Positions 1-64,000 are shown, numbered from the stretch's first letter. The stretch: 64,000 bases of DNA from Candidatus Caldarchaeum sp. (GCA_038885755.1 JAVZZH010000001.1:32001-96000), one strand, 5' to 3'. Notes: generated from the sequence alone by a model not told the origin. A program made the numbers and translations.

Positions 1-2461
1 TAGTCGGTACTCTCTGGTACTCCTCCAAGAACCTAGGCGGGCTCATCATGCCGACGATTACAGTGCCTCCCGAGACGTCTGACTCGATGTGGGCGAAACC
101 ATCTCTGTCGAGAACCCGGTAGTATTGCTCGCCCTTGTATCCTCTGACGGATGGGTCGGGTATCCCGAACTTGTCCCGCTGCCCTCCGGGGCTTTGACGT
201 GCCTCAACCTCATAGGTCCTCCAGCTCAGCGAAAGCCCCAGACCTCTCTCGACCGAAGACCTGTTCAGAACAACTGCGTCCTCCATGTTGTAGCCCTGCC
301 CCGTCAGTATAGCCACCACCATGTTCTGTCCAGAGGGCCGTGTGTTCATGCCCACGTAGTCTGAGCCACGCGTCGTGACTATCGGTTTCTGAGGGTAGAC
401 GAGCAGGTGGCTTCGTGAGTCTGTCCTGAGGGAGTAGTTTGAAGCGAATAATCCTAGGGCCTGCTTTCCCATAGCTCCTTCGTAGACGTTTCTCGGAGAC
501 TGGTTGTGCTCAGCGTAGGGGATTATGGAGGCCGCCACACCCAGCATGCCGTAGGGGCATATCTCCAGATGCGTGTGCTCGTTCTTGAGCTCTTCAGCCG
601 ACAGCGCCACGTAGGCGTTCTCCTCCTCTTCAGCGTCCAAGAACTCTATTATGCCGAGGCTTACGAGGTCTCTGAAGCGTGAGGTTTGGCGTTTGATGAG
701 TTCTACGTGCTGCTTCTGGATGGCTGGCTGGCCGTTCTCGACTATGATTAGAGGCCTGCGCACCCTTCCCTCGTCTGTGTTGATGACGACCTCCTGAACG
801 TGCTGGTAAGTGTACAAGGCGACGTTGATGTTCTGGCTGATGACGCCCTCACGTCTAAGTCTTCTCAGCTCGTTGACCAAAGCCGCTGCGTTGCTGTGAT
901 ACCCCTCCAACACGCCGTCTACGAAAACCTTCGCCGGGGGAGGAGGCTTTTTCTTCGCGATGACCTCGGTGATAGGTATGACGTTGAGCTGGAAAAGCTT
1001 GTCCCTCAGCTCTTTCTTGTTGCCTTGGAAGGACAGCTCCGCTGAAAGGGCTAGGTTCTTGACCAGCCCTGCGTTGCTCCCCTCGGGTGTTTCGCATGGA
1101 CACAGCCTTCCCCAGTGCGTTCCGTGAAGGTCTCTCGCCTCGAAGTGAGGCTGTCCCCGGCTGAGCGGCGACTGGACGCGTCTCAGATGGCTTAAGGTTG
1201 CCATGTAGTTGGTCCTGTTAAGGAGCTGCGTGACGCCCACCCTGCCTCCCGGCCAGTTTCCGGTTGCGAGGGCGTGTCTCACGTATTCCGAAACGATCCC
1301 GGGCCTCACGTAGGTCGCTATCTGGAGAGGCTGCCTCGTCGGGATGATGCGCTCCAGCTGGTACTTGAGGTCTCGGAGAAGCTTGACGAACGCCATCCGG
1401 TAGAGCTCGGTGAGGAGAGCTGACTCGAGCTTAAGCCTCTTGTTTGCGTAGTGGTCTCGGTCGTCGGGCTCCCTCAACCCAAGGCTTGTCTCTATCACTC
1501 TCCCGATCATTTCACATAGATGAATCGCTTTCTTCATCCTCGCGGCTTTATTCGTCCCCAGATGGATGAGGAACATCGAGTCGATCGTCTGCTCCGCTTT
1601 CTCAAGCCTGTATTCCTCGGCGTATCCGAAGGCTATCCTGCTGCCGATGTAGTCGAGTGCCTGCTCGGTTGTCTCTATTCCTTCAGCCTCTTGGAAGCTT
1701 GGCTCGAGAAGCTCTTGAACCTCTTTGAGCGGCGATATTGTGTTGGCTATTTCGAGGTCTTTAGTCATTCCCAGAGCCCTCAGCATGATTATGGCTGGAA
1801 CACCCTTGTAGATGCGTGAGAAGAATACCTTGACAGGGTTGTCCTTACGGTAGCTAACCTCCACCCTTACCTGACGACCGTGAGCTGCGGAAAGAACCAC
1901 GGCGGAGTACTGGGGCTTTCCATCCCCCTCCTTATGCGTCACTATTATCCTGTTAGGGGCCAGGTCCTCGATCGCGACTATCACTCTCTCAGAACCGTTT
2001 ATGATGAAGTAGCCTCCCGGGTCCAGCGGGTCTTCGCCTACCGCCATCAACTCCTCCGGAGTCATCTTGGACAGAGGGCATATGTCCGACTTTACGAGAA
2101 CGGGTATGTTTCCAACCCAGACTGTTTCGGGAGCGGCTAGGGGTTTGCCGTCCAAGAATATCCTCATCTTTACGTACAGCGGAGCCTCGTACGTGAGGTT
2201 CCTCAGCCTAGCTTCCGAAGGATACAGTTCTTGAGGAGTCGGGGCCAAGACCTCTCTCTTCACAGGCTTGCCGACTTCAACCTGCTCGAACTTCACCGTC
2301 ACTATTCCGTGCCTTGTCTTGATCTCCTGCTCGCCCAGCGAGTTGATCAGCTCCTGCAGCCCCTCCCTTATGAAGTAGTTGTAGGACTTTATGTGGTGCT
2401 GGACTAGGCCTTCCTCGTCTAGGTAGGACTTGAAGACCTCCCATAGGTCGTCTTTACTCAG
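1..2461 (-). CDS. rpoB: DNA-directed RNA polymerase subunit B, unsplit, 3' end beyond window start
   Basis: Manual translation: LSKDDLWEVFKSYLDEEGLVQHHIKSYNYF, EARLRNLTYEAPLY, DPLDPGGYFIINGSERV, HFEARDLHGTHWGRLCPCETPEGSNAGLVKNL, EHNQSPRNVYEGAMGKQ. Not in the ORF track because it has no stop in the window. Start is non-canonical; CTG at 2461 used. Confidence 0.97.
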   Translation of the reverse strand, partial: MSKDDLWEVFKSYLDEEGLVQHHIKSYNYFIREGLQELINSLGEQEIKTRHGIVTVKFEQVEVGKPVKREVLAPTPQELYPSEARLRNLTYEAPLYVKMRIFLDGKPLAAPETVWVGNIPVLVKSDICPLSKMTPEELMAVGEDPLDPGGYFIINGSERVIVAIEDLAPNRIIVTHKEGDGKPQYSAVVLSAAHGRQVRVEVSYRKDNPVKVFFSRIYKGVPAIIMLRALGMTKDLEIANTISPLKEVQELLEPSFQEAEGIETTEQALDYIGSRIAFGYAEEYRLEKAEQTIDSMFLIHLGTNKAARMKKAIHLCEMIGRVIETSLGLREPDDRDHYANKRLKLESALLTELYRMAFVKLLRDLKYQLERIIPTRQPLQIATYVRPGIVSEYVRHALATGNWPGGRVGVTQLLNRTNYMATLSHLRRVQSPLSRGQPHFEARDLHGTHWGRLCPCETPEGSNAGLVKNLALSAELSFQGNKKELRDKLFQLNVIPITEVIAKKKPPPPAKVFVDGVLEGYHSNAAALVNELRRLRREGVISQNINVALYTYQHVQEVVINTDEGRVRRPLIIVENGQPAIQKQHVELIKRQTSRFRDLVSLGIIEFLDAEEEENAYVALSAEELKNEHTHLEICPYGMLGVAASIIPYAEHNQSPRNVYEGAMGKQALGLFASNYSLRTDSRSHLLVYPQKPIVTTRGSDYVGMNTRPSGQNMVVAILTGQGYNMEDAVVLNRSSVERGLGLSLSWRTYEVEARQSPGGQRDKFGIPDPSVRGYKGEQYYRVLDRDGFAHIESDVSGGTVIVGMMSPPRFLEEYQRVPT

Positions 2462-2472
2462 CTGGTATGACG

Positions 2473-2748
2473 TTAGCCCTCACCCCAGACGACTCGGTAG
2501 TATACTGCTTCTCCAGCTGTTTCAGAGACTCGTGTTATTTTAATCAGGTCTCCCACCTTTGCCTTAAGCTTCTTGACCATCGGGTCCGACGGCAGGATGT
2601 ACGGCAGCTTGTCGGGAGTGACGCCTAGGCGTTTGAGAAGCTCCTCGGCCTCCGCCTGCGGCAACACCTCGTGCTTCGGAACAAGCACGTGCTCGGCTAT
2701 GTTCTTCTCAACAGTTGTCTCCTGTTTCTGCTTAGCCATACTTACCAC
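2473..2748 (-). CDS. rpoH: RNA polymerase subunit H (Rpo5)
   Basis: HVLVPKHEVL...LPYILPSDP...GDLIKITRVSETAGEAVYYRVV; canonical position upstream of rpoB. Confidence 0.97.
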   Translation of the reverse strand: MVSMAKQKQETTVEKNIAEHVLVPKHEVLPQAEAEELLKRLGVTPDKLPYILPSDPMVKKLKAKVGDLIKITRVSETAGEAVYYRVVWGEG

Positions 2749-2843
2749 CTGAAAACATTCAAGCTAGTTGATGAAAACCTCTGGCTATTAATAAGCCTTG
2801 AGTCGAGCAAACTTTTAAGAAACTCCTACAGCGTCAAACAAGT

Positions 2844-2921
2844 GGGCCCATAGCTCAGTCAGGTTAGAGCGGCCGGCTCTTAACCGGCAGGTCGCGGGAT
2901 CAAAGCCCGCTGGGCCCGCCA
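2844..2921 (+). tRNA. tRNA-Lys(CUU), CCA encoded
   Basis: Acceptor GGGCCCA/TGGGCCC, D stem GCTC/GAGC, anticodon arm GCCGG-CTCTTAA-CCGGC, T arm GCGGG-ATCAAAG-CCCGC, ends GCCA. Confidence 0.95.
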
Positions 2922-2974
2922 TATATCGTTGAAAGCATGTCAGAATTTCTCGCTGAATGCTGCGACTATCGTGA

Positions 2975-3739
2975 TTAGGCGGTGTAGGCTCGGCCTCTGT
3001 GTGTTTTAACCTTCTTGATTATTTCAGGAAGTTTTTCAAGGTTCTTCTCAGCCGCCGTCCCCGTCACCACTATGTCCGCCCCGGCTTCCGTCACCATGGC
3101 AGCGTCCTCAGCCGTCCTTATTCCACCTCCCACGATCACGGGAATGTCGACGGATTGTTTAACGGCTTTAATGGTTTCGGGCGGCAGGGGAGAAGCCGCT
3201 CCCGAGCCAGCTTCTAGGTAGAGGAAACGCATGCCTAGAAACTGTGCGGCCAGCCCGTAGCATGCAGCTACTTCACGGTGGTTCGGAGACAGGGGTAGGA
3301 CACGTCCCATGGCCGCGACAGTGCTTTCATGGCCGAAGACGACGTAGCCCATCGGTATCGCCTCGAGGTTGAATTGCTTGACTGTCAACGCCCCCTGAAG
3401 ATGCGCCCCCACAATATAATACCAGTCGATGCTGTTCAAAAGACTCATGAACCATATGGCGTCAGCATACCTCGAGATTGACTGGACGTTGTTCGGGAAG
3501 ATGATGACCGGCTTGTCCGTCATCCTCTTAATCTCCTTGATGTAGCTGTCGAGATGCTCCTGAGTATGGACTGTCGACCCACCAACCATGACGGCGTCAG
3601 AACCAAGCCTGCCGACGTAGCCAGCCAGCTCCCCCGCCCTCTCGAAAGACAAGTTCAACGGGTCGATCAAAGTCATGTGAAGCTTCTCACCCTGCTCCAG
3701 CTTCGAAACCAGATACTGCTCAACCCTGCCCCGTCTCAA
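2975..3739 (-). CDS. geranylgeranylglyceryl phosphate synthase
   Basis: HMTLIDP, DAVMVGGST, FLYLEAGSGA, VGGGIR motifs. Start placed at TTG 3739 behind GGGGAG rather than the ORF-track 3877. Confidence 0.93.
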   Translation of the reverse strand: MRRGRVEQYLVSKLEQGEKLHMTLIDPLNLSFERAGELAGYVGRLGSDAVMVGGSTVHTQEHLDSYIKEIKRMTDKPVIIFPNNVQSISRYADAIWFMSLLNSIDWYYIVGAHLQGALTVKQFNLEAIPMGYVVFGHESTVAAMGRVLPLSPNHREVAACYGLAAQFLGMRFLYLEAGSGAASPLPPETIKAVKQSVDIPVIVGGGIRTAEDAAMVTEAGADIVVTGTAAEKNLEKLPEIIKKVKTHRGRAYTA

Positions 3740-3977
3740 AAGCCTGCTCCCCTCTCGAAACCCTGTCATACCACTTTGTGTAGGCATCAACAACGCTGTA
3801 GGCAGGGTACCATGGAACACTGCCAGAAGCCCCACAACCACCGCAGACAACTTCAGCCGCTTCCGCGTTCTTCTCATGCTTGACCGTGACAGCGGTTGCT
3901 CCGCAAACAGGGCACGGGAATATGTTGGGAAACGGTTTAGGAGCCTTCTTGATTATCTTCCTCCTCTTCCTCCCCAT
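3720..3977 (-). CDS. elf1: transcription elongation factor Elf1 (zinc ribbon)
   Basis: MGRKRRK...FPCPVCG...VVCGGCG...VDAYTKWYD matches the Elf1 pattern; ATG at 3977. Confidence 0.9.
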   Translation of the reverse strand: MGRKRRKIIKKAPKPFPNIFPCPVCGATAVTVKHEKNAEAAEVVCGGCGASGSVPWYPAYSVVDAYTKWYDRVSRGEQAFETGQG

Positions 3978-4028
3978 CGGCGGTCTGGAAAAACTTAACA
4001 TATTTGATGGATTTAAACCCGACTGGGT

Positions 4029-4649
4029 ATGAGGAGGCCGAGGCTTTTCCAAGAAAAGAAGATCAGGCTGGCTGTGCTGACGAAGGACTTTAGGCTGGCT
4101 GCTCAAGTGGTCGAGGAGGCGGCGAGAAGAGGCCTGAGGGCGGACCACGTAATCGACCCGGCTGAAATACCTCTCTCGGCCAAGGCCGTGGTCATGAAGA
4201 AGGGGGAGTTCGGCGCGGTGAGCCGTCCACCAGCCCTGTACGCGGACGACTTCGTCTCAACAACATCGCTCGTCGACAGAGCCGTCGAGCTGGCCTATTC
4301 GAAGAAAACAGTTCGGAACGCAGTGATAGCCGTCGACCCGGGCAAAACAATCGGAGCCGCATACATGGCCGACGAACTCCTCCTCAGAACCGAGTCCTAC
4401 ACAGACCTGCACAGGTTCAGCCAGAGCGTCGCCGAGTTCTTCGAAACCCATCCAAACTCGAGACAGACAGTCCTGCTCGGCTCCGGAGCGCCGGAGTTCC
4501 GTGAGGAAATACTACGGGACATTCGTTCAAAAACACCTGCCGCAGTCGTCAAAAACGTCTCGGAAAAAAACACGTCAAAACTCTCCGGAGGAATCGACGA
4601 GCTTGCAGCAGCCATGCTGCCCAGAATGAAGCGACGTTCCGGAAAGTGA
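4029..4649 (+). CDS. hypothetical protein with C-terminal YqgF/RNase H-like domain
   Basis: IAVDPGKTIGAA, VLLGSG, VSEKNTS, DELAAA resemble YqgF-family motifs. Confidence 0.6.
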   Translation: MRRPRLFQEKKIRLAVLTKDFRLAAQVVEEAARRGLRADHVIDPAEIPLSAKAVVMKKGEFGAVSRPPALYADDFVSTTSLVDRAVELAYSKKTVRNAVIAVDPGKTIGAAYMADELLLRTESYTDLHRFSQSVAEFFETHPNSRQTVLLGSGAPEFREEILRDIRSKTPAAVVKNVSEKNTSKLSGGIDELAAAMLPRMKRRSGK

Positions 4650-4655
4650 TGGAGG

Positions 4656-5795
4656 GTGCGGCTTCCATCCGGCAAGACTTTGCTCATAAACGGCCCGGCT
4701 GTCATGAAAGTTTTGGAAGGCGAGGCCTCTATACTGAACTGCTCCCTAAAACAGAACAGAGAATACTTTCTCAGGCCTTGGAATAGATATCCGGTCTACG
4801 CTCATTCGGACTGCGAGCTCGGCTTGCGGATGGGGGAGGACTCGAGGGCCGAAGTGGTGGAGAGAGACGACACCGTCGACCTATGGCTGAGCAGAGTCAA
4901 CGAATGGAATGCCGGCGAGGTTGTGGGAGTGCTTGGAGGCGTTGACTCGGGGAAAACATCGTTCACAACCCTCGCAGTAAACACGCTTTCACGAAAGTTC
5001 GGCAAAGCACTCGTGCTCTCGCTCGACCCCGGCCAGACATACGTCTCTCCCCCCACACTGGTCTCCGCAACCGAGTTGACAAAATGCGTCCACGACCTTG
5101 CTGAATGCAAGCCTTGCTGGCTGAGGCCTGTCGGCTCGACGTCAGCGGCGAAGGCCGCGGCTGAGGTTTTGAAGGCCGCTGCGGAGTTTTCAGAGGCTTG
5201 GTCTAGAGACGTCTCGATGATAGTCGACATGGATGGCTGGGTTGACGACGGTGCCGCGGCCGCCCACAAGGCCGCTGTCCTGAAAACTCTAGGCTGCAGC
5301 AAGGCCGTCATACTGGGCGATGGTCTGGATAGGCTTCGACAGACACTCGAAACCACGGGGATTGAGGTTGTTTGTCTCCCCTCTTCCAAAAACGCGAAGG
5401 CAAGGGACAGCGCTGAGAGGAGAAAGATAAGGGAGTGGTTTTTCAGGAAACATCTAGGAAGTACAACTCTGAGGCTGATTCCAGCCACGTGGGTTAAGCT
5501 CGCCGTGGTTGGCTACGACGACCAAAAACCCCTAGAATACCTGAGAGACGTCTCCCAGAGGCTGGCAGCCACAGCCGAAGACCTTACGTCGAATCTTTGC
5601 AGAAACAGGACGGGGGTGATAGCCTACCTCTACGATGACCAGAAAAACTACAGGGGCATCGGGATAGTCTGCGGCTACGACTCGCAGAGAGCCGCCCTCA
5701 AGATTCTAACAGCGGTTGAGTCAGGCGTCAGATGGATATGGCTCGGCCGCATCGTTATAACGGCTGAGGGCGAGGAGATACTCGTCCTAGACTGA
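4656..5795 (+). CDS. Clp1/Grc3-family polynucleotide 5'-hydroxyl kinase
   Basis: GGVDSGKTS P-loop, LDPGQ, IVDMDGW, RKIRE lid. Confidence 0.85.
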   Translation: MRLPSGKTLLINGPAVMKVLEGEASILNCSLKQNREYFLRPWNRYPVYAHSDCELGLRMGEDSRAEVVERDDTVDLWLSRVNEWNAGEVVGVLGGVDSGKTSFTTLAVNTLSRKFGKALVLSLDPGQTYVSPPTLVSATELTKCVHDLAECKPCWLRPVGSTSAAKAAAEVLKAAAEFSEAWSRDVSMIVDMDGWVDDGAAAAHKAAVLKTLGCSKAVILGDGLDRLRQTLETTGIEVVCLPSSKNAKARDSAERRKIREWFFRKHLGSTTLRLIPATWVKLAVVGYDDQKPLEYLRDVSQRLAATAEDLTSNLCRNRTGVIAYLYDDQKNYRGIGIVCGYDSQRAALKILTAVESGVRWIWLGRIVITAEGEEILVLD

Positions 5796-6344
5796 TTTTA
5801 TGGGTTTGACGATGCTCCTTCGATGAAGAGCCGGGACATTACCTGCACAGATGGCAGCAACATCGCCGGCTTTGAAAGGACCGTAGCTCTGCAGGTCCTC
5901 TCCCACAAACTTTGGAAAATCCTTGAGGAAAACAACAACCTCATGCCTGTGCTCCGTTTCGTGGACCAGACTTCTCGGGTCGTTGAGACCGTTCATGATT
6001 TTAGACTCATGCTGCATCAGAATTCTCTGAACGGTGTTGAACGTCTTCTTCTCAAAAGGCAGCACGTTGTCTATGCTGGAAGCCTTGCTCGCCAGAGCCA
6101 TTATCCTCCTCATCCTTGTCCTCAACAGCGACTGCATTATTTTCTGCATCATCTCTAGTTCAGCAAGCCTGAGCTTGGTGTTTACAGAGTTTCGGTCGCT
6201 CAGACGCACCTGTCTCTTCACGACTGCGAAGTACTCCGCCAAATCGTTCAAGAGCTCTTCCGGAATCTTGACAAGCTCCTCGCTCGTCCTCTGCCTCTGC
6301 CAGAGCTCATAAAGCCTTTCGTAGACTTCCTCCATCCACGCCAT
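5787..6344 (-). CDS. GINS subunit, Gins15/Gins51 type
   Basis: Helical A domain (RMRRI) then B domain FPKFVGEDLQSYGPFKAGDV; directly downstream of priS. Confidence 0.85.
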   Translation of the reverse strand: MAWMEEVYERLYELWQRQRTSEELVKIPEELLNDLAEYFAVVKRQVRLSDRNSVNTKLRLAELEMMQKIMQSLLRTRMRRIMALASKASSIDNVLPFEKKTFNTVQRILMQHESKIMNGLNDPRSLVHETEHRHEVVVFLKDFPKFVGEDLQSYGPFKAGDVAAICAGNVPALHRRSIVKPIKSV

Positions 6345-6361
6345 ACTGCTTAACAGGTGGA

Positions 6362-7600
6362 TTAATGTTTAACCAAGCTAGCTAAGCCTCTGCACATCAG
6401 ATAAGCCGCTGCGAATGCCGGAACCTTAACACGTTCACCAGCCTTGTATGGGCCGAGGTTGAGACCGCCTAGCTCGAACGCCGGTGTTGGAAGAAGCTGC
6501 ACCTCAACAGGCTCGTCGCTCAAGACGACAGCGTCAACCAAAGGGTTGAAATCGTCGAGATCGTGGACTTGACAGGCAGACAAACCAGTCTTCCCGTTAA
6601 TGGTGTCGGTAAGCCTCAGCAACCTATGGACATCCGTCGACACTACTGTGTCGACATGGGATGCGTTTTCTTCTAGAACAATCTTCAGCAAGGACTGGAG
6701 CTGCGGTGAGCTTCGGCTATTCTTCAGCAGATGCCACATAGGTTTTTCAACCCAGTGCTTGGCTATTTCAGCCATGTATACGACGTCCCTTGTCTTCAGG
6801 AGGCGTGAAGCTTTACTTCTCGCTTCTTCGTCGCCAGCGGCCAGCCGGTTCAAAAAATCACGACAGCCTCTCGCCAGCCTTCCAGCCCACCCGCGGTCCC
6901 CATAGCCTGGCCCATCACCGGTCCTTGGGCTTGAGGAAAGTCCGTAGAACCTGACGTCTAGATGAGAGGCAGAGATGTACTCCACAACCTCCTGCCGAGC
7001 AGCTCGGTCGAGGCCCATAACATATTCGCCAGCCACGGCCAGATGATATCCGCGGTTGCCTGAAAAGCTGAGAGTCATCAACGACGCGCTCAGCCCAAAG
7101 TCTTCAATCAAGAAGTCAAGAAGCTTCTTCATCTCTCTCCTAGCCACGCCCAGACAGTTGTTGCACACCATGTTTATCTCAGCCAAGGCGCTACCGCAGG
7201 ACTTGCAGCTGGCTGCCTGCTCCGAATAGACTGAACCGCATCCGCTGCAGACGAAGTAGTCATGAAACCGTCTACAACTAGTCTCGAGATGGTCGGCGTC
7301 TATGTCGAAGATTAACTCTGCAGCCAGCCAGCCCTTCTCCTCCATCGGAGCCTGTGGATATTGGTAGAGGGCGGCTGAACGGTAGACGTGGAGGGGGACT
7401 TCCCTGACTAGAGTTTTCCTGAGCTCGTCAAAGGTTTTGAAAGAGAGGTGTCGGACCATGATTTTTCGCTCGAACGGTGTGTAGCCGAACTCGCGTTTCT
7501 CCAGGCTTTCAGGCCGGTAGGGGTTTGCGTAGCTGTGTTCGTAGTAGTTTTGGAACAGGCGTTGAACGAAGCGTGCTTCAGCCAGCCCTCTGAAGCTCAT
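6362..7600 (-). CDS. priS: DNA primase catalytic subunit
   Basis: REFG, ELIFDIDADH, FSGNRGYH, DVHRLLRL motifs. Confidence 0.95.
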   Translation of the reverse strand: MSFRGLAEARFVQRLFQNYYEHSYANPYRPESLEKREFGYTPFERKIMVRHLSFKTFDELRKTLVREVPLHVYRSAALYQYPQAPMEEKGWLAAELIFDIDADHLETSCRRFHDYFVCSGCGSVYSEQAASCKSCGSALAEINMVCNNCLGVARREMKKLLDFLIEDFGLSASLMTLSFSGNRGYHLAVAGEYVMGLDRAARQEVVEYISASHLDVRFYGLSSSPRTGDGPGYGDRGWAGRLARGCRDFLNRLAAGDEEARSKASRLLKTRDVVYMAEIAKHWVEKPMWHLLKNSRSSPQLQSLLKIVLEENASHVDTVVSTDVHRLLRLTDTINGKTGLSACQVHDLDDFNPLVDAVVLSDEPVEVQLLPTPAFELGGLNLGPYKAGERVKVPAFAAAYLMCRGLASLVKH

Positions 7601-7716
7601 TCTTCTTTTACGATGCTTGTGTATATGGAGTAAAGGGCGACGACGACAAAGCCGGCTGCGATAAGCCAGTAAGAGTATCCGTAAAGAACGTCTATGAACT
7701 GCTCGACGCTCATCAT
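7597..7716 (-). CDS. 39-aa single-transmembrane protein
   Basis: MMSVEQFIDVLYGYSYWLIAAGFVVVALYSIYTSIVKEE; stop overlaps the priS start as ATGA; below the ORF-track cutoff. Confidence 0.6.
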   Translation of the reverse strand: MMSVEQFIDVLYGYSYWLIAAGFVVVALYSIYTSIVKEE

Positions 7717-7782
7717 CCTGTTAAGGCTACTTTCCACCACAAATTAAACTTATAAACATAGGCTGCCGTCCATCCAGAGGGG

Positions 7783-8190
7783 ATGGACAGGGCTGAAGCG
7801 TTCCTATCGAACATTCTTAAGAGCTTGAACGACGCCATGCCGAAAAGACCCGTAAGATATAAGGAGCTGGTGAGGACAGGCATGTACGTGGTGGAGACTG
7901 TAGGTGGGGGAATTCACAGGTTCGACCCAGAAGAAGTAGCAGCGCTCGGCAGAAAACTACCCGAGCACGTTCTTGAGAACCTCCACCTGCCGTTCGTGTT
8001 CGTGAAGAGCTTCGAAGCAGAGGAATCCATCTACTACCTACGTGTTTACGGGTCGGAGGAAGAGGCTTTCCAATCCCTGATGTCGGTCAGGACGATGCCG
8101 AGGACGGACAGAGGCCCCTACACCTACAAGCCCTTCGTGGCAGAGTTCATCAACAGGTTTCCCACATTAGCCGTGATGGGGTATCTTTGA
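7783..8190 (+). CDS. DUF61/UPF0216-like protein
   Basis: LNDAMP...GGIHRFDPEEV...LHLPFV pattern; TATA-like CTTATAAA upstream. Confidence 0.65.
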   Translation: MDRAEAFLSNILKSLNDAMPKRPVRYKELVRTGMYVVETVGGGIHRFDPEEVAALGRKLPEHVLENLHLPFVFVKSFEAEESIYYLRVYGSEEEAFQSLMSVRTMPRTDRGPYTYKPFVAEFINRFPTLAVMGYL

Positions 8191-8352
8191 GCGGGGATCC
8201 TAGATTTCCTCCTTAGATTCGTTCCACATAAATGGCATTTAACAAGATTCACGTCTCTGTATGTCTTCCTGCATCTGCTGCAGTATCCGTCTCCCAGCTC
8301 ATATCTTGGTGCTGGGCTTGAAGGCGGACGAACAGCGGCCATACCATCCATG
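8124..8352 (-). CDS. small zinc-ribbon protein
   Basis: GYCSRC-x10-CHLCGTNLRRKSR; start uncertain; 3' end overlaps the convergent gene. Confidence 0.5.
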
Positions 8353-8649
8353 AAAGGGGCGGTGGAAAAACATGAAGCCAAGCCTTATTTGGTTCTTCAT
8401 CCTTGAGGCGTTAGGCCCTCCACCTTAACATTCAATTAACATGTGAGTGGGGCTGGCCTTTTTGATTGGGTTGTTCTGGGATAGGGATGTCTTGCACGCG
8501 TCGCGTTGTTCCTCAGACAGATGTCCAAGATGCAGCAGAACCCTGAGAAAAACCCGAGAAAGAAAAAAAGCAGGGCTTAAGCCATCTCAGCCAAATCCTA
8601 GATCCTCTAGATGTTTGACTGTAGGCTTGAAGCATCTCGTAGAGTAGCT

Positions 8650-8750
8650 TGCGGCGGGCGGGACTTGAACCCGCGACCTTCGGCGTGGAAGGCCGACCTC
8701 AGGCGTCGCAGATTTCTGCAACATGTCCTGCCATGCTGGACTACCGCCGC
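8650..8750 (-). tRNA. tRNA-Gly(UCC) with 27-nt intron at non-canonical position 25/26 (intron 8698-8724)
   Basis: Acceptor GCGGCGG/CCGCCGC, D stem GTCC/GGAC, anticodon arm TCGGC-CTTCCAC-GCCGA, T arm GCGGG-TTCAAGT-CCCGC. Insert forms a BHB with central helix CAGG/CCTG and bulges AC|A and AG|G. Confidence 0.92.
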
Positions 8751-8751
8751 T

Positions 8752-9507
8752 TCACTTTTGAACGCCTGCGGCAGGATAAAACTTTAATGGAGTGTTTTTC
8801 GCCAACCAACCCGGCTTGACTACTTCGGCGTAAAGCCCGAAGACTCCTTGACGGCTTGTCCGGAGGTTCTTCAGGAGTTCGATGCTTTGCTGTAGGCCGG
8901 GCTGGGCGTGGGTTACTACTATGCAGCGTTTTGTCGGCTTGACTATTCTGAGCAAGACGTCTCCGGCTTGGATGATGCCGCCGACCAGCTCCTGCTCCTC
9001 GACGTCTGAGGAATAAACGATGTTGGGCCTGAACCGTGGTATGTCTTTCTCGTCAAGGCCGACGGCTTGGAGGCTTTTGAGGCTGACGAGATGCAGAGGC
9101 ATCGAGTCGTGGAACCTCGCCTCAGCTGTCTGCCCTGTTTTTTCGTAGAGCCGAACTCCTTCGCTGAAGTCCACGCCCATGCCTACGTAGGTCAGTGATG
9201 TGCCTCTGCTGCGCACTATCTCAACCTCCAGCCCGAGATACTTGGACAACGCTTCACGACACTCGTCGCCTCTGTATGTCCGGCCGTCTGGAAACCTCAT
9301 CACGAGATTCTCCCCCTCAAGGCTTGCGCAGACGTTGAGAAGCCTCGGCTCCTTCTTCGCCGAAAAAGCAAAACCCGTCCTAGGCTCGACCACAGCGTAC
9401 AGCCTGTCTCCGTCAAAGCCGTGGGGGGAGGCGTATACGACCTCCATCTCCTCACCCAGCAGCGACTTGACGGGAAACCGGTAAAGCCCTACGACCGTGC
9501 CCCGCAT
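8752..9507 (-). CDS. MOSC domain protein
   Basis: LYRFPVKSL, GDRLYAV, RFRPNIV, KRCIVV, FGLYAEV motifs. Confidence 0.9.
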   Translation of the reverse strand: MRGTVVGLYRFPVKSLLGEEMEVVYASPHGFDGDRLYAVVEPRTGFAFSAKKEPRLLNVCASLEGENLVMRFPDGRTYRGDECREALSKYLGLEVEIVRSRGTSLTYVGMGVDFSEGVRLYEKTGQTAEARFHDSMPLHLVSLKSLQAVGLDEKDIPRFRPNIVYSSDVEEQELVGGIIQAGDVLLRIVKPTKRCIVVTHAQPGLQQSIELLKNLRTSRQGVFGLYAEVVKPGWLAKNTPLKFYPAAGVQK

Positions 9508-9578
9508 CCAGCCAACCACCGCACAGCCGACGAAAACAAAGCATTTAAGTTAAAACACCACACTCATAGCTGATGGAG

Positions 9579-9653
9579 GCCGGGGTAACTCAGCCTGGCT
9601 CAGAGTGCGGGGCTCATAATCCCGTTGTCGTGGGTTCGAATCCCACCCCCGGC
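9579..9653 (+). tRNA. tRNA-Met(CAU), elongator-type body, abnormal anticodon arm
   Basis: Acceptor GCCGGGG/CCCCGGC, D stem ACTC/GAGT, T arm GTGGG-TTCGAAT-CCCAC, anticodon CAT at 9614-9616 in CGGG-CTCATAAT-CCCG. Confidence 0.88.
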
Positions 9654-9689
9654 ATGGGTTAAATTGTGTCGGGGTTGTGTGGTGTTGGG

Positions 9690-10769
9690 TTGCGGGTTCT
9701 TAAGGTTAGTCCTTTGAAGAGGTTTGTGTCGGTTATGCCTGAGACGACTCTGGATTTGTTGAACCTGTATCGTGTGGTCGACGTTGGCGACGTGGTTTAC
9801 AGCGTTGCTAGTCGTGAGTTGAAGCGGGAGAGGCGGGACGGGAGCGTTGACAGCGAGCGTGTGGCGGTGGAGCTGGGTGTGGAGGTTTCGGGGAAGAGGC
9901 TGGACCCTGTGATGAAGCGGGTTGACTTCCACGGCGTCATCAAGTATGCCAGCAGAGACCTTGGGCTGGAGGGCAAGCATCACAGCATCCACCTAGGCGT
10001 GGGCGATGAAATAACCATCGAGAGCAGGAGCAACTACCCGCGGCTCGAGGCGATGGCGAAACACTACCGAGCATGGTCCACGAGCAAAAAAACCGCCGTC
10101 GTGCTGGTCGACGACGAGGGAATCAGCGTCTACACAGCGTCGGACAAAGGACTCAAGCCCCTGTACCGGAAATCTGTTTCCAGCAGGAAGATGGAGCCCG
10201 AGGAGAGAAGCAGGACGATGCATAAAATATACGGCGAAGCTGTTGAAGAAGCCGGCAAGGCCGACGAACTGTATGTCTTCGGACCTTCCGTGATGGTTGA
10301 CGAGTTCATAAACCATGTCAAAAGGCTGGACAAGCAGCTGGCCGGCCGGGTTAAGAAGACGGGCTACGCCTCCAGCACAGACTTCGGAGGTGTTTCGGAG
10401 GTTCTCCGAAACAAGGGCCTTCACGAGCTGCGGGAGGTTGTTAAAGACGTTGCGGACGCCGAGGAGGTTGAGACGCTGATGGAGACGCTTGCAAAAGACC
10501 CGTCCAAGACTGCGCTGGGTCTCGACGAATGCTTCAAAGCGTTCAGCATGAAGGCTGTCGAAAAACTCCTGATAGCCGAGGACTACCTCTGGACGGTGAT
10601 GACGGACGAGAGGGTTGCGCAGATGCTTGACCAGGCCGAGTCCTACGGAGTCGACGTCAGAGTAATCTCCTCCCCGGGGGAGAGCTTGGACAAACTGATG
10701 AGCCTAGGGGGCGTTGCCTGTCTCCTGAGGTACAGCATAGACCCGGCGCTTTTAAGAGAAGCCGGCTAG
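9690..10769 (+). CDS. pelA: mRNA surveillance protein Pelota
   Basis: PETTLDLLNLYRVVDVGD, GKHHSI, LMSLGGVACLLRY; start probably TTG 9690. Confidence 0.92.
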   Translation: MRVLKVSPLKRFVSVMPETTLDLLNLYRVVDVGDVVYSVASRELKRERRDGSVDSERVAVELGVEVSGKRLDPVMKRVDFHGVIKYASRDLGLEGKHHSIHLGVGDEITIESRSNYPRLEAMAKHYRAWSTSKKTAVVLVDDEGISVYTASDKGLKPLYRKSVSSRKMEPEERSRTMHKIYGEAVEEAGKADELYVFGPSVMVDEFINHVKRLDKQLAGRVKKTGYASSTDFGGVSEVLRNKGLHELREVVKDVADAEEVETLMETLAKDPSKTALGLDECFKAFSMKAVEKLLIAEDYLWTVMTDERVAQMLDQAESYGVDVRVISSPGESLDKLMSLGGVACLLRYSIDPALLREAG

Positions 10770-11903
10770 GTCGTGAGTTGTGTAGACGTGCACGTTGGGA
10801 GGCTTGTTCTGAATTTCTCCAACCCTAGCCCCGATCAAGTAGACCTCCGTACCCATGGACGCAGCAGTGTCCACCAGCCGCTGAGTCACGACGCCGTCGA
10901 AGACAACGTACTTCGCTGATTTTTCCTCGCCCAACCGGCTTACCAGCTCGCTCACAGGGATTCGTGAAATCTCCTGAAGCTCGGAGTTGAGAAGCACGGC
11001 TGAAAGCGTACCGTCAACCTCCTTGACGAAGTTCTTCAAATCGGGTGGAACCGCCTTCTTCTCAGCGGCAGCCGCGGCAAACTCCTTCGCCTTCAAAGCA
11101 TCCTCGGGGTGAACCGCGTGCTCCAAAGCCTCGTGGATTTCTCGAGCGGTAAGCTGCTCAACCTCCTTGCCGTAAGGGGCTCTCGCGACAGCGTCTATCT
11201 TGCAGTTGTTTAGAAGCTCCTGCAGTATCAGGTCTCCACCCCTGTCGCCGTCGAGGAAGGCGATGACCCTTTTCTTACGCCGTGTAAGGTTAGCCACGGT
11301 TTTAGGTACCTTGACCCCCTCAACCGCTATCGTGTTTTTGTACCCGAACCTCAGTAAGTTGATGACATCAGCCCTCCCCTCCACTATGATTATCTCGTCG
11401 CTAGAGTCGACTTCAGGCCCGGCGGGGAGTTTCTCAGGCCCATACTCGGAGACCTTCGTCCTGACGACGGCTTCCTCCAAATCCCTCAAAACCAAGTCGT
11501 CGTCCGGAAGCTTCTGCTTCTCCCACGTCGCCAGAATCTCCTTAGCCCTGTCGACAATCCTCTTCCTCTTCTCCAGACGGGTGTCCTCTATTTTGTCTAT
11601 GACGACTCGAGCCTGGTAAGGCCCCACCCTGTCTATCGACTCGATCATGGCGGCTATCAAGGCGGTCGTATACCTGTCGAGGCTCGTTGGAACTGTAATC
11701 TTGCCGAAAGCCTTGTTCCCCTGAGTAGTCACCGTTATCTCTATCCTGCCGATACGCCCGGTCTTCTGCAGCTCCCGGAGGTCTAGGTCGGAGCTGAAAA
11801 TCCCCTCAGTCTGGCCGAACACCGCGCCGACGACGTCGTTCTTGTCAACAGGCCCGTCCACCTCTATCCGTCCCTCGATGACATACTTAGTTATCGTGCT
11901 CAA
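10752..11903 (-). CDS. dnaG: archaeal DnaG (TOPRIM, exosome-associated)
   Basis: DVVGAVFGQTEG, LRELQKTGRIGRI, IIVEGRADV, FLDGDRGG. Confidence 0.96.
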   Translation of the reverse strand: MSTITKYVIEGRIEVDGPVDKNDVVGAVFGQTEGIFSSDLDLRELQKTGRIGRIEITVTTQGNKAFGKITVPTSLDRYTTALIAAMIESIDRVGPYQARVVIDKIEDTRLEKRKRIVDRAKEILATWEKQKLPDDDLVLRDLEEAVVRTKVSEYGPEKLPAGPEVDSSDEIIIVEGRADVINLLRFGYKNTIAVEGVKVPKTVANLTRRKKRVIAFLDGDRGGDLILQELLNNCKIDAVARAPYGKEVEQLTAREIHEALEHAVHPEDALKAKEFAAAAAEKKAVPPDLKNFVKEVDGTLSAVLLNSELQEISRIPVSELVSRLGEEKSAKYVVFDGVVTQRLVDTAASMGTEVYLIGARVGEIQNKPPNVHVYTTHDLAGFS

Positions 11904-11980
11904 ATCCTTCTTCGGTTTTTCTACCTCGACGGAGCTAATAAGGACTTCCCCCAGCTTTAAAAAAGCGGGGCGGCAGCGAG

Positions 11981-11996
11981 TTTAGATAAGGCTAAA
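11981..11996. promoter_or_regulatory. palindrome TTTAG-N6-CTAAA, DtxR/MntR-family-like metal box
   Basis: TTTAGATAAGGCTAAA about 30 nt upstream of a metal ABC operon. Confidence 0.6.
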
Positions 11997-12025
11997 TTCT
12001 ATCCGGATTTTCTAGAGCCGGGAAC

Positions 12026-12958
12026 TTGTACGAGAGGCTTTCACCAGCCCTGCTAGCTCTGTCGGTTTTGATGCTTGGCTTGAGCTTGGTAGCGCCGCTG
12101 CTGGCCGGGAGGGTGGAGAGGCCGTCCGACAGGACGCTGCTGGCTACGACGACGGTTCTGTGGGACTTGGCTAGGAACGTGGCCGGAGACCTCTGGACGG
12201 TCGAATACCTTGTCGAGCCGGGTGTTAACCCCCACAGCTACGAGCCGACGCCGCAGGACATGGTGAAGGCTCAGAAGGCTTCAGTCATACTCTACAACGG
12301 ATTCAACTTAGACGCATGGGTCGTCAAGCTTCTTTCGGGCAGGATGTCCGGCAAGATGGTTCGTGCGACAGAAGGGCTTGAGGCCCACCTGCTCACTGTG
12401 CCTGACGGGCCCTACGCCGGCCGTGAAGACCCCCATATGTGGATGGATGTGATGCTGGTTGTCAAGTACGTCGAGAGGATAAGGGATATTCTGTCGGATC
12501 TCGACCCGGAGAACGCAGCCTATTATGCGGCCAACGCAGAGAATTACATCCAGCGCCTGAAGACGCTGGACGAATGGATAAGGTCTGAAACGTCGAAGAT
12601 ACCCGTCGAGAGAAGAGTCCTGGTCACGCAGGAGAATGCCTTCCAGTATTTCGCCCGGGCCTACGGCTTCAGGGTGGGCGCCTACTTCTACTCGATAGCG
12701 ACTGAGATCGAGCCGACGGCTCTAGACATGGTCTATGCATTAGGCAGGATAAAGCAGTTGGGAGTGTGTGTTTATTTCGTGGAGACTACGTTGAGCAGGA
12801 GAGTTATGGAGACTCTGGTTAGGGAAGCGGGAGGCAGGATCGGTTCCTCGCTCTATGCGGACAGTTTAGGGCCTTTTGGAAGCGGTGCCGACAGCTACAT
12901 AGGCATGATGAGGCACAACGTCGAGAGAATTGTTGAGGAGTTGTTGAGGTGGTGTTGA
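12026..12958 (+). CDS. Mn/Zn/Fe ABC transporter substrate-binding protein (TroA/PsaA family)
   Basis: N-terminal hydrophobic anchor, NPHSYEPTP, DPHMW, LYADSLG. Confidence 0.93.
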   Translation: MYERLSPALLALSVLMLGLSLVAPLLAGRVERPSDRTLLATTTVLWDLARNVAGDLWTVEYLVEPGVNPHSYEPTPQDMVKAQKASVILYNGFNLDAWVVKLLSGRMSGKMVRATEGLEAHLLTVPDGPYAGREDPHMWMDVMLVVKYVERIRDILSDLDPENAAYYAANAENYIQRLKTLDEWIRSETSKIPVERRVLVTQENAFQYFARAYGFRVGAYFYSIATEIEPTALDMVYALGRIKQLGVCVYFVETTLSRRVMETLVREAGGRIGSSLYADSLGPFGSGADSYIGMMRHNVERIVEELLRWC

Positions 12959-13710
12959 TGGACGCCATCAAGGTTGACGGGCTGACGGTGTTCTACGGAA
13001 AGCTGAAGGCTTTGGAAGATGTTTCCTTCAGCATTTCTGCGGGAACCCTGACGGCTGTGATCGGCCCCAACGGCTCGGGCAAGAGCACGCTGCTCAAAAC
13101 CCTTGTCGGCCTCATCAAGCCTAAGGAGGGGACGATAACGGTGCTTGGAACATCTATTGACAAAGCCAGAGGAAGAATGGCCTACGTGCCGCAGAAGGAG
13201 GAGGTTTACTGGGGTTATCCGCTGACCGTCTGGGACGTTGTGGCGATGGGAAGGATTAAGGCCGTGGGCCCTCTGAAGCCCGTGAGCAAGAAAGATGAAG
13301 TGGTTATACAGGCCTTGGAGAAAGCCGGGCTGTCGAGCTTAAAATCGAGGAAGATATCCGAGCTGTCGGGCGGACAGCAGCAGAGAATTTTTCTAGCCCG
13401 TGCGATAGCGCAGCAAGCCGACCTCTACCTGATGGATGAGCCTTTGACAGGCATCGACGCCGAAGCCGAGGACAGGCTTCTGGAGATACTTTCGAGTCTG
13501 CGGGACGAGGGGAAGACGATAGTCATGACGACGCACGACCTCAGCTCGACTCTCGAATTGTTTGACAACGTGATGGTTTTGAAGAACTGTCTGGTGGCGT
13601 TCGGCAAGCCTGAGGAAGCCTTGAAAGCTGAGAACCTCGCCAAAGCCTACGGCAGCGAGAGGGTTGCGATGCATCTCTCAGACGTAAAGAGGGTTGCCGG
13701 ATGGCGTTGA
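12949..13710 (+). CDS. metal ABC transporter ATPase
   Basis: GPNGSGKST, LSGGQQQR, LMDEP, THDL. Confidence 0.95.
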   Translation: MVLMDAIKVDGLTVFYGKLKALEDVSFSISAGTLTAVIGPNGSGKSTLLKTLVGLIKPKEGTITVLGTSIDKARGRMAYVPQKEEVYWGYPLTVWDVVAMGRIKAVGPLKPVSKKDEVVIQALEKAGLSSLKSRKISELSGGQQQRIFLARAIAQQADLYLMDEPLTGIDAEAEDRLLEILSSLRDEGKTIVMTTHDLSSTLELFDNVMVLKNCLVAFGKPEEALKAENLAKAYGSERVAMHLSDVKRVAGWR

Positions 13711-14513
13711 TGGAGACACTGCTCGATCCTCTGTCCTACGAGTTCATGCGTGTAGCTCTCATCACAGCAGTTGTGGTAGGAATCACTGCATCCACGCTCA
13801 GCGTGTTCGTCGTGCTCAGGGGATGGAGCCTTTTGGGCGACGCCATCTCCCACTCCGTCCTGCCCGGCCTAGCTCTTTCTGCTGCGTTCAACCTCCCGCT
13901 CACCGTTGGAGGCGCTGTGGCTGGAGTGGTTGCCTCTGTCTTGATCGGGTTTGTGGAGTCTAGAACGAGGGTGAGGAACGACACGGCGGTCGGCATCGTG
14001 CTGACCGGAGCCTTCGCACTAGGGCTTGTAATCATCAGCCGTCTCAGGCCGACCGTCGACATCTTCCACATCCTCTTCGGAAATGTTTTAGGCGTTTCAG
14101 CTGAAGACCTGATGATGACTGCAGTAATCGGGTTCATCGTAATCCTCCTAGTCTCCGCCTTCATGAAGGAGATTGTCTCCTTCACCTTCGACCCCGTCTT
14201 CACACACGTCGTCGGGCTTCCATCAGCCCTCATACAGTACTCGCTGATGATCATGATGTCGTTGACCGTCATAGCCGCCTTACAGACTGTAGGCATAATC
14301 TTGGTGATATCGCTGCTGGTCGCCCCGGGTGCGACGGCACAGCTCTACGCACGGAGCTTAGGGCAGATGATCGCGATATCTCTGGCTGTGGGCGTCGTCT
14401 CGTCGGTTGCAGGCCTCTTCTTCTCTTACTACTTCGCAGTAAGCTCAGGCGGAACCATAGCCCTAACGGCCACGTTGATATTCTTCATCGCCTTGGCTCT
14501 CAAGCGCCGCTAG
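13701..14513 (+). CDS. metal ABC transporter permease (ABC-3)
   Basis: LLGDAISHSVLPG, ILFGNVL, TFDP motifs; multiple TM segments. Confidence 0.94.
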   Translation: MALMETLLDPLSYEFMRVALITAVVVGITASTLSVFVVLRGWSLLGDAISHSVLPGLALSAAFNLPLTVGGAVAGVVASVLIGFVESRTRVRNDTAVGIVLTGAFALGLVIISRLRPTVDIFHILFGNVLGVSAEDLMMTAVIGFIVILLVSAFMKEIVSFTFDPVFTHVVGLPSALIQYSLMIMMSLTVIAALQTVGIILVISLLVAPGATAQLYARSLGQMIAISLAVGVVSSVAGLFFSYYFAVSSGGTIALTATLIFFIALALKRR

Positions 14514-15241
14514 GCTGCTCCCGACTCCCTGAGGCTGATCAGCTTATCGAGTATCATGTCATGCTTCGCCTCGTCGGCCGCAACCGAGTCCAGCAGGATT
14601 TTTACAAGGTTGTTGGGAATCATCCTCTTGACCTCCTCGAGGTCATGGACGTGGCTCTTCTCCTCATGCTCCCGTAGTTGCCTCAGTCTCTCCGGGTCCG
14701 GGAGAGGCCCTTCGCGAACCCCTTTCTCGACGGCTGAAATTGCTGCCTGCATTATGTCGGCGTGTCTGAGGCTGTCGGAAGCCACTTGCCGGAACAGAAG
14801 CCTGACGATGTCGTCCCTTGACTTGATGGCCTCAGACAGAAACAGCTCAGCCGCTTCCTGCTCGGCGGCCAGCCTGCTGCGCAGTATCCTTAAGGCTTGG
14901 CTTCTCACCTGCTCCTCAAGCTTCTCAGACTCACGGCGAGGGGCTTCAGCCAGCATCAGAACCTCGTAGGCAAGGTCTAGCAGCTCGGTCTCCTGAACAG
15001 GTCTCTTCCTCAAAGCGATCTTAGCCGCATACTCTTTGACGACTTTTTTCACAAGCTCGTTCGACCCGAGGCTGTGCTTGCCCAACGCCCTGACGCCTTT
15101 GACGTACTGGGCCACTGCTTGAGGTGTTATTGAGAGCGCCCGTGCCGTCTCGGCGCTCGTCATGCCGTGGCTCTTCTTGAGCTCTAGGGCCACCATGGCT
15201 CGGAGTAAGGGTATTATATTCTCGGCTTTCGTGTTCTTCAA
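14510..15241 (-). CDS. HTH transcriptional regulator fused to ferritin/rubrerythrin-like domain
   Basis: N-terminal PLLRAMVALEL...AETARALSITPQAVAQYVKG (COG2522-like HTH); C-terminal EQEAAE, DSLRH, EEKSH, DEAKH four-helix metal-ligand pattern. Confidence 0.75.
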   Translation of the reverse strand: MKNTKAENIIPLLRAMVALELKKSHGMTSAETARALSITPQAVAQYVKGVRALGKHSLGSNELVKKVVKEYAAKIALRKRPVQETELLDLAYEVLMLAEAPRRESEKLEEQVRSQALRILRSRLAAEQEAAELFLSEAIKSRDDIVRLLFRQVASDSLRHADIMQAAISAVEKGVREGPLPDPERLRQLREHEEKSHVHDLEEVKRMIPNNLVKILLDSVAADEAKHDMILDKLISLRESGAA

Positions 15242-15260
15242 AGCCGTGTCTGTTTTTTGT

Positions 15261-15273
15261 TAACGGCGTTATA
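15261..15273. promoter_or_regulatory. putative operator TAACGGCGTTATA upstream of the HTH-ferritin gene
   Basis: Palindromic core TAACG-N-CGTTA; exact reverse complement of 15331-15343. Confidence 0.7.
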
Positions 15274-15318
15274 TGCTTGACGTTAAACCCTGTGAATGGT
15301 GTTGTTCACGCTGTATAA

Positions 15319-15343
15319 TTTAAATACGGCTATAACGCCGTTA
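15319..15343 (+). promoter_or_regulatory. phnD promoter: TATA box TTTAAATA plus putative operator TATAACGCCGTTA
   Basis: TATA 15319-15326 lies 21 nt before ATG 15348 (leaderless spacing); palindrome lies between them. Confidence 0.7.
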
Positions 15344-15347
15344 TGCC

Positions 15348-16301
15348 ATGCGGCGTGAAACACTTATCCAAACAGCCGCGCTACTCACCGCCGGAATAAT
15401 AATCGGCCTCACTCTCTCCGCGGGACTCGGCATGGTCTTCCCCCAGCCCGCGAAGAACAAGTTGGTCATAGCGGTCCAGCCAACCCTGTCAGCCGCTGAA
15501 GTAATGCAGAGGTCGAAGCCGGTAGAGGTTTTTCTCGAACAGCGGCTACCCGAAGTCGACGTCGAGATATATGTTCCAACATCCTACGCAGCGGCCGTAG
15601 AAGCGCTCAGGAGAGGCCATGCACAGGCAGGTTTCATGAGCGCGTGGCCCTCGTACCTAGCTTGGAAGCTTGCGGGGGCCGAGGTCGTCCTCGCCGAGGT
15701 GAGGACTGTTGGGGAGGGCGACAAAATCATCCAGTCCACCTCCTACTACTCTTACTGGGTCGTAATGCCCGGCTCTCCCATCAAATCGGTTGAAGACCTG
15801 CGCGGAAAGAAAGTAGCTCTACCAAGCCCCATCTCCACTTCAGGCTACTTGGCTCCATTAGCTAAGCTGGTTGAGCTGGGCTACATACAGACAAAGCCGG
15901 GAGTGGAAGCAGACCCCAGCACGTTCTTCAACCTCGTGTTTACAGGAGGATACGCCCAGTCTTGGGCTGCTTTGAGGAACGGAGACGTCGACGCTGCGGT
16001 GATAGCTGGAGACGTTCCAGCAAGCCTGTACTTAGAGGTCATGTCCAGCACGAGGGTGGTTGCGTCTCAGGGGCCGATTCCCAGCCATGGAGTCGTCTTC
16101 TCAAAGGAGCTGAGAGAGCCGCTGCGGTCCAAGCTCGTCCAAGCCTTGCTGGAGCTTGGAGAGACACAGCCTGAGCTGATGCGTCAATTCATCTCAGCTC
16201 TGTTCGTCAAGTTCGAGCCCACAACCTCTGAAAAACACCTCTCTAACTTGAAGCACTACCTAGAGCTGACAAACCTGAAGTATTCGGAGAAAGTGGGCTG
16301 A
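15348..16301 (+). CDS. phnD: phosphate/phosphite/phosphonate ABC transporter substrate-binding protein
   Basis: YAAAVEAL, YYSY, SPISTSGYL, GDVDAA, PIP motifs. Confidence 0.88.
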   Translation: MRRETLIQTAALLTAGIIIGLTLSAGLGMVFPQPAKNKLVIAVQPTLSAAEVMQRSKPVEVFLEQRLPEVDVEIYVPTSYAAAVEALRRGHAQAGFMSAWPSYLAWKLAGAEVVLAEVRTVGEGDKIIQSTSYYSYWVVMPGSPIKSVEDLRGKKVALPSPISTSGYLAPLAKLVELGYIQTKPGVEADPSTFFNLVFTGGYAQSWAALRNGDVDAAVIAGDVPASLYLEVMSSTRVVASQGPIPSHGVVFSKELREPLRSKLVQALLELGETQPELMRQFISALFVKFEPTTSEKHLSNLKHYLELTNLKYSEKVG

Positions 16302-16303
16302 GC

Positions 16304-17020
16304 TTGAAACACGCACTCGTCGTCCGAGGGTTGAGGTTTTCCTACGACGGCCGTAGGAACGTTCTCGACGGCGTAGACCTTGAGCTTCATCAGGGAGAAA
16401 TTCTCGCCGTGATGGGTTTCTCAGGGTCCGGCAAGACAACCCTCCTCAAGGTAATCGCCGGGCTTCTCTACCCATACCAAGGAGTTGTCCAGCTGAACGT
16501 CGAAAGAGGTGGAGTAGGATACGTGCCTCAGAACATCGGGCTCGTCAAAAACAACTCAGCTCTTCAAAACGTCTTACTGGGGTCGCTCGGCCGTGTGGGA
16601 CGGTTGAACGGCCTCCTCGGCAGATTCCCGGAGGAAGAGCTGGAGAAAGCTCACCGGCTGCTTGCTGAGATGGGCCTCGCCGAGCTGGCCAACAGAAAAG
16701 CAAGCCTGCTGAGCGGGGGTGAAAGACAGAGGGTGGCTGTCGCGAGGTCTTTGATGCAGGCGCCCAGCATCCTGCTGGCCGACGAGTTCGTGTCAGACCT
16801 CGATGTAATCAACGCCATCGAGGTGATGACACTCACCCGCAGGATATGTAAGCGAAACAACATAGCTTTGATGATGACCATGCACGACACGTATCTCGTC
16901 AACAAATTCGCCGACAGAGCCGTCATCCTCAAAGACGGGCGAATAACCGCCGACATGGCCGCAGAAAAACTAGACATACACAGCCTCTCGTCAATACTCG
17001 GCGGAGGAGCAGCTTTATGA
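16304..17020 (+). CDS. phnC: PhnC-like ABC ATPase
   Basis: GFSGSGKTT, ALQNVLLGSL, LSGGERQRVAVAR, LLADE. Confidence 0.88.
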   Translation: MKHALVVRGLRFSYDGRRNVLDGVDLELHQGEILAVMGFSGSGKTTLLKVIAGLLYPYQGVVQLNVERGGVGYVPQNIGLVKNNSALQNVLLGSLGRVGRLNGLLGRFPEEELEKAHRLLAEMGLAELANRKASLLSGGERQRVAVARSLMQAPSILLADEFVSDLDVINAIEVMTLTRRICKRNNIALMMTMHDTYLVNKFADRAVILKDGRITADMAAEKLDIHSLSSILGGGAAL

Positions 17021-17794
17021 AATTTCGGTAAACAGCTCAGCCTCCTGCTCGTCATAGCTGCTTTCGTATACTCCGCCGCCAGCCTAGGCTTCGCAGACCC
17101 GGGAAGGCTTGGAAGGGGAGTGTCCAACCTTGGCAGCCTCGTGGCTGAGATGCTTCCGCCTGACCTCGGAGTGGCTTCGGAGGTCGCCGCAGCCCTCGCC
17201 GAAACCGTCCAGATAGCCTTCGTCGGAACAGTCATAGGCTTCCTCCTGTCGTTGCCGTTCTCAGCCCTCGCCCTCAGAAACATCTTTCCATCCATCCTCA
17301 CAACGACCGTACGCTCCCTGCTGGGCATCGTCCGAACAATCCCAGCACTCTTCTGGGCCGTGCTGTTCGTCATAGCCGTCGGGCTGGGCCCGTTCGCAGG
17401 CACGTTAGCCGTAGCCGTTTACTCCTTCGGATACCTGTCGAAGCTCTACTACGAAGCCTTCGAAGCAGTCGACGCCGAGGTGTTAGACGCCCTCCGGGTG
17501 ACGGGGGCCTCGAGGATTCTTTTGGTGAGGCATGCTGTCCTTCCCGAGTCGATGAACACTGTAGTCAGTCAGCTGTTGTTCATGTTCGAATACAACATCC
17601 GTTCGTCCGCTGTGCTGGGGTTCGTTGGAGCTGGGGGAGTCGGTTTCCTGATGGTCAGCTACATCGAGTCGCTGAGGTACAGCAGCCTCACAACCGTCCT
17701 AGTCTTCACTCTCGCAACAGTCATCGCCATAGACATCGTAAGCGGATACGTCAGGAGAAGGTTCTTGCCAGGATTCAGGCCAGCCTCAGCGTGA
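17017..17794 (+). CDS. phnE: PhnE-like ABC permease; 5' end irregular (ATG 17017 is 1 nt out of frame)
   Basis: RTIPALFWA, GLGPFAG, FEYNIRSSAVLGFVGAGG; frame stays open upstream of GTG 17120 back to 17021 and encodes a TM helix. Confidence 0.88.
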
Positions 17795-17825
17795 TGGATA
17801 AATAGCCACGTCCAACAGAATAGGC

Positions 17826-18620
17826 GTGAACACATCCTTCAACAAAGTAATCTACACTAAGAAAGACGGCGTTGCGACGATTGTTTTGAACAACCCTAAA
17901 AAGTACAACGCCTTGGAGCTGGACTTGAGACGGGAGCTGAAGACGGCTCTGGAGGACGCTGCAGCCGACTCCTCCGTACGTGTCGTTGTTTTGAGGGGAG
18001 CTGGCGGAAACTTCAGCGCCGGAGCAGACGTGAAGGCTTTCCTCGAATGGAGGCCCGAGGACGCTGTGAGGGTTGGCAACGAGCTGGGAACTTCCATGGT
18101 TCTGTCGAGGATTATAAGAAACATGCAGAAGCCTGTCGTGGCCGTTGTCGAGGGATACTGCCTCGGGGGAGGGTTCGAGCTCGCCATGGCATGCGACCTA
18201 ATCCTCGCATCCGAGGACGCTGTTTTCGGCCAGCCTGAGATAAACCTCGGGCTTATCCCCGGAGGGGGTGGGACTCAGAGGCTTACACGGCTTGTGGGCG
18301 AGAAGAAGGCCAAGGAGCTGATCATGACGGGTGAAAGGGTTTCCGCGCAGCAGCTCGAGAGGATGGGCTTGGTGTGCACCGTGGCTCCCAGGGACAAGCT
18401 CGAGGAAGCTTTGAAGAACTTGGTTGACAAACTGCTGTCCAAGCCTCCTCTCGCACTAGCTGCGGCTAAGGAGGCTGTCAACCTTTCTCTCGAGATGGAT
18501 TTGACGGCTGGGCTGCGAACCGAGCTCATGCTGTTCGCATCTCTGTTTTCCACGGAGGATTTGAAGGAAGGTGTGAAAGCTTTCTTGGAGAAGAGACGAC
18601 CTGTCTGGAGTGGACGGTAA
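17826..18620 (+). CDS. enoyl-CoA hydratase/isomerase
   Basis: FSAGAD, GGGFELAMACD, FGQPEINLGLIPGGGGTQRL. Confidence 0.95.
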   Translation: MNTSFNKVIYTKKDGVATIVLNNPKKYNALELDLRRELKTALEDAAADSSVRVVVLRGAGGNFSAGADVKAFLEWRPEDAVRVGNELGTSMVLSRIIRNMQKPVVAVVEGYCLGGGFELAMACDLILASEDAVFGQPEINLGLIPGGGGTQRLTRLVGEKKAKELIMTGERVSAQQLERMGLVCTVAPRDKLEEALKNLVDKLLSKPPLALAAAKEAVNLSLEMDLTAGLRTELMLFASLFSTEDLKEGVKAFLEKRRPVWSGR

Positions 18621-18621
18621 G

Positions 18622-20175
18622 CTACTGCGGCTCAATAGTTGCGGGAGGCTTGCTTGAAATAGCGTAAGCCACCCACGCCACATTTTCAACTTCGTTAACA
18701 ATCCTTCTCGCTATTTTGTCGAGAACTTCGTGGGGAAGACGTGCCCAGTCAGCCGTCATCCCGTCAACCGACGTAACGACCCTCACAGTCGCGATGTATC
18801 CATAACTTCTCTGGTCTCCTTTCACACCTGTCGCCTTGTCGTCTCCGACGAACGCGAAAGCCTGCCAGACATCGTCAATCAAGCCCTCTTTCTCCAACTC
18901 CTCCTCAACGATCTCCGAGGCCCTCCTGCATATCTCCAGCTTCTCACGCGTAACCTCTCCGATGACTCTGACAGCGAGCCCGGGTCCGGGGAAGGGATGC
19001 CTGCGGACGACCCATTCAGGTAGGCCGAGTATTCGAGCTAGTTTTCTCACCTCGTCCTTGTATAGCTCTCTCAAAGGCTCTACGACCTTCATGCCGAGGT
19101 TTGGGGGGAGACCGCCTACGTTGTGATGGGTTTTGATGACCGCCGAGCCGCCCACAGACCTTCCGCTCTCGACCACGTCGGGGTAAAGCGTTCCCTGAGC
19201 CAAGTGCGTGAACGGGCCATGTTTTGAGCTGACCTCTTGAAATATTGCGGCGAACTCGGCGCCAACGATTCTCCTCTTCTCCTCGGGGTCTGCAACACCC
19301 TTCAGCTTCTCCAGAAACCTATCGACAGCATCAACGTATATCACGTTGTTCTCGCCGACGGTCTTCCGCAAAATGTCTAAAACCCTCTCAGGCTCACGGT
19401 TTCGCATCAAGCCGTGGTTTACGAAGAGACATTTCAAACGGTCTCCCACGGCCTTGGAGACTATGACCGCGGCTACAGTCGAGTCGACGCCGCCGCTCAC
19501 AGCGCACAGAACCCTGCCGTCTCCCACCTCTTCAGCTACAAGCCTGACGGCTCTGTCGACATAATCCTCCATGCGCCATGTCTGCCTGCAGCCGCAGACG
19601 TCGATGACGAAGTTTCTGAGGATCTGCAGACCGTGTTCTGTGTGGGCGACCTCCGGATGAAACTGCAGCCCAAAAATCTTTCCGGAGCTGTCGCAGATGG
19701 CTGAATGGGGTGATGTATCCGTTGAGGCCACTGTTCTGAAGCCGGGCGGCAGCTTCTCAACAAAATCCGAATGACTCATCCAAACGTTGAACCTTCTGGG
19801 CAGGCCCTTGAACAGCTCGCAGTCTTCGACTATCCTAAGCTCCACTCTGCCGTACTCTCTTTTCGAGGCTTTCTTCACGAGTCCTGTGAAGTGGTGGGCG
19901 ATTAGCTGGTGGCCGTAGCAGATGCCGAGGACGGGTTTTCCGCCGATCCGCTCAAAGCTTATGCGGGGTGCGTTGAGGTCGTAGACGCTAGCCGGGCCGC
20001 CCGACAGGACAAAGCCCTTCACACTATCTGAGAAAGACCGCTCGCCCGCCGCCGCGTGGGGAACAACCTCAGTCTTCACGCCCAGCTCTCTAATTCTACG
20101 GCTTATGAGATGGGTGTACTGGCCTCCAAAGTCAACCACCACGATGACGTCGTCTGCTTGATTCACTCTAGACAA
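18622..20175 (-). CDS. guaA: GMP synthase, glutaminase and ATPPase domains fused
   Basis: DFGGQY, LGICYGHQ, QFHPE, SGGVDS, IKTHHNVGG, KPPATIE. Confidence 0.97.
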   Translation of the reverse strand: MSRVNQADDVIVVVDFGGQYTHLISRRIRELGVKTEVVPHAAAGERSFSDSVKGFVLSGGPASVYDLNAPRISFERIGGKPVLGICYGHQLIAHHFTGLVKKASKREYGRVELRIVEDCELFKGLPRRFNVWMSHSDFVEKLPPGFRTVASTDTSPHSAICDSSGKIFGLQFHPEVAHTEHGLQILRNFVIDVCGCRQTWRMEDYVDRAVRLVAEEVGDGRVLCAVSGGVDSTVAAVIVSKAVGDRLKCLFVNHGLMRNREPERVLDILRKTVGENNVIYVDAVDRFLEKLKGVADPEEKRRIVGAEFAAIFQEVSSKHGPFTHLAQGTLYPDVVESGRSVGGSAVIKTHHNVGGLPPNLGMKVVEPLRELYKDEVRKLARILGLPEWVVRRHPFPGPGLAVRVIGEVTREKLEICRRASEIVEEELEKEGLIDDVWQAFAFVGDDKATGVKGDQRSYGYIATVRVVTSVDGMTADWARLPHEVLDKIARRIVNEVENVAWVAYAISSKPPATIEPQ

Positions 20176-20273
20176 CTATTCTAATCGTGGGATAAAGGTT
20201 TAGCCGTGTCGCGGTGCGACGTGGTTCACGGTATTTTGAATAGGTTTAAATACGGGGTTGCGGTTCGCGCAAC

Positions 20274-20807
20274 ATGCAACCCTATCAAAAACTGTTATCC
20301 ACAAAAAACATATCCACAATTGCGTTATCAGCAGGCTTCTATGTTCTGATGTCCGCGTTGTCCGGGCTGACGCTCCCCGCAGCCAGAGGATATCCAGCCC
20401 ATTTCTTCAGAGGTCTTACCATGAGCGCCGTCGCCGCCTACACACGCCGTAGGTGGAGCGTAAGCCTCATGTCCGTCATATCCGGCCTCGTGCTGCTCGC
20501 GGTTGTTCCAGCGCCTGCACCGTATCTTCTCTTAGCCACGGTGGCGGCGGGCATAGTTTACGACCTTAGCCTAGGTGAGAAATACGCTGAAGCCTGTAGG
20601 AAGCCGAGGAGGATTGTTGCTGGAACGATGGTGAGCGGTTTGGCTGAAGCTGTTGTAGCAATGGGAGTCCTCACCTATGTCGGCCTTTTCCAAGCCCAGC
20701 TCCAGATTCTTGGCGTTATATGGGCGGGAGCTATTGCCGCAAACTTGGTTCTCAGCGCTTTGGGGTCGCAGGTGACGATACTTGTTTTACGCAGATACGT
20801 AAAATGA
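20274..20807 (+). CDS. multi-TM membrane protein, possibly ECF S-component-like
   Basis: About 5-6 hydrophobic segments; TATA TTTAAATA 21 nt upstream. Confidence 0.6.
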   Translation: MQPYQKLLSTKNISTIALSAGFYVLMSALSGLTLPAARGYPAHFFRGLTMSAVAAYTRRRWSVSLMSVISGLVLLAVVPAPAPYLLLATVAAGIVYDLSLGEKYAEACRKPRRIVAGTMVSGLAEAVVAMGVLTYVGLFQAQLQILGVIWAGAIAANLVLSALGSQVTILVLRRYVK

Positions 20808-21223
20808 GCGTCGAGCTGCTGGCGAAAACCGCGCTGGTTTACGGGCTTGTCGTATGGGTTGGAGGGCTGATCCATCTAACCTTCGCCGCAATACCAGAAA
20901 CTAGGATCTTGGACGACAGAATGTTGAGGTTGAGGATTATGGCAGGTATGATGAGGCGCTACAACCCAATCGCGTGGACGGCCATAGCGGCCTCAGCGAT
21001 CTCAGCGACATACTTGGCTTTTACGGAAAACATAGGTCTTCCTGAGGCAGCAGCCCTCACAACGCTTTATACAGCAGTCTCGCTTGACTTTTTCCACTCA
21101 TTCATCTATGGACCGCGTGCCTCGAAAGGGGATGCTAAAGCCCGCAGCACGGCCATGAACATAGCACGTGCAGAAGTTCCACTTGTCTTGACACTGCCGC
21201 CATTATTCACGCTGATTACGTAA
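20804..21223 (+). CDS. membrane protein, DUF4149/CopD-like
   Basis: VWVGGL..TF motif and 4 TM segments; ATGA overlap with previous gene. Confidence 0.55.
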   Translation: MSVELLAKTALVYGLVVWVGGLIHLTFAAIPETRILDDRMLRLRIMAGMMRRYNPIAWTAIAASAISATYLAFTENIGLPEAAALTTLYTAVSLDFFHSFIYGPRASKGDAKARSTAMNIARAEVPLVLTLPPLFTLIT

Positions 21224-21254
21224 AAGCAAAAATACCCAGTCTACCGGATGTGTT

Positions 21255-21809
21255 GTGATGAAGAGGAACGTGGTTGCAGGAGCTTTGCTCTTCATAGCTA
21301 TCGTGCAGTTCATGATGGCTCTTAGGATTGCGGAGTCCGTTTACCCCGGATACAGCGTATCCGGAAACTACATAAGCGATTTGGGCGTTGGTGTTGCAGC
21401 ACCGATATTCAACACCTCCATCATCATCCTCGGAATCTGCGTTGTTCTGGCGGCGTATCTCAGCGCTGAGGTCTTCAGAAGCAGGTTGTTCAGAGCCTTC
21501 ATCGCCTTGGCGGGAATCGGGGCGGCGGGTGTTGGAATATTTCCTGAAAACGTCCCGGTCCTACATTCAGTAATGTCGTTGATAACTTTCCTTTTCGGCG
21601 GTATCGCAGCTGTGTACGGCGTTAGAGTGCTTGATAGGCCTGTAGGCTTTCTGTCTGTCGTCGCAGGAATTGTTTCGCTGGCGGCCCTCGTGCTTTTCAT
21701 AACGGGCAGTTATATGGGGCTTGGGCACGGCGGGATGGAGAGGCTGATAGTATATCCTGTTCTTGCGTGGGGGGTGATGCTGGCGGGCAACATCATCTCA
21801 AGGCTTTAA
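21255..21809 (+). CDS. DUF998-family membrane protein
   Basis: YPGYS..NYISDLG, GVGIFPE, LH, GGMERL. Confidence 0.8.
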   Translation: MMKRNVVAGALLFIAIVQFMMALRIAESVYPGYSVSGNYISDLGVGVAAPIFNTSIIILGICVVLAAYLSAEVFRSRLFRAFIALAGIGAAGVGIFPENVPVLHSVMSLITFLFGGIAAVYGVRVLDRPVGFLSVVAGIVSLAALVLFITGSYMGLGHGGMERLIVYPVLAWGVMLAGNIISRL

Positions 21810-22324
21810 AAACCTCTGCCGTGCCGGGAGCGTCTCGACACCTCTCCACCGCAGACCGGGCAAACGTCTCCAACAGGGTTGTCGAAGGTTTTACCGCACA
21901 CGCTGCACGTGTAGCGCCATTCTATAAGGTCTCGGATAGGCTGCCTCGCCAGCCCAGCAACCTCCATCCCCAGCTTCAGCGCTGTGTTCTGCAGGCTGTA
22001 GTCGTCCGACAAAACAACCACTTGAGCGCCGGCGTTCTTGGCGTCGAGAGCTGCAGCCAGAAGGCTGACATCCGCCTTAGACAGCTTGGGCCTGTCCCCC
22101 GTGCTCACAGCAGCCGACACAACCCTCTCCAACGCCTGCCTCGACGGCTTGACCACCCTGACCACGTTCTTCGACAAAGCCAGAGCAAGCCTTTCAGGAG
22201 CCAGCCCGCCGTAAAGAACCTCGTCCACAACCTCCTGAACGGTGATCAGCTCAGCCGGCCCGGGCTCAAGCTGCACCGACAGGAACGCACGGGTGTCGAG
22301 GGCGTAGACTTTACGGCCTGCCAT
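21806..22324 (-). CDS. nob1: Nob1 PIN-domain endonuclease with zinc ribbon
   Basis: LDTRAF, VDEV, LSKADV, SDDYSLQN, CSVCG...CPVCG. Confidence 0.92.
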   Translation of the reverse strand: MAGRKVYALDTRAFLSVQLEPGPAELITVQEVVDEVLYGGLAPERLALALSKNVVRVVKPSRQALERVVSAAVSTGDRPKLSKADVSLLAAALDAKNAGAQVVVLSDDYSLQNTALKLGMEVAGLARQPIRDLIEWRYTCSVCGKTFDNPVGDVCPVCGGEVSRRSRHGRGF

Positions 22325-23120
22325 AAAGCCTCTTCCTGAGACGCATGCTGAACAGCCTCCTCTCGTCGAAAGATATGAACGATAGGCTTCGGGGTGATTT
22401 TCGAGCTGTGGCTCTTCCGTCGGGCAGCGGCTTGACTGTATGGCCGTCGACAAGCACCTGCGCCTCGCCCTTCACCACCGACACGGTCACCGGAGCGTCT
22501 ATCGAAAGCACCATGCTTCTCAGGTTTGTCATCGAAGCCATCGGCGACAGGACAACAGCCTCAAGCCTCTCGTCAACGATCGGCCCTCCCGTCGAAAACG
22601 CGTAAGCCGTAGAACCGACAGGAGTAGACAAGATCACTCCATCGGCCACGTCCGAAGCCAGAAGATCACGCTGAAGGATTTTATACTCTATGATCTTGCC
22701 CGGCTTCGTCGAGGAGACGTAGGCCTCGTTGAGAGCGTCGGCGACGAACTCGTCTCCTGCCTGTATGGATAGACGCATGACTCTCTCGACGTGATAGTCC
22801 TGCTCGAGTATTCTCCTGCAGGCTTCCTCCAGCTCGGCCGGCTCGACTATGTTGAGGTATCCGGCGCGTCCGTAGTTGACGCCTATGAGCTTGACGTCGG
22901 TTGACTCTACTCGTCTCGCAACCCTCAGCATCGTTCCGTCGCCTCCCAGAACCATGATTACTCCTTCGTTGAAGCGTGAGTATTCTTTGTCGAACTCAGC
23001 TAGGGACAGCGCCTCGTACTTCACGTTCCTTCCCTCGAAAATCTTACCCAGCTTCTTAGCAGCCTGAACAGCCGGAGGCCTAGTGGCGGCGTAAACCACT
23101 AAAACGCTGTCCAACAGCAC
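22311..23120 (-). CDS. ppnK: NAD kinase
   Basis: GGDGT, ALNE, DGVILSTPVGSTAY. Confidence 0.95.
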   Translation of the reverse strand: MLLDSVLVVYAATRPPAVQAAKKLGKIFEGRNVKYEALSLAEFDKEYSRFNEGVIMVLGGDGTMLRVARRVESTDVKLIGVNYGRAGYLNIVEPAELEEACRRILEQDYHVERVMRLSIQAGDEFVADALNEAYVSSTKPGKIIEYKILQRDLLASDVADGVILSTPVGSTAYAFSTGGPIVDERLEAVVLSPMASMTNLRSMVLSIDAPVTVSVVKGEAQVLVDGHTVKPLPDGRATARKSPRSLSFISFDERRLFSMRLRKRLYGRP

Positions 23121-23132
23121 CAGACCTCCGCT

Positions 23133-23771
23133 CTAAGACTCAGCATACTCGGTCCCATCCACCAACCCAGCGTTCGCGAACACAGCTCTCCTAGACAAAC
23201 ATCCGGGGCATTTCCCGCAGTGCTTGTCCAAGACGCTCCAGCAGCTCCACGTAAGTCCTAGGGGTGCGTTGAGCTCGACGCCCAGCTTAACAACCTCGGC
23301 CTTCGTCATGTCAATCAACGGCGTCAAAACCCTTACACAGCTGAACGGGGCTGAGATTTTAAAAATTTTCTCCAGCAAGTCGACAAAGACCGGGCCCACG
23401 TCCGGCATGCGCGACAAATCTTCTGAAGTGTGGCCGCCCGCCACGGCGTCGGCTTCTTCGTAGATAGCTATGTGGGCGGCTACTGAGTAGAAAATGATGT
23501 TCCTGAAGGGAATTAGGACAGTCGGCGTCTCCTGAAGTCTTTGCTTAAAGGCTTCGGGAAAATCCACAACCTCCCGCAGATAGCTCGTGTCGATTATCCT
23601 GAGCTCGCCGCATGCAGCCTGCGAAGTGATCCGCTTGACCGCCTCCAGTTCTCGTTCATTTCTCCTATAGGTGATGAAGGTCAGGGGAATTACTTGATGG
23701 CCTTCGTGGATAAGCTTCCACAGCATCACCGTTGAGTCTAACCCGCCTGAGAGCAGTGCTACGGTCTTCAT
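23133..23771 (-). CDS. queC: 7-cyano-7-deazaguanine synthase
   Basis: LLSGGLDS, PFRN, TWSC...HCGKCPGC. Confidence 0.93.
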   Translation of the reverse strand: MKTVALLSGGLDSTVMLWKLIHEGHQVIPLTFITYRRNERELEAVKRITSQAACGELRIIDTSYLREVVDFPEAFKQRLQETPTVLIPFRNIIFYSVAAHIAIYEEADAVAGGHTSEDLSRMPDVGPVFVDLLEKIFKISAPFSCVRVLTPLIDMTKAEVVKLGVELNAPLGLTWSCWSVLDKHCGKCPGCLSRRAVFANAGLVDGTEYAES

Positions 23772-24238
23772 GCTGACGACGAGGCTGACTTGCCCAATCC
23801 TTCAGTCATCCTAACCGAGACCTTCAGCACGTTCGGAGGCATCAGCTTCCTAATCTTGTCGGCGATGTGCTCCGAAATATTCTCCACCGTCGAATCTCTC
23901 TCTATGAAGTAGACAGAAGACCTTGGAAGCCTCATGTCGTAAACACCTCCGACTCCCTCGAATACCACCCGAACCCCTCCATCCCACTCCTTTACAACAT
24001 ACTTCGGCGGGACGAGCAGCTTATGGTCCATCTCGTCAATCACTTTCTTGACCGTGCGTTTCAGCATGCCAAATTCAAGAACCATCTCGTCGACGACCTC
24101 GCCCCACACCCTCACGTTTACCATCGAGGTGTGGCCGTGGAGGACGCCGCACTTCGGCGATGAAGGCAGGAAGTGTGCGTAGTCAAAGTTCAGAGAAGGC
24201 CCGCCTACCTCGATAACCTTAACCCTCTTCTCAACCAC
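23768..24238 (-). CDS. queD: 6-carboxytetrahydropterin synthase
   Basis: FDYAH, CGVLHGH, MDHK, STVENI; GTG start 24238; ATGA overlap with queC. Confidence 0.9.
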   Translation of the reverse strand: MVEKRVKVIEVGGPSLNFDYAHFLPSSPKCGVLHGHTSMVNVRVWGEVVDEMVLEFGMLKRTVKKVIDEMDHKLLVPPKYVVKEWDGGVRVVFEGVGGVYDMRLPRSSVYFIERDSTVENISEHIADKIRKLMPPNVLKVSVRMTEGLGKSASSSA

Positions 24239-25655
24239 TTTCCCCAAACCTCTTATGCAGTTCATCGCCGTATTGGTGATACTTTAGTATTATCGGGCAC
24301 CACTCCCTCTCTGGGCAGTAGCCCAAGTGTCTGCACTTCTCGCCCATCACAGCCGAAAGGCTCGGCGACTTTCTCGCTATCTCCTGCATGAGCTTGTAGG
24401 CTATGGCCCTTTCCTCCCACTGAGCATAGCTGCACGACCTAGTCGCTATGAACCCGCTGGGATGGAGTATGTTGAACCCGTTGTACAGCCTTACAGCGTA
24501 GACCTTCAAGGCTTGAGGGACGATGAGGACGGCTGTTGATGGCCTGATTCCGATGTCCAAGAGCTGTCGGTAGGACTGGAGAGCCTCGCGGACTACTTGC
24601 AGGAACCTCGACTTGGTTTTTTCGTTCCTCCGGATGGAGGGAGGTATGACGACGCCGGAGGCCGTGTTCACGACGGCTCTGCAAGCGGCGGTGTATATCG
24701 ATTCGACGGCGGTGGGTACCGTGCGGTGGCGGATGGCTTGATGGTACGCCACCAGAGACAGAGGCTCCAGCGTCGTGGCCGTGGTCATCGGGTTGACGGA
24801 GTCGAGAGATTCCTTGTCCTGCTTGGCTAGGATTTTCAGCAGGTCGTCCTCCTTGCCCATCAGGGATGTAAAGCTTATCAGGACGGGTTCTTCGGGATAG
24901 TTGTTGGCTTCTATGACTTTCTCCATGAAGATGTCTGACGGCTTGTAGGGGTTGGGGAACGGGTAGGCTGCAGTCCTGTTCCTGAACCCGAGCCTCGACT
25001 CGAGCATTATGGGCGCAACACTTCTGACGGCGGAAGTGAATTTCTCGACAAACTCTCTAACCTCGTCGGGAACGTACGCCGCCGCCGACTCGTCTCCGCA
25101 CAGCTGGATCAAGGCGACGTAGTTCTCCAAGCTGCTGCTTATGAAAAGAGAAGTCTTGGTGCAGAGCGGCAGGATGTACCTGGCGTCCTCGATCCCCACA
25201 TCCCCGTCGACAAGCGAGAGATATTCTTCAACCATCTTGTAAGCTGTCTGCATGAAAACATCCCTGGCTTCACCCGTCAATCCTGACGGCTCAACAATCA
25301 TAGACCTGTCAACCCTAGCCCTGCGCTGAGATTCTTGAAGGTAGGAGCCGAAAGGAGGGGAGACGAGCAGGATAGACAAGGCCCTGCTGCAGTTCATCAC
25401 CTCCATCTGGATATGCAGGGACGTTGTTATCGAGGCGTGTCCCCTTCTCGTCGACTCTCTGTGGATCTTTCTCGCCGTTTTCGCCAAGTCTTTTCCCTCG
25501 GCCAGAAGCTTCGAGACACGTCTTTCGACAGAGACGCCCTCGAAGGTTCCAGCACCTTCGAGCGCTATGAAGACGTCGGGCCCAACCTCGAGCTCCGATC
25601 CGGAGAAGTTTATCACCGTCCTCGGCCCGTAGCTGTAGACCTTTAGCTCAACCAT
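24231..25655 (-). CDS. thyX: tandem-domain FAD-dependent thymidylate synthase-like protein
   Basis: Domain 1: RGHASI, SYLQESQR, EDARYILP. Domain 2: HQAIRHR, AQWEER, C-x5-CPE. Start placed at ATG 25655; track gives 25691. Confidence 0.8.
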   Translation of the reverse strand: MVELKVYSYGPRTVINFSGSELEVGPDVFIALEGAGTFEGVSVERRVSKLLAEGKDLAKTARKIHRESTRRGHASITTSLHIQMEVMNCSRALSILLVSPPFGSYLQESQRRARVDRSMIVEPSGLTGEARDVFMQTAYKMVEEYLSLVDGDVGIEDARYILPLCTKTSLFISSSLENYVALIQLCGDESAAAYVPDEVREFVEKFTSAVRSVAPIMLESRLGFRNRTAAYPFPNPYKPSDIFMEKVIEANNYPEEPVLISFTSLMGKEDDLLKILAKQDKESLDSVNPMTTATTLEPLSLVAYHQAIRHRTVPTAVESIYTAACRAVVNTASGVVIPPSIRRNEKTKSRFLQVVREALQSYRQLLDIGIRPSTAVLIVPQALKVYAVRLYNGFNILHPSGFIATRSCSYAQWEERAIAYKLMQEIARKSPSLSAVMGEKCRHLGYCPEREWCPIILKYHQYGDELHKRFGESG

Positions 25656-25734
25656 TACAGACTGAGATGGTTCAACTCTCATATATAGCATGATTTTTAT
25701 ACATCTAAATCCGGCTGTTGCCGTGCTTGCTTGA

Positions 25735-26256
25735 ATGGAGCTTCAGGCCTTCCTGCAGGGGCTTGTATACGTTTTCCCCGCGTACGTGGCTAACGCAGCG
25801 CCTGTGGTCGCGGTCAGGTTCTTCGGAAGGACTCATCCAATCGACCGTGGTTTGATGTTCTTCGACGGCAGGAGAGTGCTGGGCGACGGCAAGACCGTGG
25901 AGGGGTTTGTCTCGGGGACCGGTGCGGGGATGGCTGTGGGTTATCTAATACACCTATTCGCCCCACCCCTCATCACCATGGTGGAGGTCTTCCTGCTCTC
26001 TTTCGGAGCTTTAGCCGGGGACGTTCTAGGGGCGTTCGTCAAGAGGAGGGCCGGGATACCCAGCGGAGGCGCTGCTCCTCTTCTCGACCAGCTCGGTTTT
26101 CTGGTCGCTGCTCTGGGGTTGGTGGAGCTTTTTCACGGGCTTCCCGTCTGGCTCGACGCCCCAACGCTTCTATCCCTAGCTCTGTTTACCGTCTTGATGC
26201 ACGTCGGGACCAACGCAGCGGCCTACCTACTCGGGCTTAAAGACCGATGGTACTAG
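25735..26256 (+). CDS. carS: CDP-archaeol synthase
   Basis: PAYVAN, PID, DGRRVLGDGKT, GDVLGAFVKRR, PLLDQL. Confidence 0.93.
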   Translation: MELQAFLQGLVYVFPAYVANAAPVVAVRFFGRTHPIDRGLMFFDGRRVLGDGKTVEGFVSGTGAGMAVGYLIHLFAPPLITMVEVFLLSFGALAGDVLGAFVKRRAGIPSGGAAPLLDQLGFLVAALGLVELFHGLPVWLDAPTLLSLALFTVLMHVGTNAAAYLLGLKDRWY

Positions 26257-26723
26257 AGAGCCAGCTCAGGCCTCAAGCTTCTAACGAAGCCTCTGAGCTT
26301 TTTGAAAACCCTCATCAGCGTGTAAACCTTGCCTCCTCCCCTGCCGGCTTTCAAAAACTCAGCCGTCTCCTCTAGACCTGCGTCGACGATCCCAAGCTTA
26401 TCCTTCACAAACTCCTGCAAGTCAAGATGCGCCAAGGCGTGTAGGGGTGAGGGGTCTACGCCTAAGCGGATGCAGCACGCGGTCAGAAGAGGCAGGTCTT
26501 TACGTGCTCCTCCCCAAGTTATCAAGATGTCGTAGTCGTCGAGAATTCTCATCAGGTTCTCTAGCTTATTCCTCGTAGGGTTTTTGAATACATGTCTCAC
26601 GCGTCTGTCGTCGACGAGCTCGACGTTCTCGACGCGAGTGTTTTTGAGAGGCCCTAACGCACCTTCCACGGCTAGGTATGCTATCCAAGGACCCTTGCTG
26701 GGCTTCAAGTCCCGGCCTGCCAT
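26253..26723 (-). CDS. short DnaQ/YprB-like exonuclease-fold protein, probably inactive
   Basis: LITWGG..KDLP and HLDL resemble Exo II motifs; Exo I reads LAVEG and no Exo III is visible. Confidence 0.5.
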   Translation of the reverse strand: MAGRDLKPSKGPWIAYLAVEGALGPLKNTRVENVELVDDRRVRHVFKNPTRNKLENLMRILDDYDILITWGGARKDLPLLTACCIRLGVDPSPLHALAHLDLQEFVKDKLGIVDAGLEETAEFLKAGRGGGKVYTLMRVFKKLRGFVRSLRPELAL

Positions 26724-27985
26724 GAACGGATGTAGATGTTCTGCTTCTCCGTAAGCTTCTCTGTCTCTACGCCGAGCGTCTCGAGCTTCAGCCTAGCGAC
26801 ATTCCTGTCGATCTCCTGAGGCACGTTGTAGACCTTCTTCTCAAGCTTGTCGTGGTTCTCGACCAAGTACCTGAGGCACTCAGCCTGCAGTGCAAAAGAC
26901 AGGTCCATTACCTCCGATGGATGTCCCTCGGCGCAGACAAGGTTGACCAGTCTTCCCTCGGCGAGCAGAATGATTCTCCGCCCATCCCCAAGCCGGTAAA
27001 CGTCGACGTTCTCCCTAACCCTCTCGACCGAGGAAGCCATCTGCCTCAACTCCTCCTTGCTTATCTCCACGTCCATGTGCCCGGCGTTGGCTAGGATGAC
27101 GCCGTCCTTCATCCTCCTGAAGTGCTCGCCGCGAATAACGTCGATGTTCCCGGTCGCCGTGATGAACAAGTCGCCCAGCTCTGCTGCTTTAGTCATCGGA
27201 GCCACCGTGAACCCCGCCATGAACGCCTGCAGGGCCTTGATGGGGTCGGTCTCGACGACGATAACCCTCGCTCCCATACCTCGGGCTCTCTCAGCTATGC
27301 CGGAGCCTACACGCCCGTAGCCGCAGACGACGACGTTCTTACCGGCTAGCAGGACGTTTGTGGCCCTCATCACGCCGTCTAAGGCGGACTGGCCTGTTCC
27401 CAGAGGGTTGTCGAACATGCTTTTGGAAAGAGCTTCGTTGACCGCAATTATCGGGTATCGCAGGACCTTCTCATTCTCCATAGCCTTCAGCCTGTTGACG
27501 CCCGTCGTCGTCTCCTCCGTTCCTCCAACAACTCTGTCGACGGCGTGCTTCAGGGGGTCCGTGTCAACGGCGGCAGCCCGGTGGAGGGTAGCCACCAAGT
27601 CTGCTCCGTCGTCGACCGTCAGGTCTGGGCCGTGGGACAGACACATCCTTATTGCGTTGTAGTAATCACTGTGGCTCATGCCTCTGAACCCGTAGACGTG
27701 GAACCCTTCCGAAGCGAGGAAAGCCGCTACGTCGTCCTGCGTGCTCAAAGGGTTGGAAGCGCACAGATTCACCTTCGCGCCTCCCTCCCTCAAGGCCCTG
27801 ACCAAGACAGCCGTCTCCTTCGTTATGTGCAGGCATGCTGAAACGGTGAACCCGTCGAAAGGCATCTCGTCAGAGTACCTCTTCGCAAGCAGCCGAAGCA
27901 CCGGCATGGAAGTCTCAGCCATCCCCACCTTCCTAGAACCCTGTTCAGCAAGCCCCAAGTCCTTGACCCAGTAATCCTCAGCCAA
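26705..27985 (-). CDS. ahcY: adenosylhomocysteinase
   Basis: CLHITKET, SNPLSTQD, DDGADL, EETTTG, EGRLVNL, GHP. Confidence 0.97.
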   Translation of the reverse strand: MAEDYWVKDLGLAEQGSRKVGMAETSMPVLRLLAKRYSDEMPFDGFTVSACLHITKETAVLVRALREGGAKVNLCASNPLSTQDDVAAFLASEGFHVYGFRGMSHSDYYNAIRMCLSHGPDLTVDDGADLVATLHRAAAVDTDPLKHAVDRVVGGTEETTTGVNRLKAMENEKVLRYPIIAVNEALSKSMFDNPLGTGQSALDGVMRATNVLLAGKNVVVCGYGRVGSGIAERARGMGARVIVVETDPIKALQAFMAGFTVAPMTKAAELGDLFITATGNIDVIRGEHFRRMKDGVILANAGHMDVEISKEELRQMASSVERVRENVDVYRLGDGRRIILLAEGRLVNLVCAEGHPSEVMDLSFALQAECLRYLVENHDKLEKKVYNVPQEIDRNVARLKLETLGVETEKLTEKQNIYIRSWQAGT

Positions 27986-28072
27986 GCTGGATGACGGTTG
28001 ATTTGGCTTGTTTTAAGCATCACCGTGGGAGGAAATCCTCTTAAATAGAGGTGTGATGACTCCATCCTCGGA

Positions 28073-28504
28073 GTGAGCCTAACCCTCGCCGACGAGCAGT
28101 TCTACGTCAAGCTCCTAGACGACGTCATACAGAAGGTCTCGAAGAGAGGCGTGGTGGCGGGCGACAGAGTCCTCGAGTTCAGGCCGAACTTGGTTTACGA
28201 TGCCAAGAACACCGCCCTAACCAACTTAGGCCAGATAGCTAAGACGCTCAACAGGGAGCCGGCTCATTTCGCCCGGTTCCTCCTGAAGGAAACCGGACGT
28301 GCTGGGTCTATCTCGGACGACAAGCTGCTCATCCAAGGTAAGATGTCGGCGGATGAGTTGAAGAAGCTCATCGACCTCTACATGAAGGAGTTTGTGCGCT
28401 GCCCTATCTGCAACGGCATTGATACAAGGATTGTTAGCGAGAAGAGGTTCAGGTTCTTGGTCTGCGATGCTTGCGGGGCGAAGAACCCTGTCAGGAGAAT
28501 TTAG
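28073..28504 (+). CDS. eif2b: translation initiation factor aIF2 beta
   Basis: LNREPAH, FVRCPICNGIDT, LVCDACGA. Confidence 0.92.
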   Translation: MSLTLADEQFYVKLLDDVIQKVSKRGVVAGDRVLEFRPNLVYDAKNTALTNLGQIAKTLNREPAHFARFLLKETGRAGSISDDKLLIQGKMSADELKKLIDLYMKEFVRCPICNGIDTRIVSEKRFRFLVCDACGAKNPVRRI

Positions 28505-28514
28505 CTCAGCGAGG

Positions 28515-28808
28515 TTGTGGGTTAAGACTCACTACTCTAGGACGGGTGAGGTCGTTGTGGCTGTCTGCGACGAGAAGCTCGTGGGCACGAGGCTCAAGCT
28601 GTCGTCGGAGGTGTCGGTCGAGGTGGCGGAGTCTTTCTACAAAGGCGTGCTAGTTTTTGAGGAGGAGTTGCAGGACTACATCAAGCACGGCACGATAATC
28701 AACCTGCTGGGTGAAAAGGCTGTCGAAGCGGCTCTAAGAAAAGGCTACGCCAAAAAAGAATCAGTCGTCTACGTGGACAACGTGCCCCACCTACAGCTTT
28801 TTCTGTGA
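28515..28808 (+). CDS. DUF424-family protein
   Basis: VVAVCDEKLVG, FYKG, INLLGEKAV, VPH; TTG start 28515. Confidence 0.85.
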   Translation: MWVKTHYSRTGEVVVAVCDEKLVGTRLKLSSEVSVEVAESFYKGVLVFEEELQDYIKHGTIINLLGEKAVEAALRKGYAKKESVVYVDNVPHLQLFL

Positions 28809-28814
28809 GGCGGC

Positions 28815-29159
28815 ATGAGGCTCTCTGAGCTTCAGAAGCTCGTTGAAGAATTCGAGAGAGCTAGGGGCTGGACAACCTTCCGTGAATCGCTGATTTACGC
28901 CCATCTCATCGAGGAGATAACAGAGATAGGGCGGTTTATACTGGCGAGGGAGGGGTATAAGCGTGAAAGCCTCGGCCACTCTCATCCGGGGGAGGATGTT
29001 GGCAGCGAGTTTGCGCAGTCGTTGACTTTGCTGGTTCAGCTCGCTAACAGGCTGGGCGTTGACTTGGAAAAAGCGTTGGAGGATGAGTTGAGGAGGATGG
29101 AGAAACGGTTCAACCCTGATGAATGGAGGAAGGCGCTCAGCTCCGGCGGCGGGCCCTAA
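28815..29159 (+). CDS. MazG-like nucleotide pyrophosphohydrolase
   Basis: RGW, LIEEITE, EFAQ, LANRLGVDLE. Confidence 0.8.
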   Translation: MRLSELQKLVEEFERARGWTTFRESLIYAHLIEEITEIGRFILAREGYKRESLGHSHPGEDVGSEFAQSLTLLVQLANRLGVDLEKALEDELRRMEKRFNPDEWRKALSSGGGP

Positions 29160-30411
29160 GCTCGAACAGAATCTCCTGCGCCCTGTCAACCCTTATCGTC
29201 TTCTGCTTGACCATCTCCTCGGCAACCAGATCTATCTCCTCCCCGACAGCTCCAGCCATCACGGCTATGTTCTTAGCGTGCAGAGACATGTGGCCCGCCT
29301 GTATGCCCTCAGCCGCCAAAGCCCTCAAAGCAGCCAAGTTCTGAACAAGCCCAACAGCAGCCATCACCTCGGCGAGCTCCTTGGCTGTCTTGACGCCTAG
29401 AATCTTTAGGCAAAGCTTCGCCACAGGGTTGGTTCTGGTCGCTCCTCCGACGATTCCCACAGCCAGAGGAAGCTCTATGCTTCCGTGAAGGTCGCCGTTG
29501 GGCATCTGCTCCCAGACGGTGAGGGGCTCATACCTGCCGGTGCGGGCTGCGTAGGCATGGGCCCCTGCCTCGATCGCTCTCCAGTCGTTTCCAGTAGCTA
29601 TCGCGACAGCGTCTACACCGTTCATGATGCCCTTGTTATGGGTTGCAGCCCGGTAGGGGTCTGCCTTGGCGAAGTGGTAGGCCTCAACTATGCCTCTGGC
29701 GACCTCCGCTCCTCCGACAGACTGGGCTGGGACGAGTGTGTAAGCTCTGACAAGCCTCTTGTCAGCTAGGTTGGATATTATCCTAAGCCTGAAGACTCCG
29801 CCTGAAATTCTGGCAAGCATGGGAGCGACGGCCTCGCACATGGTGTTGACGGCGTTGGCTCCCATGGCGTCCTTGACGTCGACGACTAGATGCACCACCA
29901 GCATGGGGCCTAGCTGGGTGTCGACGACTCTCGCTTCGACATCCTTGGCCCCGCCTCCTAGGTTTACGAGCACGGGGTCTCTCTCGTTGGCCGCCGCGAT
30001 AATCTCGTCCCTGTTCCTGAGAATCTCAACCCTGGCCGCATATGGGTTAGGGACGTTCAGAAGCTGGACCTGCCCGATCATCAGCTGCTGTCCTTGGAAA
30101 GCATACACGCCACCACCGTCTCGGGCCATTTTCGCAGCGTTCGAGGCTGCAGCAACCACCGAGGGTTCTTCGACCGCCATCGGGACTAGGTAGTCCACCT
30201 TGTTTACGAGGAAGTTGGCCGCGATTCCAAGCGGTAGCGGGAAGAGGCCGACCACGTTCTCGATCATCCTGCTGGCGGTTGCGATGTCCAACCCGCCTGA
30301 CCTTATTACGTTCGCCTCCTCGCTCGTCAGGCCTGCGAACTCGGATACTTTCCTTAAACGCTCGTCAGGGCTGAGTTGGTAGAACCCGGCGATCCTCGAG
30401 CTTCTGGTCAT
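29137..30411 (-). CDS. mvaA: HMG-CoA reductase, class II
   Basis: MIENVVG, EEPSVVAA, DAMGAN, THNKGIMNG, GNDWRAIEAG, GIQAGHM. Confidence 0.95.
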   Translation of the reverse strand: MTRSSRIAGFYQLSPDERLRKVSEFAGLTSEEANVIRSGGLDIATASRMIENVVGLFPLPLGIAANFLVNKVDYLVPMAVEEPSVVAAASNAAKMARDGGGVYAFQGQQLMIGQVQLLNVPNPYAARVEILRNRDEIIAAANERDPVLVNLGGGAKDVEARVVDTQLGPMLVVHLVVDVKDAMGANAVNTMCEAVAPMLARISGGVFRLRIISNLADKRLVRAYTLVPAQSVGGAEVARGIVEAYHFAKADPYRAATHNKGIMNGVDAVAIATGNDWRAIEAGAHAYAARTGRYEPLTVWEQMPNGDLHGSIELPLAVGIVGGATRTNPVAKLCLKILGVKTAKELAEVMAAVGLVQNLAALRALAAEGIQAGHMSLHAKNIAVMAGAVGEEIDLVAEEMVKQKTIRVDRAQEILFELRARRRS

Positions 30412-30435
30412 GGCTCTGGTTGTCCGGGTTGTTTT

Positions 30436-31059
30436 TTAAGCTTTTCCGACGAATAGCTTGACGGCGGCTGCTAAAGCCGCATACCTAGACTTCACCTCGT
30501 CATCAGCCCCCGCTATGATGACGACGTCGTTCACGGAGGGGTGGAACAGGCTGATTATTTTGCCGGCGAACTCCGGCCTTTCGATGCTTAAGTTTGACAC
30601 TCTAGGCATCTCCAGCCCCGACTCGGTGTAGGTCAGAACCATGGCCGCCGAAGCCCCGTTCCTCACGGCTTCATCTCGCTCGTCAACTCCTGTCGAAACT
30701 TTTCCCGCCATCCCTCTGACCACGACACCGAAGTTGTGCTTAGCGGTCCAAGGCATCTCAAAAACCACTCTCTTCAGCTCTGAAACAGTCCTGCTCAGGT
30801 AGCTGTAAAGCTCCATCCCTTTCTCAGTCAGCCTTAAACCCTCCCGGCTGGAGAAAGCCAGCCCGCTGCTTACGAGACGGCTCAGCATCGTCCTCACAGA
30901 CCCCTCGCCTATTCCGAGAAGTTCTTTCAGCCTCTTCCTTCCCATCACGGCCGAAGACCCGATCAAGATTACAGCGTAAAGCAGCTGTACGGGGGTGAAA
31001 GCGGGAGCCGGGCCCCTGACCTCCCGCACCTCCAGCAGTTGTCTCAGAGCCTCCATCAC
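30436..31059 (-). CDS. winged-HTH protein with DUF4443-like C-terminal domain
   Basis: GRKRLKELLGIGEGSVRT, ERDEAVRNGA motifs. Confidence 0.75.
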   Translation of the reverse strand: MMEALRQLLEVREVRGPAPAFTPVQLLYAVILIGSSAVMGRKRLKELLGIGEGSVRTMLSRLVSSGLAFSSREGLRLTEKGMELYSYLSRTVSELKRVVFEMPWTAKHNFGVVVRGMAGKVSTGVDERDEAVRNGASAAMVLTYTESGLEMPRVSNLSIERPEFAGKIISLFHPSVNDVVIIAGADDEVKSRYAALAAAVKLFVGKA

Positions 31060-31090
31060 TTTTCGGAACGTGGTCTCTGGATTTATGTTT

Positions 31091-31999
31091 TCACGTGAGC
31101 GTGAGGCTTTCCATGATTCTCCGCCGCGGGTTGTCGTCCAAGTCTTCTAACGACTGGCCCGTGCCTAGGAAGAGTAGTGGGATGTTTGTCGCATGGCATA
31201 TCGATATGGTTGACCCACCCTTGGCGTCGGCGTCAAACTTGGCGAGCACGAAGAAGTCGAGCCCGACGACTTCGTGGAACATCCTCGCTTGGTTGACGGC
31301 TACGTTGCCGGCGAGGGAGTCGCCTGTGTAGACGACGTAGTCGGGGTTCACCACACGCTTGATTTTACGCATCTCCTCCAGCAAACCCCTGTCGACCTCG
31401 GTCCTTCCAGCCGTGTCTATCAGGACAAAGTTTGCACGCATGGATACCGCTTTGTTCACGGCGTCGAAGGCGACGGAAGCGGGGTCAGCTCCATAATGCT
31501 GGCTGACGACAAGAAACCCCGCCCTGCTCCCGAGAGTCTCGAGCTGCTCTATCGCACCAGCTCTGAAAGTATCGGCCGACGCCAGTATGACGCTGTATCC
31601 ACGGCGTCTGAGATAGTGGGCGATCTTAACCACGGTAGTTGTCTTGCCCGACCCGTTGGGCCCGACAAACAGAACCACTACAGGCTTGCCTTGCTTCTTC
31701 TTCTCCTCAGCTCTCTGTAATAATGTTTCGGCATCCGCCGTCTTTATCAAACCATCGACGGTTCTCCTTAGAAGATCCCTTACAGCTTCCCGGTTGTCTG
31801 AGAACCTCTGCACCCTGACCGTCTGCAAGTCTCTACGAAGGTTTTCAACAATCGCCTCCGCCGTCTCCACAGCTACGTCTGCCGCAACAAGCTGGTAGTA
31901 GAAATCCGTAAGGATCTTCTCCGTCTCTTTGGGAGACAGCTGGGTTGACGTGATTTTGTCGACTACGGCTGAGAAGATTCTAGAAATAGCCTTAAACAT
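31091..31999 (-). CDS. ftsY: signal recognition particle receptor
   Basis: GPNGSGKTTT, DTFRAGA, DTAGR, KFDADAKGG, GTGQ. Confidence 0.96.
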   Translation of the reverse strand: MFKAISRIFSAVVDKITSTQLSPKETEKILTDFYYQLVAADVAVETAEAIVENLRRDLQTVRVQRFSDNREAVRDLLRRTVDGLIKTADAETLLQRAEEKKKQGKPVVVLFVGPNGSGKTTTVVKIAHYLRRRGYSVILASADTFRAGAIEQLETLGSRAGFLVVSQHYGADPASVAFDAVNKAVSMRANFVLIDTAGRTEVDRGLLEEMRKIKRVVNPDYVVYTGDSLAGNVAVNQARMFHEVVGLDFFVLAKFDADAKGGSTISICHATNIPLLFLGTGQSLEDLDDNPRRRIMESLTLT

Positions 32000-32000
32000 A

Positions 32001-32441
32001 TCATGTACCTTGCTTACGCTGGGATGCTAGAGCGCTTCCTAGGAAGCGTCTCAGCTCCTCAGCCCGAGCCGAATACTCCCCAATCCTTTTCGTCAAGCTT
32101 TCGAGGACTGCTTGGAGGTTCTGGCTCCGCTTGGTCAACAGTTGCTGGGAGTCGTCCAAGGCCTTGACCGCGTAAACGCCTGCACCTATGTTCACCGTCA
32201 CCTTCTCCAAGGACTCGAGGCTAGCTTCGGCGAATGCCCCGGCCCCGAGAGGAACCATCACACGCATCTTCCCGCCTGATTTTTTCATCTCTTCAAGGAG
32301 CCTGACCGCCTCCTCATGCTCCACGAGTGAACGCTGGACAGCCAGAACCCTGGCCTGAAGCTCGGCAACAAGTCTATCAATTAACTGAAGCTCTTCCAGC
32401 GCTTGCGTGATTTCAGCCTCAGACATGCTGTACAGCATCAA
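32001..32441 (-). CDS. pfdA: prefoldin alpha subunit
   Basis: Coiled coils around VPLGAGAF...VNIGAGVY; conserved position between eif6 and ftsY. Confidence 0.93.
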   Translation of the reverse strand: MMLYSMSEAEITQALEELQLIDRLVAELQARVLAVQRSLVEHEEAVRLLEEMKKSGGKMRVMVPLGAGAFAEASLESLEKVTVNIGAGVYAVKALDDSQQLLTKRSQNLQAVLESLTKRIGEYSARAEELRRFLGSALASQRKQGT

Positions 32442-32460
32442 TAAACAGCCGTTAATAACG

Positions 32461-33129
32461 TCATCGCTGGAAAACTCTCGTAATCGTCATCAGCTCCGGG
32501 CCCGTGGTTCTGGCCCCAGCTACAACCCCCCACGAGTTGGCCACGATGCTGCTTCTCAGGAAGCGAACGCCTCCGTTGACCGTGCCGTGCTCTGCTTCCA
32601 CCTTCAAAACATTCTTGACAAGATCCATCTCTTCATCCGCTGCATCCAGATGAACGAGGGCGCCCACGTTCGTGGCCACAGCGAGCGAGCCTAGGTAGGT
32701 TCTTCCGGCGATAGTTGCAGGAGCAGCTTCAACCCCGAGCACCTCACCTATGGTCTTGACCGCAGCCCGTCCTAGAACCGGGCTGACCAAAGCTCCTCGG
32801 TCGTTGCACAGGATTAGGTTTCCTACCGCCGTATGCTTGGAGGCTAGCTTGAGTATGTTGAGGTCCTTCAAGCTTCTCTTAATCGTCTCGAGCTCGTTGT
32901 CTAGAGTCAGGCACGTCAGTACTAGGCCGTTGGAGTTTCCCGCGGCGAACGGGGACAGAAGGATGCTGTCGGAAAGCGATACGGGAACGGTCTCGGCGTT
33001 CAACACCTCTTCGAAGACACGGATCTTCGAAGGGTTGACATGCTTCGAGACCAAGACATACCTGTCTGTCGGGACTGCGAAAAGCCCGACCTCAGCCGAG
33101 CCGAGGACCGTTTCCAGACGTATCTGCAT
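32461..33129 (-). CDS. eif6: translation factor aIF6
   Basis: AGNSNG, GNLILCND, GTVNGG, ANSWG, TTGPE. Confidence 0.95.
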   Translation of the reverse strand: MQIRLETVLGSAEVGLFAVPTDRYVLVSKHVNPSKIRVFEEVLNAETVPVSLSDSILLSPFAAGNSNGLVLTCLTLDNELETIKRSLKDLNILKLASKHTAVGNLILCNDRGALVSPVLGRAAVKTIGEVLGVEAAPATIAGRTYLGSLAVATNVGALVHLDAADEEMDLVKNVLKVEAEHGTVNGGVRFLRSSIVANSWGVVAGARTTGPELMTITRVFQR

Positions 33130-33140
33130 ACGGGGCTACC

Positions 33141-33446
33141 CTACTCCCGCTTCTCCTCCTCCCCCTTCTCACCCTCAAGCCTAACAACTACAGTCTCATC
33201 GTCCTCCTGCTCCAAAACAATCTTTATCCTTCTAGGAGGGTTCTGCCTGCCGTTCATCCATATCCGCTCGACCACTTTGGGCGAAAGCTTGACTCTCTCG
33301 GCTTTAGAATGTCTTTGGACAAACTCCCTCAGCAGGCGGACGGCTGCGTCCGCCCTCCTCAGCCTCGAGGCCTTCCACGCGTCGTCGAGGGGAACGGTGT
33401 AAGCCCTGACGCCTTCCTGACTCAACTCGTCTCCGACTCCAAACAT
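33141..33446 (-). CDS. rpl31e: 50S ribosomal protein L31e
   Basis: YTVPL, RRADAAVRLLREF, IWMNGRQNPPRRIKI. Confidence 0.93.
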   Translation of the reverse strand: MFGVGDELSQEGVRAYTVPLDDAWKASRLRRADAAVRLLREFVQRHSKAERVKLSPKVVERIWMNGRQNPPRRIKIVLEQEDDETVVVRLEGEKGEEEKRE

Positions 33447-33505
33447 CCATGGTTTAAACCTATCCTCAGAAACACAAATAGCACCCGCTCACAAAGGTTT
33501 GGAGG

Positions 33506-33973
33506 ATGTCCGAAGACGTCGTGAAGGCCTTGGAGGCTGAGAAGAAGGAGCTGATGGAAAGCCTGATGTATGCACGAGCTGAGCTGGCCAACCTACGGCG
33601 GTTGATGGAGAACGAGATAAAGAGGAGCGAGTCGGCTGCTGTGGAGAGGATTGTGAAAAAGCTTCTGCCGCTCTACGAGGATTTTGAAAGAGTTGTGAAG
33701 GGCTTGGAAACCGAGCCGGTCGGCCCTGCTGTAAGCGAGGCTGTTAAGATGCTCTTCAAAGAGCTGGAAAACATACTTGCGTCGGAAGGTGTTGAGAGAA
33801 TGGATGTGGTGGGGAAAGAGTTCAACCCATTCGACCACGAAGCGGTTGAGTTTGTCGAAAGCAGCGACGCAACAGTGGAAACGGTCGTCGAAACAATCTC
33901 GCCGGGCTACAGGCTGCACGGCAAGGTGTTGAAACCGCCCAAGGTCAGGGTCGCGAAGCCAAAGCCACCCTGA
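33506..33973 (+). CDS. grpE: nucleotide exchange factor GrpE
   Basis: AELANLRR, FNPFDHEA, GYRLHGKVLKPPKVRV. Confidence 0.94.
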   Translation: MSEDVVKALEAEKKELMESLMYARAELANLRRLMENEIKRSESAAVERIVKKLLPLYEDFERVVKGLETEPVGPAVSEAVKMLFKELENILASEGVERMDVVGKEFNPFDHEAVEFVESSDATVETVVETISPGYRLHGKVLKPPKVRVAKPKPP

Positions 33974-34062
33974 CGCAGTCCTTCAGCGTTTTTCGGACGC
34001 ATTAGATTTTAATTCCAGCTTAGAATGCAAAACATTAGGATACTTCAAGAGGTGTTCGAGAC

Positions 34063-35844
34063 ATGGCTGAGAAGATAATAGGCATAGACTTGGGTACAAG
34101 CAACTCGGCGGCAGCTGTCGTGATAGCTGGAAGACCGACGATAATCCCCTCTGTCGAAGGTGTGACGCTTTACGGGAAGGCTTTTCCGTCATACGTCGCC
34201 ATGACGAAGGAGGGCGAGCTGATAGTCGGAGAGCCTGCTAGACGACAAGCCGTGCTAAACCCCGAGGGAACAATCACCGCTTGGAAGAGGAAGATGGGCT
34301 CGGACCATAAGTTCGTCCTGCACGGCAAGGAGTTCACGCCTCAGCAGCTGTCCGCCTTCCTCCTCCAGAAGATAAAGAAGGATGCCGAGGCTTATCTCGG
34401 CGAGCCTGTCAAGAAAGCTGTCATCACGGTTCCCGCCTACTTCAACGACAATCAGAGGCAGGCCACTAAGGACGCTGGCGCGATAGCTGGGCTTGAGGTG
34501 GTGAGGATTATCAACGAGCCTACCGCTGCGGCGCTGGCTTACGGGCTCAACAAGCTGGACCAAGAGATGAAGATCCTCGTCTTCGACCTCGGAGGAGGAA
34601 CGCTCGACGTCACTATCATGGAGTTTGGTCAGGGGGTTTTCGAGGTCAAGGCGACGTCTGGCGATACTCAGCTGGGTGGGACAGACATGGACAAGGCTCT
34701 CGTCGACTACATAGTCGAAAGCTATCGGCGGGAGTCGGGGTTGGACCTGAGGAAAGACCCTTCAGCTATGAACCGTGTTAGGGAGGCGGCTGAGAGAGCC
34801 AAGATAGAGCTATCATCGATGACCGAGACCGAGATAAACCTGCCTTACATAGCCTACGACTCCTCGGGGCCGAAGAACCTGTACATGCGCATCACTAGGG
34901 CGACCTTGGAAAACTTGGTCAGGCCCATCATCGAGAGATGCAGAAACCCCATCAACCAAGCTCTGCAGGACGCCAAGCTACAGCCAAGCGACATCGACAA
35001 AATCATACTCGTGGGAGGGCCGACGCGCATGCCCATAGTACAGGAATTCATCAAAGAGGTTTTGGGTAAGGAGCCTGAGAGAGGCGTTGACCCGATGGAA
35101 TGCGTCGCCATGGGAGCGGCCATTCAGGGAGCGATACTGGCTGGCGAGATGAAGGACAAGGACATAGTCCTGCTCGACGTGGTGCCCATATCGCTAGGCG
35201 TCGAGACACTAGGAGGAATCTTCACGAAGATCATCGACCGCAACACAACCATACCGATACGCAAAAGCGAGATATTCACAACAGCCGCAGACTTCCAGAC
35301 AAGCGTCGAGATTCATGTACTGCAGGGCGAGAGACCCATGGCGGCTGACAACGTCTCCCTAGGAAGGTTCACGCTTTCAGGAATTCCTCCAGCTCCGAAA
35401 GGAGTTCCTAAGATCGAGGTCACCTTCGACATCAACGCCGACGGCATACTCACCGTCACGGCCAAAGACTTGGGCACGGGCAAGGATGTAAGCATCAAGA
35501 TAACCGCACCGCACCGGTTGTCGAAGGAGGAGATCGACAGGATGATTAGGGAGGCGGAGCAGTTCGCTGAGCAGGACAGGAGGAGGAAGCAGGAGGCTGA
35601 GCTGAGGAACGAGGCTGACGCCATAATCTACGCCGTCGAAAAGTCTGTCAACGAGCTGGGCGACAAGATTCCCGCCGACACCAAGAAGGAGGTCGAAGAG
35701 CATGTCAAGAAGCTCCGGGAAGCGTTGGCTGGAAAGGATGTGTCGGCGATAAAGGACGCGTTGGAGAAGCTTAAGAAGACCGCTCAAAAGATAGGCGGCG
35801 CTGTCTACGGTGAGGGCGGAGCCGGCAAGGAGCCCAAGGGCTAG
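34063..35844 (+). CDS. dnaK: chaperone DnaK
   Basis: [32 protein letters not shown]. Confidence 0.98.
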
Positions 35845-35846
35845 CT

Positions 35847-36959
35847 ATGCCAGCTGACGGGAAAGACTACTACGAGATTCTCGGCGTTCCAAGGAACGCG
35901 ACTAAGGACGAGATAAAGAGAGCCTACAGGAAACTAGCCCTCCAGTACCATCCCGACCGGAACAAGTCTCCGGACGCTGAGGAGAAGTTTAAAGAGATAA
36001 GCGAAGCCTACGCGGTCTTGGTTGACGACGAGAAGAGAAAACTTTACGACATGTACGGGCGAGCAGGCGTCTCTCAGACCTACAGCAAGGAGGACCTTTT
36101 CAGCTCCACGTGGGTTGACTTCGACGAATTGTTCAGAGACCTCGGGCTCGGCGGGTTTGACTCGATATTCGAGAGGTTCTTCGGGTTCGGCAGAAAGCCT
36201 AGGTCGCCGTCTCCAACATACGTCGACGCCGAGATTAGCCTAAGGGAGGCTCTGCGCGGTGGAAGGACAGAGATACCCATAACAACAACCCAGACATGCG
36301 AACGGTGCGGCGGGTCAGGCGGGGAGCCCGGCCACGTTGAAAAATGCAGTGTGTGCAACGGGACGGGGCAGAGGGTTGAAAGGGTTCAGACGGGCTTCAT
36401 GTACTTCACGTCGGTCACAACCTGCGGCAAGTGCCGTGGCTCGGGCACGGTTGTCAAGAAAGCCTGCTCAGCCTGCAGGGGGGCTGGTGTCGTCGAGAAG
36501 ACTGAGAGGCTGGTTGTCGAAATACCGGCGGGGGTGGCGGACAACGACTCAGTCGTCATACGTGGTAAAGGCCTCTACGACCAGTCCGCTGGAAGAAGAG
36601 GAGACCTTGTGATCCGTTTCAGGCTGAAGCTGGGTAAGCATTTCAGCTTGAACGAAGACAGGCTCGTGATGCACCTGCCCGTGTCCCCGAGCGAGCTTGC
36701 CTTAGGCAGAGAAATAGAGGTCAGCTCCTTCGACGGCCCGCTTAGAATCAGGCTGAGGACTGACAACCTAGACACGCCCATAATACTTAGGGGGCGTGGG
36801 CTTCCGATGAGGAACGGAAAACGCGGCGACCTTGAGGTCAGGCTGAAGCTGGTCCTCCCCAAGGACGTTAGCCGCGACCAGCTGAGGATTTACGGCGAGC
36901 TTCTGCCCTACGAGTCCCGGCGAATGGATGAGGAGAGGAGCCGTCTCTTCTCAAACTAA
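35847..36959 (+). CDS. dnaJ: chaperone DnaJ
   Basis: J domain with HPD and four CxxCxGxG repeats. Confidence 0.97.
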
Positions 36960-37329
36960 TTCTCTCGACGTACATCAGTGGATACTTAATCCGTCTGACT
37001 TGCTTCATCCTCGCTGAGACCACTGCTTGACCGTATGCAACCTCCACCTTCACATCCAAGTCCTCAGGAGAAACCGAGCCATACCTGTACAACCCGCCCC
37101 TCCTAACCCGTGGCCTTATCCTGACTTTCAGCCTCTTCCTGTAGGGCTGGAGCCGGAAGCTCGCCTCGACCGCCCTCTCCAGAAGTCGTCTAACATCGCC
37201 TGCCACCGGAAATCCCGCGACGGAGTGGACTATTGAGCCTAGAGCTATGCCGGCCTCAAACACAGCTCTCTCCCTATCCGTGAAGTCCTTCGGGAAGAAC
37301 CCCCGCACCACTCTCTCGACGCCGTCCAT
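36868..37329 (-). CDS. mptD: archaeal dihydroneopterin aldolase
   Basis: [24 protein letters not shown]; C-terminal tail overlaps dnaJ. Confidence 0.82.
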
Positions 37330-37405
37330 AACACCGTATAAGCCGCCGGCTCTCTATTTGTTTTTACAGGAGAAAAGGTATTTAGAAACGTCTTAAGGGA
37401 CGGAG

Positions 37406-37822
37406 ATGATGGACGCTGTGCAGCGTTTCACCGAAGCCTACGAGCAGGCTAGACAGTCGCCCACCGACGACAACATACTCAAGCTGCTGGAGTCCCTTCT
37501 GCCGTTCTCACCTCCGGGCTTGGAGTGGGGTCTGGAGGTGGCCAGCATCGCAGGCATAACCTACATTCTAGAGGGAGGTAGGGCGGTGGCAGTAAGGGTC
37601 TCGAGGGACGAGTTCGGCCCGTTCATGCAGACATCCGTGGCGGAGATACCTGTATCATCCATACCTTCGTCAGCTCTCCGAGAGGTCAGGAACGTCGAGG
37701 CCTTCATGCGGAGAATAACCTCCCACCTCAGGGAATGGGTCAGTAGGATGCCGGCCGGCGACAGCAGAAGAACGGCCGTTGAAACGCTTCTCAGAGCAGT
37801 CTCTCAGGCTGGTGAAAGATGA
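37406..37822 (+). CDS. hypothetical protein
   Basis: Fills the gap, promoter-like AT tract upstream, ATGA overlap with next gene. Confidence 0.7.
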   Translation: MMDAVQRFTEAYEQARQSPTDDNILKLLESLLPFSPPGLEWGLEVASIAGITYILEGGRAVAVRVSRDEFGPFMQTSVAEIPVSSIPSSALREVRNVEAFMRRITSHLREWVSRMPAGDSRRTAVETLLRAVSQAGER

Positions 37823-38088
37823 TAGAGAGGGTCTACGTCGACAGCGTTGAGGGAGACTATCCTTTCAGGGTTTTCCGAGGCCATGTCGTGTGGAGGAGTA
37901 TGAGCGTCCGGTTTGAGGGCGTTGTCTACCAGAGCGTAGGCGGGCCCAACGTGCGGGCATTCGTAGTCGATGAGGATGTTGAAAATTTAAAACGGGGCGG
38001 TGTTTCCGAGAAGGAGGTAGCCGAGCTGGAGCTCGAGCTTCAGCAGAAAATCATCCACGGCGAGGTTGAGCTGGATGGAGACAGATGA
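37819..38088 (+). CDS. hypothetical protein
   Basis: Overlapping operon arrangement and protein-like composition. Confidence 0.7.
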   Translation: MIERVYVDSVEGDYPFRVFRGHVVWRSMSVRFEGVVYQSVGGPNVRAFVVDEDVENLKRGGVSEKEVAELELELQQKIIHGEVELDGDR

Positions 38089-38488
38089 GGTCGTCAACAC
38101 CATAAAGGTTTCTCTCGAGTTTTCCAAGAACGGGTTGGTCGACGAAGTCCTCGAGCTCCATCATCAAGACTACACTCGGTTCAGCGACCTGCCTCCGTTC
38201 AGGCTTCAAACCCGGGACGAGGCCCTCAAGCTCAAGCTCAGCCTGATGACCGAGCTGGTTGATTTTGAATACTGGATGACGGAGCCGAAGGTGGTTATAA
38301 TGGGAGAAGTGGCCCTAGCGGTCTTCACGATGCGGTACAGAGGCATGGCCGTCAACAGCTACGCTTTCGAGGGTCGGATGGTCGATGCAGCTGTGCGGTG
38401 CAGCGTTGTCCTGAAGAGGGTTGGGAGAATCTGGAAGATACTGCACGAACATGTTTCGCGAGTTCCTGAAGGCTTTTCAGCGGATTAA
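38075..38488 (+). CDS. NTF2/SnoaL-like protein
   Basis: C-terminal RCSVVLKRVGRIWKILHEHVS. Confidence 0.8.
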   Translation: METDEVVNTIKVSLEFSKNGLVDEVLELHHQDYTRFSDLPPFRLQTRDEALKLKLSLMTELVDFEYWMTEPKVVIMGEVALAVFTMRYRGMAVNSYAFEGRMVDAAVRCSVVLKRVGRIWKILHEHVSRVPEGFSAD

Positions 38489-38923
38489 ACTCACAACCTC
38501 GGGAGGAGTTTTACCCAGCTCTATGTATCCTCTCAGGGTTTTCGCAAGCTCGTAAGCATAGTGCAGGCCCGCGGGAGGACCGTCTAAGCCGTAGAAAACC
38601 CCCTTACCCCTAACGTAGTAGAGGTTTTCACCACCTTCGACCGCCTTACAACGATGCTTTAAATTTTCAGCGTCAGACAGCTGGTGCAGCTCGAACACAG
38701 GCTCTTCACCAGTCTTGCAAACCACTAAAACCCAGTGCTTCCCCGCCGACGGCTCAGGCATCATGCCCTCCGTAGAGCTCAGAACATCGGGGCCGCGGAG
38801 CCCAACCCGCATCACACCACATCTTCTGCAACGCCACGCCTCCACAACCTTGACGAGCTCCGTGTTCATGTAGATGTTTAGGGCTCCGTGGTAGACGTAG
38901 TCATGGGACTCCTCGCAGCTCAA
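38477..38923 (-). CDS. hypothetical protein with HDY...WRCRRCG putative zinc site
   Basis: ORF track; third gene of a compact minus-strand operon. Confidence 0.65.
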   Translation of the reverse strand: MSCEESHDYVYHGALNIYMNTELVKVVEAWRCRRCGVMRVGLRGPDVLSSTEGMMPEPSAGKHWVLVVCKTGEEPVFELHQLSDAENLKHRCKAVEGGENLYYVRGKGVFYGLDGPPAGLHYAYELAKTLRGYIELGKTPPEVVSLIR

Positions 38924-38926
38924 GCC

Positions 38927-39589
38927 CTAGCCCTGCTTCTTCAGAATCACAGTCTCTCCCTTGTAAAGGCTTTTGAAACTCTCGGCGTCTTTTTCAGAAC
39001 CGACTATCGTGCCGTAATGCATCGGTATGGCTACTGCTGGCTTTATCAGGTTAGCTGCTTCAACAGCCTCCGACGCCGTCATCACATAAGTTCCGCTGAC
39101 CGGCAGGAGCGCCACGTCAGCCTTCACCTCCTTCATCTCCGGTATGAAGTCGGTGTCTCCCGCATGGTAGATCGACACGTCTCCCACGGAGATGACGTAG
39201 CCTACCCCGCCGTACTCACGGGGATGGAAGACCTTGCCAGGCTCCCGGAACTTGTTGACGTTATAGGCGGGAACCGCCTTGACTCTGATGTTGTCGATGA
39301 CCACCGTCTCGCCCGGCGAGACGTATCTGACGCTGCCCTTACCGAGCTTCTTCAACTCGTGTTCACAGTTCCTAGCCGCCACTATGACTGTCTTGTCGGT
39401 AGTTATTTTCCGCAGGTCGTCTAGACTCAAGTGGTCGAAATGGTCGTGAGTTATCAAAACCAGGTCTGCCGCCGGTCCTGAAGATATTTTATACGGGTCT
39501 ATGTAGATCGTTTTGTCTCTTTTAATCAGGTAGCTGTCGTGGCCGAGCCAGGTTATTTCAACGTCCCTGTATCTGTATGTCATCTCCAT
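38927..39589 (-). CDS. metallo-beta-lactamase-fold hydrolase (UPF0173-like)
   Basis: WLGHDS, IDP, THDHFDH, YHAGDT, PMHY. Confidence 0.92.
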   Translation of the reverse strand: MEMTYRYRDVEITWLGHDSYLIKRDKTIYIDPYKISSGPAADLVLITHDHFDHLSLDDLRKITTDKTVIVAARNCEHELKKLGKGSVRYVSPGETVVIDNIRVKAVPAYNVNKFREPGKVFHPREYGGVGYVISVGDVSIYHAGDTDFIPEMKEVKADVALLPVSGTYVMTASEAVEAANLIKPAVAIPMHYGTIVGSEKDAESFKSLYKGETVILKKQG

Positions 39590-39888
39590 CCATATGTGAT
39601 GCGTGTCTTTAAACTTTTTCGTGGAATCATCGCCTCCAGAACCCTTCTCGACAACAACTCAAGCCTCTTCTCCAGCAGGTCGCTCCCCATGAATAGAAGG
39701 TTGTACGTGCTGAACATCGCTGAAAACCTAACCTCCGCTCTGTTGTCAGAAAGCTTGATGGAGAGAACCTCTCCAAGCCTGCAAAACTCATTCCTACATC
39801 GAGCTTTAACAACCCCGTCTCCATCCTTGGCGAAAGTCAAGTCGTCGACGTTTTCCACCTCAGCCCCGCAGACACACCTAAGCTTCAC
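39580..39888 (-). CDS. small Cys-containing hypothetical protein
   Basis: CVCG...CRNEFC putative zinc ribbon. Confidence 0.65.
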   Translation of the reverse strand: MKLRCVCGAEVENVDDLTFAKDGDGVVKARCRNEFCRLGEVLSIKLSDNRAEVRFSAMFSTYNLLFMGSDLLEKRLELLSRRVLEAMIPRKSLKTRITYGWR

Positions 39889-39926
39889 AGGTCAAACATA
39901 AATCATAAAGCCTCTATTTTACCTCC

Positions 39927-40661
39927 GTGATAGACGTCCACTGCCACCTAACCGAGGAGCCTCTGTACAGCAGTCTGGGCAGGGTTCTCGACGAAGCAAG
40001 GTCTTCGAATGTTGCTGCCGTCATATCGTCGGGCATAGGTTTCGAGGATTGTTTAAAGGTTTTGGAGATAGCGGACAACAGATACGTGCATGCCTCGTTG
40101 GGCGTTGAGCCTTATGCGCTTGACAACTACGAAAAAGTCGTGGAGCTGATTGAGGAGAACAGGCATAGAATAGTTGCGGTCGGCGAGGTGGGGCTTGACT
40201 ACTACTGGGGAGCTAGGGAGAGCCGGGAGCTTCAGATGAGAGTTTTCAGAGAGTTCATAGAGTTGGCCGCAAGGCACGACCTTCCGCTGGTTGTTCATTC
40301 CCGGAGCGCCGGCCGATACGCCCTAGATGTTTTGATCGAGGCTCGGGCGGAGAGAGTTGTGATGCATGCTTTCGACGGCTCAGCGTCTGAGGCTGTACGA
40401 GGGGCTTCGAAAGGCTACTTCTTCTCCATACCTCCGTCCATCGTACGGTCTGAGCAGAAGCAGAAGCTGGTGAGCAGAGTAGGGCTGGAAAACCTGCTGC
40501 TGGAGAGCGACGCCCCCGTTTTAGGGCCTGAAAGGGGAGTGGTCAACACGCCGGCCAACATAAGGATATCCGCTGAAAGAATATCCAGCATAAAGAAAAT
40601 ATCTTTCGAGAAAGTGGTTGAGACGACTTCCGAAAACGCTAGAAACATTTTTAAGATTTGA
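39927..40661 (+). CDS. tatD: TatD-family nuclease
   Basis: DVHCHL, GEVGLDY, VHSR, MHAF, LESDAP. Confidence 0.94.
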   Translation: MIDVHCHLTEEPLYSSLGRVLDEARSSNVAAVISSGIGFEDCLKVLEIADNRYVHASLGVEPYALDNYEKVVELIEENRHRIVAVGEVGLDYYWGARESRELQMRVFREFIELAARHDLPLVVHSRSAGRYALDVLIEARAERVVMHAFDGSASEAVRGASKGYFFSIPPSIVRSEQKQKLVSRVGLENLLLESDAPVLGPERGVVNTPANIRISAERISSIKKISFEKVVETTSENARNIFKI

Positions 40662-40684
40662 CTTGAGGCGTAGGTGGAAAAGGC

Positions 40685-41656
40685 TTGACGAAGATACATC
40701 ATCTTCCATGGGTTGAGAAATACAGGCCCATGAAACTCGACGACGTGGTCAACCAGGACGAGGTTATAGCTGCGTTGAAGAATATCGTGGCATCGAAAAA
40801 CGTTCCTCACATGCTGTTCACGGGACCTCCGGGCACAGGCAAAACAGCCACAGCCCACGCATTCGCCTGCGAGCTCTTCGGGCCGAGGTACATCGAGGAC
40901 GGGTTGTTCATGGAGATCAACACCTCTGACGAGAGAGGGATCGAGACGATTAGAGAACGGGTTAAGACTTTCGCCAGAACCGTGCCCATGAGCGGTGCGG
41001 AGTTTCGAATCCTCCTGCTGGATGAAAGCGACCAGCTAACGGACGCGGCTCAGCACGCCTTCAGGAGGACGATGGAGCAGTTCTCCACAACATGCAGGTT
41101 CATACTAGCGGCCAACTACAGCAACAGGATAATTGAACCGATCCAGTCTAGGTGCGCGGTTTTACGGTTCAAGCCGCTTTCGCTGGAGAGCGTCAGCAAG
41201 ATGCTGAAGAAGATAGCGGAGGCAGAGAATTTTCAGCTGGACGAGGAAGCCGTCAAGGCAATATTCGACTTCTCGCTGGGCGACATGAGAAAGGCCATCA
41301 ACATACTCCAGTCGGCTTCAGCGCTGTCCAAGAAAGTAGATGAAAAAACCGTATACCAGGTGATGGGCTATGTCAGCAGGGGAGAGGTTAGACGGATGCT
41401 CGAGCTGGCTTTGGACGGTAAGTTCCTCGAAGCTCGTGAAGTGCTTAGAAACCTGATATACGTTCAGGGACACCAACCCCAAGACCTGGTATCTTCGTTG
41501 TCGAGGGAGATACCGTTGTTGCAGGTCTCTGAAGCAGACAAGGTGCGTCTGGTCGAGTTTTTGGGGGAGACAGACTACCGCATATCCGAGGGCGGCACAC
41601 CCGAGGTACAGCTGCTGGCTTTCCTAGCGAAGCTTACTGTCATGAAAAGAGCATGA
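40685..41656 (+). CDS. rfcS: replication factor C small subunit
   Basis: WVEKYRP, GPPGTGKT, SDERGI, LDESD, QSRC; no intein. Confidence 0.97.
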   Translation: MTKIHHLPWVEKYRPMKLDDVVNQDEVIAALKNIVASKNVPHMLFTGPPGTGKTATAHAFACELFGPRYIEDGLFMEINTSDERGIETIRERVKTFARTVPMSGAEFRILLLDESDQLTDAAQHAFRRTMEQFSTTCRFILAANYSNRIIEPIQSRCAVLRFKPLSLESVSKMLKKIAEAENFQLDEEAVKAIFDFSLGDMRKAINILQSASALSKKVDEKTVYQVMGYVSRGEVRRMLELALDGKFLEAREVLRNLIYVQGHQPQDLVSSLSREIPLLQVSEADKVRLVEFLGETDYRISEGGTPEVQLLAFLAKLTVMKRA

Positions 41657-42903
41657 CGAGCCGACCTGCTGACCCCGCCATGCCTTGGACCGAGAAACAC
41701 AGGCCGTCGAAGGTCTCGGAGATTGTTGGGAACAAGGAAGCGGTTGTAGAGTTTTTGAAATGGGTTGAGGGGTGGCAAAAGAAGAGGCCGGATAAGAAAG
41801 CTGTCATGCTCTACGGCCCGGCTGGAGTGGGCAAGACTTCTCTCGTCCACGCCTTCGCAAGAGAAAACGGATGGGAGGTTATAGAGATGAACGCCAGCGA
41901 CTTCAGAACCAAGGATAACTTGGAACGTGTTGTCGGGGCGGCCTCCTCCCAAGCCTCGATAACTATGGCAAAAAACAAAATAATCTTAGTCGATGAGGTA
42001 GATGGAATAGACACAAGACAGGACGCGGGAGCCGTGTCTGCACTAGTGCAGATAATAGATAATACCATGGTCCCGGTCGTGCTCGTTGCCAACGACCCTT
42101 GGAACCCTAGGCTGGCTCCTATCCGTGAAAAATCCCTCCTGATACAGTTCAGGAGAATTCCCAAGCCGAGCATCGTTGCTCATCTGAAAAAGATAGCCGT
42201 GGCTGAGAAGCTGAAGCTGCCTGAAGAAGTCATAAAATCTGTGGCCGATAGCTCCGGAGGAGACCTTCGTTCAGCCATCAACGACTTGCAGCTTCTGGCG
42301 GCGGCCGGGGGCGTGAGCCTTGAACCGGGCTCTAGGGACAGAAGGGTGGAAGTCTTCGAAGCCTTGGCCAAGGTCTACCACTCTAAAAGCTATTCAGACG
42401 CCGTGGAGGCCTTGGAGGGGTTGGACATGGACCCGGCCGACTTTTTCACATGGGTGCTTGACAACGCACCCGAACAGCTATCGCCGCCAGACCTTGTCGA
42501 AGCCTTGGAGAACCTTTCCAAAGCCGACCTCTTCCTCCAACGTGTAAACGCCACGCAGTCCTGGCATCTTCTAAGATATGCGATACCTCTTATGACGGCT
42601 GGAGTAGCCGTGTCGAGAAAGCATCCAACCGGCAGATTCATAAAGTTCAGCTTCCCCAGCAGAGTGAGATATCTAGGCCAGACACGCGCCGAGAGGGAGC
42701 TGCTTGAAAGGGTTTGCACGAAGATTGGTTCAAGACTTCACATGTCGAGAAGGAAGGCGCGTACAGAGATGCTCCCGTTCATAAGGGTTTTGATGACAGC
42801 CGGCGGAGATGATTTGGTTGAGTTTTTCAGCTTCACGGAGGAGGAGGCCGCGTTTCTCCGTGGAGGCGAGGCGGGGAGGAAAAGGAGGAAGACTAGCGGC
42901 TGA
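41653..42903 (+). CDS. rfcL: replication factor C large subunit
   Basis: WTEKHRP, GPAGVGKT, EMNASD, DEVDG, GDLRSAINDLQ. Confidence 0.96.
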   Translation: MTSRPADPAMPWTEKHRPSKVSEIVGNKEAVVEFLKWVEGWQKKRPDKKAVMLYGPAGVGKTSLVHAFARENGWEVIEMNASDFRTKDNLERVVGAASSQASITMAKNKIILVDEVDGIDTRQDAGAVSALVQIIDNTMVPVVLVANDPWNPRLAPIREKSLLIQFRRIPKPSIVAHLKKIAVAEKLKLPEEVIKSVADSSGGDLRSAINDLQLLAAAGGVSLEPGSRDRRVEVFEALAKVYHSKSYSDAVEALEGLDMDPADFFTWVLDNAPEQLSPPDLVEALENLSKADLFLQRVNATQSWHLLRYAIPLMTAGVAVSRKHPTGRFIKFSFPSRVRYLGQTRAERELLERVCTKIGSRLHMSRRKARTEMLPFIRVLMTAGGDDLVEFFSFTEEEAAFLRGGEAGRKRRKTSG

Positions 42904-44044
42904 TGTCTTTCAACAACTCCCTCTCGAGAAGCTGGACAGGTATGCCTGGGAGGTAGATGTATGTCTTCCTTCCCTTAGCTCCCTCGCTCTTGACGCTGAT
43001 CCTCAGGAACCCGAGGTCTTGAAGCTGCTGAAGCGTTTCCCAGAAGGTCGTGTAGCCCTTAGCCTCAGTCTTAAGCTCCTCGCACACAAGCCTATAGTAC
43101 TGGAAGAGGTCTGCGGCGGTGATGGATGTCCGGGTTCCTGAAAGGCCGCGGGCCGAGGCTAGCAGGACCAGCCTTTCATCCTTCGATAGGTAGGAGAGGT
43201 TCTCCCTCCTTATGGTTGGGTAGACGCTTGCCAGGGCCTTCCTGACATGCTCGGCCTCGACAGTGGAGCTTCCCTCAGCCTCCGCATACTTGCCTGAACG
43301 CCACAGAAGGTCGATCGCGTATCGTGCATCCTTCCTCTCCGCAGCTGCCTGGGCTATGAACTCCAGAACCTCGTCGCTCAAAGCGTTCCGCTGGAACGCC
43401 TCCTCAGCCCTGTACCGTAGAATATCCAGCAGCTGGTTGTAGTCGTACTCCTGCAGGTGGATGTTGTTGCCGCCCATCCCGCTGATGGTCTGGCTGTCGA
43501 GCCTGTCGAGAATTTCCGGTTCTCGGAAAATCAATACTAGGGAGATCAGGCCACCGTCAGCCGTCCCCTCACCCAGCCTTGTGAGAAAGTAGACAGCCTC
43601 GCTTCCCTCCTCTGAGATTAGGGCCTCGACCTCGTCTAGACAAAGCACGAGGCGGAGGCCTGTGGTGCGGAGAAACTTCACAAGCACGTCGAAGACCTCC
43701 TCGTCAGAGTACCCTCTCCTTGGAAGGTCTAGTCCAAGCTGCTCAACGGTCTTCCGCAAAACCGTGTACAGCGATCTGTTTATCCTGGAGTTGACGTAAG
43801 TGAACCTGACCTTCCTACCCAGCTCACGGGCTTCCCGCTCGAGATTGAGGCCGAAGAGCTTAGCGAGGCTTGTCTTACCTGTTCCAACCGCCCCCCAGAT
43901 GAAAACCCTCACCTGGAAAGCCCTGTCGTCGTTCAGGACGGAGGAGAAGAACGATCTTAGAAGCCTCATCTCCTCCTCGCGGTAAGGAAGCTTCTCGGGG
44001 ACGTACTCGGGAGAAAGCTTTTCCTCATGTTTGAAGACCGGCAT
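42893..44044 (-). CDS. cdc6: Orc1/Cdc6 replication initiator
   Basis: YVPEKLPYRE, GAVGTGKT, LDEVE, DARYAI, C-terminal winged helix with GRKT. Confidence 0.93.
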   Translation of the reverse strand: MPVFKHEEKLSPEYVPEKLPYREEEMRLLRSFFSSVLNDDRAFQVRVFIWGAVGTGKTSLAKLFGLNLEREARELGRKVRFTYVNSRINRSLYTVLRKTVEQLGLDLPRRGYSDEEVFDVLVKFLRTTGLRLVLCLDEVEALISEEGSEAVYFLTRLGEGTADGGLISLVLIFREPEILDRLDSQTISGMGGNNIHLQEYDYNQLLDILRYRAEEAFQRNALSDEVLEFIAQAAAERKDARYAIDLLWRSGKYAEAEGSSTVEAEHVRKALASVYPTIRRENLSYLSKDERLVLLASARGLSGTRTSITAADLFQYYRLVCEELKTEAKGYTTFWETLQQLQDLGFLRISVKSEGAKGRKTYIYLPGIPVQLLERELLKDISR

Positions 44045-44140
44045 GTCCCTGTCTCTCGTTGGACGAGGGCGGCATTAAAGATTGAGAGTTATCCGAAAAT
44101 GGAGTGAGGCTTAAATGACAGCTCGATGCGTTGAGCCGGG

Positions 44141-45103
44141 ATGTCCGAGGTCTGGGACATCAACCAGGACGTCAGAGTAATCGAGCTCGTCGGTAATGTG
44201 GATAAACCCGTGCGCTGTTTCTTGGTCAAGCAGGGAGACAGTCATGTGCTGTTGGACACAGGGTATCCGGAGACGGCTGAAGAACTGCTCAAAGCCATCG
44301 AAAAATACAGAGTCTCAACAACCCTGCTTACACATCTTCACCTCGACCATTCCGGCGGAGCGTCTGAAGTCAAGAAGAGAAAGCACACGTCGCTGGCGTA
44401 TCATGAAAGGGAGTACCAGACCCTCAAGATACTTTTAGAGGCTCAGCCGTGGCTGGACAAAATCCTTGGACCGGGAGACCATGAGTATTTCAGTAAATTT
44501 CTACAGTATGTAAGGAGTATTCCTGAGCCTGACATCTTCGCCTACGAGGGGATGAGTTTTGGTGGTTGGCGTGTGGTCTACACGCCGGGGCATACAGCGG
44601 GGCACGTCATCGTCGTAGGCGGGAGGGTGGGCATCACAGCCGACCTCATCCTAGAAAACGACACCACCAACGTAGCCTACATCCCTTTCGAAAACTACCA
44701 CCCCCTAACAGAGTTTCTGAAGAACCTAACCAAGCTGACAAAGATGAACCTCGAAACAATAGTTCCGTCGCACGGCCCCCTGATAAGGGACTGCAGGAAA
44801 AGAGCAGCTGAGATATTCCTCCACCACCGTCAGAGACTCGCGGAGGCCTCGAAGATCCTGACCACCCGAGAAACCCCGGCGCTCGAAGTGGCGCGTGAAA
44901 TAAGATGGTCGAAAGGCCCGTTCGACGAGCTTTCCGCAGTCGACAAATGGCTGGCTTACCTAGAGACTTTATCGCACCTAGACTTTCTCGTTGAGGCGGG
45001 TCTAGCTGTGGAGGTGTCGCAGACCGTTTACAGGCTGAACGAGGAAGGTGGCTGGAGCCAGGTCGAGGAGAAGCTTAAACGGCTTTCAGAAAACCTCTTC
45101 TGA
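44141..45103 (+). CDS. metallo-beta-lactamase-fold hydrolase with C-terminal winged helix
   Basis: LDTG, THLHLDHSGG, TPGHTAGH, PSHG. Confidence 0.88.
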   Translation: MSEVWDINQDVRVIELVGNVDKPVRCFLVKQGDSHVLLDTGYPETAEELLKAIEKYRVSTTLLTHLHLDHSGGASEVKKRKHTSLAYHEREYQTLKILLEAQPWLDKILGPGDHEYFSKFLQYVRSIPEPDIFAYEGMSFGGWRVVYTPGHTAGHVIVVGGRVGITADLILENDTTNVAYIPFENYHPLTEFLKNLTKLTKMNLETIVPSHGPLIRDCRKRAAEIFLHHRQRLAEASKILTTRETPALEVAREIRWSKGPFDELSAVDKWLAYLETLSHLDFLVEAGLAVEVSQTVYRLNEEGGWSQVEEKLKRLSENLF

Positions 45104-45154
45104 CCCTGTTAGGCAAGGGCAAACATTTTTATCAATCTAAGGCGAACTTCAGCC

Positions 45155-47401
45155 ATGCCTTCTCCGCGCACAACCTTATCCCTAGTTATTCTATCTATGG
45201 TGGTCGTCAGCCTTCTCCCTATGCAGGCTGTCTGGGCTGAGCGTGTTCAGCAGCGGGATGAAATCAGTGTTCTGCCGATAAAGGGCGAGCTCGTGGTCAA
45301 CGTGTTTCTCTACGACGTCAGTCTAAGCTGGTTCGAGGCAAGAGACCTCAGACACCTTCTCCAACTCCTCAGGGATACTAATGCGATAAGGCCCTTCGCC
45401 AGATCTCAATTCTATTCTAGGGGGACAGAATTTGTTCCGTTCGAGTTCGAAGTAAAACTAAACCTGATAGTTCCCTCAGCGAGGATACAGCAGGAGTTCC
45501 GCGAGCTTCTAAAATCTCGAGTTTCCCGGACACCGTACCAAATCGCTCAACAAGCAGTCGAGTTTGCCGTAGGCTATGGTATGCCTCTGGCTTGGACCGA
45601 CCAGACGATTAGAGCCCGGGACGCTCTATACGTGTTTTCATACCTGACGGAGAAATACTTTCCAGAGGTGGCTGGAAAATACGCCATCTTCCTTTTCTGC
45701 GGAATTCCTGCGATGGGAGGCGATAGGCCAGCCATCTACTACACTTACGGCCAGTCTCCTGACACGGGGGCATACCTGGCCGACTTCGGGCTCAGCATGT
45801 ACGGAGGTTCTTGGTGGGGCAGGTATTTCTACGTCGACCTTTGCTCATACCCGCCTAGGAGCTTCTATCAACAGCTCAAGCCGATATTCGAGCTTGGGAC
45901 GGCTGCGGAGCGTGTTTACCATGTTGCCGAGTTGATAGACATCATCATCGACATGGAGTTCGTCAAATCTCTAATTTACAAACCGCGGTACAACATTCAG
46001 ACGTTGTTTGACGTGATTGTCGTGGACGCTACCGTGGCAGGCGTGGGCTACGACATGATAGTTCGATATTTTGATTCTGAGTTGCTGTCGAAGGCTTTCA
46101 GAACCTTGATGCCCTACAACTTCTTCACGACCAGGCTGAGAGAGGTTGAACTGAGGGATGTGCCCGAGCTCAGTCAAGCCATACAGCACACCCCTGAAGG
46201 CATTCTGCTGCTTCCGGAGAAAGCGTACGACATTCTCAAAAGACGAGGCATGATTGACGAGTCGATTAGGGAATTTATGGACTATGTCCCAGCCATAATC
46301 CTCTACACCACGACAACATCATGGGTAAAAGAACCAAGCGTTCTGGGTGTTGCAGTAGGTAGGCAGGACGACCCGTCGCTCCCGTTGGCAGCCACTGGAG
46401 CCATATATCATGAAGTGCTTATCAAGCAGGGTCTAACGCCGCTCGTGATGCATGAAATAGGTCATACGTTGGGGCTTAGGCATCCGCATGACGATTTTGA
46501 CGAATACAGGAACTCGGGAGTAGGTTTTTTCGCGTTAACCTACTTCACCGAGACTGTTATGAGCTACAGCCAATCATGGATTGTAAGTCTTAACCGTGAG
46601 AAAATCTTTGAAGATCTTTACCCCATCAGGACTTTCTGGAGCATCTTCGACCTAGACAACATAGACCGGGCCGTCGTCTGTCTCCTGCTTCAAGAATATG
46701 AACAAAACCACCGTGAAATCATCCAGAGTCTCAAGAGCGCCGGACTCGACCTAACGGATGTTCCTGAAATCAAAGAGGCTCTTGATCTGGCGAGGCAGTA
46801 TAGCTTGACGGCGGTCGACGAGTTCAGGAACCATAATTATTTTGACAGGAAGTCCTTCAAGGGTTTAGGAGCTCAGCTCGTCTCAGCCTTTGACTATGCA
46901 TTCGTTGCTGCGCTGCAAACGGGGAACATAAAGGACTACTACCTGCCAGGCGTTCTCTACGAGGTGGGCAGGCTTGGAGCTCAGGCCTCGGCCTTGAGAC
47001 AAAATCTCTCGAACCTTAGGGCGGAGACGGAGAGCGCCCGTAGGGCGCTGGAAGAGTCTCAGCGGCTGCTTTCTCAAAAGAGGCAGGAGCTGCAGAGTCT
47101 GATGTCTGCTGGCGAGTCTCTGAACGCCGAGCTTCAGAGGGTTGAGCAAGCTGTTGCAGAAGTTAGGAGAGTTAGGGATGAGGTTTCGCGGAAGGAAGCT
47201 GAGCTGCAACGAGTTGTTAACTCTGTTAAACAGTCTGAGGAGGAACTGTCTTCTTTGAGGTCTCAGAACAACACGCTGTTAGCTGTTCTAGCTGTGGAGG
47301 TAGTTGTAGTCGCGGCTTTGGTGGTCTGGTTTAGGAGGAACAACCGTAGAGGGCTTCCCCCGCCGCCTCCACCGCCCCCCTTGCCTACAGCTTCCTCCTG
47401 A
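45155..47401 (+). CDS. membrane-anchored metzincin-type zinc protease, paralog A
   Basis: Signal peptide, HEIGHTLGLRH, Met-turn-like ETVMSY, coiled coil, C-terminal TM, poly-Pro tail. Confidence 0.85.
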   Translation: MPSPRTTLSLVILSMVVVSLLPMQAVWAERVQQRDEISVLPIKGELVVNVFLYDVSLSWFEARDLRHLLQLLRDTNAIRPFARSQFYSRGTEFVPFEFEVKLNLIVPSARIQQEFRELLKSRVSRTPYQIAQQAVEFAVGYGMPLAWTDQTIRARDALYVFSYLTEKYFPEVAGKYAIFLFCGIPAMGGDRPAIYYTYGQSPDTGAYLADFGLSMYGGSWWGRYFYVDLCSYPPRSFYQQLKPIFELGTAAERVYHVAELIDIIIDMEFVKSLIYKPRYNIQTLFDVIVVDATVAGVGYDMIVRYFDSELLSKAFRTLMPYNFFTTRLREVELRDVPELSQAIQHTPEGILLLPEKAYDILKRRGMIDESIREFMDYVPAIILYTTTTSWVKEPSVLGVAVGRQDDPSLPLAATGAIYHEVLIKQGLTPLVMHEIGHTLGLRHPHDDFDEYRNSGVGFFALTYFTETVMSYSQSWIVSLNREKIFEDLYPIRTFWSIFDLDNIDRAVVCLLLQEYEQNHREIIQSLKSAGLDLTDVPEIKEALDLARQYSLTAVDEFRNHNYFDRKSFKGLGAQLVSAFDYAFVAALQTGNIKDYYLPGVLYEVGRLGAQASALRQNLSNLRAETESARRALEESQRLLSQKRQELQSLMSAGESLNAELQRVEQAVAEVRRVRDEVSRKEAELQRVVNSVKQSEEELSSLRSQNNTLLAVLAVEVVVVAALVVWFRRNNRRGLPPPPPPPPLPTASS

Positions 47402-49511
47402 AGAAGACTACGTAAACCCCAGCGGCAGCTACTAGGACAACCGACAAAGCCATCAACACAAAGCCGGTCGTCCTCAGTCCCCCCGCCTCCGCAACCAACT
47501 CACTCAACCTCCTCCCCTCTTCACCAAGACTCCTGTCAAGCTCGGCTCTCCTAGACCGCAGCTGCTCCAGCTGAGCCGCCTCCTCCGAAAGCATCCTAAT
47601 CCTAGCCCTCAACTCCTCGTTAGTCTCAAGAGCCTTCTTAACAGCCTCCTCTACATTTTTCAACTCCATAGCGGTTCTTTCGCTCTCCTGCTTAAGCCTG
47701 CTCAGCGTGGCTGTGAGGCTGGAAATCTCCGCCTGAAGCGACTCCAGTAGTTGCGTCAACCTTTCGTTCTGCTTCATCACACCCTCCGTGTAAGTCTTCG
47801 CCAGCTCTGTCAACGCCATGGCCATGAACGCATAGTCAAAAGACGACGTGAGCTGTGCTCCCAACCCGGTATACTCAAACCTGTCGAGATAGCTGTGCGA
47901 CCGGAAAAGTTCTACAGACCTGTCTGCTAGGGTCTTCGCTATGTTGAGTGCCTCTGTCAGGGTTTTAATGTCGTCCAGCCTCAGACCTGCTCCGGAGACT
48001 GCGTCAACTATGTCCCTGTAGTTCTGCTCGTAGGTCGAAAGAAGTATTGAGATGATGGCTCTGTCTATTGCGTCTAGGTCGAAGATGCTCCAGTAGGTTT
48101 TGACGGGGTAGTATCCTTCTTTTATGGTTCTTCGCTTAACAGCCTCAACCCAAGTAGTGGAGTAGCTCATGTATGTTTCGATGGACATGGTGTAGATCAT
48201 GCTTCTCACGGATCTTCCCGCAACTTCGTCGAAATCATCGTGCGGGTGTCTCAAGCCTAGGACATGACCTATCTCATGCGCAACAGTAGTGGCCAAACCT
48301 TTGTAAAAGAGTAAATAGTATGAAGTGCCCGCTACGGCCACTGCTCCAAATCTCGGGTCTTCTGGGTCGGGTAATGCGATTCCAAGAGCATCATCTTCAG
48401 GGTCTTCCACGTAGACTCTTGTGTCGTAGTCTGTGACGACGACTATTGCTGGCACGTATTGGTAATCTCCCTCTCCGGGCGACAGCTTGTTCGCTCTTTT
48501 CAGCAAGTCATATGCCATGCTCGCTTCGACCAAAGCCTTGTTTCTTGCTTGGTCCAGTGTGATTATGTTCATGAAGCCGGGGACTTCCTCTGCCCTGACA
48601 TATCTAACGGTGAAAGTATACAGGTTGTAAGGGGTGAGAGTTATGAGAGCCTGCTCCACCGCCTCCAAGTCGAACCTATCGACTAGAAGTGCGAAGTTCA
48701 GCCCCGCTCTGGTGGCGTCCACCACCAAAACGTCTACGAGAACCTGAAGATTGTATCTTGGTATGTAGATGGTTGATTTGACGAACTGCATGTCGATTAT
48801 CTCGTCGACGTAGTTTATTAGAAGAGCCAGTCTTTCACGGGAGGTGTTTATGTTTTGGATGGGTGGGTAATCTGCATACAGGCTGAGGGCGCAGAGGTCT
48901 ACGAACACGTATCTGCCGTACCATGTGCCGCCGTACATGTTCAGCAGAATCTCCCCGCCGTATCTTCCCGTTTCAGGAAGCTGTCCAAAAGTATGGTAGA
49001 CGGGTGGTGAGCCCAGAGCCCTTGCTCCGCAGATAAAGAATATCACATGGTCGTCTAAGATGTCGGGGTAGTGTTTTCTAGAAAGGTCGACGAGCATTTT
49101 TAAAGCAGTTGGCGCGTGGATCGAAGCTATGCCGTCTTTGACTCCCTTGGTCTCGAGAAGCTCTCGGGGCGCTCCTAGGTTGAGGCTGCGGAGGTTCTGC
49201 CTAAACTCCTCAAGCTGAGCCAGCCTGAATTCTCTCGCGGAAAGCTGTACATCGAATTCGAAAGGTGCAAAGGTTGACCCATAAAGGTCAAGGGCTGATT
49301 TAGCGGTGTCTCTCACCCCTGCAGAAACAGCTCCTAGCAGTTGGTTGATGTCGCTGGCTCCGAACCATGTGGGGTCGACGTCTATGAAGACGAGCACAAC
49401 GTTGAGCGGTGCTTTGATGGGTAGTACTCGGTAGTCTTGCTGTCCGAAACTTGGTTGGGGGGCGAGAGAGACGAGAATGATGAAGGCTGCGACTAGTGCT
49501 GAGCACTTCAT
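47385..49511 (-). CDS. membrane-anchored metzincin-type zinc protease, paralog B
   Basis: Signal peptide from ATG 49511 (MKCSALVAAF), HEIGHVLGLRH, ETYMSY, coiled coil, C-terminal TM plus RRKL. Confidence 0.85.
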   Translation of the reverse strand: MKCSALVAAFIILVSLAPQPSFGQQDYRVLPIKAPLNVVLVFIDVDPTWFGASDINQLLGAVSAGVRDTAKSALDLYGSTFAPFEFDVQLSAREFRLAQLEEFRQNLRSLNLGAPRELLETKGVKDGIASIHAPTALKMLVDLSRKHYPDILDDHVIFFICGARALGSPPVYHTFGQLPETGRYGGEILLNMYGGTWYGRYVFVDLCALSLYADYPPIQNINTSRERLALLINYVDEIIDMQFVKSTIYIPRYNLQVLVDVLVVDATRAGLNFALLVDRFDLEAVEQALITLTPYNLYTFTVRYVRAEEVPGFMNIITLDQARNKALVEASMAYDLLKRANKLSPGEGDYQYVPAIVVVTDYDTRVYVEDPEDDALGIALPDPEDPRFGAVAVAGTSYYLLFYKGLATTVAHEIGHVLGLRHPHDDFDEVAGRSVRSMIYTMSIETYMSYSTTWVEAVKRRTIKEGYYPVKTYWSIFDLDAIDRAIISILLSTYEQNYRDIVDAVSGAGLRLDDIKTLTEALNIAKTLADRSVELFRSHSYLDRFEYTGLGAQLTSSFDYAFMAMALTELAKTYTEGVMKQNERLTQLLESLQAEISSLTATLSRLKQESERTAMELKNVEEAVKKALETNEELRARIRMLSEEAAQLEQLRSRRAELDRSLGEEGRRLSELVAEAGGLRTTGFVLMALSVVLVAAAGVYVVFFRRKL

Positions 49512-49595
49512 CACAGCCAGAGGCCGCCACCGCCATAAATACTTTGGAGGAATGATGCTGAAAAGATTTAAGAGCGTCGTGGTGCCTGGGTAGGC

Positions 49596-49652
49596 TGCGA
49601 TGATGAGTCTGACCAGGCTGAAGCGATGACTGCGATCTTGAGCTCTGAGCAC
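49596..49652 (+). ncRNA. C/D box guide sRNA
   Basis: C ATGATGA 49600-49606, D' CTGA 49618-49621, C' GCGATGA 49623-49629, D CTGA 49645-49648, TGC/GCA terminal stem, BRE/TATA-like AAAAGATTTAAG at 49561-49572. Confidence 0.85.
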
Positions 49653-49695
49653 GTTTGTGGAAAAGGTAATAGATTGGCCTGGGTTGAGCTTCTTC

Positions 49696-50175
49696 ATGAT
49701 TGCTGACCAGTTGTTGGCGACGGCGGCCGCCTCCGCTGTGTTCGCCGTGGCTGCTGTGGTTTCTAGGTTTGTTATTCGACGCAGGTTTCGGCAGGAGCAT
49801 GGTAAGGTTCTGTACCTTGCTCTGCTGCTTCTCTCAGCGGTCTACGTTGGTTATGTCGCTTATCTCTGGAGGTTTTTCGAGTTCGTGGTGGGTGTGCTGG
49901 CGACGGCCGGGGCCCTTGGGCTTCTGCTGGCGCTTTCCCTCGTTCCATGGGTGATGGACATCTTCTCAGGCATCTCGGTAGTGCTTGACCCTCGGATAAA
50001 CATCGGTAGCGAGGTCGAGGTTGACGGCAAGCGTGGCAAGATCGTAGAAATAACGTTGACCCGTACGGTTGTTTCGGGCGATGAATGTATTATCCTTGTG
50101 CCCAACCGCATGTTCCGAGACTCCGTCGTCGTCGTTTACTCGACGAAGCCGAGGGAGAGATATTTCAAGGCTTAG
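49696..50175 (+). CDS. small mechanosensitive channel MscS-family protein
   Basis: 3 TM segments then DIFSGI, IGSEVEV..GKIVEI..TRT, VPN. Confidence 0.8.
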   Translation: MIADQLLATAAASAVFAVAAVVSRFVIRRRFRQEHGKVLYLALLLLSAVYVGYVAYLWRFFEFVVGVLATAGALGLLLALSLVPWVMDIFSGISVVLDPRINIGSEVEVDGKRGKIVEITLTRTVVSGDECIILVPNRMFRDSVVVVYSTKPRERYFKA

Positions 50176-50179
50176 ACGA

Positions 50180-51400
50180 TTACTCGGAAATGACAGGCTT
50201 GTTATTCAACACTTCTAGAATGCTGTCCAGCTTGGCTGGAACGACGTGAGTATGTCCAACGACTCTGTCAACGACCTCGTCAACCTTGAACCCGGCCCCG
50301 GTGACGCAGCAGACGACTTCGTCGCCTGAGTCGATGACCCCCTCCTCCCTCATTTTCTTGACGGCCGCCACGGTGACAGCGCCTCCCGGTTCTGCGAATA
50401 AACCCGCGTGTCTGCTCAGGAGCTTGATGGCTTCTATGGTTTCCTCGTCCGAAACAGTCTCGCAGGTTCCTCCCGTGCTTCTGGCTATCGAGAGGGCGTA
50501 GTTGCCGTCTCCCGGCGTGCCTATGGCAAGGCTTTTCACGATTGTTTCAGGTTTCTTCACAGGCCTGACCTCGTCCCATCCGGCGGCGAAGGACCTCGAA
50601 ATGGGGGAGCATCCTTCTGGCTGCACTCCGTGGAAAACAGTGTCCGCCGAGTTGAGGACACCGAACATCTCAAGCTCCCTAAGGGCTTTGTGCAGAGCTC
50701 CGAACAAGGCGCCGCTGGCCATGGGTACAACGATGTGCTGGGGAGCCCTCCAGCCGAGGCTCTCGACTATCTCGAACATCATAGTCTTCGACCCCTCGAC
50801 ATAGTAGGGCCTGAGGTTCACATTCACTATTCCAACCTCGCTCCGTTCGACGAGAAGATAAGCAAGCCTGTTGACGTCGTCGTAGGTTCCGTCGACCAGC
50901 ACGACGTTCCCGCCGTAGATAGAGGCTTGCTTGACTTTAGGCAGCTCGACTGTGTCCGGCATGAGTACGAAACCTGTCAACCCCGCAGCCGTTGCGTGGG
51001 CTAGAGTTGCTGAAGCAAGGTTTCCCGTCGAAGCGCAGCCGACTGCTGTTATCCCAAACTCCTTGGCTTTCGAGACGGCTACGGACGCCGGCCTGTCCTT
51101 GAACGAGAACGTCGGGTTGACCGTGTCGTTCTTTATGTACAGGTTCCTGAGCCCTAGCGCCTTTCCCAGCTCGCTAGCTCTTACGAGCGGTGTTCCTCCA
51201 GCTCCTATGTCGACCCTGTGCTGTTTCTCGACGGGCAGAAGCTCCGAATATCTCCAAACACCTCTTACGCCGCTGTACGAAACCCTGTCAACCCAGCCGT
51301 CCTTAAGCTCGTCGTAAACGACGTCGAGGGCGCCGAGACATCTGTCGCAGACGTTTCTAAGCTCGGGGGGGAACTCAGCTTTACAGTTCCTGCAAACCAG
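50180..51400 (-). CDS. thrC: threonine synthase; N-terminus extends 140 codons beyond ORF-track call, start non-canonical
   Basis: Upstream of TTG 50980 the frame reads LVCRNC...CDRC...VWRYSELLP...GGTPL...NPTFSFKDR...CASTGN, including the PLP lysine motif; CTG at 51400 used. Confidence 0.93.
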   Translation of the reverse strand: MVCRNCKAEFPPELRNVCDRCLGALDVVYDELKDGWVDRVSYSGVRGVWRYSELLPVEKQHRVDIGAGGTPLVRASELGKALGLRNLYIKNDTVNPTFSFKDRPASVAVSKAKEFGITAVGCASTGNLASATLAHATAAGLTGFVLMPDTVELPKVKQASIYGGNVVLVDGTYDDVNRLAYLLVERSEVGIVNVNLRPYYVEGSKTMMFEIVESLGWRAPQHIVVPMASGALFGALHKALRELEMFGVLNSADTVFHGVQPEGCSPISRSFAAGWDEVRPVKKPETIVKSLAIGTPGDGNYALSIARSTGGTCETVSDEETIEAIKLLSRHAGLFAEPGGAVTVAAVKKMREEGVIDSGDEVVCCVTGAGFKVDEVVDRVVGHTHVVPAKLDSILEVLNNKPVISE

Positions 51401-51456
51401 CCTTAGCTCCGACCACCTTGGTTTTCAGCGGAACGCGCTGCTTATAAACCTATGCG

Positions 51457-52467
51457 TCAAGCCTCAAGAATAAGCTGAAGGTCGCTGTACCTGATAGTCA
51501 ACCCGAACCTGTCCTCCCTCTCCTTCATATACCTGTAGCAGCGCATCAACAGAGGCATGTGCTTCACCAAGCTCAGCTCACCTCTCTGCTTGAGCTTCAC
51601 CATCCTGTAGACGTCGGCGAACGGCTTGAATTTATGGAGAACCTCTTCAACATATCTGTCCAAGTCTTCGATGTTTTCGACAAACAGCTCAGCGCACTCT
51701 ATGCTCGGAACGATTCCCTCGCCTAGCATCGGATACACCGTGCCCACTGACTCGCCTACGCCGACAACCTTGCCTGAAACAATCGGCTGGCAGAGCTCGG
51801 GCGGAGTTATCCTAATCGCCTTGCCGACTTTCACAACCGCCTCCCCCCAATGCTTCTTGTTAAAAGAATTCACCTCCCTAACTTGGTTGCCATGGATGTC
51901 GCCAGCGCCCAGATAAGCTTCGTTCTCCCCCAGAGGAAAATACCACAGATAACCAGTCCATCCACCGAATATTCTTACGTAAAAGTCGTCGAAAGGCTTG
52001 CCGTTCAAGTACCTCATCCTGTACTCGAAACAGGGCACAACCTCGTCGGCGGAAGGTTTTGGAAGAAGAGCCCTCGTCACACCTGTGGCGTCAACCACCA
52101 AGTCGAACCTCTTCAGCAAGTAATCTAGGTCGGGTGGTGAGCCGTACGCAACGTCCAGCCCTCTCGCCAGCTCCAGCTCTAGACGAGCTTTTTCGTAGGT
52201 GCACAGCCCCTTCAGAGGAATGACCGAAGATTTCCTACCGTTGTCAAGCGTCAGCCTTTCTCCTAAGTGGAGTAAGAAATCGTCGAAGTCAAAGTCAACG
52301 TTTCTGAGAAGCTGTTTCATCACGCTCCTGCTTGTTCCCCAAGCGCAGATCGCTTTGAAGCTCTCTAGGGGCTGTCGCTCAAAACCCTTGACCTCGTATC
52401 CAAGCATGGAAAGCCTCCGCACAAGATAAGAGCCCGCTGCACCTAGACCGACGACGGCTATCTTCAA
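51457..52467 (-). CDS. geranylgeranyl reductase-family FAD oxidoreductase
   Basis: GLGAAG, ICAWG, VDATG, GYLWYFP, VGES.G.VYP.LGEGI. Confidence 0.82.
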   Translation of the reverse strand: MKIAVVGLGAAGSYLVRRLSMLGYEVKGFERQPLESFKAICAWGTSRSVMKQLLRNVDFDFDDFLLHLGERLTLDNGRKSSVIPLKGLCTYEKARLELELARGLDVAYGSPPDLDYLLKRFDLVVDATGVTRALLPKPSADEVVPCFEYRMRYLNGKPFDDFYVRIFGGWTGYLWYFPLGENEAYLGAGDIHGNQVREVNSFNKKHWGEAVVKVGKAIRITPPELCQPIVSGKVVGVGESVGTVYPMLGEGIVPSIECAELFVENIEDLDRYVEEVLHKFKPFADVYRMVKLKQRGELSLVKHMPLLMRCYRYMKEREDRFGLTIRYSDLQLILEA

Positions 52468-52583
52468 GGCTTAACAAGGCTATGTCTTTCGAATACAAAA
52501 ATATTACCCCAGTTAAAAGAAGAAGTATACTGTTTATCCGGACCGCAGCATCCTTAAGTACAGTTGTTCAGAAGCTAAGGTGG

Positions 52584-53099
52584 ATGGTCGACGACATAGC
52601 ATCGGTCATAGAGGATAGCTTGCTAGAATACCTCCACACACCTGTGAAGGTTGTGCTGACCTCCGAGCTGAATCGGCTTGCTTACGCGGGAAAAACCGTC
52701 GAGGACTTGAAGGCAGGGTCCGTCGTGAGCGTCTGGAGATGGGTTGCTGAAGTTCTGGTCTCTTCGGGCTGCGCCGAATACGTCTCAAAGCCCACTCCAT
52801 CCTCACAGTTGATGCAGGTTGAATGGAGGGAGAAAAACAATCCGACGGATCTACAGCCTCTGGCCAAACACTTCTACTTTGAGTGGATGAAGGAGGCTGA
52901 GAGAGGGGATAGGGATGTTGCGCGCAGGCTTACCGACGTCATGACGATGAGGGTAAGCAAGATAGTTGCTCTGGCTGCTAAACGGCTCGACGGAGAGATA
53001 GTTAAAAAACTCACGCCGGAGGAGGAGGTGCTTTACCGGAACGTTTACAGAATAGTGGATGAATGGGTCGGCCGGATGACTGCGGATAAGGGTGGCTAG
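52584..53099 (+). CDS. GINS subunit, Gins23 type
   Basis: B domain first (WRWVAEVL), LQPLAKHFY, RVSKIV, LTPEEE; directly upstream of mcm. Confidence 0.88.
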   Translation: MVDDIASVIEDSLLEYLHTPVKVVLTSELNRLAYAGKTVEDLKAGSVVSVWRWVAEVLVSSGCAEYVSKPTPSSQLMQVEWREKNNPTDLQPLAKHFYFEWMKEAERGDRDVARRLTDVMTMRVSKIVALAAKRLDGEIVKKLTPEEEVLYRNVYRIVDEWVGRMTADKGG

Positions 53100-53101
53100 G
53101 A

Positions 53102-55126
53102 TTGGCGACCATACCCCTTGAAGAGAAGCTGGTGTCTTTCTTCAAGTCTGAGAAATACCGAGAGCTTCTGAGAGAAGCAGCCGTCAGGAAGAAGAGAAGC
53201 ATCCCCGTCGAGTTCAACGACCTGATTAAGTTCGACGAAACCTTCGCACGCAACCTAGTCGCCAGCCCCAACAACTTGCTCGGTGATTTGAACAGAGCTT
53301 GTCTCCGCCAGCTACAGATCGAAGACCCCGAATACGCTGCTTCAGTACCAGTTTTCGCTGCGAGAATCGTATCGCTTCCCACGACCACCCCAATCAGGGA
53401 GGTGAGGTCGGAGCATCTACGTAAGCTTGTGATGGTCGACGGGATGGTCTCGAAAGCTTCCGCGGTGAAGCCGATCCTAAAGAAGGGCGTGTTCCGGTGT
53501 AAGTATTGCGGCACAAACCAGATGGTTGAGCAGTCTTCTCACAGGCTAATCACGCCCGAGGCTTGTCTGGACAAGACATGTCGGGGGAGCAGGCGGCCCA
53601 GTTTCGAGCTCGTGCAGGAGGAGTCCACCTACATAGACTATCAGGTCATCGGGGTGCAGGAGAAGCCTGAGGACCTTCCTCCAGGACAGCTTCCACGGGT
53701 TATAGAGGTAAGGGCTAAGGATGACTTGGTTGACGTGGCTAGGCCCGGCGACAGGGTGATTGTCGTTGGAGTAGTCGACTCGGTTCAGGAGAGGACGGCT
53801 GAAAGCCCTCTAAGAACCTTCAAGATCTATCTCGACGCCGTAAGCATAGAGCCTGCGAGCAAAGAACCTCAGGCCATACACATATCCTCCGAGGACGAGA
53901 AGCTTTTCAAGAAGATGGCTGAAGACCCCTTCATAATCAACAAGCTAGTCGACTCGATAGCTCCCTCGATCTACGGTCTAGACCACATCAAGAAAGCCAT
54001 CCTCCTGCTGCTTGTGGGCGGCAGGTCGAAGACCTTCCCCGACGGCTTGAGGGTGAGAGGGGACATAAACATCCTCTTGGTGGGCGACCCGGGCACCGCC
54101 AAGAGCCAGCTACTCCAGTACGTTGCAGCCATAGCCCCCAGAGGGATCTACACTTCGGGTAGAGGCTCTACGGCCGCTGGGCTGACCGCTGCCGTTCTGC
54201 GTGAAAGGGAGGGCGGCATGGTTCTTGAAGCCGGTGCGATGGTTCTGGCGGACATGGGTGTTTGCTGCATCGACGAGATCGACAAGATGAGGCCTGAGGA
54301 CCGGGTGGCTATTCATGAGGCGATGGCTCAGCAGACCGTGAGCATCGCCAAGGGCGGAATAGTGGCGACGCTGAACGCCCGGACAGCTGTTTTGGCGGCG
54401 GCTAACCCATACCTCGGCAGGTACGATAGCTACAAGCTCTTCACGGAGAACGTCGACCTACCCATAACCATCCTCTCACGGTTCGACCTGATATTCGTGC
54501 TAAAAGACGAGCCCAATTCAGACACGGACAAGAAAATATCCACACACATAGCCGCTCTTCATCAGCTCGGTGAACCCGAGAAAGCACCACCGATACCAGT
54601 GGAGATCTTCCGGAAATACATAGCTTACTCGAAGAGGATTGAACCAGTCATTTCGTCGAAGGCTTTGAAGGTGCTGGAGGAGTTTTATCTCAAGATGAGG
54701 TCGATGTATGAGAAGACATCGACAGTAAGCATAACAGCTCGCCAGTTCGAGTCGCTGATAAGGATGACGGAGGCGCATGCTAGAGCTGCTTTAAAAAGCC
54801 AAGCAGACGAGGTTGACGCAGCTGCAGCCATTTCCCTGATGAAGATCAGCCTCCAGCAGGTGGGGGTTGATGTCGAGACAGGTGTTCCCGACATCGACGT
54901 GATCATGACGGGGAAGCCGAAGAGCCTCAGGGATAAGTTTAGGCTTGTCGTCGAAACGATAAAGAAGTTCGAGGAAAAGAGCGGTTATGCTTCTGAGCAG
55001 GAGCTAAGGAGTGCACTTCTTCAGGAGGGTCTTTCGGATGACGACATAACAAGGCTGATTACACGGCTTATCAGCGCGGGCATGGTCTTCATGCCGAGGA
55101 CGGGTGCTTACAAGACGACAAAATGA
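53102..55126 (+). CDS. mcm: MCM replicative helicase
   Basis: GDPGTAKSQ, IDEIDKM, SRFD, zinc finger; no intein. Confidence 0.98.
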   Translation: MATIPLEEKLVSFFKSEKYRELLREAAVRKKRSIPVEFNDLIKFDETFARNLVASPNNLLGDLNRACLRQLQIEDPEYAASVPVFAARIVSLPTTTPIREVRSEHLRKLVMVDGMVSKASAVKPILKKGVFRCKYCGTNQMVEQSSHRLITPEACLDKTCRGSRRPSFELVQEESTYIDYQVIGVQEKPEDLPPGQLPRVIEVRAKDDLVDVARPGDRVIVVGVVDSVQERTAESPLRTFKIYLDAVSIEPASKEPQAIHISSEDEKLFKKMAEDPFIINKLVDSIAPSIYGLDHIKKAILLLLVGGRSKTFPDGLRVRGDINILLVGDPGTAKSQLLQYVAAIAPRGIYTSGRGSTAAGLTAAVLREREGGMVLEAGAMVLADMGVCCIDEIDKMRPEDRVAIHEAMAQQTVSIAKGGIVATLNARTAVLAAANPYLGRYDSYKLFTENVDLPITILSRFDLIFVLKDEPNSDTDKKISTHIAALHQLGEPEKAPPIPVEIFRKYIAYSKRIEPVISSKALKVLEEFYLKMRSMYEKTSTVSITARQFESLIRMTEAHARAALKSQADEVDAAAAISLMKISLQQVGVDVETGVPDIDVIMTGKPKSLRDKFRLVVETIKKFEEKSGYASEQELRSALLQEGLSDDDITRLITRLISAGMVFMPRTGAYKTTK

Positions 55127-57258
55127 ACTCAGTCAGGAGCGTTGAACATCTTCCCCCCTACCTCCGGGAGGCTGTAAAGAGATACGGCGTTAGTGAGTTC
55201 TACCCGCCTCAAACAGAGGCCTTGGAAAAAGGTCTTCTCGACGGCAGGCGTCTGATGGTCTCGACGCCGACTGCTTCTGGAAAAACCCTGATAGCTATGA
55301 TGGCTGCCTACAAACACGTAGTCGAAGGCGGTAAAGTGCTGTACCTCACTCCTTTGAGAGCTCTGGCGTCCGAGAAGCTAAGCGAGTTCAGCCTCTTCCT
55401 AGGCGGTGAGTTCCGTGTCGTAGCCAGCACGGGAGACTATGACTCAGCCGACCCGTGGCTTGAGTCCTACGACGTCATCGTGGCCACCAACGAGAAGGCC
55501 GACAGCCTGCTTAGACACAGAGCTCCCTGGATAGAAAAAATATCCCTGCTCGTAGCCGACGAGGTGCATCTGCTTGGAGACCCTGACCGGGGGCCGACCC
55601 TCGAGATGACGCTTACCAGAATGCTAGCCAACAACCCGGAAGCACAGCTCATAGCCCTCAGCGCAACAGCGCCCAACGCTCAGGAAATAGCTGCATGGCT
55701 CGGCGCAGACTTGATTTCGATGAACTGGCGGCCCGTCCCCCTCAGGGAGGGGGTCTACTTGAGGGGAGAGGTGGTTTACAGCGACAACCAGAGGAAGAGG
55801 GTTGCTGAGTATGACTCTAACCCCGCTGTATCGCTGGTGCTGCAGACAGTCTCCGAAGGAGGTCAAGCCATCATATTCACGAACACCCGTAGAAAAGCAG
55901 AGCAGTACGCTGAGAAAGCAGCCTCAGCCCTCTCTTCAAACAACCTATTAAGCGAGGAGGATAGAGACTTCCTGTCCTCAGTTGCTTCAGAGCTTGTCCA
56001 GACCGGGGAGGCGTCCGCGTTCAACGAGAAAGTCTCCGCCCTCCTACGTGAGGGTGCTTGTTTTCACCACGCCGGATTAGCAGCCTCTCACAGGCGTGCG
56101 GTCGAGTATGCTTTCAGGCAGAGGCGTCTCAAAATACTCTGTGCAACTCCTACCCTCGCTGCCGGAGTAAACCTTCCAGCCCGAATGGTTGTGATACCTG
56201 AGCTGAGAAGGTACGAGGTTGGGGAGGGTTTGAAGAACATATCCGTCTCAGAGTATAAGCAGTTCTGCGGAAGGGCTGGGAGGCCGGGCTACGACGATTA
56301 CGGCGAGACCGTGGTGATAGCCCGCAACGAGGACGAGTTCGAGGCTGTGTTTGAGAGATACGTAAATGGAAGGCCTGAGCGTGTCTGGTCCAAGCTCGGC
56401 AGCCAGAGACATTTGAGGGTGCAGGTTTTAGCCGTTCTCGCAAGCGAGGAGATACACAGCGCCGAAGGGTTGGAGAGGTTTTTCGCGAGAACTTTCCTAG
56501 CCCATCAGTTCGGAGAGAGGCTGATGGTCAAAGCGCTGAACGAGGTTGTCGACTTCCTCGTCTCGAACGGGTTTGTAAAGCTGGAGGACGGTCTGAAAGC
56601 GACTAGGCTTGGCCGACGTGTCGCGGAGCTGTACATAGACCCCATCACCGCTCTGTCGATAATAAAAACATGCTCCAAAAGGCCGAGGAACTTGGACGAG
56701 CTCGGGCTGATTCAAGCGGTCTGCACAGCTGTCGAGGTTCCGAGCATTCCGATGAAGAGGGTTGAGCCTTGGAAGATTAAGAAATTCGTCGACGAAAACT
56801 TCGACTGTTTCTTCTACGTTCCAGACCCTGCATCCGAGCCTGACGAGTTCGAGCTGTTCCTCGAATCCGTCAAGACGGCGATACTGATGAAGGCGTGGGT
56901 TAACGAGGTGGGCGAGGGAGAGCTGTATGAGCGGCTTGGTGTAGAGCCGGGGGACTTGGCTGTTCTTCGGGAGAGATGCAGCTGGATCGCTTACGCCGCC
57001 TCCCAGCTGATGGCTATTCAGGGCAACAAGCTGTTGGAGAATGCTTTCATGACCATGTCGGAAAGGCTGGCGGAAGGTGTTAGGGAGGAGCTTCTCCCCC
57101 TCACTTCTCTAAAGGGTGTTGGAAGGGTGAGGGCTAGGAACCTATACAACCATGGATACCGGACGATCGAGGACCTGAGAAAAGCAACGGTCGAACAATT
57201 GTCGAGAGTACCTTCGATAGGCGAGAAGACCGCAGCATTCATCAAGAACCAGGTTTGA
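55123..57258 (+). CDS. hel308: Hel308/Hjm DNA helicase
   Basis: PTASGKT, DEVH, LSAT, TLAAGVNLPA, GRAGR, GVGRVRAR. Confidence 0.95.
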   Translation: MNSVRSVEHLPPYLREAVKRYGVSEFYPPQTEALEKGLLDGRRLMVSTPTASGKTLIAMMAAYKHVVEGGKVLYLTPLRALASEKLSEFSLFLGGEFRVVASTGDYDSADPWLESYDVIVATNEKADSLLRHRAPWIEKISLLVADEVHLLGDPDRGPTLEMTLTRMLANNPEAQLIALSATAPNAQEIAAWLGADLISMNWRPVPLREGVYLRGEVVYSDNQRKRVAEYDSNPAVSLVLQTVSEGGQAIIFTNTRRKAEQYAEKAASALSSNNLLSEEDRDFLSSVASELVQTGEASAFNEKVSALLREGACFHHAGLAASHRRAVEYAFRQRRLKILCATPTLAAGVNLPARMVVIPELRRYEVGEGLKNISVSEYKQFCGRAGRPGYDDYGETVVIARNEDEFEAVFERYVNGRPERVWSKLGSQRHLRVQVLAVLASEEIHSAEGLERFFARTFLAHQFGERLMVKALNEVVDFLVSNGFVKLEDGLKATRLGRRVAELYIDPITALSIIKTCSKRPRNLDELGLIQAVCTAVEVPSIPMKRVEPWKIKKFVDENFDCFFYVPDPASEPDEFELFLESVKTAILMKAWVNEVGEGELYERLGVEPGDLAVLRERCSWIAYAASQLMAIQGNKLLENAFMTMSERLAEGVREELLPLTSLKGVGRVRARNLYNHGYRTIEDLRKATVEQLSRVPSIGEKTAAFIKNQV

Positions 57259-57727
57259 GCAACGCCTCCAGCTCTCTCAAACTAACCTCCTGCCCGACCT
57301 CCACAGACCCCGGCCTAAGCCTCCTGACAAACTCAAGGCCCTCCCGCCATCCCAGACCTTTATGCTTCATCAGAAAAGCAGTCAACACCATGCCCGTTCT
57401 GCCGTGCCCAGCCTGACAGTGGATTAGCGTCTTGTGGCCTCTGCTGAGCAGGGTTTCCACGGCTTCAACGATCTTCATGAGAGTCGGTGCATCGGCTGGC
57501 TGATGGTCTTTCAGCGGGAAGTGGAGGTATGTAAACCCGTCTACAAGATGCTTCGGCAGGGGTTGTTCGGTAAGGCTGATTATGGCCGAAACTCCACGGC
57601 TTTTCAGGTACCGCATGTGTTTTTTCCTGCTCGGCAGACCGCTTGCCGCTATCTTGCCGTCTATCTCGGAGTAGTTGGGTGGTCTGTCGATGAAAAAACC
57701 CTGTAATTTTCTCAACGCACCGGTCAT
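57242..57727 (-). CDS. dual-specificity/protein-tyrosine phosphatase
   Basis: HCQAGHGRTG (CX5R), VRRLRPGSVE..Q. Confidence 0.92.
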   Translation of the reverse strand: MTGALRKLQGFFIDRPPNYSEIDGKIAASGLPSRKKHMRYLKSRGVSAIISLTEQPLPKHLVDGFTYLHFPLKDHQPADAPTLMKIVEAVETLLSRGHKTLIHCQAGHGRTGMVLTAFLMKHKGLGWREGLEFVRRLRPGSVEVGQEVSLRELEALLKPGS

Positions 57728-57730
57728 GAC

Positions 57731-58468
57731 TCACATGCTTAAGAGCGACTTTACAAGCCTTCCTGTCTTCTCCTCGATCTCCGCCCTGACGCTGGCTGCC
57801 TGCTGCTCGTCTAGGTGCAGGACAAGAGCCTTCACCCGGTCGTAGCCAAGCTTGTTCACCATTACGTCGAAGACACGGACTCCGCCCAAAAGCTCGTACA
57901 TCTCCGACTCGGCAGGCCTCACGGCAACAGGGGTGAACAGGTCTACGTACTGCGCCAAAACCTCCCTCTCCACCTCGCTTACGTTTATCAGAAGCCCGGG
58001 CGGGACCAAGATCCTGCTCACAGGCAGCTCCACAACGCTCCCAACATAATCTCCGGCTAAAACCTCCGCCCTCTCACATTTCCACGAGTCTAGCTTGAGC
58101 TTATCACGCTCTCCGAAATAGCCATGCCACCACTTGAGGCTCTCCAGAACCAGTTTCTCCATCTCCGACTCTATCTGGTGGTTCTCGCCGTCGACGTCCT
58201 CGTTCGTCAAAATCATGGCCAGCGTCTTTTTACTTCTCCTCTTTTGCACCTCCGCCTGCTGTGAGAAGAGCTGCGGCTTCACGGCTGTGAGAACAACATC
58301 CATGACTACTTGGTTTCCGGCCTTGTCTGCGCCCAGATTAATCCTTACCGACAAGCGGTCTTTGCCTCTCAGCTTTTCAAGAAGATATTCACGCAGCCTT
58401 TCGTACATCACCATAGTGTAGATGAACTGGCCCAGCTTCGACTCGAACTCGTCGTATCCGTAAGACAT
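57731..58468 (-). CDS. hypothetical protein with C-terminal ParB/Srx-like domain
   Basis: VELPVSRI...TPVAVRP...YELLGGVRV...LGYDRVKALV. Confidence 0.6.
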   Translation of the reverse strand: MSYGYDEFESKLGQFIYTMVMYERLREYLLEKLRGKDRLSVRINLGADKAGNQVVMDVVLTAVKPQLFSQQAEVQKRRSKKTLAMILTNEDVDGENHQIESEMEKLVLESLKWWHGYFGERDKLKLDSWKCERAEVLAGDYVGSVVELPVSRILVPPGLLINVSEVEREVLAQYVDLFTPVAVRPAESEMYELLGGVRVFDVMVNKLGYDRVKALVLHLDEQQAASVRAEIEEKTGRLVKSLLSM

Positions 58469-58618
58469 CTACGGAGCCTTCTCGATGTACTTAAACACAC
58501 CGACCTCGACGAAGTTGTGGTGGATGTATGTGTATTCGTCGGAGACGGGCATCAACGTGGCCTCGCACACTGGTAGGGACGGCTCCGGCACTTCAAGCTG
58601 CCTTACCTGTGCCCGCAT
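58469..58618 (-). CDS. 49-aa hypothetical protein
   Basis: MRAQVRQLEVPEPSLPVCEATLMPVSDEYTYIHHNFVEVGVFKYIEKAP; fills the gap between a TATA-like CTTATATA and the next gene; TAG abuts the next ATG. Confidence 0.55.
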   Translation of the reverse strand: MRAQVRQLEVPEPSLPVCEATLMPVSDEYTYIHHNFVEVGVFKYIEKAP

Positions 58619-58717
58619 GTTCACCAAGCTATTCCAAAATTATATAAGCGTTTACCAGTATCAAGATTTTTGACCAGCGCTCCCTTAAATACCTCCGGCC
58701 ATCAGCGAGGAACAGGC

Positions 58718-59584
58718 TTGAAGGTCGTCAGCGGTGTATCGTCGCCGGACCTAGCCGCCAAGCTTGGCCGTTTCCTTAATGCTCCTGTAGTTGATGTCGA
58801 GTCCAAGCGTTTTCCCGACGGAGAGTCATACTTGAGAGTTTTGGGAGACGTGGCCGGGGAGAAAGTCGTGCTGGTTCAGGGTCTTCATCCTCCACAAGAC
58901 ACGCATCTGACGCAGCTTCTTCTGCTGGCTGACTGCTTGAACGACTTGGGCGCTGCATCCATAACAGCAGTGGTTCCCTACATGGCGTACGCGAGGCAGG
59001 ATAGGAGGTTTAGGGACGGCGAGGCTGTGAGCATCCTAACTGTGCTCAAGCTTTTGAAAACGGTTGGCATAAGCGAGGTGATAACGGTGAACATCCACTC
59101 GCCGTGGATACTAGGCAAGTCGGCTGTAGCGGTGAAGAACGTGGACGCCACAGGGTTGTTAGCCTCGTACCTGCTACAGGCGGGGGTTGAAAAGCCGCTG
59201 GTGTTGTCTCCGGGGAAGAAGGGCTTGGAGATGGCCGCCTCAGTAGCCTCCGTCATGGAAACTGACTATGCGCATGTTGAGAGCCGTAGAAGCCTTGAGG
59301 ACGGCCGGGTTTCAGTTTCTTTTGACGGGGAGCTGGGAGGGCGTGAGGTTGTGCTGGTTGACGACGTGATAAGCACCGGTGAGACGATGGCGAAGTGCGT
59401 CGAGCTTGCTAGGAGGAAGGGAGCCGCCCGGGTTGTAGTGGCCGCGGTCCACGGCCTGTTCGTAGCGTCGTCTGTTGAAAAAATACTCTCGGCTGGAGTA
59501 GACTTGATAATGACGACTGACACGGTTCCGAACCCGTACGCAGTGGCTTCAGTCGCAGGATTGGTTGCAGCTCAGCTAGAGTGA
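58718..59584 (+). CDS. prs: ribose-phosphate pyrophosphokinase
   Basis: FPDGE, PYMAYARQD, VDDVISTG; TTG start 58718. Confidence 0.94.
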   Translation: MKVVSGVSSPDLAAKLGRFLNAPVVDVESKRFPDGESYLRVLGDVAGEKVVLVQGLHPPQDTHLTQLLLLADCLNDLGAASITAVVPYMAYARQDRRFRDGEAVSILTVLKLLKTVGISEVITVNIHSPWILGKSAVAVKNVDATGLLASYLLQAGVEKPLVLSPGKKGLEMAASVASVMETDYAHVESRRSLEDGRVSVSFDGELGGREVVLVDDVISTGETMAKCVELARRKGAARVVVAAVHGLFVASSVEKILSAGVDLIMTTDTVPNPYAVASVAGLVAAQLE

Positions 59585-59588
59585 AGAA

Positions 59589-60626
59589 ATGGTCAAGTGC
59601 TTTTTCCTGCTTTCGGGCGAAAACCCCAACCTTTCAGCCGCCGAGCTTCAGCACGTTCTAGAGATCTACAGATGCGGACAGGACTTCCAGCTGCTGACGC
59701 CTAGGGTGGCTGTTGCAACAATTCCTCCAAGCCTCCTCTCCGACGTGGTCTTCCGAGCAGCTTACACGAAGATTGCCGGTGTTTATCTGGGCCACGGCCG
59801 GACCAGCATCCTGTCCGAGGGGAACATACCGTTGGATGATGGTTGGAGGATGGTCGAGCAGCTCGGCGTCGAGAAGTTTCGAGTCGACGTCGTTAAGCTG
59901 GGAGGGGCGTCTGTCAACTCTTTGGAGGTCGAGAAGAAAACCGCTGAAGCTCTATCCAGCCTCTTTCCCAAGATGAGGGTCTGCATGGACAACCCCGACA
60001 TCGTCGTCGGAGTAGTGGTTTCGCCAGATACTTATGTCGCAGGGTTTTTAAAGGCGGTCAAGCCCAAGCATTTTTTCCAGCTGAGGCGCGCCGGCAGAAG
60101 GCCTTTCCGGATACCGTCAGCCCTGCAGCCTAAGCTAGCCAGATGCCTCGTCAACCTGTCCGTAGCCAGCTTGGACTGCAACCTGCTCGACCCTTTCGCC
60201 GGGTCTGGAGCGGTCGTCGTTGAGGCGGGGCTGCTGGGCCACGAGGCTGTTGGGCTTGAGCTGAGGACGTGGATATCCAACGGCATGGCTGTCAACACTT
60301 CTTTCTTCTGCCCATCGGTCTGCCACGTTGTTCAGGGAGACGCCGTAAGAATGCCTTTCAGGAAAGCCTTCGCAGCCGTAGCCACCGACCCGCCCTACGG
60401 AAAATCCTCAACGCTCGCTGGACGAGGGTTCAAACAGCTTTTGGCGAGGTTTTTCGAAGCTGTCCAAACACTTCTTAAGCCCGGAGGAAGGGTCTCCATC
60501 GTGGTGCCGGACAACGAGTACGAAAACCTGCTGGATGCTTCGCAGGGGTTCAAGCCCCTACAACGACACGACGTCTACGTCCACAAAAGCTTGACTAGAA
60601 GGGTCGTGGTGCTGAAGCTTGAGTGA
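59589..60626 (+). CDS. trm11: tRNA (guanine-10 N2)-methyltransferase with THUMP domain
   Basis: LSGE, RPF, LARCLVNL, LDPFAGSG, TDPPYG. Confidence 0.88.
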   Translation: MVKCFFLLSGENPNLSAAELQHVLEIYRCGQDFQLLTPRVAVATIPPSLLSDVVFRAAYTKIAGVYLGHGRTSILSEGNIPLDDGWRMVEQLGVEKFRVDVVKLGGASVNSLEVEKKTAEALSSLFPKMRVCMDNPDIVVGVVVSPDTYVAGFLKAVKPKHFFQLRRAGRRPFRIPSALQPKLARCLVNLSVASLDCNLLDPFAGSGAVVVEAGLLGHEAVGLELRTWISNGMAVNTSFFCPSVCHVVQGDAVRMPFRKAFAAVATDPPYGKSSTLAGRGFKQLLARFFEAVQTLLKPGGRVSIVVPDNEYENLLDASQGFKPLQRHDVYVHKSLTRRVVVLKLE

Positions 60627-60627
60627 G

Positions 60628-61536
60628 ATGAGAATATGCTTTCTGGGAACGGGCGGCGGCATGCCTTCCAAGAAGAGAGGCCTTCCCTCGATAGCCGTAA
60701 GGCTGAAGAGGTCTCTGGTCATCTTCGACTGCGGCGAGGGAACTCAGCGCCAGCTCATGCTGGCAGGGCTGGGGATGAAGCCCAACATCCACGTCTTCAT
60801 AACCCACCTCCACGGAGACCACGTTTTGGGCCTTCCCGGCCTTCTTTTCACATGGTCGATGAATGGAAGAACCTCTGAGGTTCACGTCCACGGTCCTCCG
60901 GGCCTCGCCCGGTTCCTGAGGTCTGTGATGATGCCTCAGCTCGGGAGGCTAGGTTTCGAGGTGAAGGTGGACGAGCTTCATCCAAACACCTCGACGAGGA
61001 TTGAGGACGTGGCTGTGTCATGCTTCTCGACTGAACACACCTCACCGTCATACGGCTACGTGCTGGAGGAGGACATGCGGCCCGGGAAGATGCGCGTCGA
61101 GTTCCTCGAATCGCTGGGCCTGCCGAAAGGCCCTCTCTGGGGCATGCTGCAGCGTGGAAACCCTGTCATCTATAACAACAGAGTCATCACGCCTGAGGAG
61201 GCTTTGGAGCCATCCCGGCCTGGGAGGAAACTGGTCTACACGGGGGACACTAGGCCTTGCAGCAGCGTCGTCGAGGCATCGCTGAAAGCCGACGTGCTGA
61301 TACACGACTCCACTTTTGACGACGGCATGCTGGAGAAAGCAGTGGAGGAGGGGCATTCGACCGCCTCGGAAGCGGCTGGGGTCGCTCTGCGGGCCGGTGT
61401 GAAGCGCCTGTATCTTTTCCACGTAAGCCCGAGGTATGAAGACGAGAGCCTGCTGCTCAACCAAGCTCGCAAAGTTTTCCCCGAGTCCTACGTGCCTAGA
61501 GACCTCGAAGTCTACAGCGTTCCGTTCACTCAGTGA
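60628..61536 (+). CDS. rnz: ribonuclease Z
   Basis: FLGTGG, DCGEGTQ, THLHGDH, PKGP arm, GDTRP, HVSPRY. Confidence 0.96.
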   Translation: MRICFLGTGGGMPSKKRGLPSIAVRLKRSLVIFDCGEGTQRQLMLAGLGMKPNIHVFITHLHGDHVLGLPGLLFTWSMNGRTSEVHVHGPPGLARFLRSVMMPQLGRLGFEVKVDELHPNTSTRIEDVAVSCFSTEHTSPSYGYVLEEDMRPGKMRVEFLESLGLPKGPLWGMLQRGNPVIYNNRVITPEEALEPSRPGRKLVYTGDTRPCSSVVEASLKADVLIHDSTFDDGMLEKAVEEGHSTASEAAGVALRAGVKRLYLFHVSPRYEDESLLLNQARKVFPESYVPRDLEVYSVPFTQ

Positions 61537-61903
61537 GCCACCTTACCAGCCCGTCCGCGTCCTCGCAGTAGACCTTCACCGTGATAGGGCCCAACGCAAC
61601 CACTTCACCGGGCTCGTAGAACGAAAGCCTCCCCACGTAGGCGGCCTGCTTGTTGACGTAGAACACCAGCGAGTTCCCCTTCATCCCCTTGGAGAGAACC
61701 GCCCGAGCGGCTGCCCTAATCCTGCGAGAACGAATCAGCATCCGTAGCTTTTCAAAGCCCTCAACTGAGTCGAACGAGGCGAAGACTTTGTCCGAGTCCT
61801 GTATGACAGAGGCCTTGGGGAAAATGTTCAGGACTGCTTTTAAGACCTTCGACAAGGACTCTGTCGGGTTGACGGGCGCCGTTATCTCTGCGGAGAGCTT
61901 CAC
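61526..61903 (-). CDS. UPF0201/DUF54 putative RNA-binding protein
   Basis: VNPTE..KV..A..NIFP, RIRAAAR, NKQAA.VG. Confidence 0.85.
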   Translation of the reverse strand: MKLSAEITAPVNPTESLSKVLKAVLNIFPKASVIQDSDKVFASFDSVEGFEKLRMLIRSRRIRAAARAVLSKGMKGNSLVFYVNKQAAYVGRLSFYEPGEVVALGPITVKVYCEDADGLVRWLTE

Positions 61904-62316
61904 AGCTGCGACCTGAGAGCCGACAAAGTCATCATGATGTTCAGAGTGTTCTCAAACAGCTCCGTCTGCGTGATACGGCCTATTATCTTACCTCCTTCGA
62001 CGACGAAAAGCCTACGGATGTTCTTCTCAGCAAGCTTTGCCATGGCCTCGCCTAACGAGGCGTCGGGTGAGATTACCTCAATAGGCGATGACATTATCTC
62101 GCCGACACGCATCGTCAACGAACAACCCTTCGCTATGCATCTCCGTATAACATCCCTTTCCGTGACCACGCCTACCGGCAGCTTGTTCCGTGTAATGACA
62201 ACAGACCAAACATCGTTCTCGATCATCTTCTTTACAACGTCCAGAACAGTCGCACCCTCATCGACCTCGACGACCTTTTTGTCCATGACATCCCTTACAC
62301 GCAGAGTGACAGGCAT
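61900..62316 (-). CDS. CBS-pair protein
   Basis: VRDVM, GVVTERD, EIMSSP, RRLFVV. Confidence 0.9.
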   Translation of the reverse strand: MPVTLRVRDVMDKKVVEVDEGATVLDVVKKMIENDVWSVVITRNKLPVGVVTERDVIRRCIAKGCSLTMRVGEIMSSPIEVISPDASLGEAMAKLAEKNIRRLFVVEGGKIIGRITQTELFENTLNIMMTLSALRSQL

Positions 62317-62402
62317 CTAAACCACGTCTATGACTGATTTCTTGCTTCTTTTAAACTTTCAAATTCAAACCCTTAATACCGCAGCGCAAACCACATAGCT
62401 GG

Positions 62403-63065
62403 ATGCACGAAAACACAATCATAGTTGTTTGGGAGGGGGTCGACGCAGCCGGTAAAACGACTCTGCTGGAGGCAACCTCGGAGAGGCTTAGAAGCCGTGG
62501 CATGCTGGTGGAAGCTTACAAAACTCCGAGCAACACCGAAACAGGAGGGTTCGCCACGTCCCGCGGCAACCAGCCTACAACCGACCCGCTCACACGAATG
62601 CTTCTCTTCCTGGCCAACACATCCGACGACAGCGCCGTCATCAAAAAAATAATCCATGAAAAAAGACCCGACTACATGTTCCTAGACAGGTACTACGCGT
62701 GCTCGATAGTCTACGGCTTCGCCCTCATCGGCAGAAAGCTCGGAAAAACCATGGACGACGACAAGCTTCTCAATTTCTACCGTTTAATCGAGGAGATGGG
62801 CTCCGACGTGTTTGTTAAGCCAGACTTGACGATTGTTGTGGAGGTTGATGAGCAGACTAGGAGGAGAAGGGTTCAGCAGAAGCATGAGGGCTCGGACCGC
62901 TCGTTTGAGGGAGATGAAATGCTTCAGAACTTGGTTCGGAGGTACTATGCTGCGCTGTTGAAGAACTTTGACAACTCTTTTGTAAGAGTTTTGAACGAGG
63001 ACAGCGTTGTTGACAGGTTGTCAGAAGAGCTGGCCGTCAAAATTCTGAGCCTGAGGAGGGTTTGA
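62403..63065 (+). CDS. tmk: thymidylate kinase
   Basis: EGVDAAGKTT, LDRY, PDLTI. Confidence 0.85.
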   Translation: MHENTIIVVWEGVDAAGKTTLLEATSERLRSRGMLVEAYKTPSNTETGGFATSRGNQPTTDPLTRMLLFLANTSDDSAVIKKIIHEKRPDYMFLDRYYACSIVYGFALIGRKLGKTMDDDKLLNFYRLIEEMGSDVFVKPDLTIVVEVDEQTRRRRVQQKHEGSDRSFEGDEMLQNLVRRYYAALLKNFDNSFVRVLNEDSVVDRLSEELAVKILSLRRV

Positions 63066-63069
63066 AGCT

Positions 63070-63624
63070 TTGGTGAGGGCCTTCATAGCTGTGGATGTCT
63101 CGGACGAGGAGACGGTCAAGAACATCGTCAACGTGCAGAACGAGTTGATGAGGGTTGGGCGGGAAGGGCTGAAGCCGGTCGAGCCTCAGAACCTCCACCT
63201 AACCATACGTTTCTTGGGCGAAGTGTCCGACGACGAAGTGCAGCTGGTTTCAGAGGCTTTGAGCTTGGTTGATGCGAGGCAGTTCACCATGAGCATTAAA
63301 GGGCTGGGATACTTCCCCGGAGGAGGCAGAGTAAACGCGGTGTGGGCTGGCGTCGATCAGGGAGGGGAAGAGCTCAAGAAGATTCACGACAGCCTTGAGA
63401 AACTGCTTTCCGGCATAAGGATCGAGAAAGACAGCAGGTTCTCACCCCACCTGACTATATGCAGGGTCAAGTTTGTGAAGGACAAACAGGGTCTGCTCGA
63501 CGTAATAAGACGGAACAAGGAGACCTTCTTCGGCCAGCAGAAAGTCGACAGGATATGCCTGAAAAAAAGTGTTCTAACCTCTTCGGGCCCGGTTTACTCC
63601 GACCTAGCGGTGCGTAGAATTTGA
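63070..63624 (+). CDS. thpR: RNA 2',3'-cyclic phosphodiesterase (2H family)
   Basis: RAFIAV, HLTIRFLG, PHLTICR, GPVY. Confidence 0.92.
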   Translation: MVRAFIAVDVSDEETVKNIVNVQNELMRVGREGLKPVEPQNLHLTIRFLGEVSDDEVQLVSEALSLVDARQFTMSIKGLGYFPGGGRVNAVWAGVDQGGEELKKIHDSLEKLLSGIRIEKDSRFSPHLTICRVKFVKDKQGLLDVIRRNKETFFGQQKVDRICLKKSVLTSSGPVYSDLAVRRI

Positions 63625-64000
63625 GACAGGTTCTCGAACAGGTTTTGGAGATGGTTAGGCCGTTGCCGGAGACTCTGAGGTCTGCGGCAGAGCTAGCCGA
63701 CCGTCTGGTGGGTCTTGTTGAGGAGTTTTTCGGCCCCGGCACAGCTTCCGTCGAGGGGTCCTTCGCCAAGGGCACTATGGTTAGGGGGCGGGAGGAGGTT
63801 GATGTCTTCGTCCACTTTAAACCAGATGTGCCCGTTGAGAAAGCTTCTCAGATGGTTTTGGCCAGAGGGGTTGAAATAATCAATAGCCTTGGAGGCGCCG
63901 TCCGTCTAAGGTATGCAAGCCATCCCTACGTCGAGGGCTTCGTGGATGGGCTGAGAGTGAACATAGTGCCTTGCTACGACGTGGAGCACGGCCGGTGGAT
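63621..64000 (+). CDS. cca: CCA-adding enzyme, class I, runs off window end
   Basis: Manual translation from TTG 63621: VEGSFAKGT...EVDVF...RYASHPYV...NIVPCY. Confidence 0.92.
   Translation, partial: MRQVLEQVLEMVRPLPETLRSAAELADRLVGLVEEFFGPGTASVEGSFAKGTMVRGREEVDVFVHFKPDVPVEKASQMVLARGVEIINSLGGAVRLRYASHPYVEGFVDGLRVNIVPCYDVEHGRW

Follow-up and report, generated by a model that had tools for sequence, protein, structure and literature searches.

The window, a 64,000-nucleotide stretch of the genome of a hot-spring archaeon (G000; the other G and L numbers denote compared genomes), contains three conserved genes, rpoB, phnE, and thrC, each without an ordinary in-frame start codon. On the minus strand, the rpoB frame opens past a TGA (2482-2480) and reads GGG CTA ACG TCA, with a GTG at 2483-2481; its first in-frame ATG, GTG, or TTG lies at 2302, 59 codons in. 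In phnE the sequence is ATG (17017-17019)-A-AAT TTC GGT, with no canonical codon in frame before a GTG at 17120. thrC, also on the minus strand, reads GTG (51416-51414)-G-TCG GAG CTA, and the first in-frame canonical codon follows 145 codons downstream. No other gene in the window is affected, and the genome-wide count is about 7 of 1,235 long ORFs. The relevant features are as follows.

2..2479, minus strand: rpoB reading frame, which exits the window (1119 codons in the genome)
2471..2473, minus strand: ACG, proposed rpoB start, 7 nt past GGTG, with a one-base overlap with the rpoH stop TAA (2475-2473)
2480..2486, minus strand: Shine-Dalgarno (SD) sequence GGGGTGA of rpoB, within the last rpoH codons (W G E); it includes the GTG that the earlier note took for a start
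9579..9654, plus strand: tRNA-Met(CAU), elongator type (G1:C72), with a 7-nt anticodon loop; outside every mechanism proposed here
17003..17009, plus strand: SD sequence GGAGGAG for phnE, in the end of phnC; it puts the out-of-frame ATG at the start position
17017..17031, plus strand: mini-frame ATG AAA TTT CGG TAA, whose ATG is the proposed phnE start
17021..17794, plus strand: phnE coding frame, 257 codons plus stop, with proposed post-slip entry at GGT 17027
17023-17026, plus strand: TTT_C, proposed +1 slip site, followed by CGG, a rarer codon for Arg, and a stop
50180..51403, minus strand: remaining thrC, encoding threonine synthase and kept by purifying selection (dN much lower than dS)
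51404..51406, minus strand: CTA, proposed thrC initiation site, 7 nt past GGTG
51411..51419, minus strand: AAGGTGGTC, SD-like element of thrC, at or near the mRNA 5' end; it likewise includes the supposed GTG start
51442..51448, minus strand: thrC promoter TATA box, TTTATAA; GGTG follows its first T by 31 nt, and the position is conserved across the order

All three genes are functional, with dN much lower than dS. The earlier note had described a start codon exactly 1 nt out of frame in each gene, and it read the sequences correctly. The alignment of 5' ends in related genomes that it proposed found the arrangements of thrC, phnE, and rpoB to be common to relatives, so these oddities are not sequencing errors. 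Deleting one base from a short homopolymer would "repair" each case. However, the same arrangement occurs in independent assemblies (thrC in 13 of 13 genus genomes, phnE in all 12 with the gene, rpoB in G000 and G004), and among the matches listed, contigs of other samples, both DNA and RNA, run across the rpoH/rpoB and phnC/phnE junctions without a gap. Sequencing or assembly errors that inserted 1 nt after true start codons are thus extremely improbable. From the observed sequences, their conservation, and their spacing, we infer which codon or slip the ribosome would use at each gene.

Shine-Dalgarno spacing and the rpoB start

We sought GGTG in the 25 nt upstream of 261 unambiguous G000 starts and found 48 sites. 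The spacing from the end of GGTG to the start has its mode at 7 nt (1 + 2 codons); 28 of the 48 sites end 5-8 nt ahead of the start, and the spacing is 1 mod 3 at 21. For GAGG, the corresponding distance peaks at 9-10 nt. The 16S 3' end, which carries the anti-SD, is ...GGATCACCTCC in four genus genomes. Ribosomes of this lineage would be positioned by a GGTG or GGAGG sequence about 7 nt ahead of the start. A GTG within a GGTG SD at the modal 7-nt spacing is always 1 nt out of frame. The pattern that had seemed common to three genes is an arithmetic by-product in rpoB and thrC, no more than chance for these two, and GTG-A is G+TGA, the in-frame stop.

At rpoB, GGTG-N7-ACG has the modal spacing of this genome, 7 nt. 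The codon aligned to ACG is ATG in G006 and GTG in G003, G005, and G007; ACG stands there only in G000 and G004, and in 28 of 30 relatives a canonical start is in frame at the aligned codon or within a few codons of it. The rpoB start is most likely the near-cognate ACG (2473-2471). Initiation would occur there, 7 nt after GGGGTGA, with the upstream "GTG" belonging to the SD and to rpoH codons. Alternatively, the start may lie one codon upstream, at ATA (G004) or CTA (G000). A +1 slip at the GTG, as suggested earlier, conflicts with its place in the Gly-Glu codons of RpoH.

An independent parallel to the rpoB ACG is rps9, outside the window, in which G000 has CTG at GGTG-N7 and five relatives have ATG (3), GTG (1), or TTG (1). 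An MFS transporter gene, also outside the window, probably has ATC (ATC/ATA) at a comparable position. What the earlier note called the simpler reading, relaxed start-codon selection, holds for rpoB and is strengthened by these two genes. The in-frame CTGs that it listed as candidate starts are present (2461 in rpoB, 17045 in phnE, 51400 in thrC), but they are unconserved in relatives and too distant from the ribosome-binding sites. Near-cognate initiation is familiar from bacterial infC, which has an AUU start. In E. coli, low-level initiation with methionine has been reported from many non-cognate codons, including AUA, AUC, AUU, CUG, and ACG (bioRxiv 10.1101/063800). As in such initiation, the rpoB ACG and rps9 CTG are one-mismatch codons at normal SD spacing where orthologues have ATG, GTG, or TTG. 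Unlike the E. coli reporters, they would be natural, fixed starts of essential archaeal genes and not reporter leakage.

Frameshift-suppressor tRNAs with an expanded (8-nt) anticodon loop are known, e.g., of the sufD type, and the earlier note had assigned such a loop to the tRNA-Met of the window. ARAGORN and Rfam RF00005 (62.8 bits) instead give the stem CGGGG/UCCCG and a standard 7-nt loop, CUCAUAA; the D loop and variable region account for the extra bases, and the likeness to sufD-type tRNAs goes no further than that suggestion. Of the three CAU tRNAs in the genome, one has an A1:U72 initiator pair and two have G1:C72; we take them to be the usual archaeal set of initiator, elongator Met, and Ile2. 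Because the tRNA is normal, its supposed link to frameshifting is baseless. No tRNA-driven mechanism is common to rpoB, phnE, and thrC, and the tRNA has no role.

A lineage-wide +1 slip straight after an out-of-frame NTG, promoted by an 8-nt-loop tRNA-Met, would account for an NTG one base out of frame in all three genes alike and for its retention as A/G/T-TG at phnE. Beyond the 7-nt loop, this explanation meets a GTG in rpoB that encodes RpoH Gly-Glu, relatives that start in frame two codons later at ATG or GTG, and a frame offset that follows arithmetically from GGTG at 7-nt spacing. thrC orthologues run into a stop after a one-base skip (L083, GTG-A-TAG; L100, TTG-A-TAA), five genus-g14 genomes lack an NTG at the thrC site altogether, and only the few genes counted above would be affected. 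We regard such a slip as having next to no chance of being correct.

A candidate +1 slip site in phnE

The phnE frame is intact in 12 genomes, with dN of 0.15-0.26 and saturated dS; nine orthologues of other genera have ordinary in-frame starts. The distance from the end of GAGG to the ATG is 9 nt, matching the 9-10 nt peak of the genome. The full product would need both frames: the SD-positioned NTG opens MKFR*, and the conserved frame of 257 codons lacks a canonical start over its first 33 codons. NTGAAATTTCG is found in 12 of 12 phnE-bearing genus genomes, with N being A (8), G (1), or T (3) and never C, a restriction that rests on few independent changes because the 12 genomes are kin. Every one of them thus has ATG, GTG, or TTG, then AAA TTT CGN and soon a stop, which follows CGN directly in 11 of 12. 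Three genomes do not use the TGA as the phnC stop, and NTGA is nonetheless kept.

Nucleotide conservation at the site goes beyond coding need. The TTT_C at which tRNA-Phe could re-pair is invariant in 12 of 12 genomes, and the site has a 10-nt invariant run, whereas runs inside the gene reach 8 nt at most. Of the 256 codon columns, just 16 show no variation, codons 1 and 2 among them; the amino acid is invariant in 117 columns, of which only 16 keep the same codon.

These alignments make a +1 slip plausible at UUU_C, two codons past the start codon. Translation would begin at the out-of-frame ATG (17017) that the SD positions, and AAA and UUU would be read next. While the rarer CGG, with UAA behind it, awaits in the A site, tRNA-Phe would slip +1 from UUU to UUC, giving a product that begins MKFGKQ; ribosomes that stay in frame would release MKFR. 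Of the slip "right after initiation" advanced before, then, the part that is plausible is at phnE, two codons past the start and with MKFGKQ in place of the predicted MNFGKQ; for thrC and rpoB it is contradicted. CGG and CGC are only moderately rare in G000, at 7.6 and 5.1 per 1000 codons versus 29.5 for AGG. In-frame TTT_CGN shows no avoidance in ordinary G000 genes (40 observed, 49 expected), and therefore the site alone is no strong shifter. We looked for conserved RNA structure flanking the shift site and found none.

phnE might instead be translated without a frameshift, through an SD-directed start near AAU/UUC, re-initiation at AUC, CUG, or AUA after the MKFR mini-ORF, or UGA read-through to give a PhnC-PhnE fusion. 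The lineage's tolerance of ACG and CUG starts, and probably AUC, speaks for these options, as do an ATC or CTG at codon 6 in 8 of 12 genomes and a phnC and phnE that share one frame across the TGA in 9 of 12. However, a conserved in-frame near-cognate codon is absent (codon 6 is CTC in G000, G002, and G004 and GTT in L072), and the candidate starts lie at least 25 nt from the SD. In three genomes phnC is in another frame and stops 8 nt upstream, and thus read-through cannot be general. The invariant TGAAATTTCG and the limitation of N to A, G, or T would also be left unexplained. On balance, we consider translation without a frameshift rather doubtful.

The putative slip can be set beside known systems. 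Yeast Ty1 has the +1 frameshift site CUU_AGG_C. A review (PMC5009743) lists UCC_UUU_CGU and UUU_Ynn as +1 sites, in influenza A PA-X, bacterial sites, and Yersinia YopN-TyeA; it gives very low efficiency for the viral UCC_UUU_CGU cassette and, for archaea, goes no further to date than calling +1 shifting "very likely" in a single halovirus. Like such UUU_Y and UCC_UUU_CGU sites, phnE has UUU_C ahead of an Arg codon, CGN, that is rarer than AGG/AGA, a tRNA-Phe able to re-pair perfectly on UUC, and a heptanucleotide invariant across species without flanking RNA structure. It differs in that the shift would be obligatory for the sole product of a cellular archaeal gene and would come two codons after the start; the E site would carry AAA in place of UCC, and CGN is followed right away by a stop. 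As in translational coupling (ATGA, TAATG), the rpoH TAA overlaps the rpoB ACG (TAACG) and the phnC TGA overlaps the phnE ATG (ATGA) in 9 of 12 genomes; unlike in such coupling, the overlapping ATG of phnE opens a 4-codon dead-end frame and not the frame of the gene.

An invariant CTN at thrC and what it would mean

Across 48 genomes of the order, the codon at the thrC site is CTA in 44, CTC in 3, and CTG in 1, the last two in distant genera, and this CTN always lies 6-7 nt past a GGTG-like motif (48 of 48). In 27 of the 48, the stretch from the upstream stop to the Cys motif has no canonical start in frame. The motif AGGTG[A/G]T[C/T] is complementary to ...GGATCACCTCC and has a fixed spacing to one codon; in thrC, pairing between AGGTGGTC and the 16S 3' end covers 8 nt, one pair being G-U. 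The architecture TATA-N23-30-GGTG-N5-10-canonical start recurs in 16 G000 genes. An in-frame stop is found 0-1 codon ahead of CTA in L056, L083, L100, and L095, and the spacer varies between 6 and 7 nt inside one genus and holds in-frame stops, which would be neutral if thrC starts at CTA and lethal if it starts at GTG.

The pattern fits initiation at CUA directed by the ribosome-binding site. Transcripts from the promoter would begin at GGUG or close to it, and the SD would direct initiation to the invariant CUA, 7 nt further on. CUA matches the initiator anticodon CAU at the middle base only, which sets it apart from the usual near-cognate set; mismatch at two of three positions weakens a near-cognate reading of thrC but not the observation itself. 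The changes to CTC and CTG are synonymous for Leu, which would suit a codon that is translated, with the start lying upstream of it. In 18 genomes, a GTG or TTG just upstream of the site is in frame and may be the real start.

The TATA-to-GTG distance of 32 nt, within the leaderless-class range of 28-33 nt, also fits a leaderless GUG start. A (near-)leaderless start at the GUG of GGUG followed by an early +1 shift, e.g., on a GGG_G run in genus g7, would agree with the in-frame position of the same GTG in genera g8, g13, and g15 and in L020, and with the possible slip run GUG GUC GGG G in L019 and L082. The genus of the window, however, has GUG GUC GGA GCU A, in which the re-pairing site is absent. 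A slip at the GTG itself, as suggested before, is contradicted by the stop that follows GTG+1 in L083 (and TTG+1 in L100) and by the absence of NTG in five g14 genomes, which also count against the leaderless alternative. Other near-cognate candidates, AAG/AGG after CTA and AUA in other genera, are unconserved (AAA in G006). These alternatives to the CUA site are, taken together, unlikely.

We see about an even chance that the three anomalies have unrelated causes, with an ACG start in rpoB, a possible +1 slip in phnE, and a CUA site in thrC. The joint reading, an obligatory programmed +1 shift at the phnE UUU_CGN together with a thrC start at CUA, is more tentative, and we hold it to be possible if somewhat doubtful. 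If true, thrC in at least 8 genera of the order would be initiated at CUA through a strong 5'-proximal SD and not through codon-anticodon pairing, and two natural recoding or initiation events would be present in archaeal housekeeping and transport genes.

Three genes without a canonical start

The genome under study (G000) is an archaeal assembly of 1.33 Mb in 10 contigs with 55% G+C, and the sequencing runs containing the window are labelled as hot-spring metagenomes. Three genes in the window lack an in-frame ATG, GTG or TTG near the 5′ end, and an earlier note had linked them to a tRNA:

rpoB, minus strand: opens after TGA at 2482-2480 and reads GGG CTA ACG TCA TAC CAG CTG, with GTG at 2483-2481; 59 codons to the first in-frame canonical codon
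phnE, plus strand: ATG (17017)-A-AAT TTC GGT; first in-frame canonical codon 33 codons in
thrC, minus strand: GTG (51416)-G-TCG GAG CTA; first in-frame canonical codon 145 codons in
tRNA-Met(CAU), 9579-9654: extra bases in the D loop and the variable region (ARAGORN, Rfam)

The three starts read in the window as the note had given them, and they are real. Comparison with relatives showed that the arrangement recurs: it is common to all 13 genus genomes for thrC, is found in 12 of the 12 that hold phnE, and is shared by G000 and its close relative G004 for rpoB. Among the contigs listed, those of one other DNA sample and two metatranscriptome runs align across the phnC/phnE and rpoH/rpoB junctions with no gap. 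Sequencing error is thus refuted as the cause of the odd starts. For phnE and thrC, dN is 0.09-0.26 with saturated dS, indicating that both genes are under purifying selection.

The tRNA anomaly, on the other hand, is false. The supposed 8-nt anticodon loop is a 7-nt loop, CUCAUAA, on a 5-bp anticodon stem (ARAGORN; Rfam tRNA model, 62.8 bits), and the anticodon begins at position 37 because of the extra bases in the D loop and variable region. G000 has three CAU tRNAs, one of which carries the A1:U72 pair of initiators, and nothing connects the tRNA-Met gene to the odd gene starts. At position 9600 of this gene, one D-loop base is missing in high-depth contigs of two DNA runs (depth 276-700, versus ~30 for the G000 organism); these contigs probably come from a relative of higher abundance and carry its copy of this tRNA. 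A separate 95-nt tRNA-like gene (G000:C1:588047-588141), for which ARAGORN called no anticodon, has an acceptor stem like that of the CAU tRNA at C1:410086 and may be an intron-containing tRNA.

We then drew up a set of 1,235 coding-like G000 ORFs, each 100 codons long or longer. At least 30 codons precede the first canonical start in 78, and the 5′ part is coding-like in 14 of these. Inspection left seven genes: thrC, rpoB, phnE, rps9 and those for an MFS transporter, an M20-type hydrolase and a livF-like ATPase. The seven others were set aside as having a plausible ATG further in or being antisense shadows. When the window was compared with 72 kb of syntenic DNA from the genus genome G003 (~80% protein identity; 73 ORF pairs), the only pairs in which neither genome has a canonical start were phnE and thrC; a further ten flagged pairs proved to have ordinary starts at homologous codons. 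Together, these results indicate that a handful of genes is affected and that there is no genome-wide change of code.

Shine-Dalgarno spacing and near-cognate codons

Upstream of 261 unambiguous G000 starts, 48 GGTG motifs were found within 25 nt, and 28 of the 48 end 5-8 nt before the start, with a mode of 7. As the G000 assembly contains no 16S rRNA, the anti-Shine-Dalgarno (SD) sequence was taken from four genus genomes, in which the 16S 3′ end is ...GGATCACCTCC. Because 7 nt equals one base plus two codons, a GTG inside a modally spaced GGTG always looks like a start followed by one extra base. This register is seen in rpoB (GTG-A-GGG-CTA, then ACG) and thrC (GTG-G-TCG-GAG, then CTA). Similarly, GTG-A and ATG-A are a G or an A followed by TGA, the in-frame stop immediately before the ORF. 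The proposed pattern of starts exactly one base out of frame is therefore correct as a reading of the sequences but in part an artefact of SD spacing, and a single mechanism shared by rpoB, phnE and thrC is unsupported. The mechanisms considered here for each gene are those that we infer from sequence comparison.

At least 16 G000 genes (e.g., C2:106990 and C2:238193) have the arrangement TATA-N23-30-GGTG-N5-10-ATG/TTG/GTG, and would have very short leaders beginning with the SD. Alongside them is a larger leaderless class, with a TATA box 28-33 nt before the start. A literature search of main articles returned nothing relevant on SD usage in Caldiarchaeum.

The GTG upstream of rpoB belongs to the last codons of RpoH (TGG GGT GAG, W G E) and to the SD GGGGTGA. 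The codon 7 nt after GGTG is ATG in G006, GTG in G003, G005 and G007, and ACG in G000 and G004; a canonical start lies there or within a few codons in 28 of 30 relatives. The ACG, the likely rpoB start, overlaps the rpoH stop (TAACG) and is preceded by CTA in G000 and ATA in G004. The in-frame CTG at 2461, which had been suggested as an rpoB start, is CTA or CTC in relatives.

Four further genes of G000 show comparable 5′ ends:

rps9 (ribosomal protein S9), G000:C1:296181-296183 (L107), outside the window: CTG 7 nt after GGTG
MFS transporter gene, G000:C1:2698-3849 (L108): 48 codons without a canonical start
livF-like ABC ATPase gene, G000:C2:223529-224269, minus strand (L106): no canonical start before the Walker A motif
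M20-type amidohydrolase gene, G000:C1:156722-157966, minus strand (L105): AGGTGA-ACA-ACG-CTG, with a candidate CTG 7 nt after GGTG; 37 codons without a canonical start

At the rps9 position, five genus relatives have ATG (three), GTG (one) or TTG (one), all at the same 7-nt spacing, and the CTG is likely the CUG start of an essential gene. The MFS transporter gene likely starts at ATC or ATA: the candidate codon is ATC in G000 and G004 and ATA in G005, with TTG at the same place in G009 and G011; no obvious candidate was seen in G006. In the livF-like gene, a GTA (G000) or ATA (G005) sits a single base past the livG stop; what is conserved upstream of it corresponds to the livG C-terminus, read in a different frame. 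No orthologue of the M20-type hydrolase was found in five genus genomes. The rps9, MFS and livF-like parallels support near-cognate use in G000, and the lineage appears to have fixed near-cognate starts in a few genes (ACG, CUG and probably AUH). Loss of aIF1/SUI1 does not account for relaxed start selection, as PF01253 was found in 30 of 31 genomes, including G000. Judged on titles and abstracts, none of the papers listed by a literature search on near-cognate initiation in archaea describes natural use of ACG or CUG as a start there.

The thrC start across the order

We compared thrC 5′ ends in 48 genomes of the order, including L088. All 48 have a TATA box followed after ~23-25 nt by a GGTG- or GGAGG-like motif, mostly AGGTG[A/G]T[C/T], which is complementary to the 16S end over 8 nt. 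Sixteen G000 genes with canonical starts are built in this way too. The codon 6 or 7 nt past the thrC motif is CTA in 44 genomes, CTC in three and CTG in one. In 27 of the 48 genomes, the stretch from the upstream stop to the Cys motif contains no in-frame ATG, GTG or TTG; an in-frame GTG or TTG lies within four codons before the CTN in 18, and a canonical codon 3-6 codons after it in three (L012, L017 and L093).

The previously proposed slip immediately following the GTG cannot be general: skipping one base there leads into a stop in L083 (GTG-A-TAG) and L100 (TTG-A-TAA). Five genomes of genus g14 have no NTG at the site in any frame, L056 has an in-frame TGA immediately before the CTA, and within genus g7 the spacer is 6 nt in L020 and 7 nt in L019 and L082. 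Such stops and length changes would be neutral if the CTN were the start and lethal if the GTG were. Therefore, SD-directed initiation at CUA is the best reading, although we hold it tentatively, at slightly less than an even chance. Only one of the three bases of CUA matches the initiator anticodon, and the variants CTC and CTG also encode Leu; both points speak against initiation at CUA, as does the distance of the GTG from the TATA box (32 nt, typical of the G000 leaderless class). We regard a leaderless GUG start plus a shift as unlikely. CUA initiation is conceivable because E. coli, according to bioRxiv 10.1101/063800, initiates with Met at 0.01-3% of the AUG level from many codons, including non-near-cognates. 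Across the 48 genomes, the odd thrC start site appears to be an order-wide feature.

In the g7 leaders, a difference of one G in a G run (GGGG versus GGG; L019 and L082 versus L020) places the GTG of the SD in or out of frame.

A candidate +1 frameshift in phnE

The phnE SD is GGAGGAG, and its GAGG ends 9 nt from the out-of-frame ATG, a normal register. All 12 genus genomes with the gene read NTG AAA TTT CGN, where the first N is A in eight, G in one and T in three, never C, and CGN is CGG in seven and CGC in five. In 11 genomes the codon after CGN is a stop; in the twelfth, the stop comes three codons later. The 10-nt invariant run at the site, TGAAATTTCG, compares with a longest run of 8 inside the gene, and just 16 of the 256 codon columns show no variation, codons 1 and 2 included. 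Three genomes keep TTGA even though their phnC stops 8 nt further upstream and in a different frame; the TGA is therefore not conserved as the phnC stop. The different frame of phnC in these genomes also refutes a phnC-phnE read-through fusion as a general explanation. Nine phnE orthologues from five other genera have an ordinary in-frame ATG, TTG or GTG.

The phnE motif resembles the known +1 shift sites UUU_CGU and UUU_Y (PMC5009743). In the proposed mechanism, tRNA-Phe would slide from UUU onto UUC with one of the less used Arg codons next in line (per 1000 codons: CGG 7.6, CGC 5.1, AGG 29.5), and the predicted product would begin MKFGKQLS.... Two results speak against a slip: ordinary G000 genes show no avoidance of in-frame TTT_CGN worth mention (40 observed versus 49 expected), and RNAalifold found no conserved RNA structure flanking the site (-0.59 kcal/mol). 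A search of metagenome contigs for further variants with the pattern GGNGGA-N9-TGAAATTTCG gave at least 120 matches; none of those listed encodes a PhnE homologue by tblastn, and we discarded them as chance hits. From the pattern within this one genus, we give a +1 slip at UUU_C an even chance of being how PhnE is made, and phnE appears to be a good candidate for obligatory +1 frameshifting. For archaeal +1 shifting, that 2016 review (PMC5009743) gives only a probable viral case; the slip, if true, would make phnE a cellular archaeal gene with an obligatory +1 frameshift.

Because gene finders take only ATG, GTG and TTG, rpoB, rps9, thrC and phnE are expected to be truncated or missed in these hot-spring archaea. 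If thrC starts at CUA in most of the order, the ribosome-binding site would outweigh the codon in start selection in these thermophiles, and a true CUA start would bear on the stringency of archaeal initiation.
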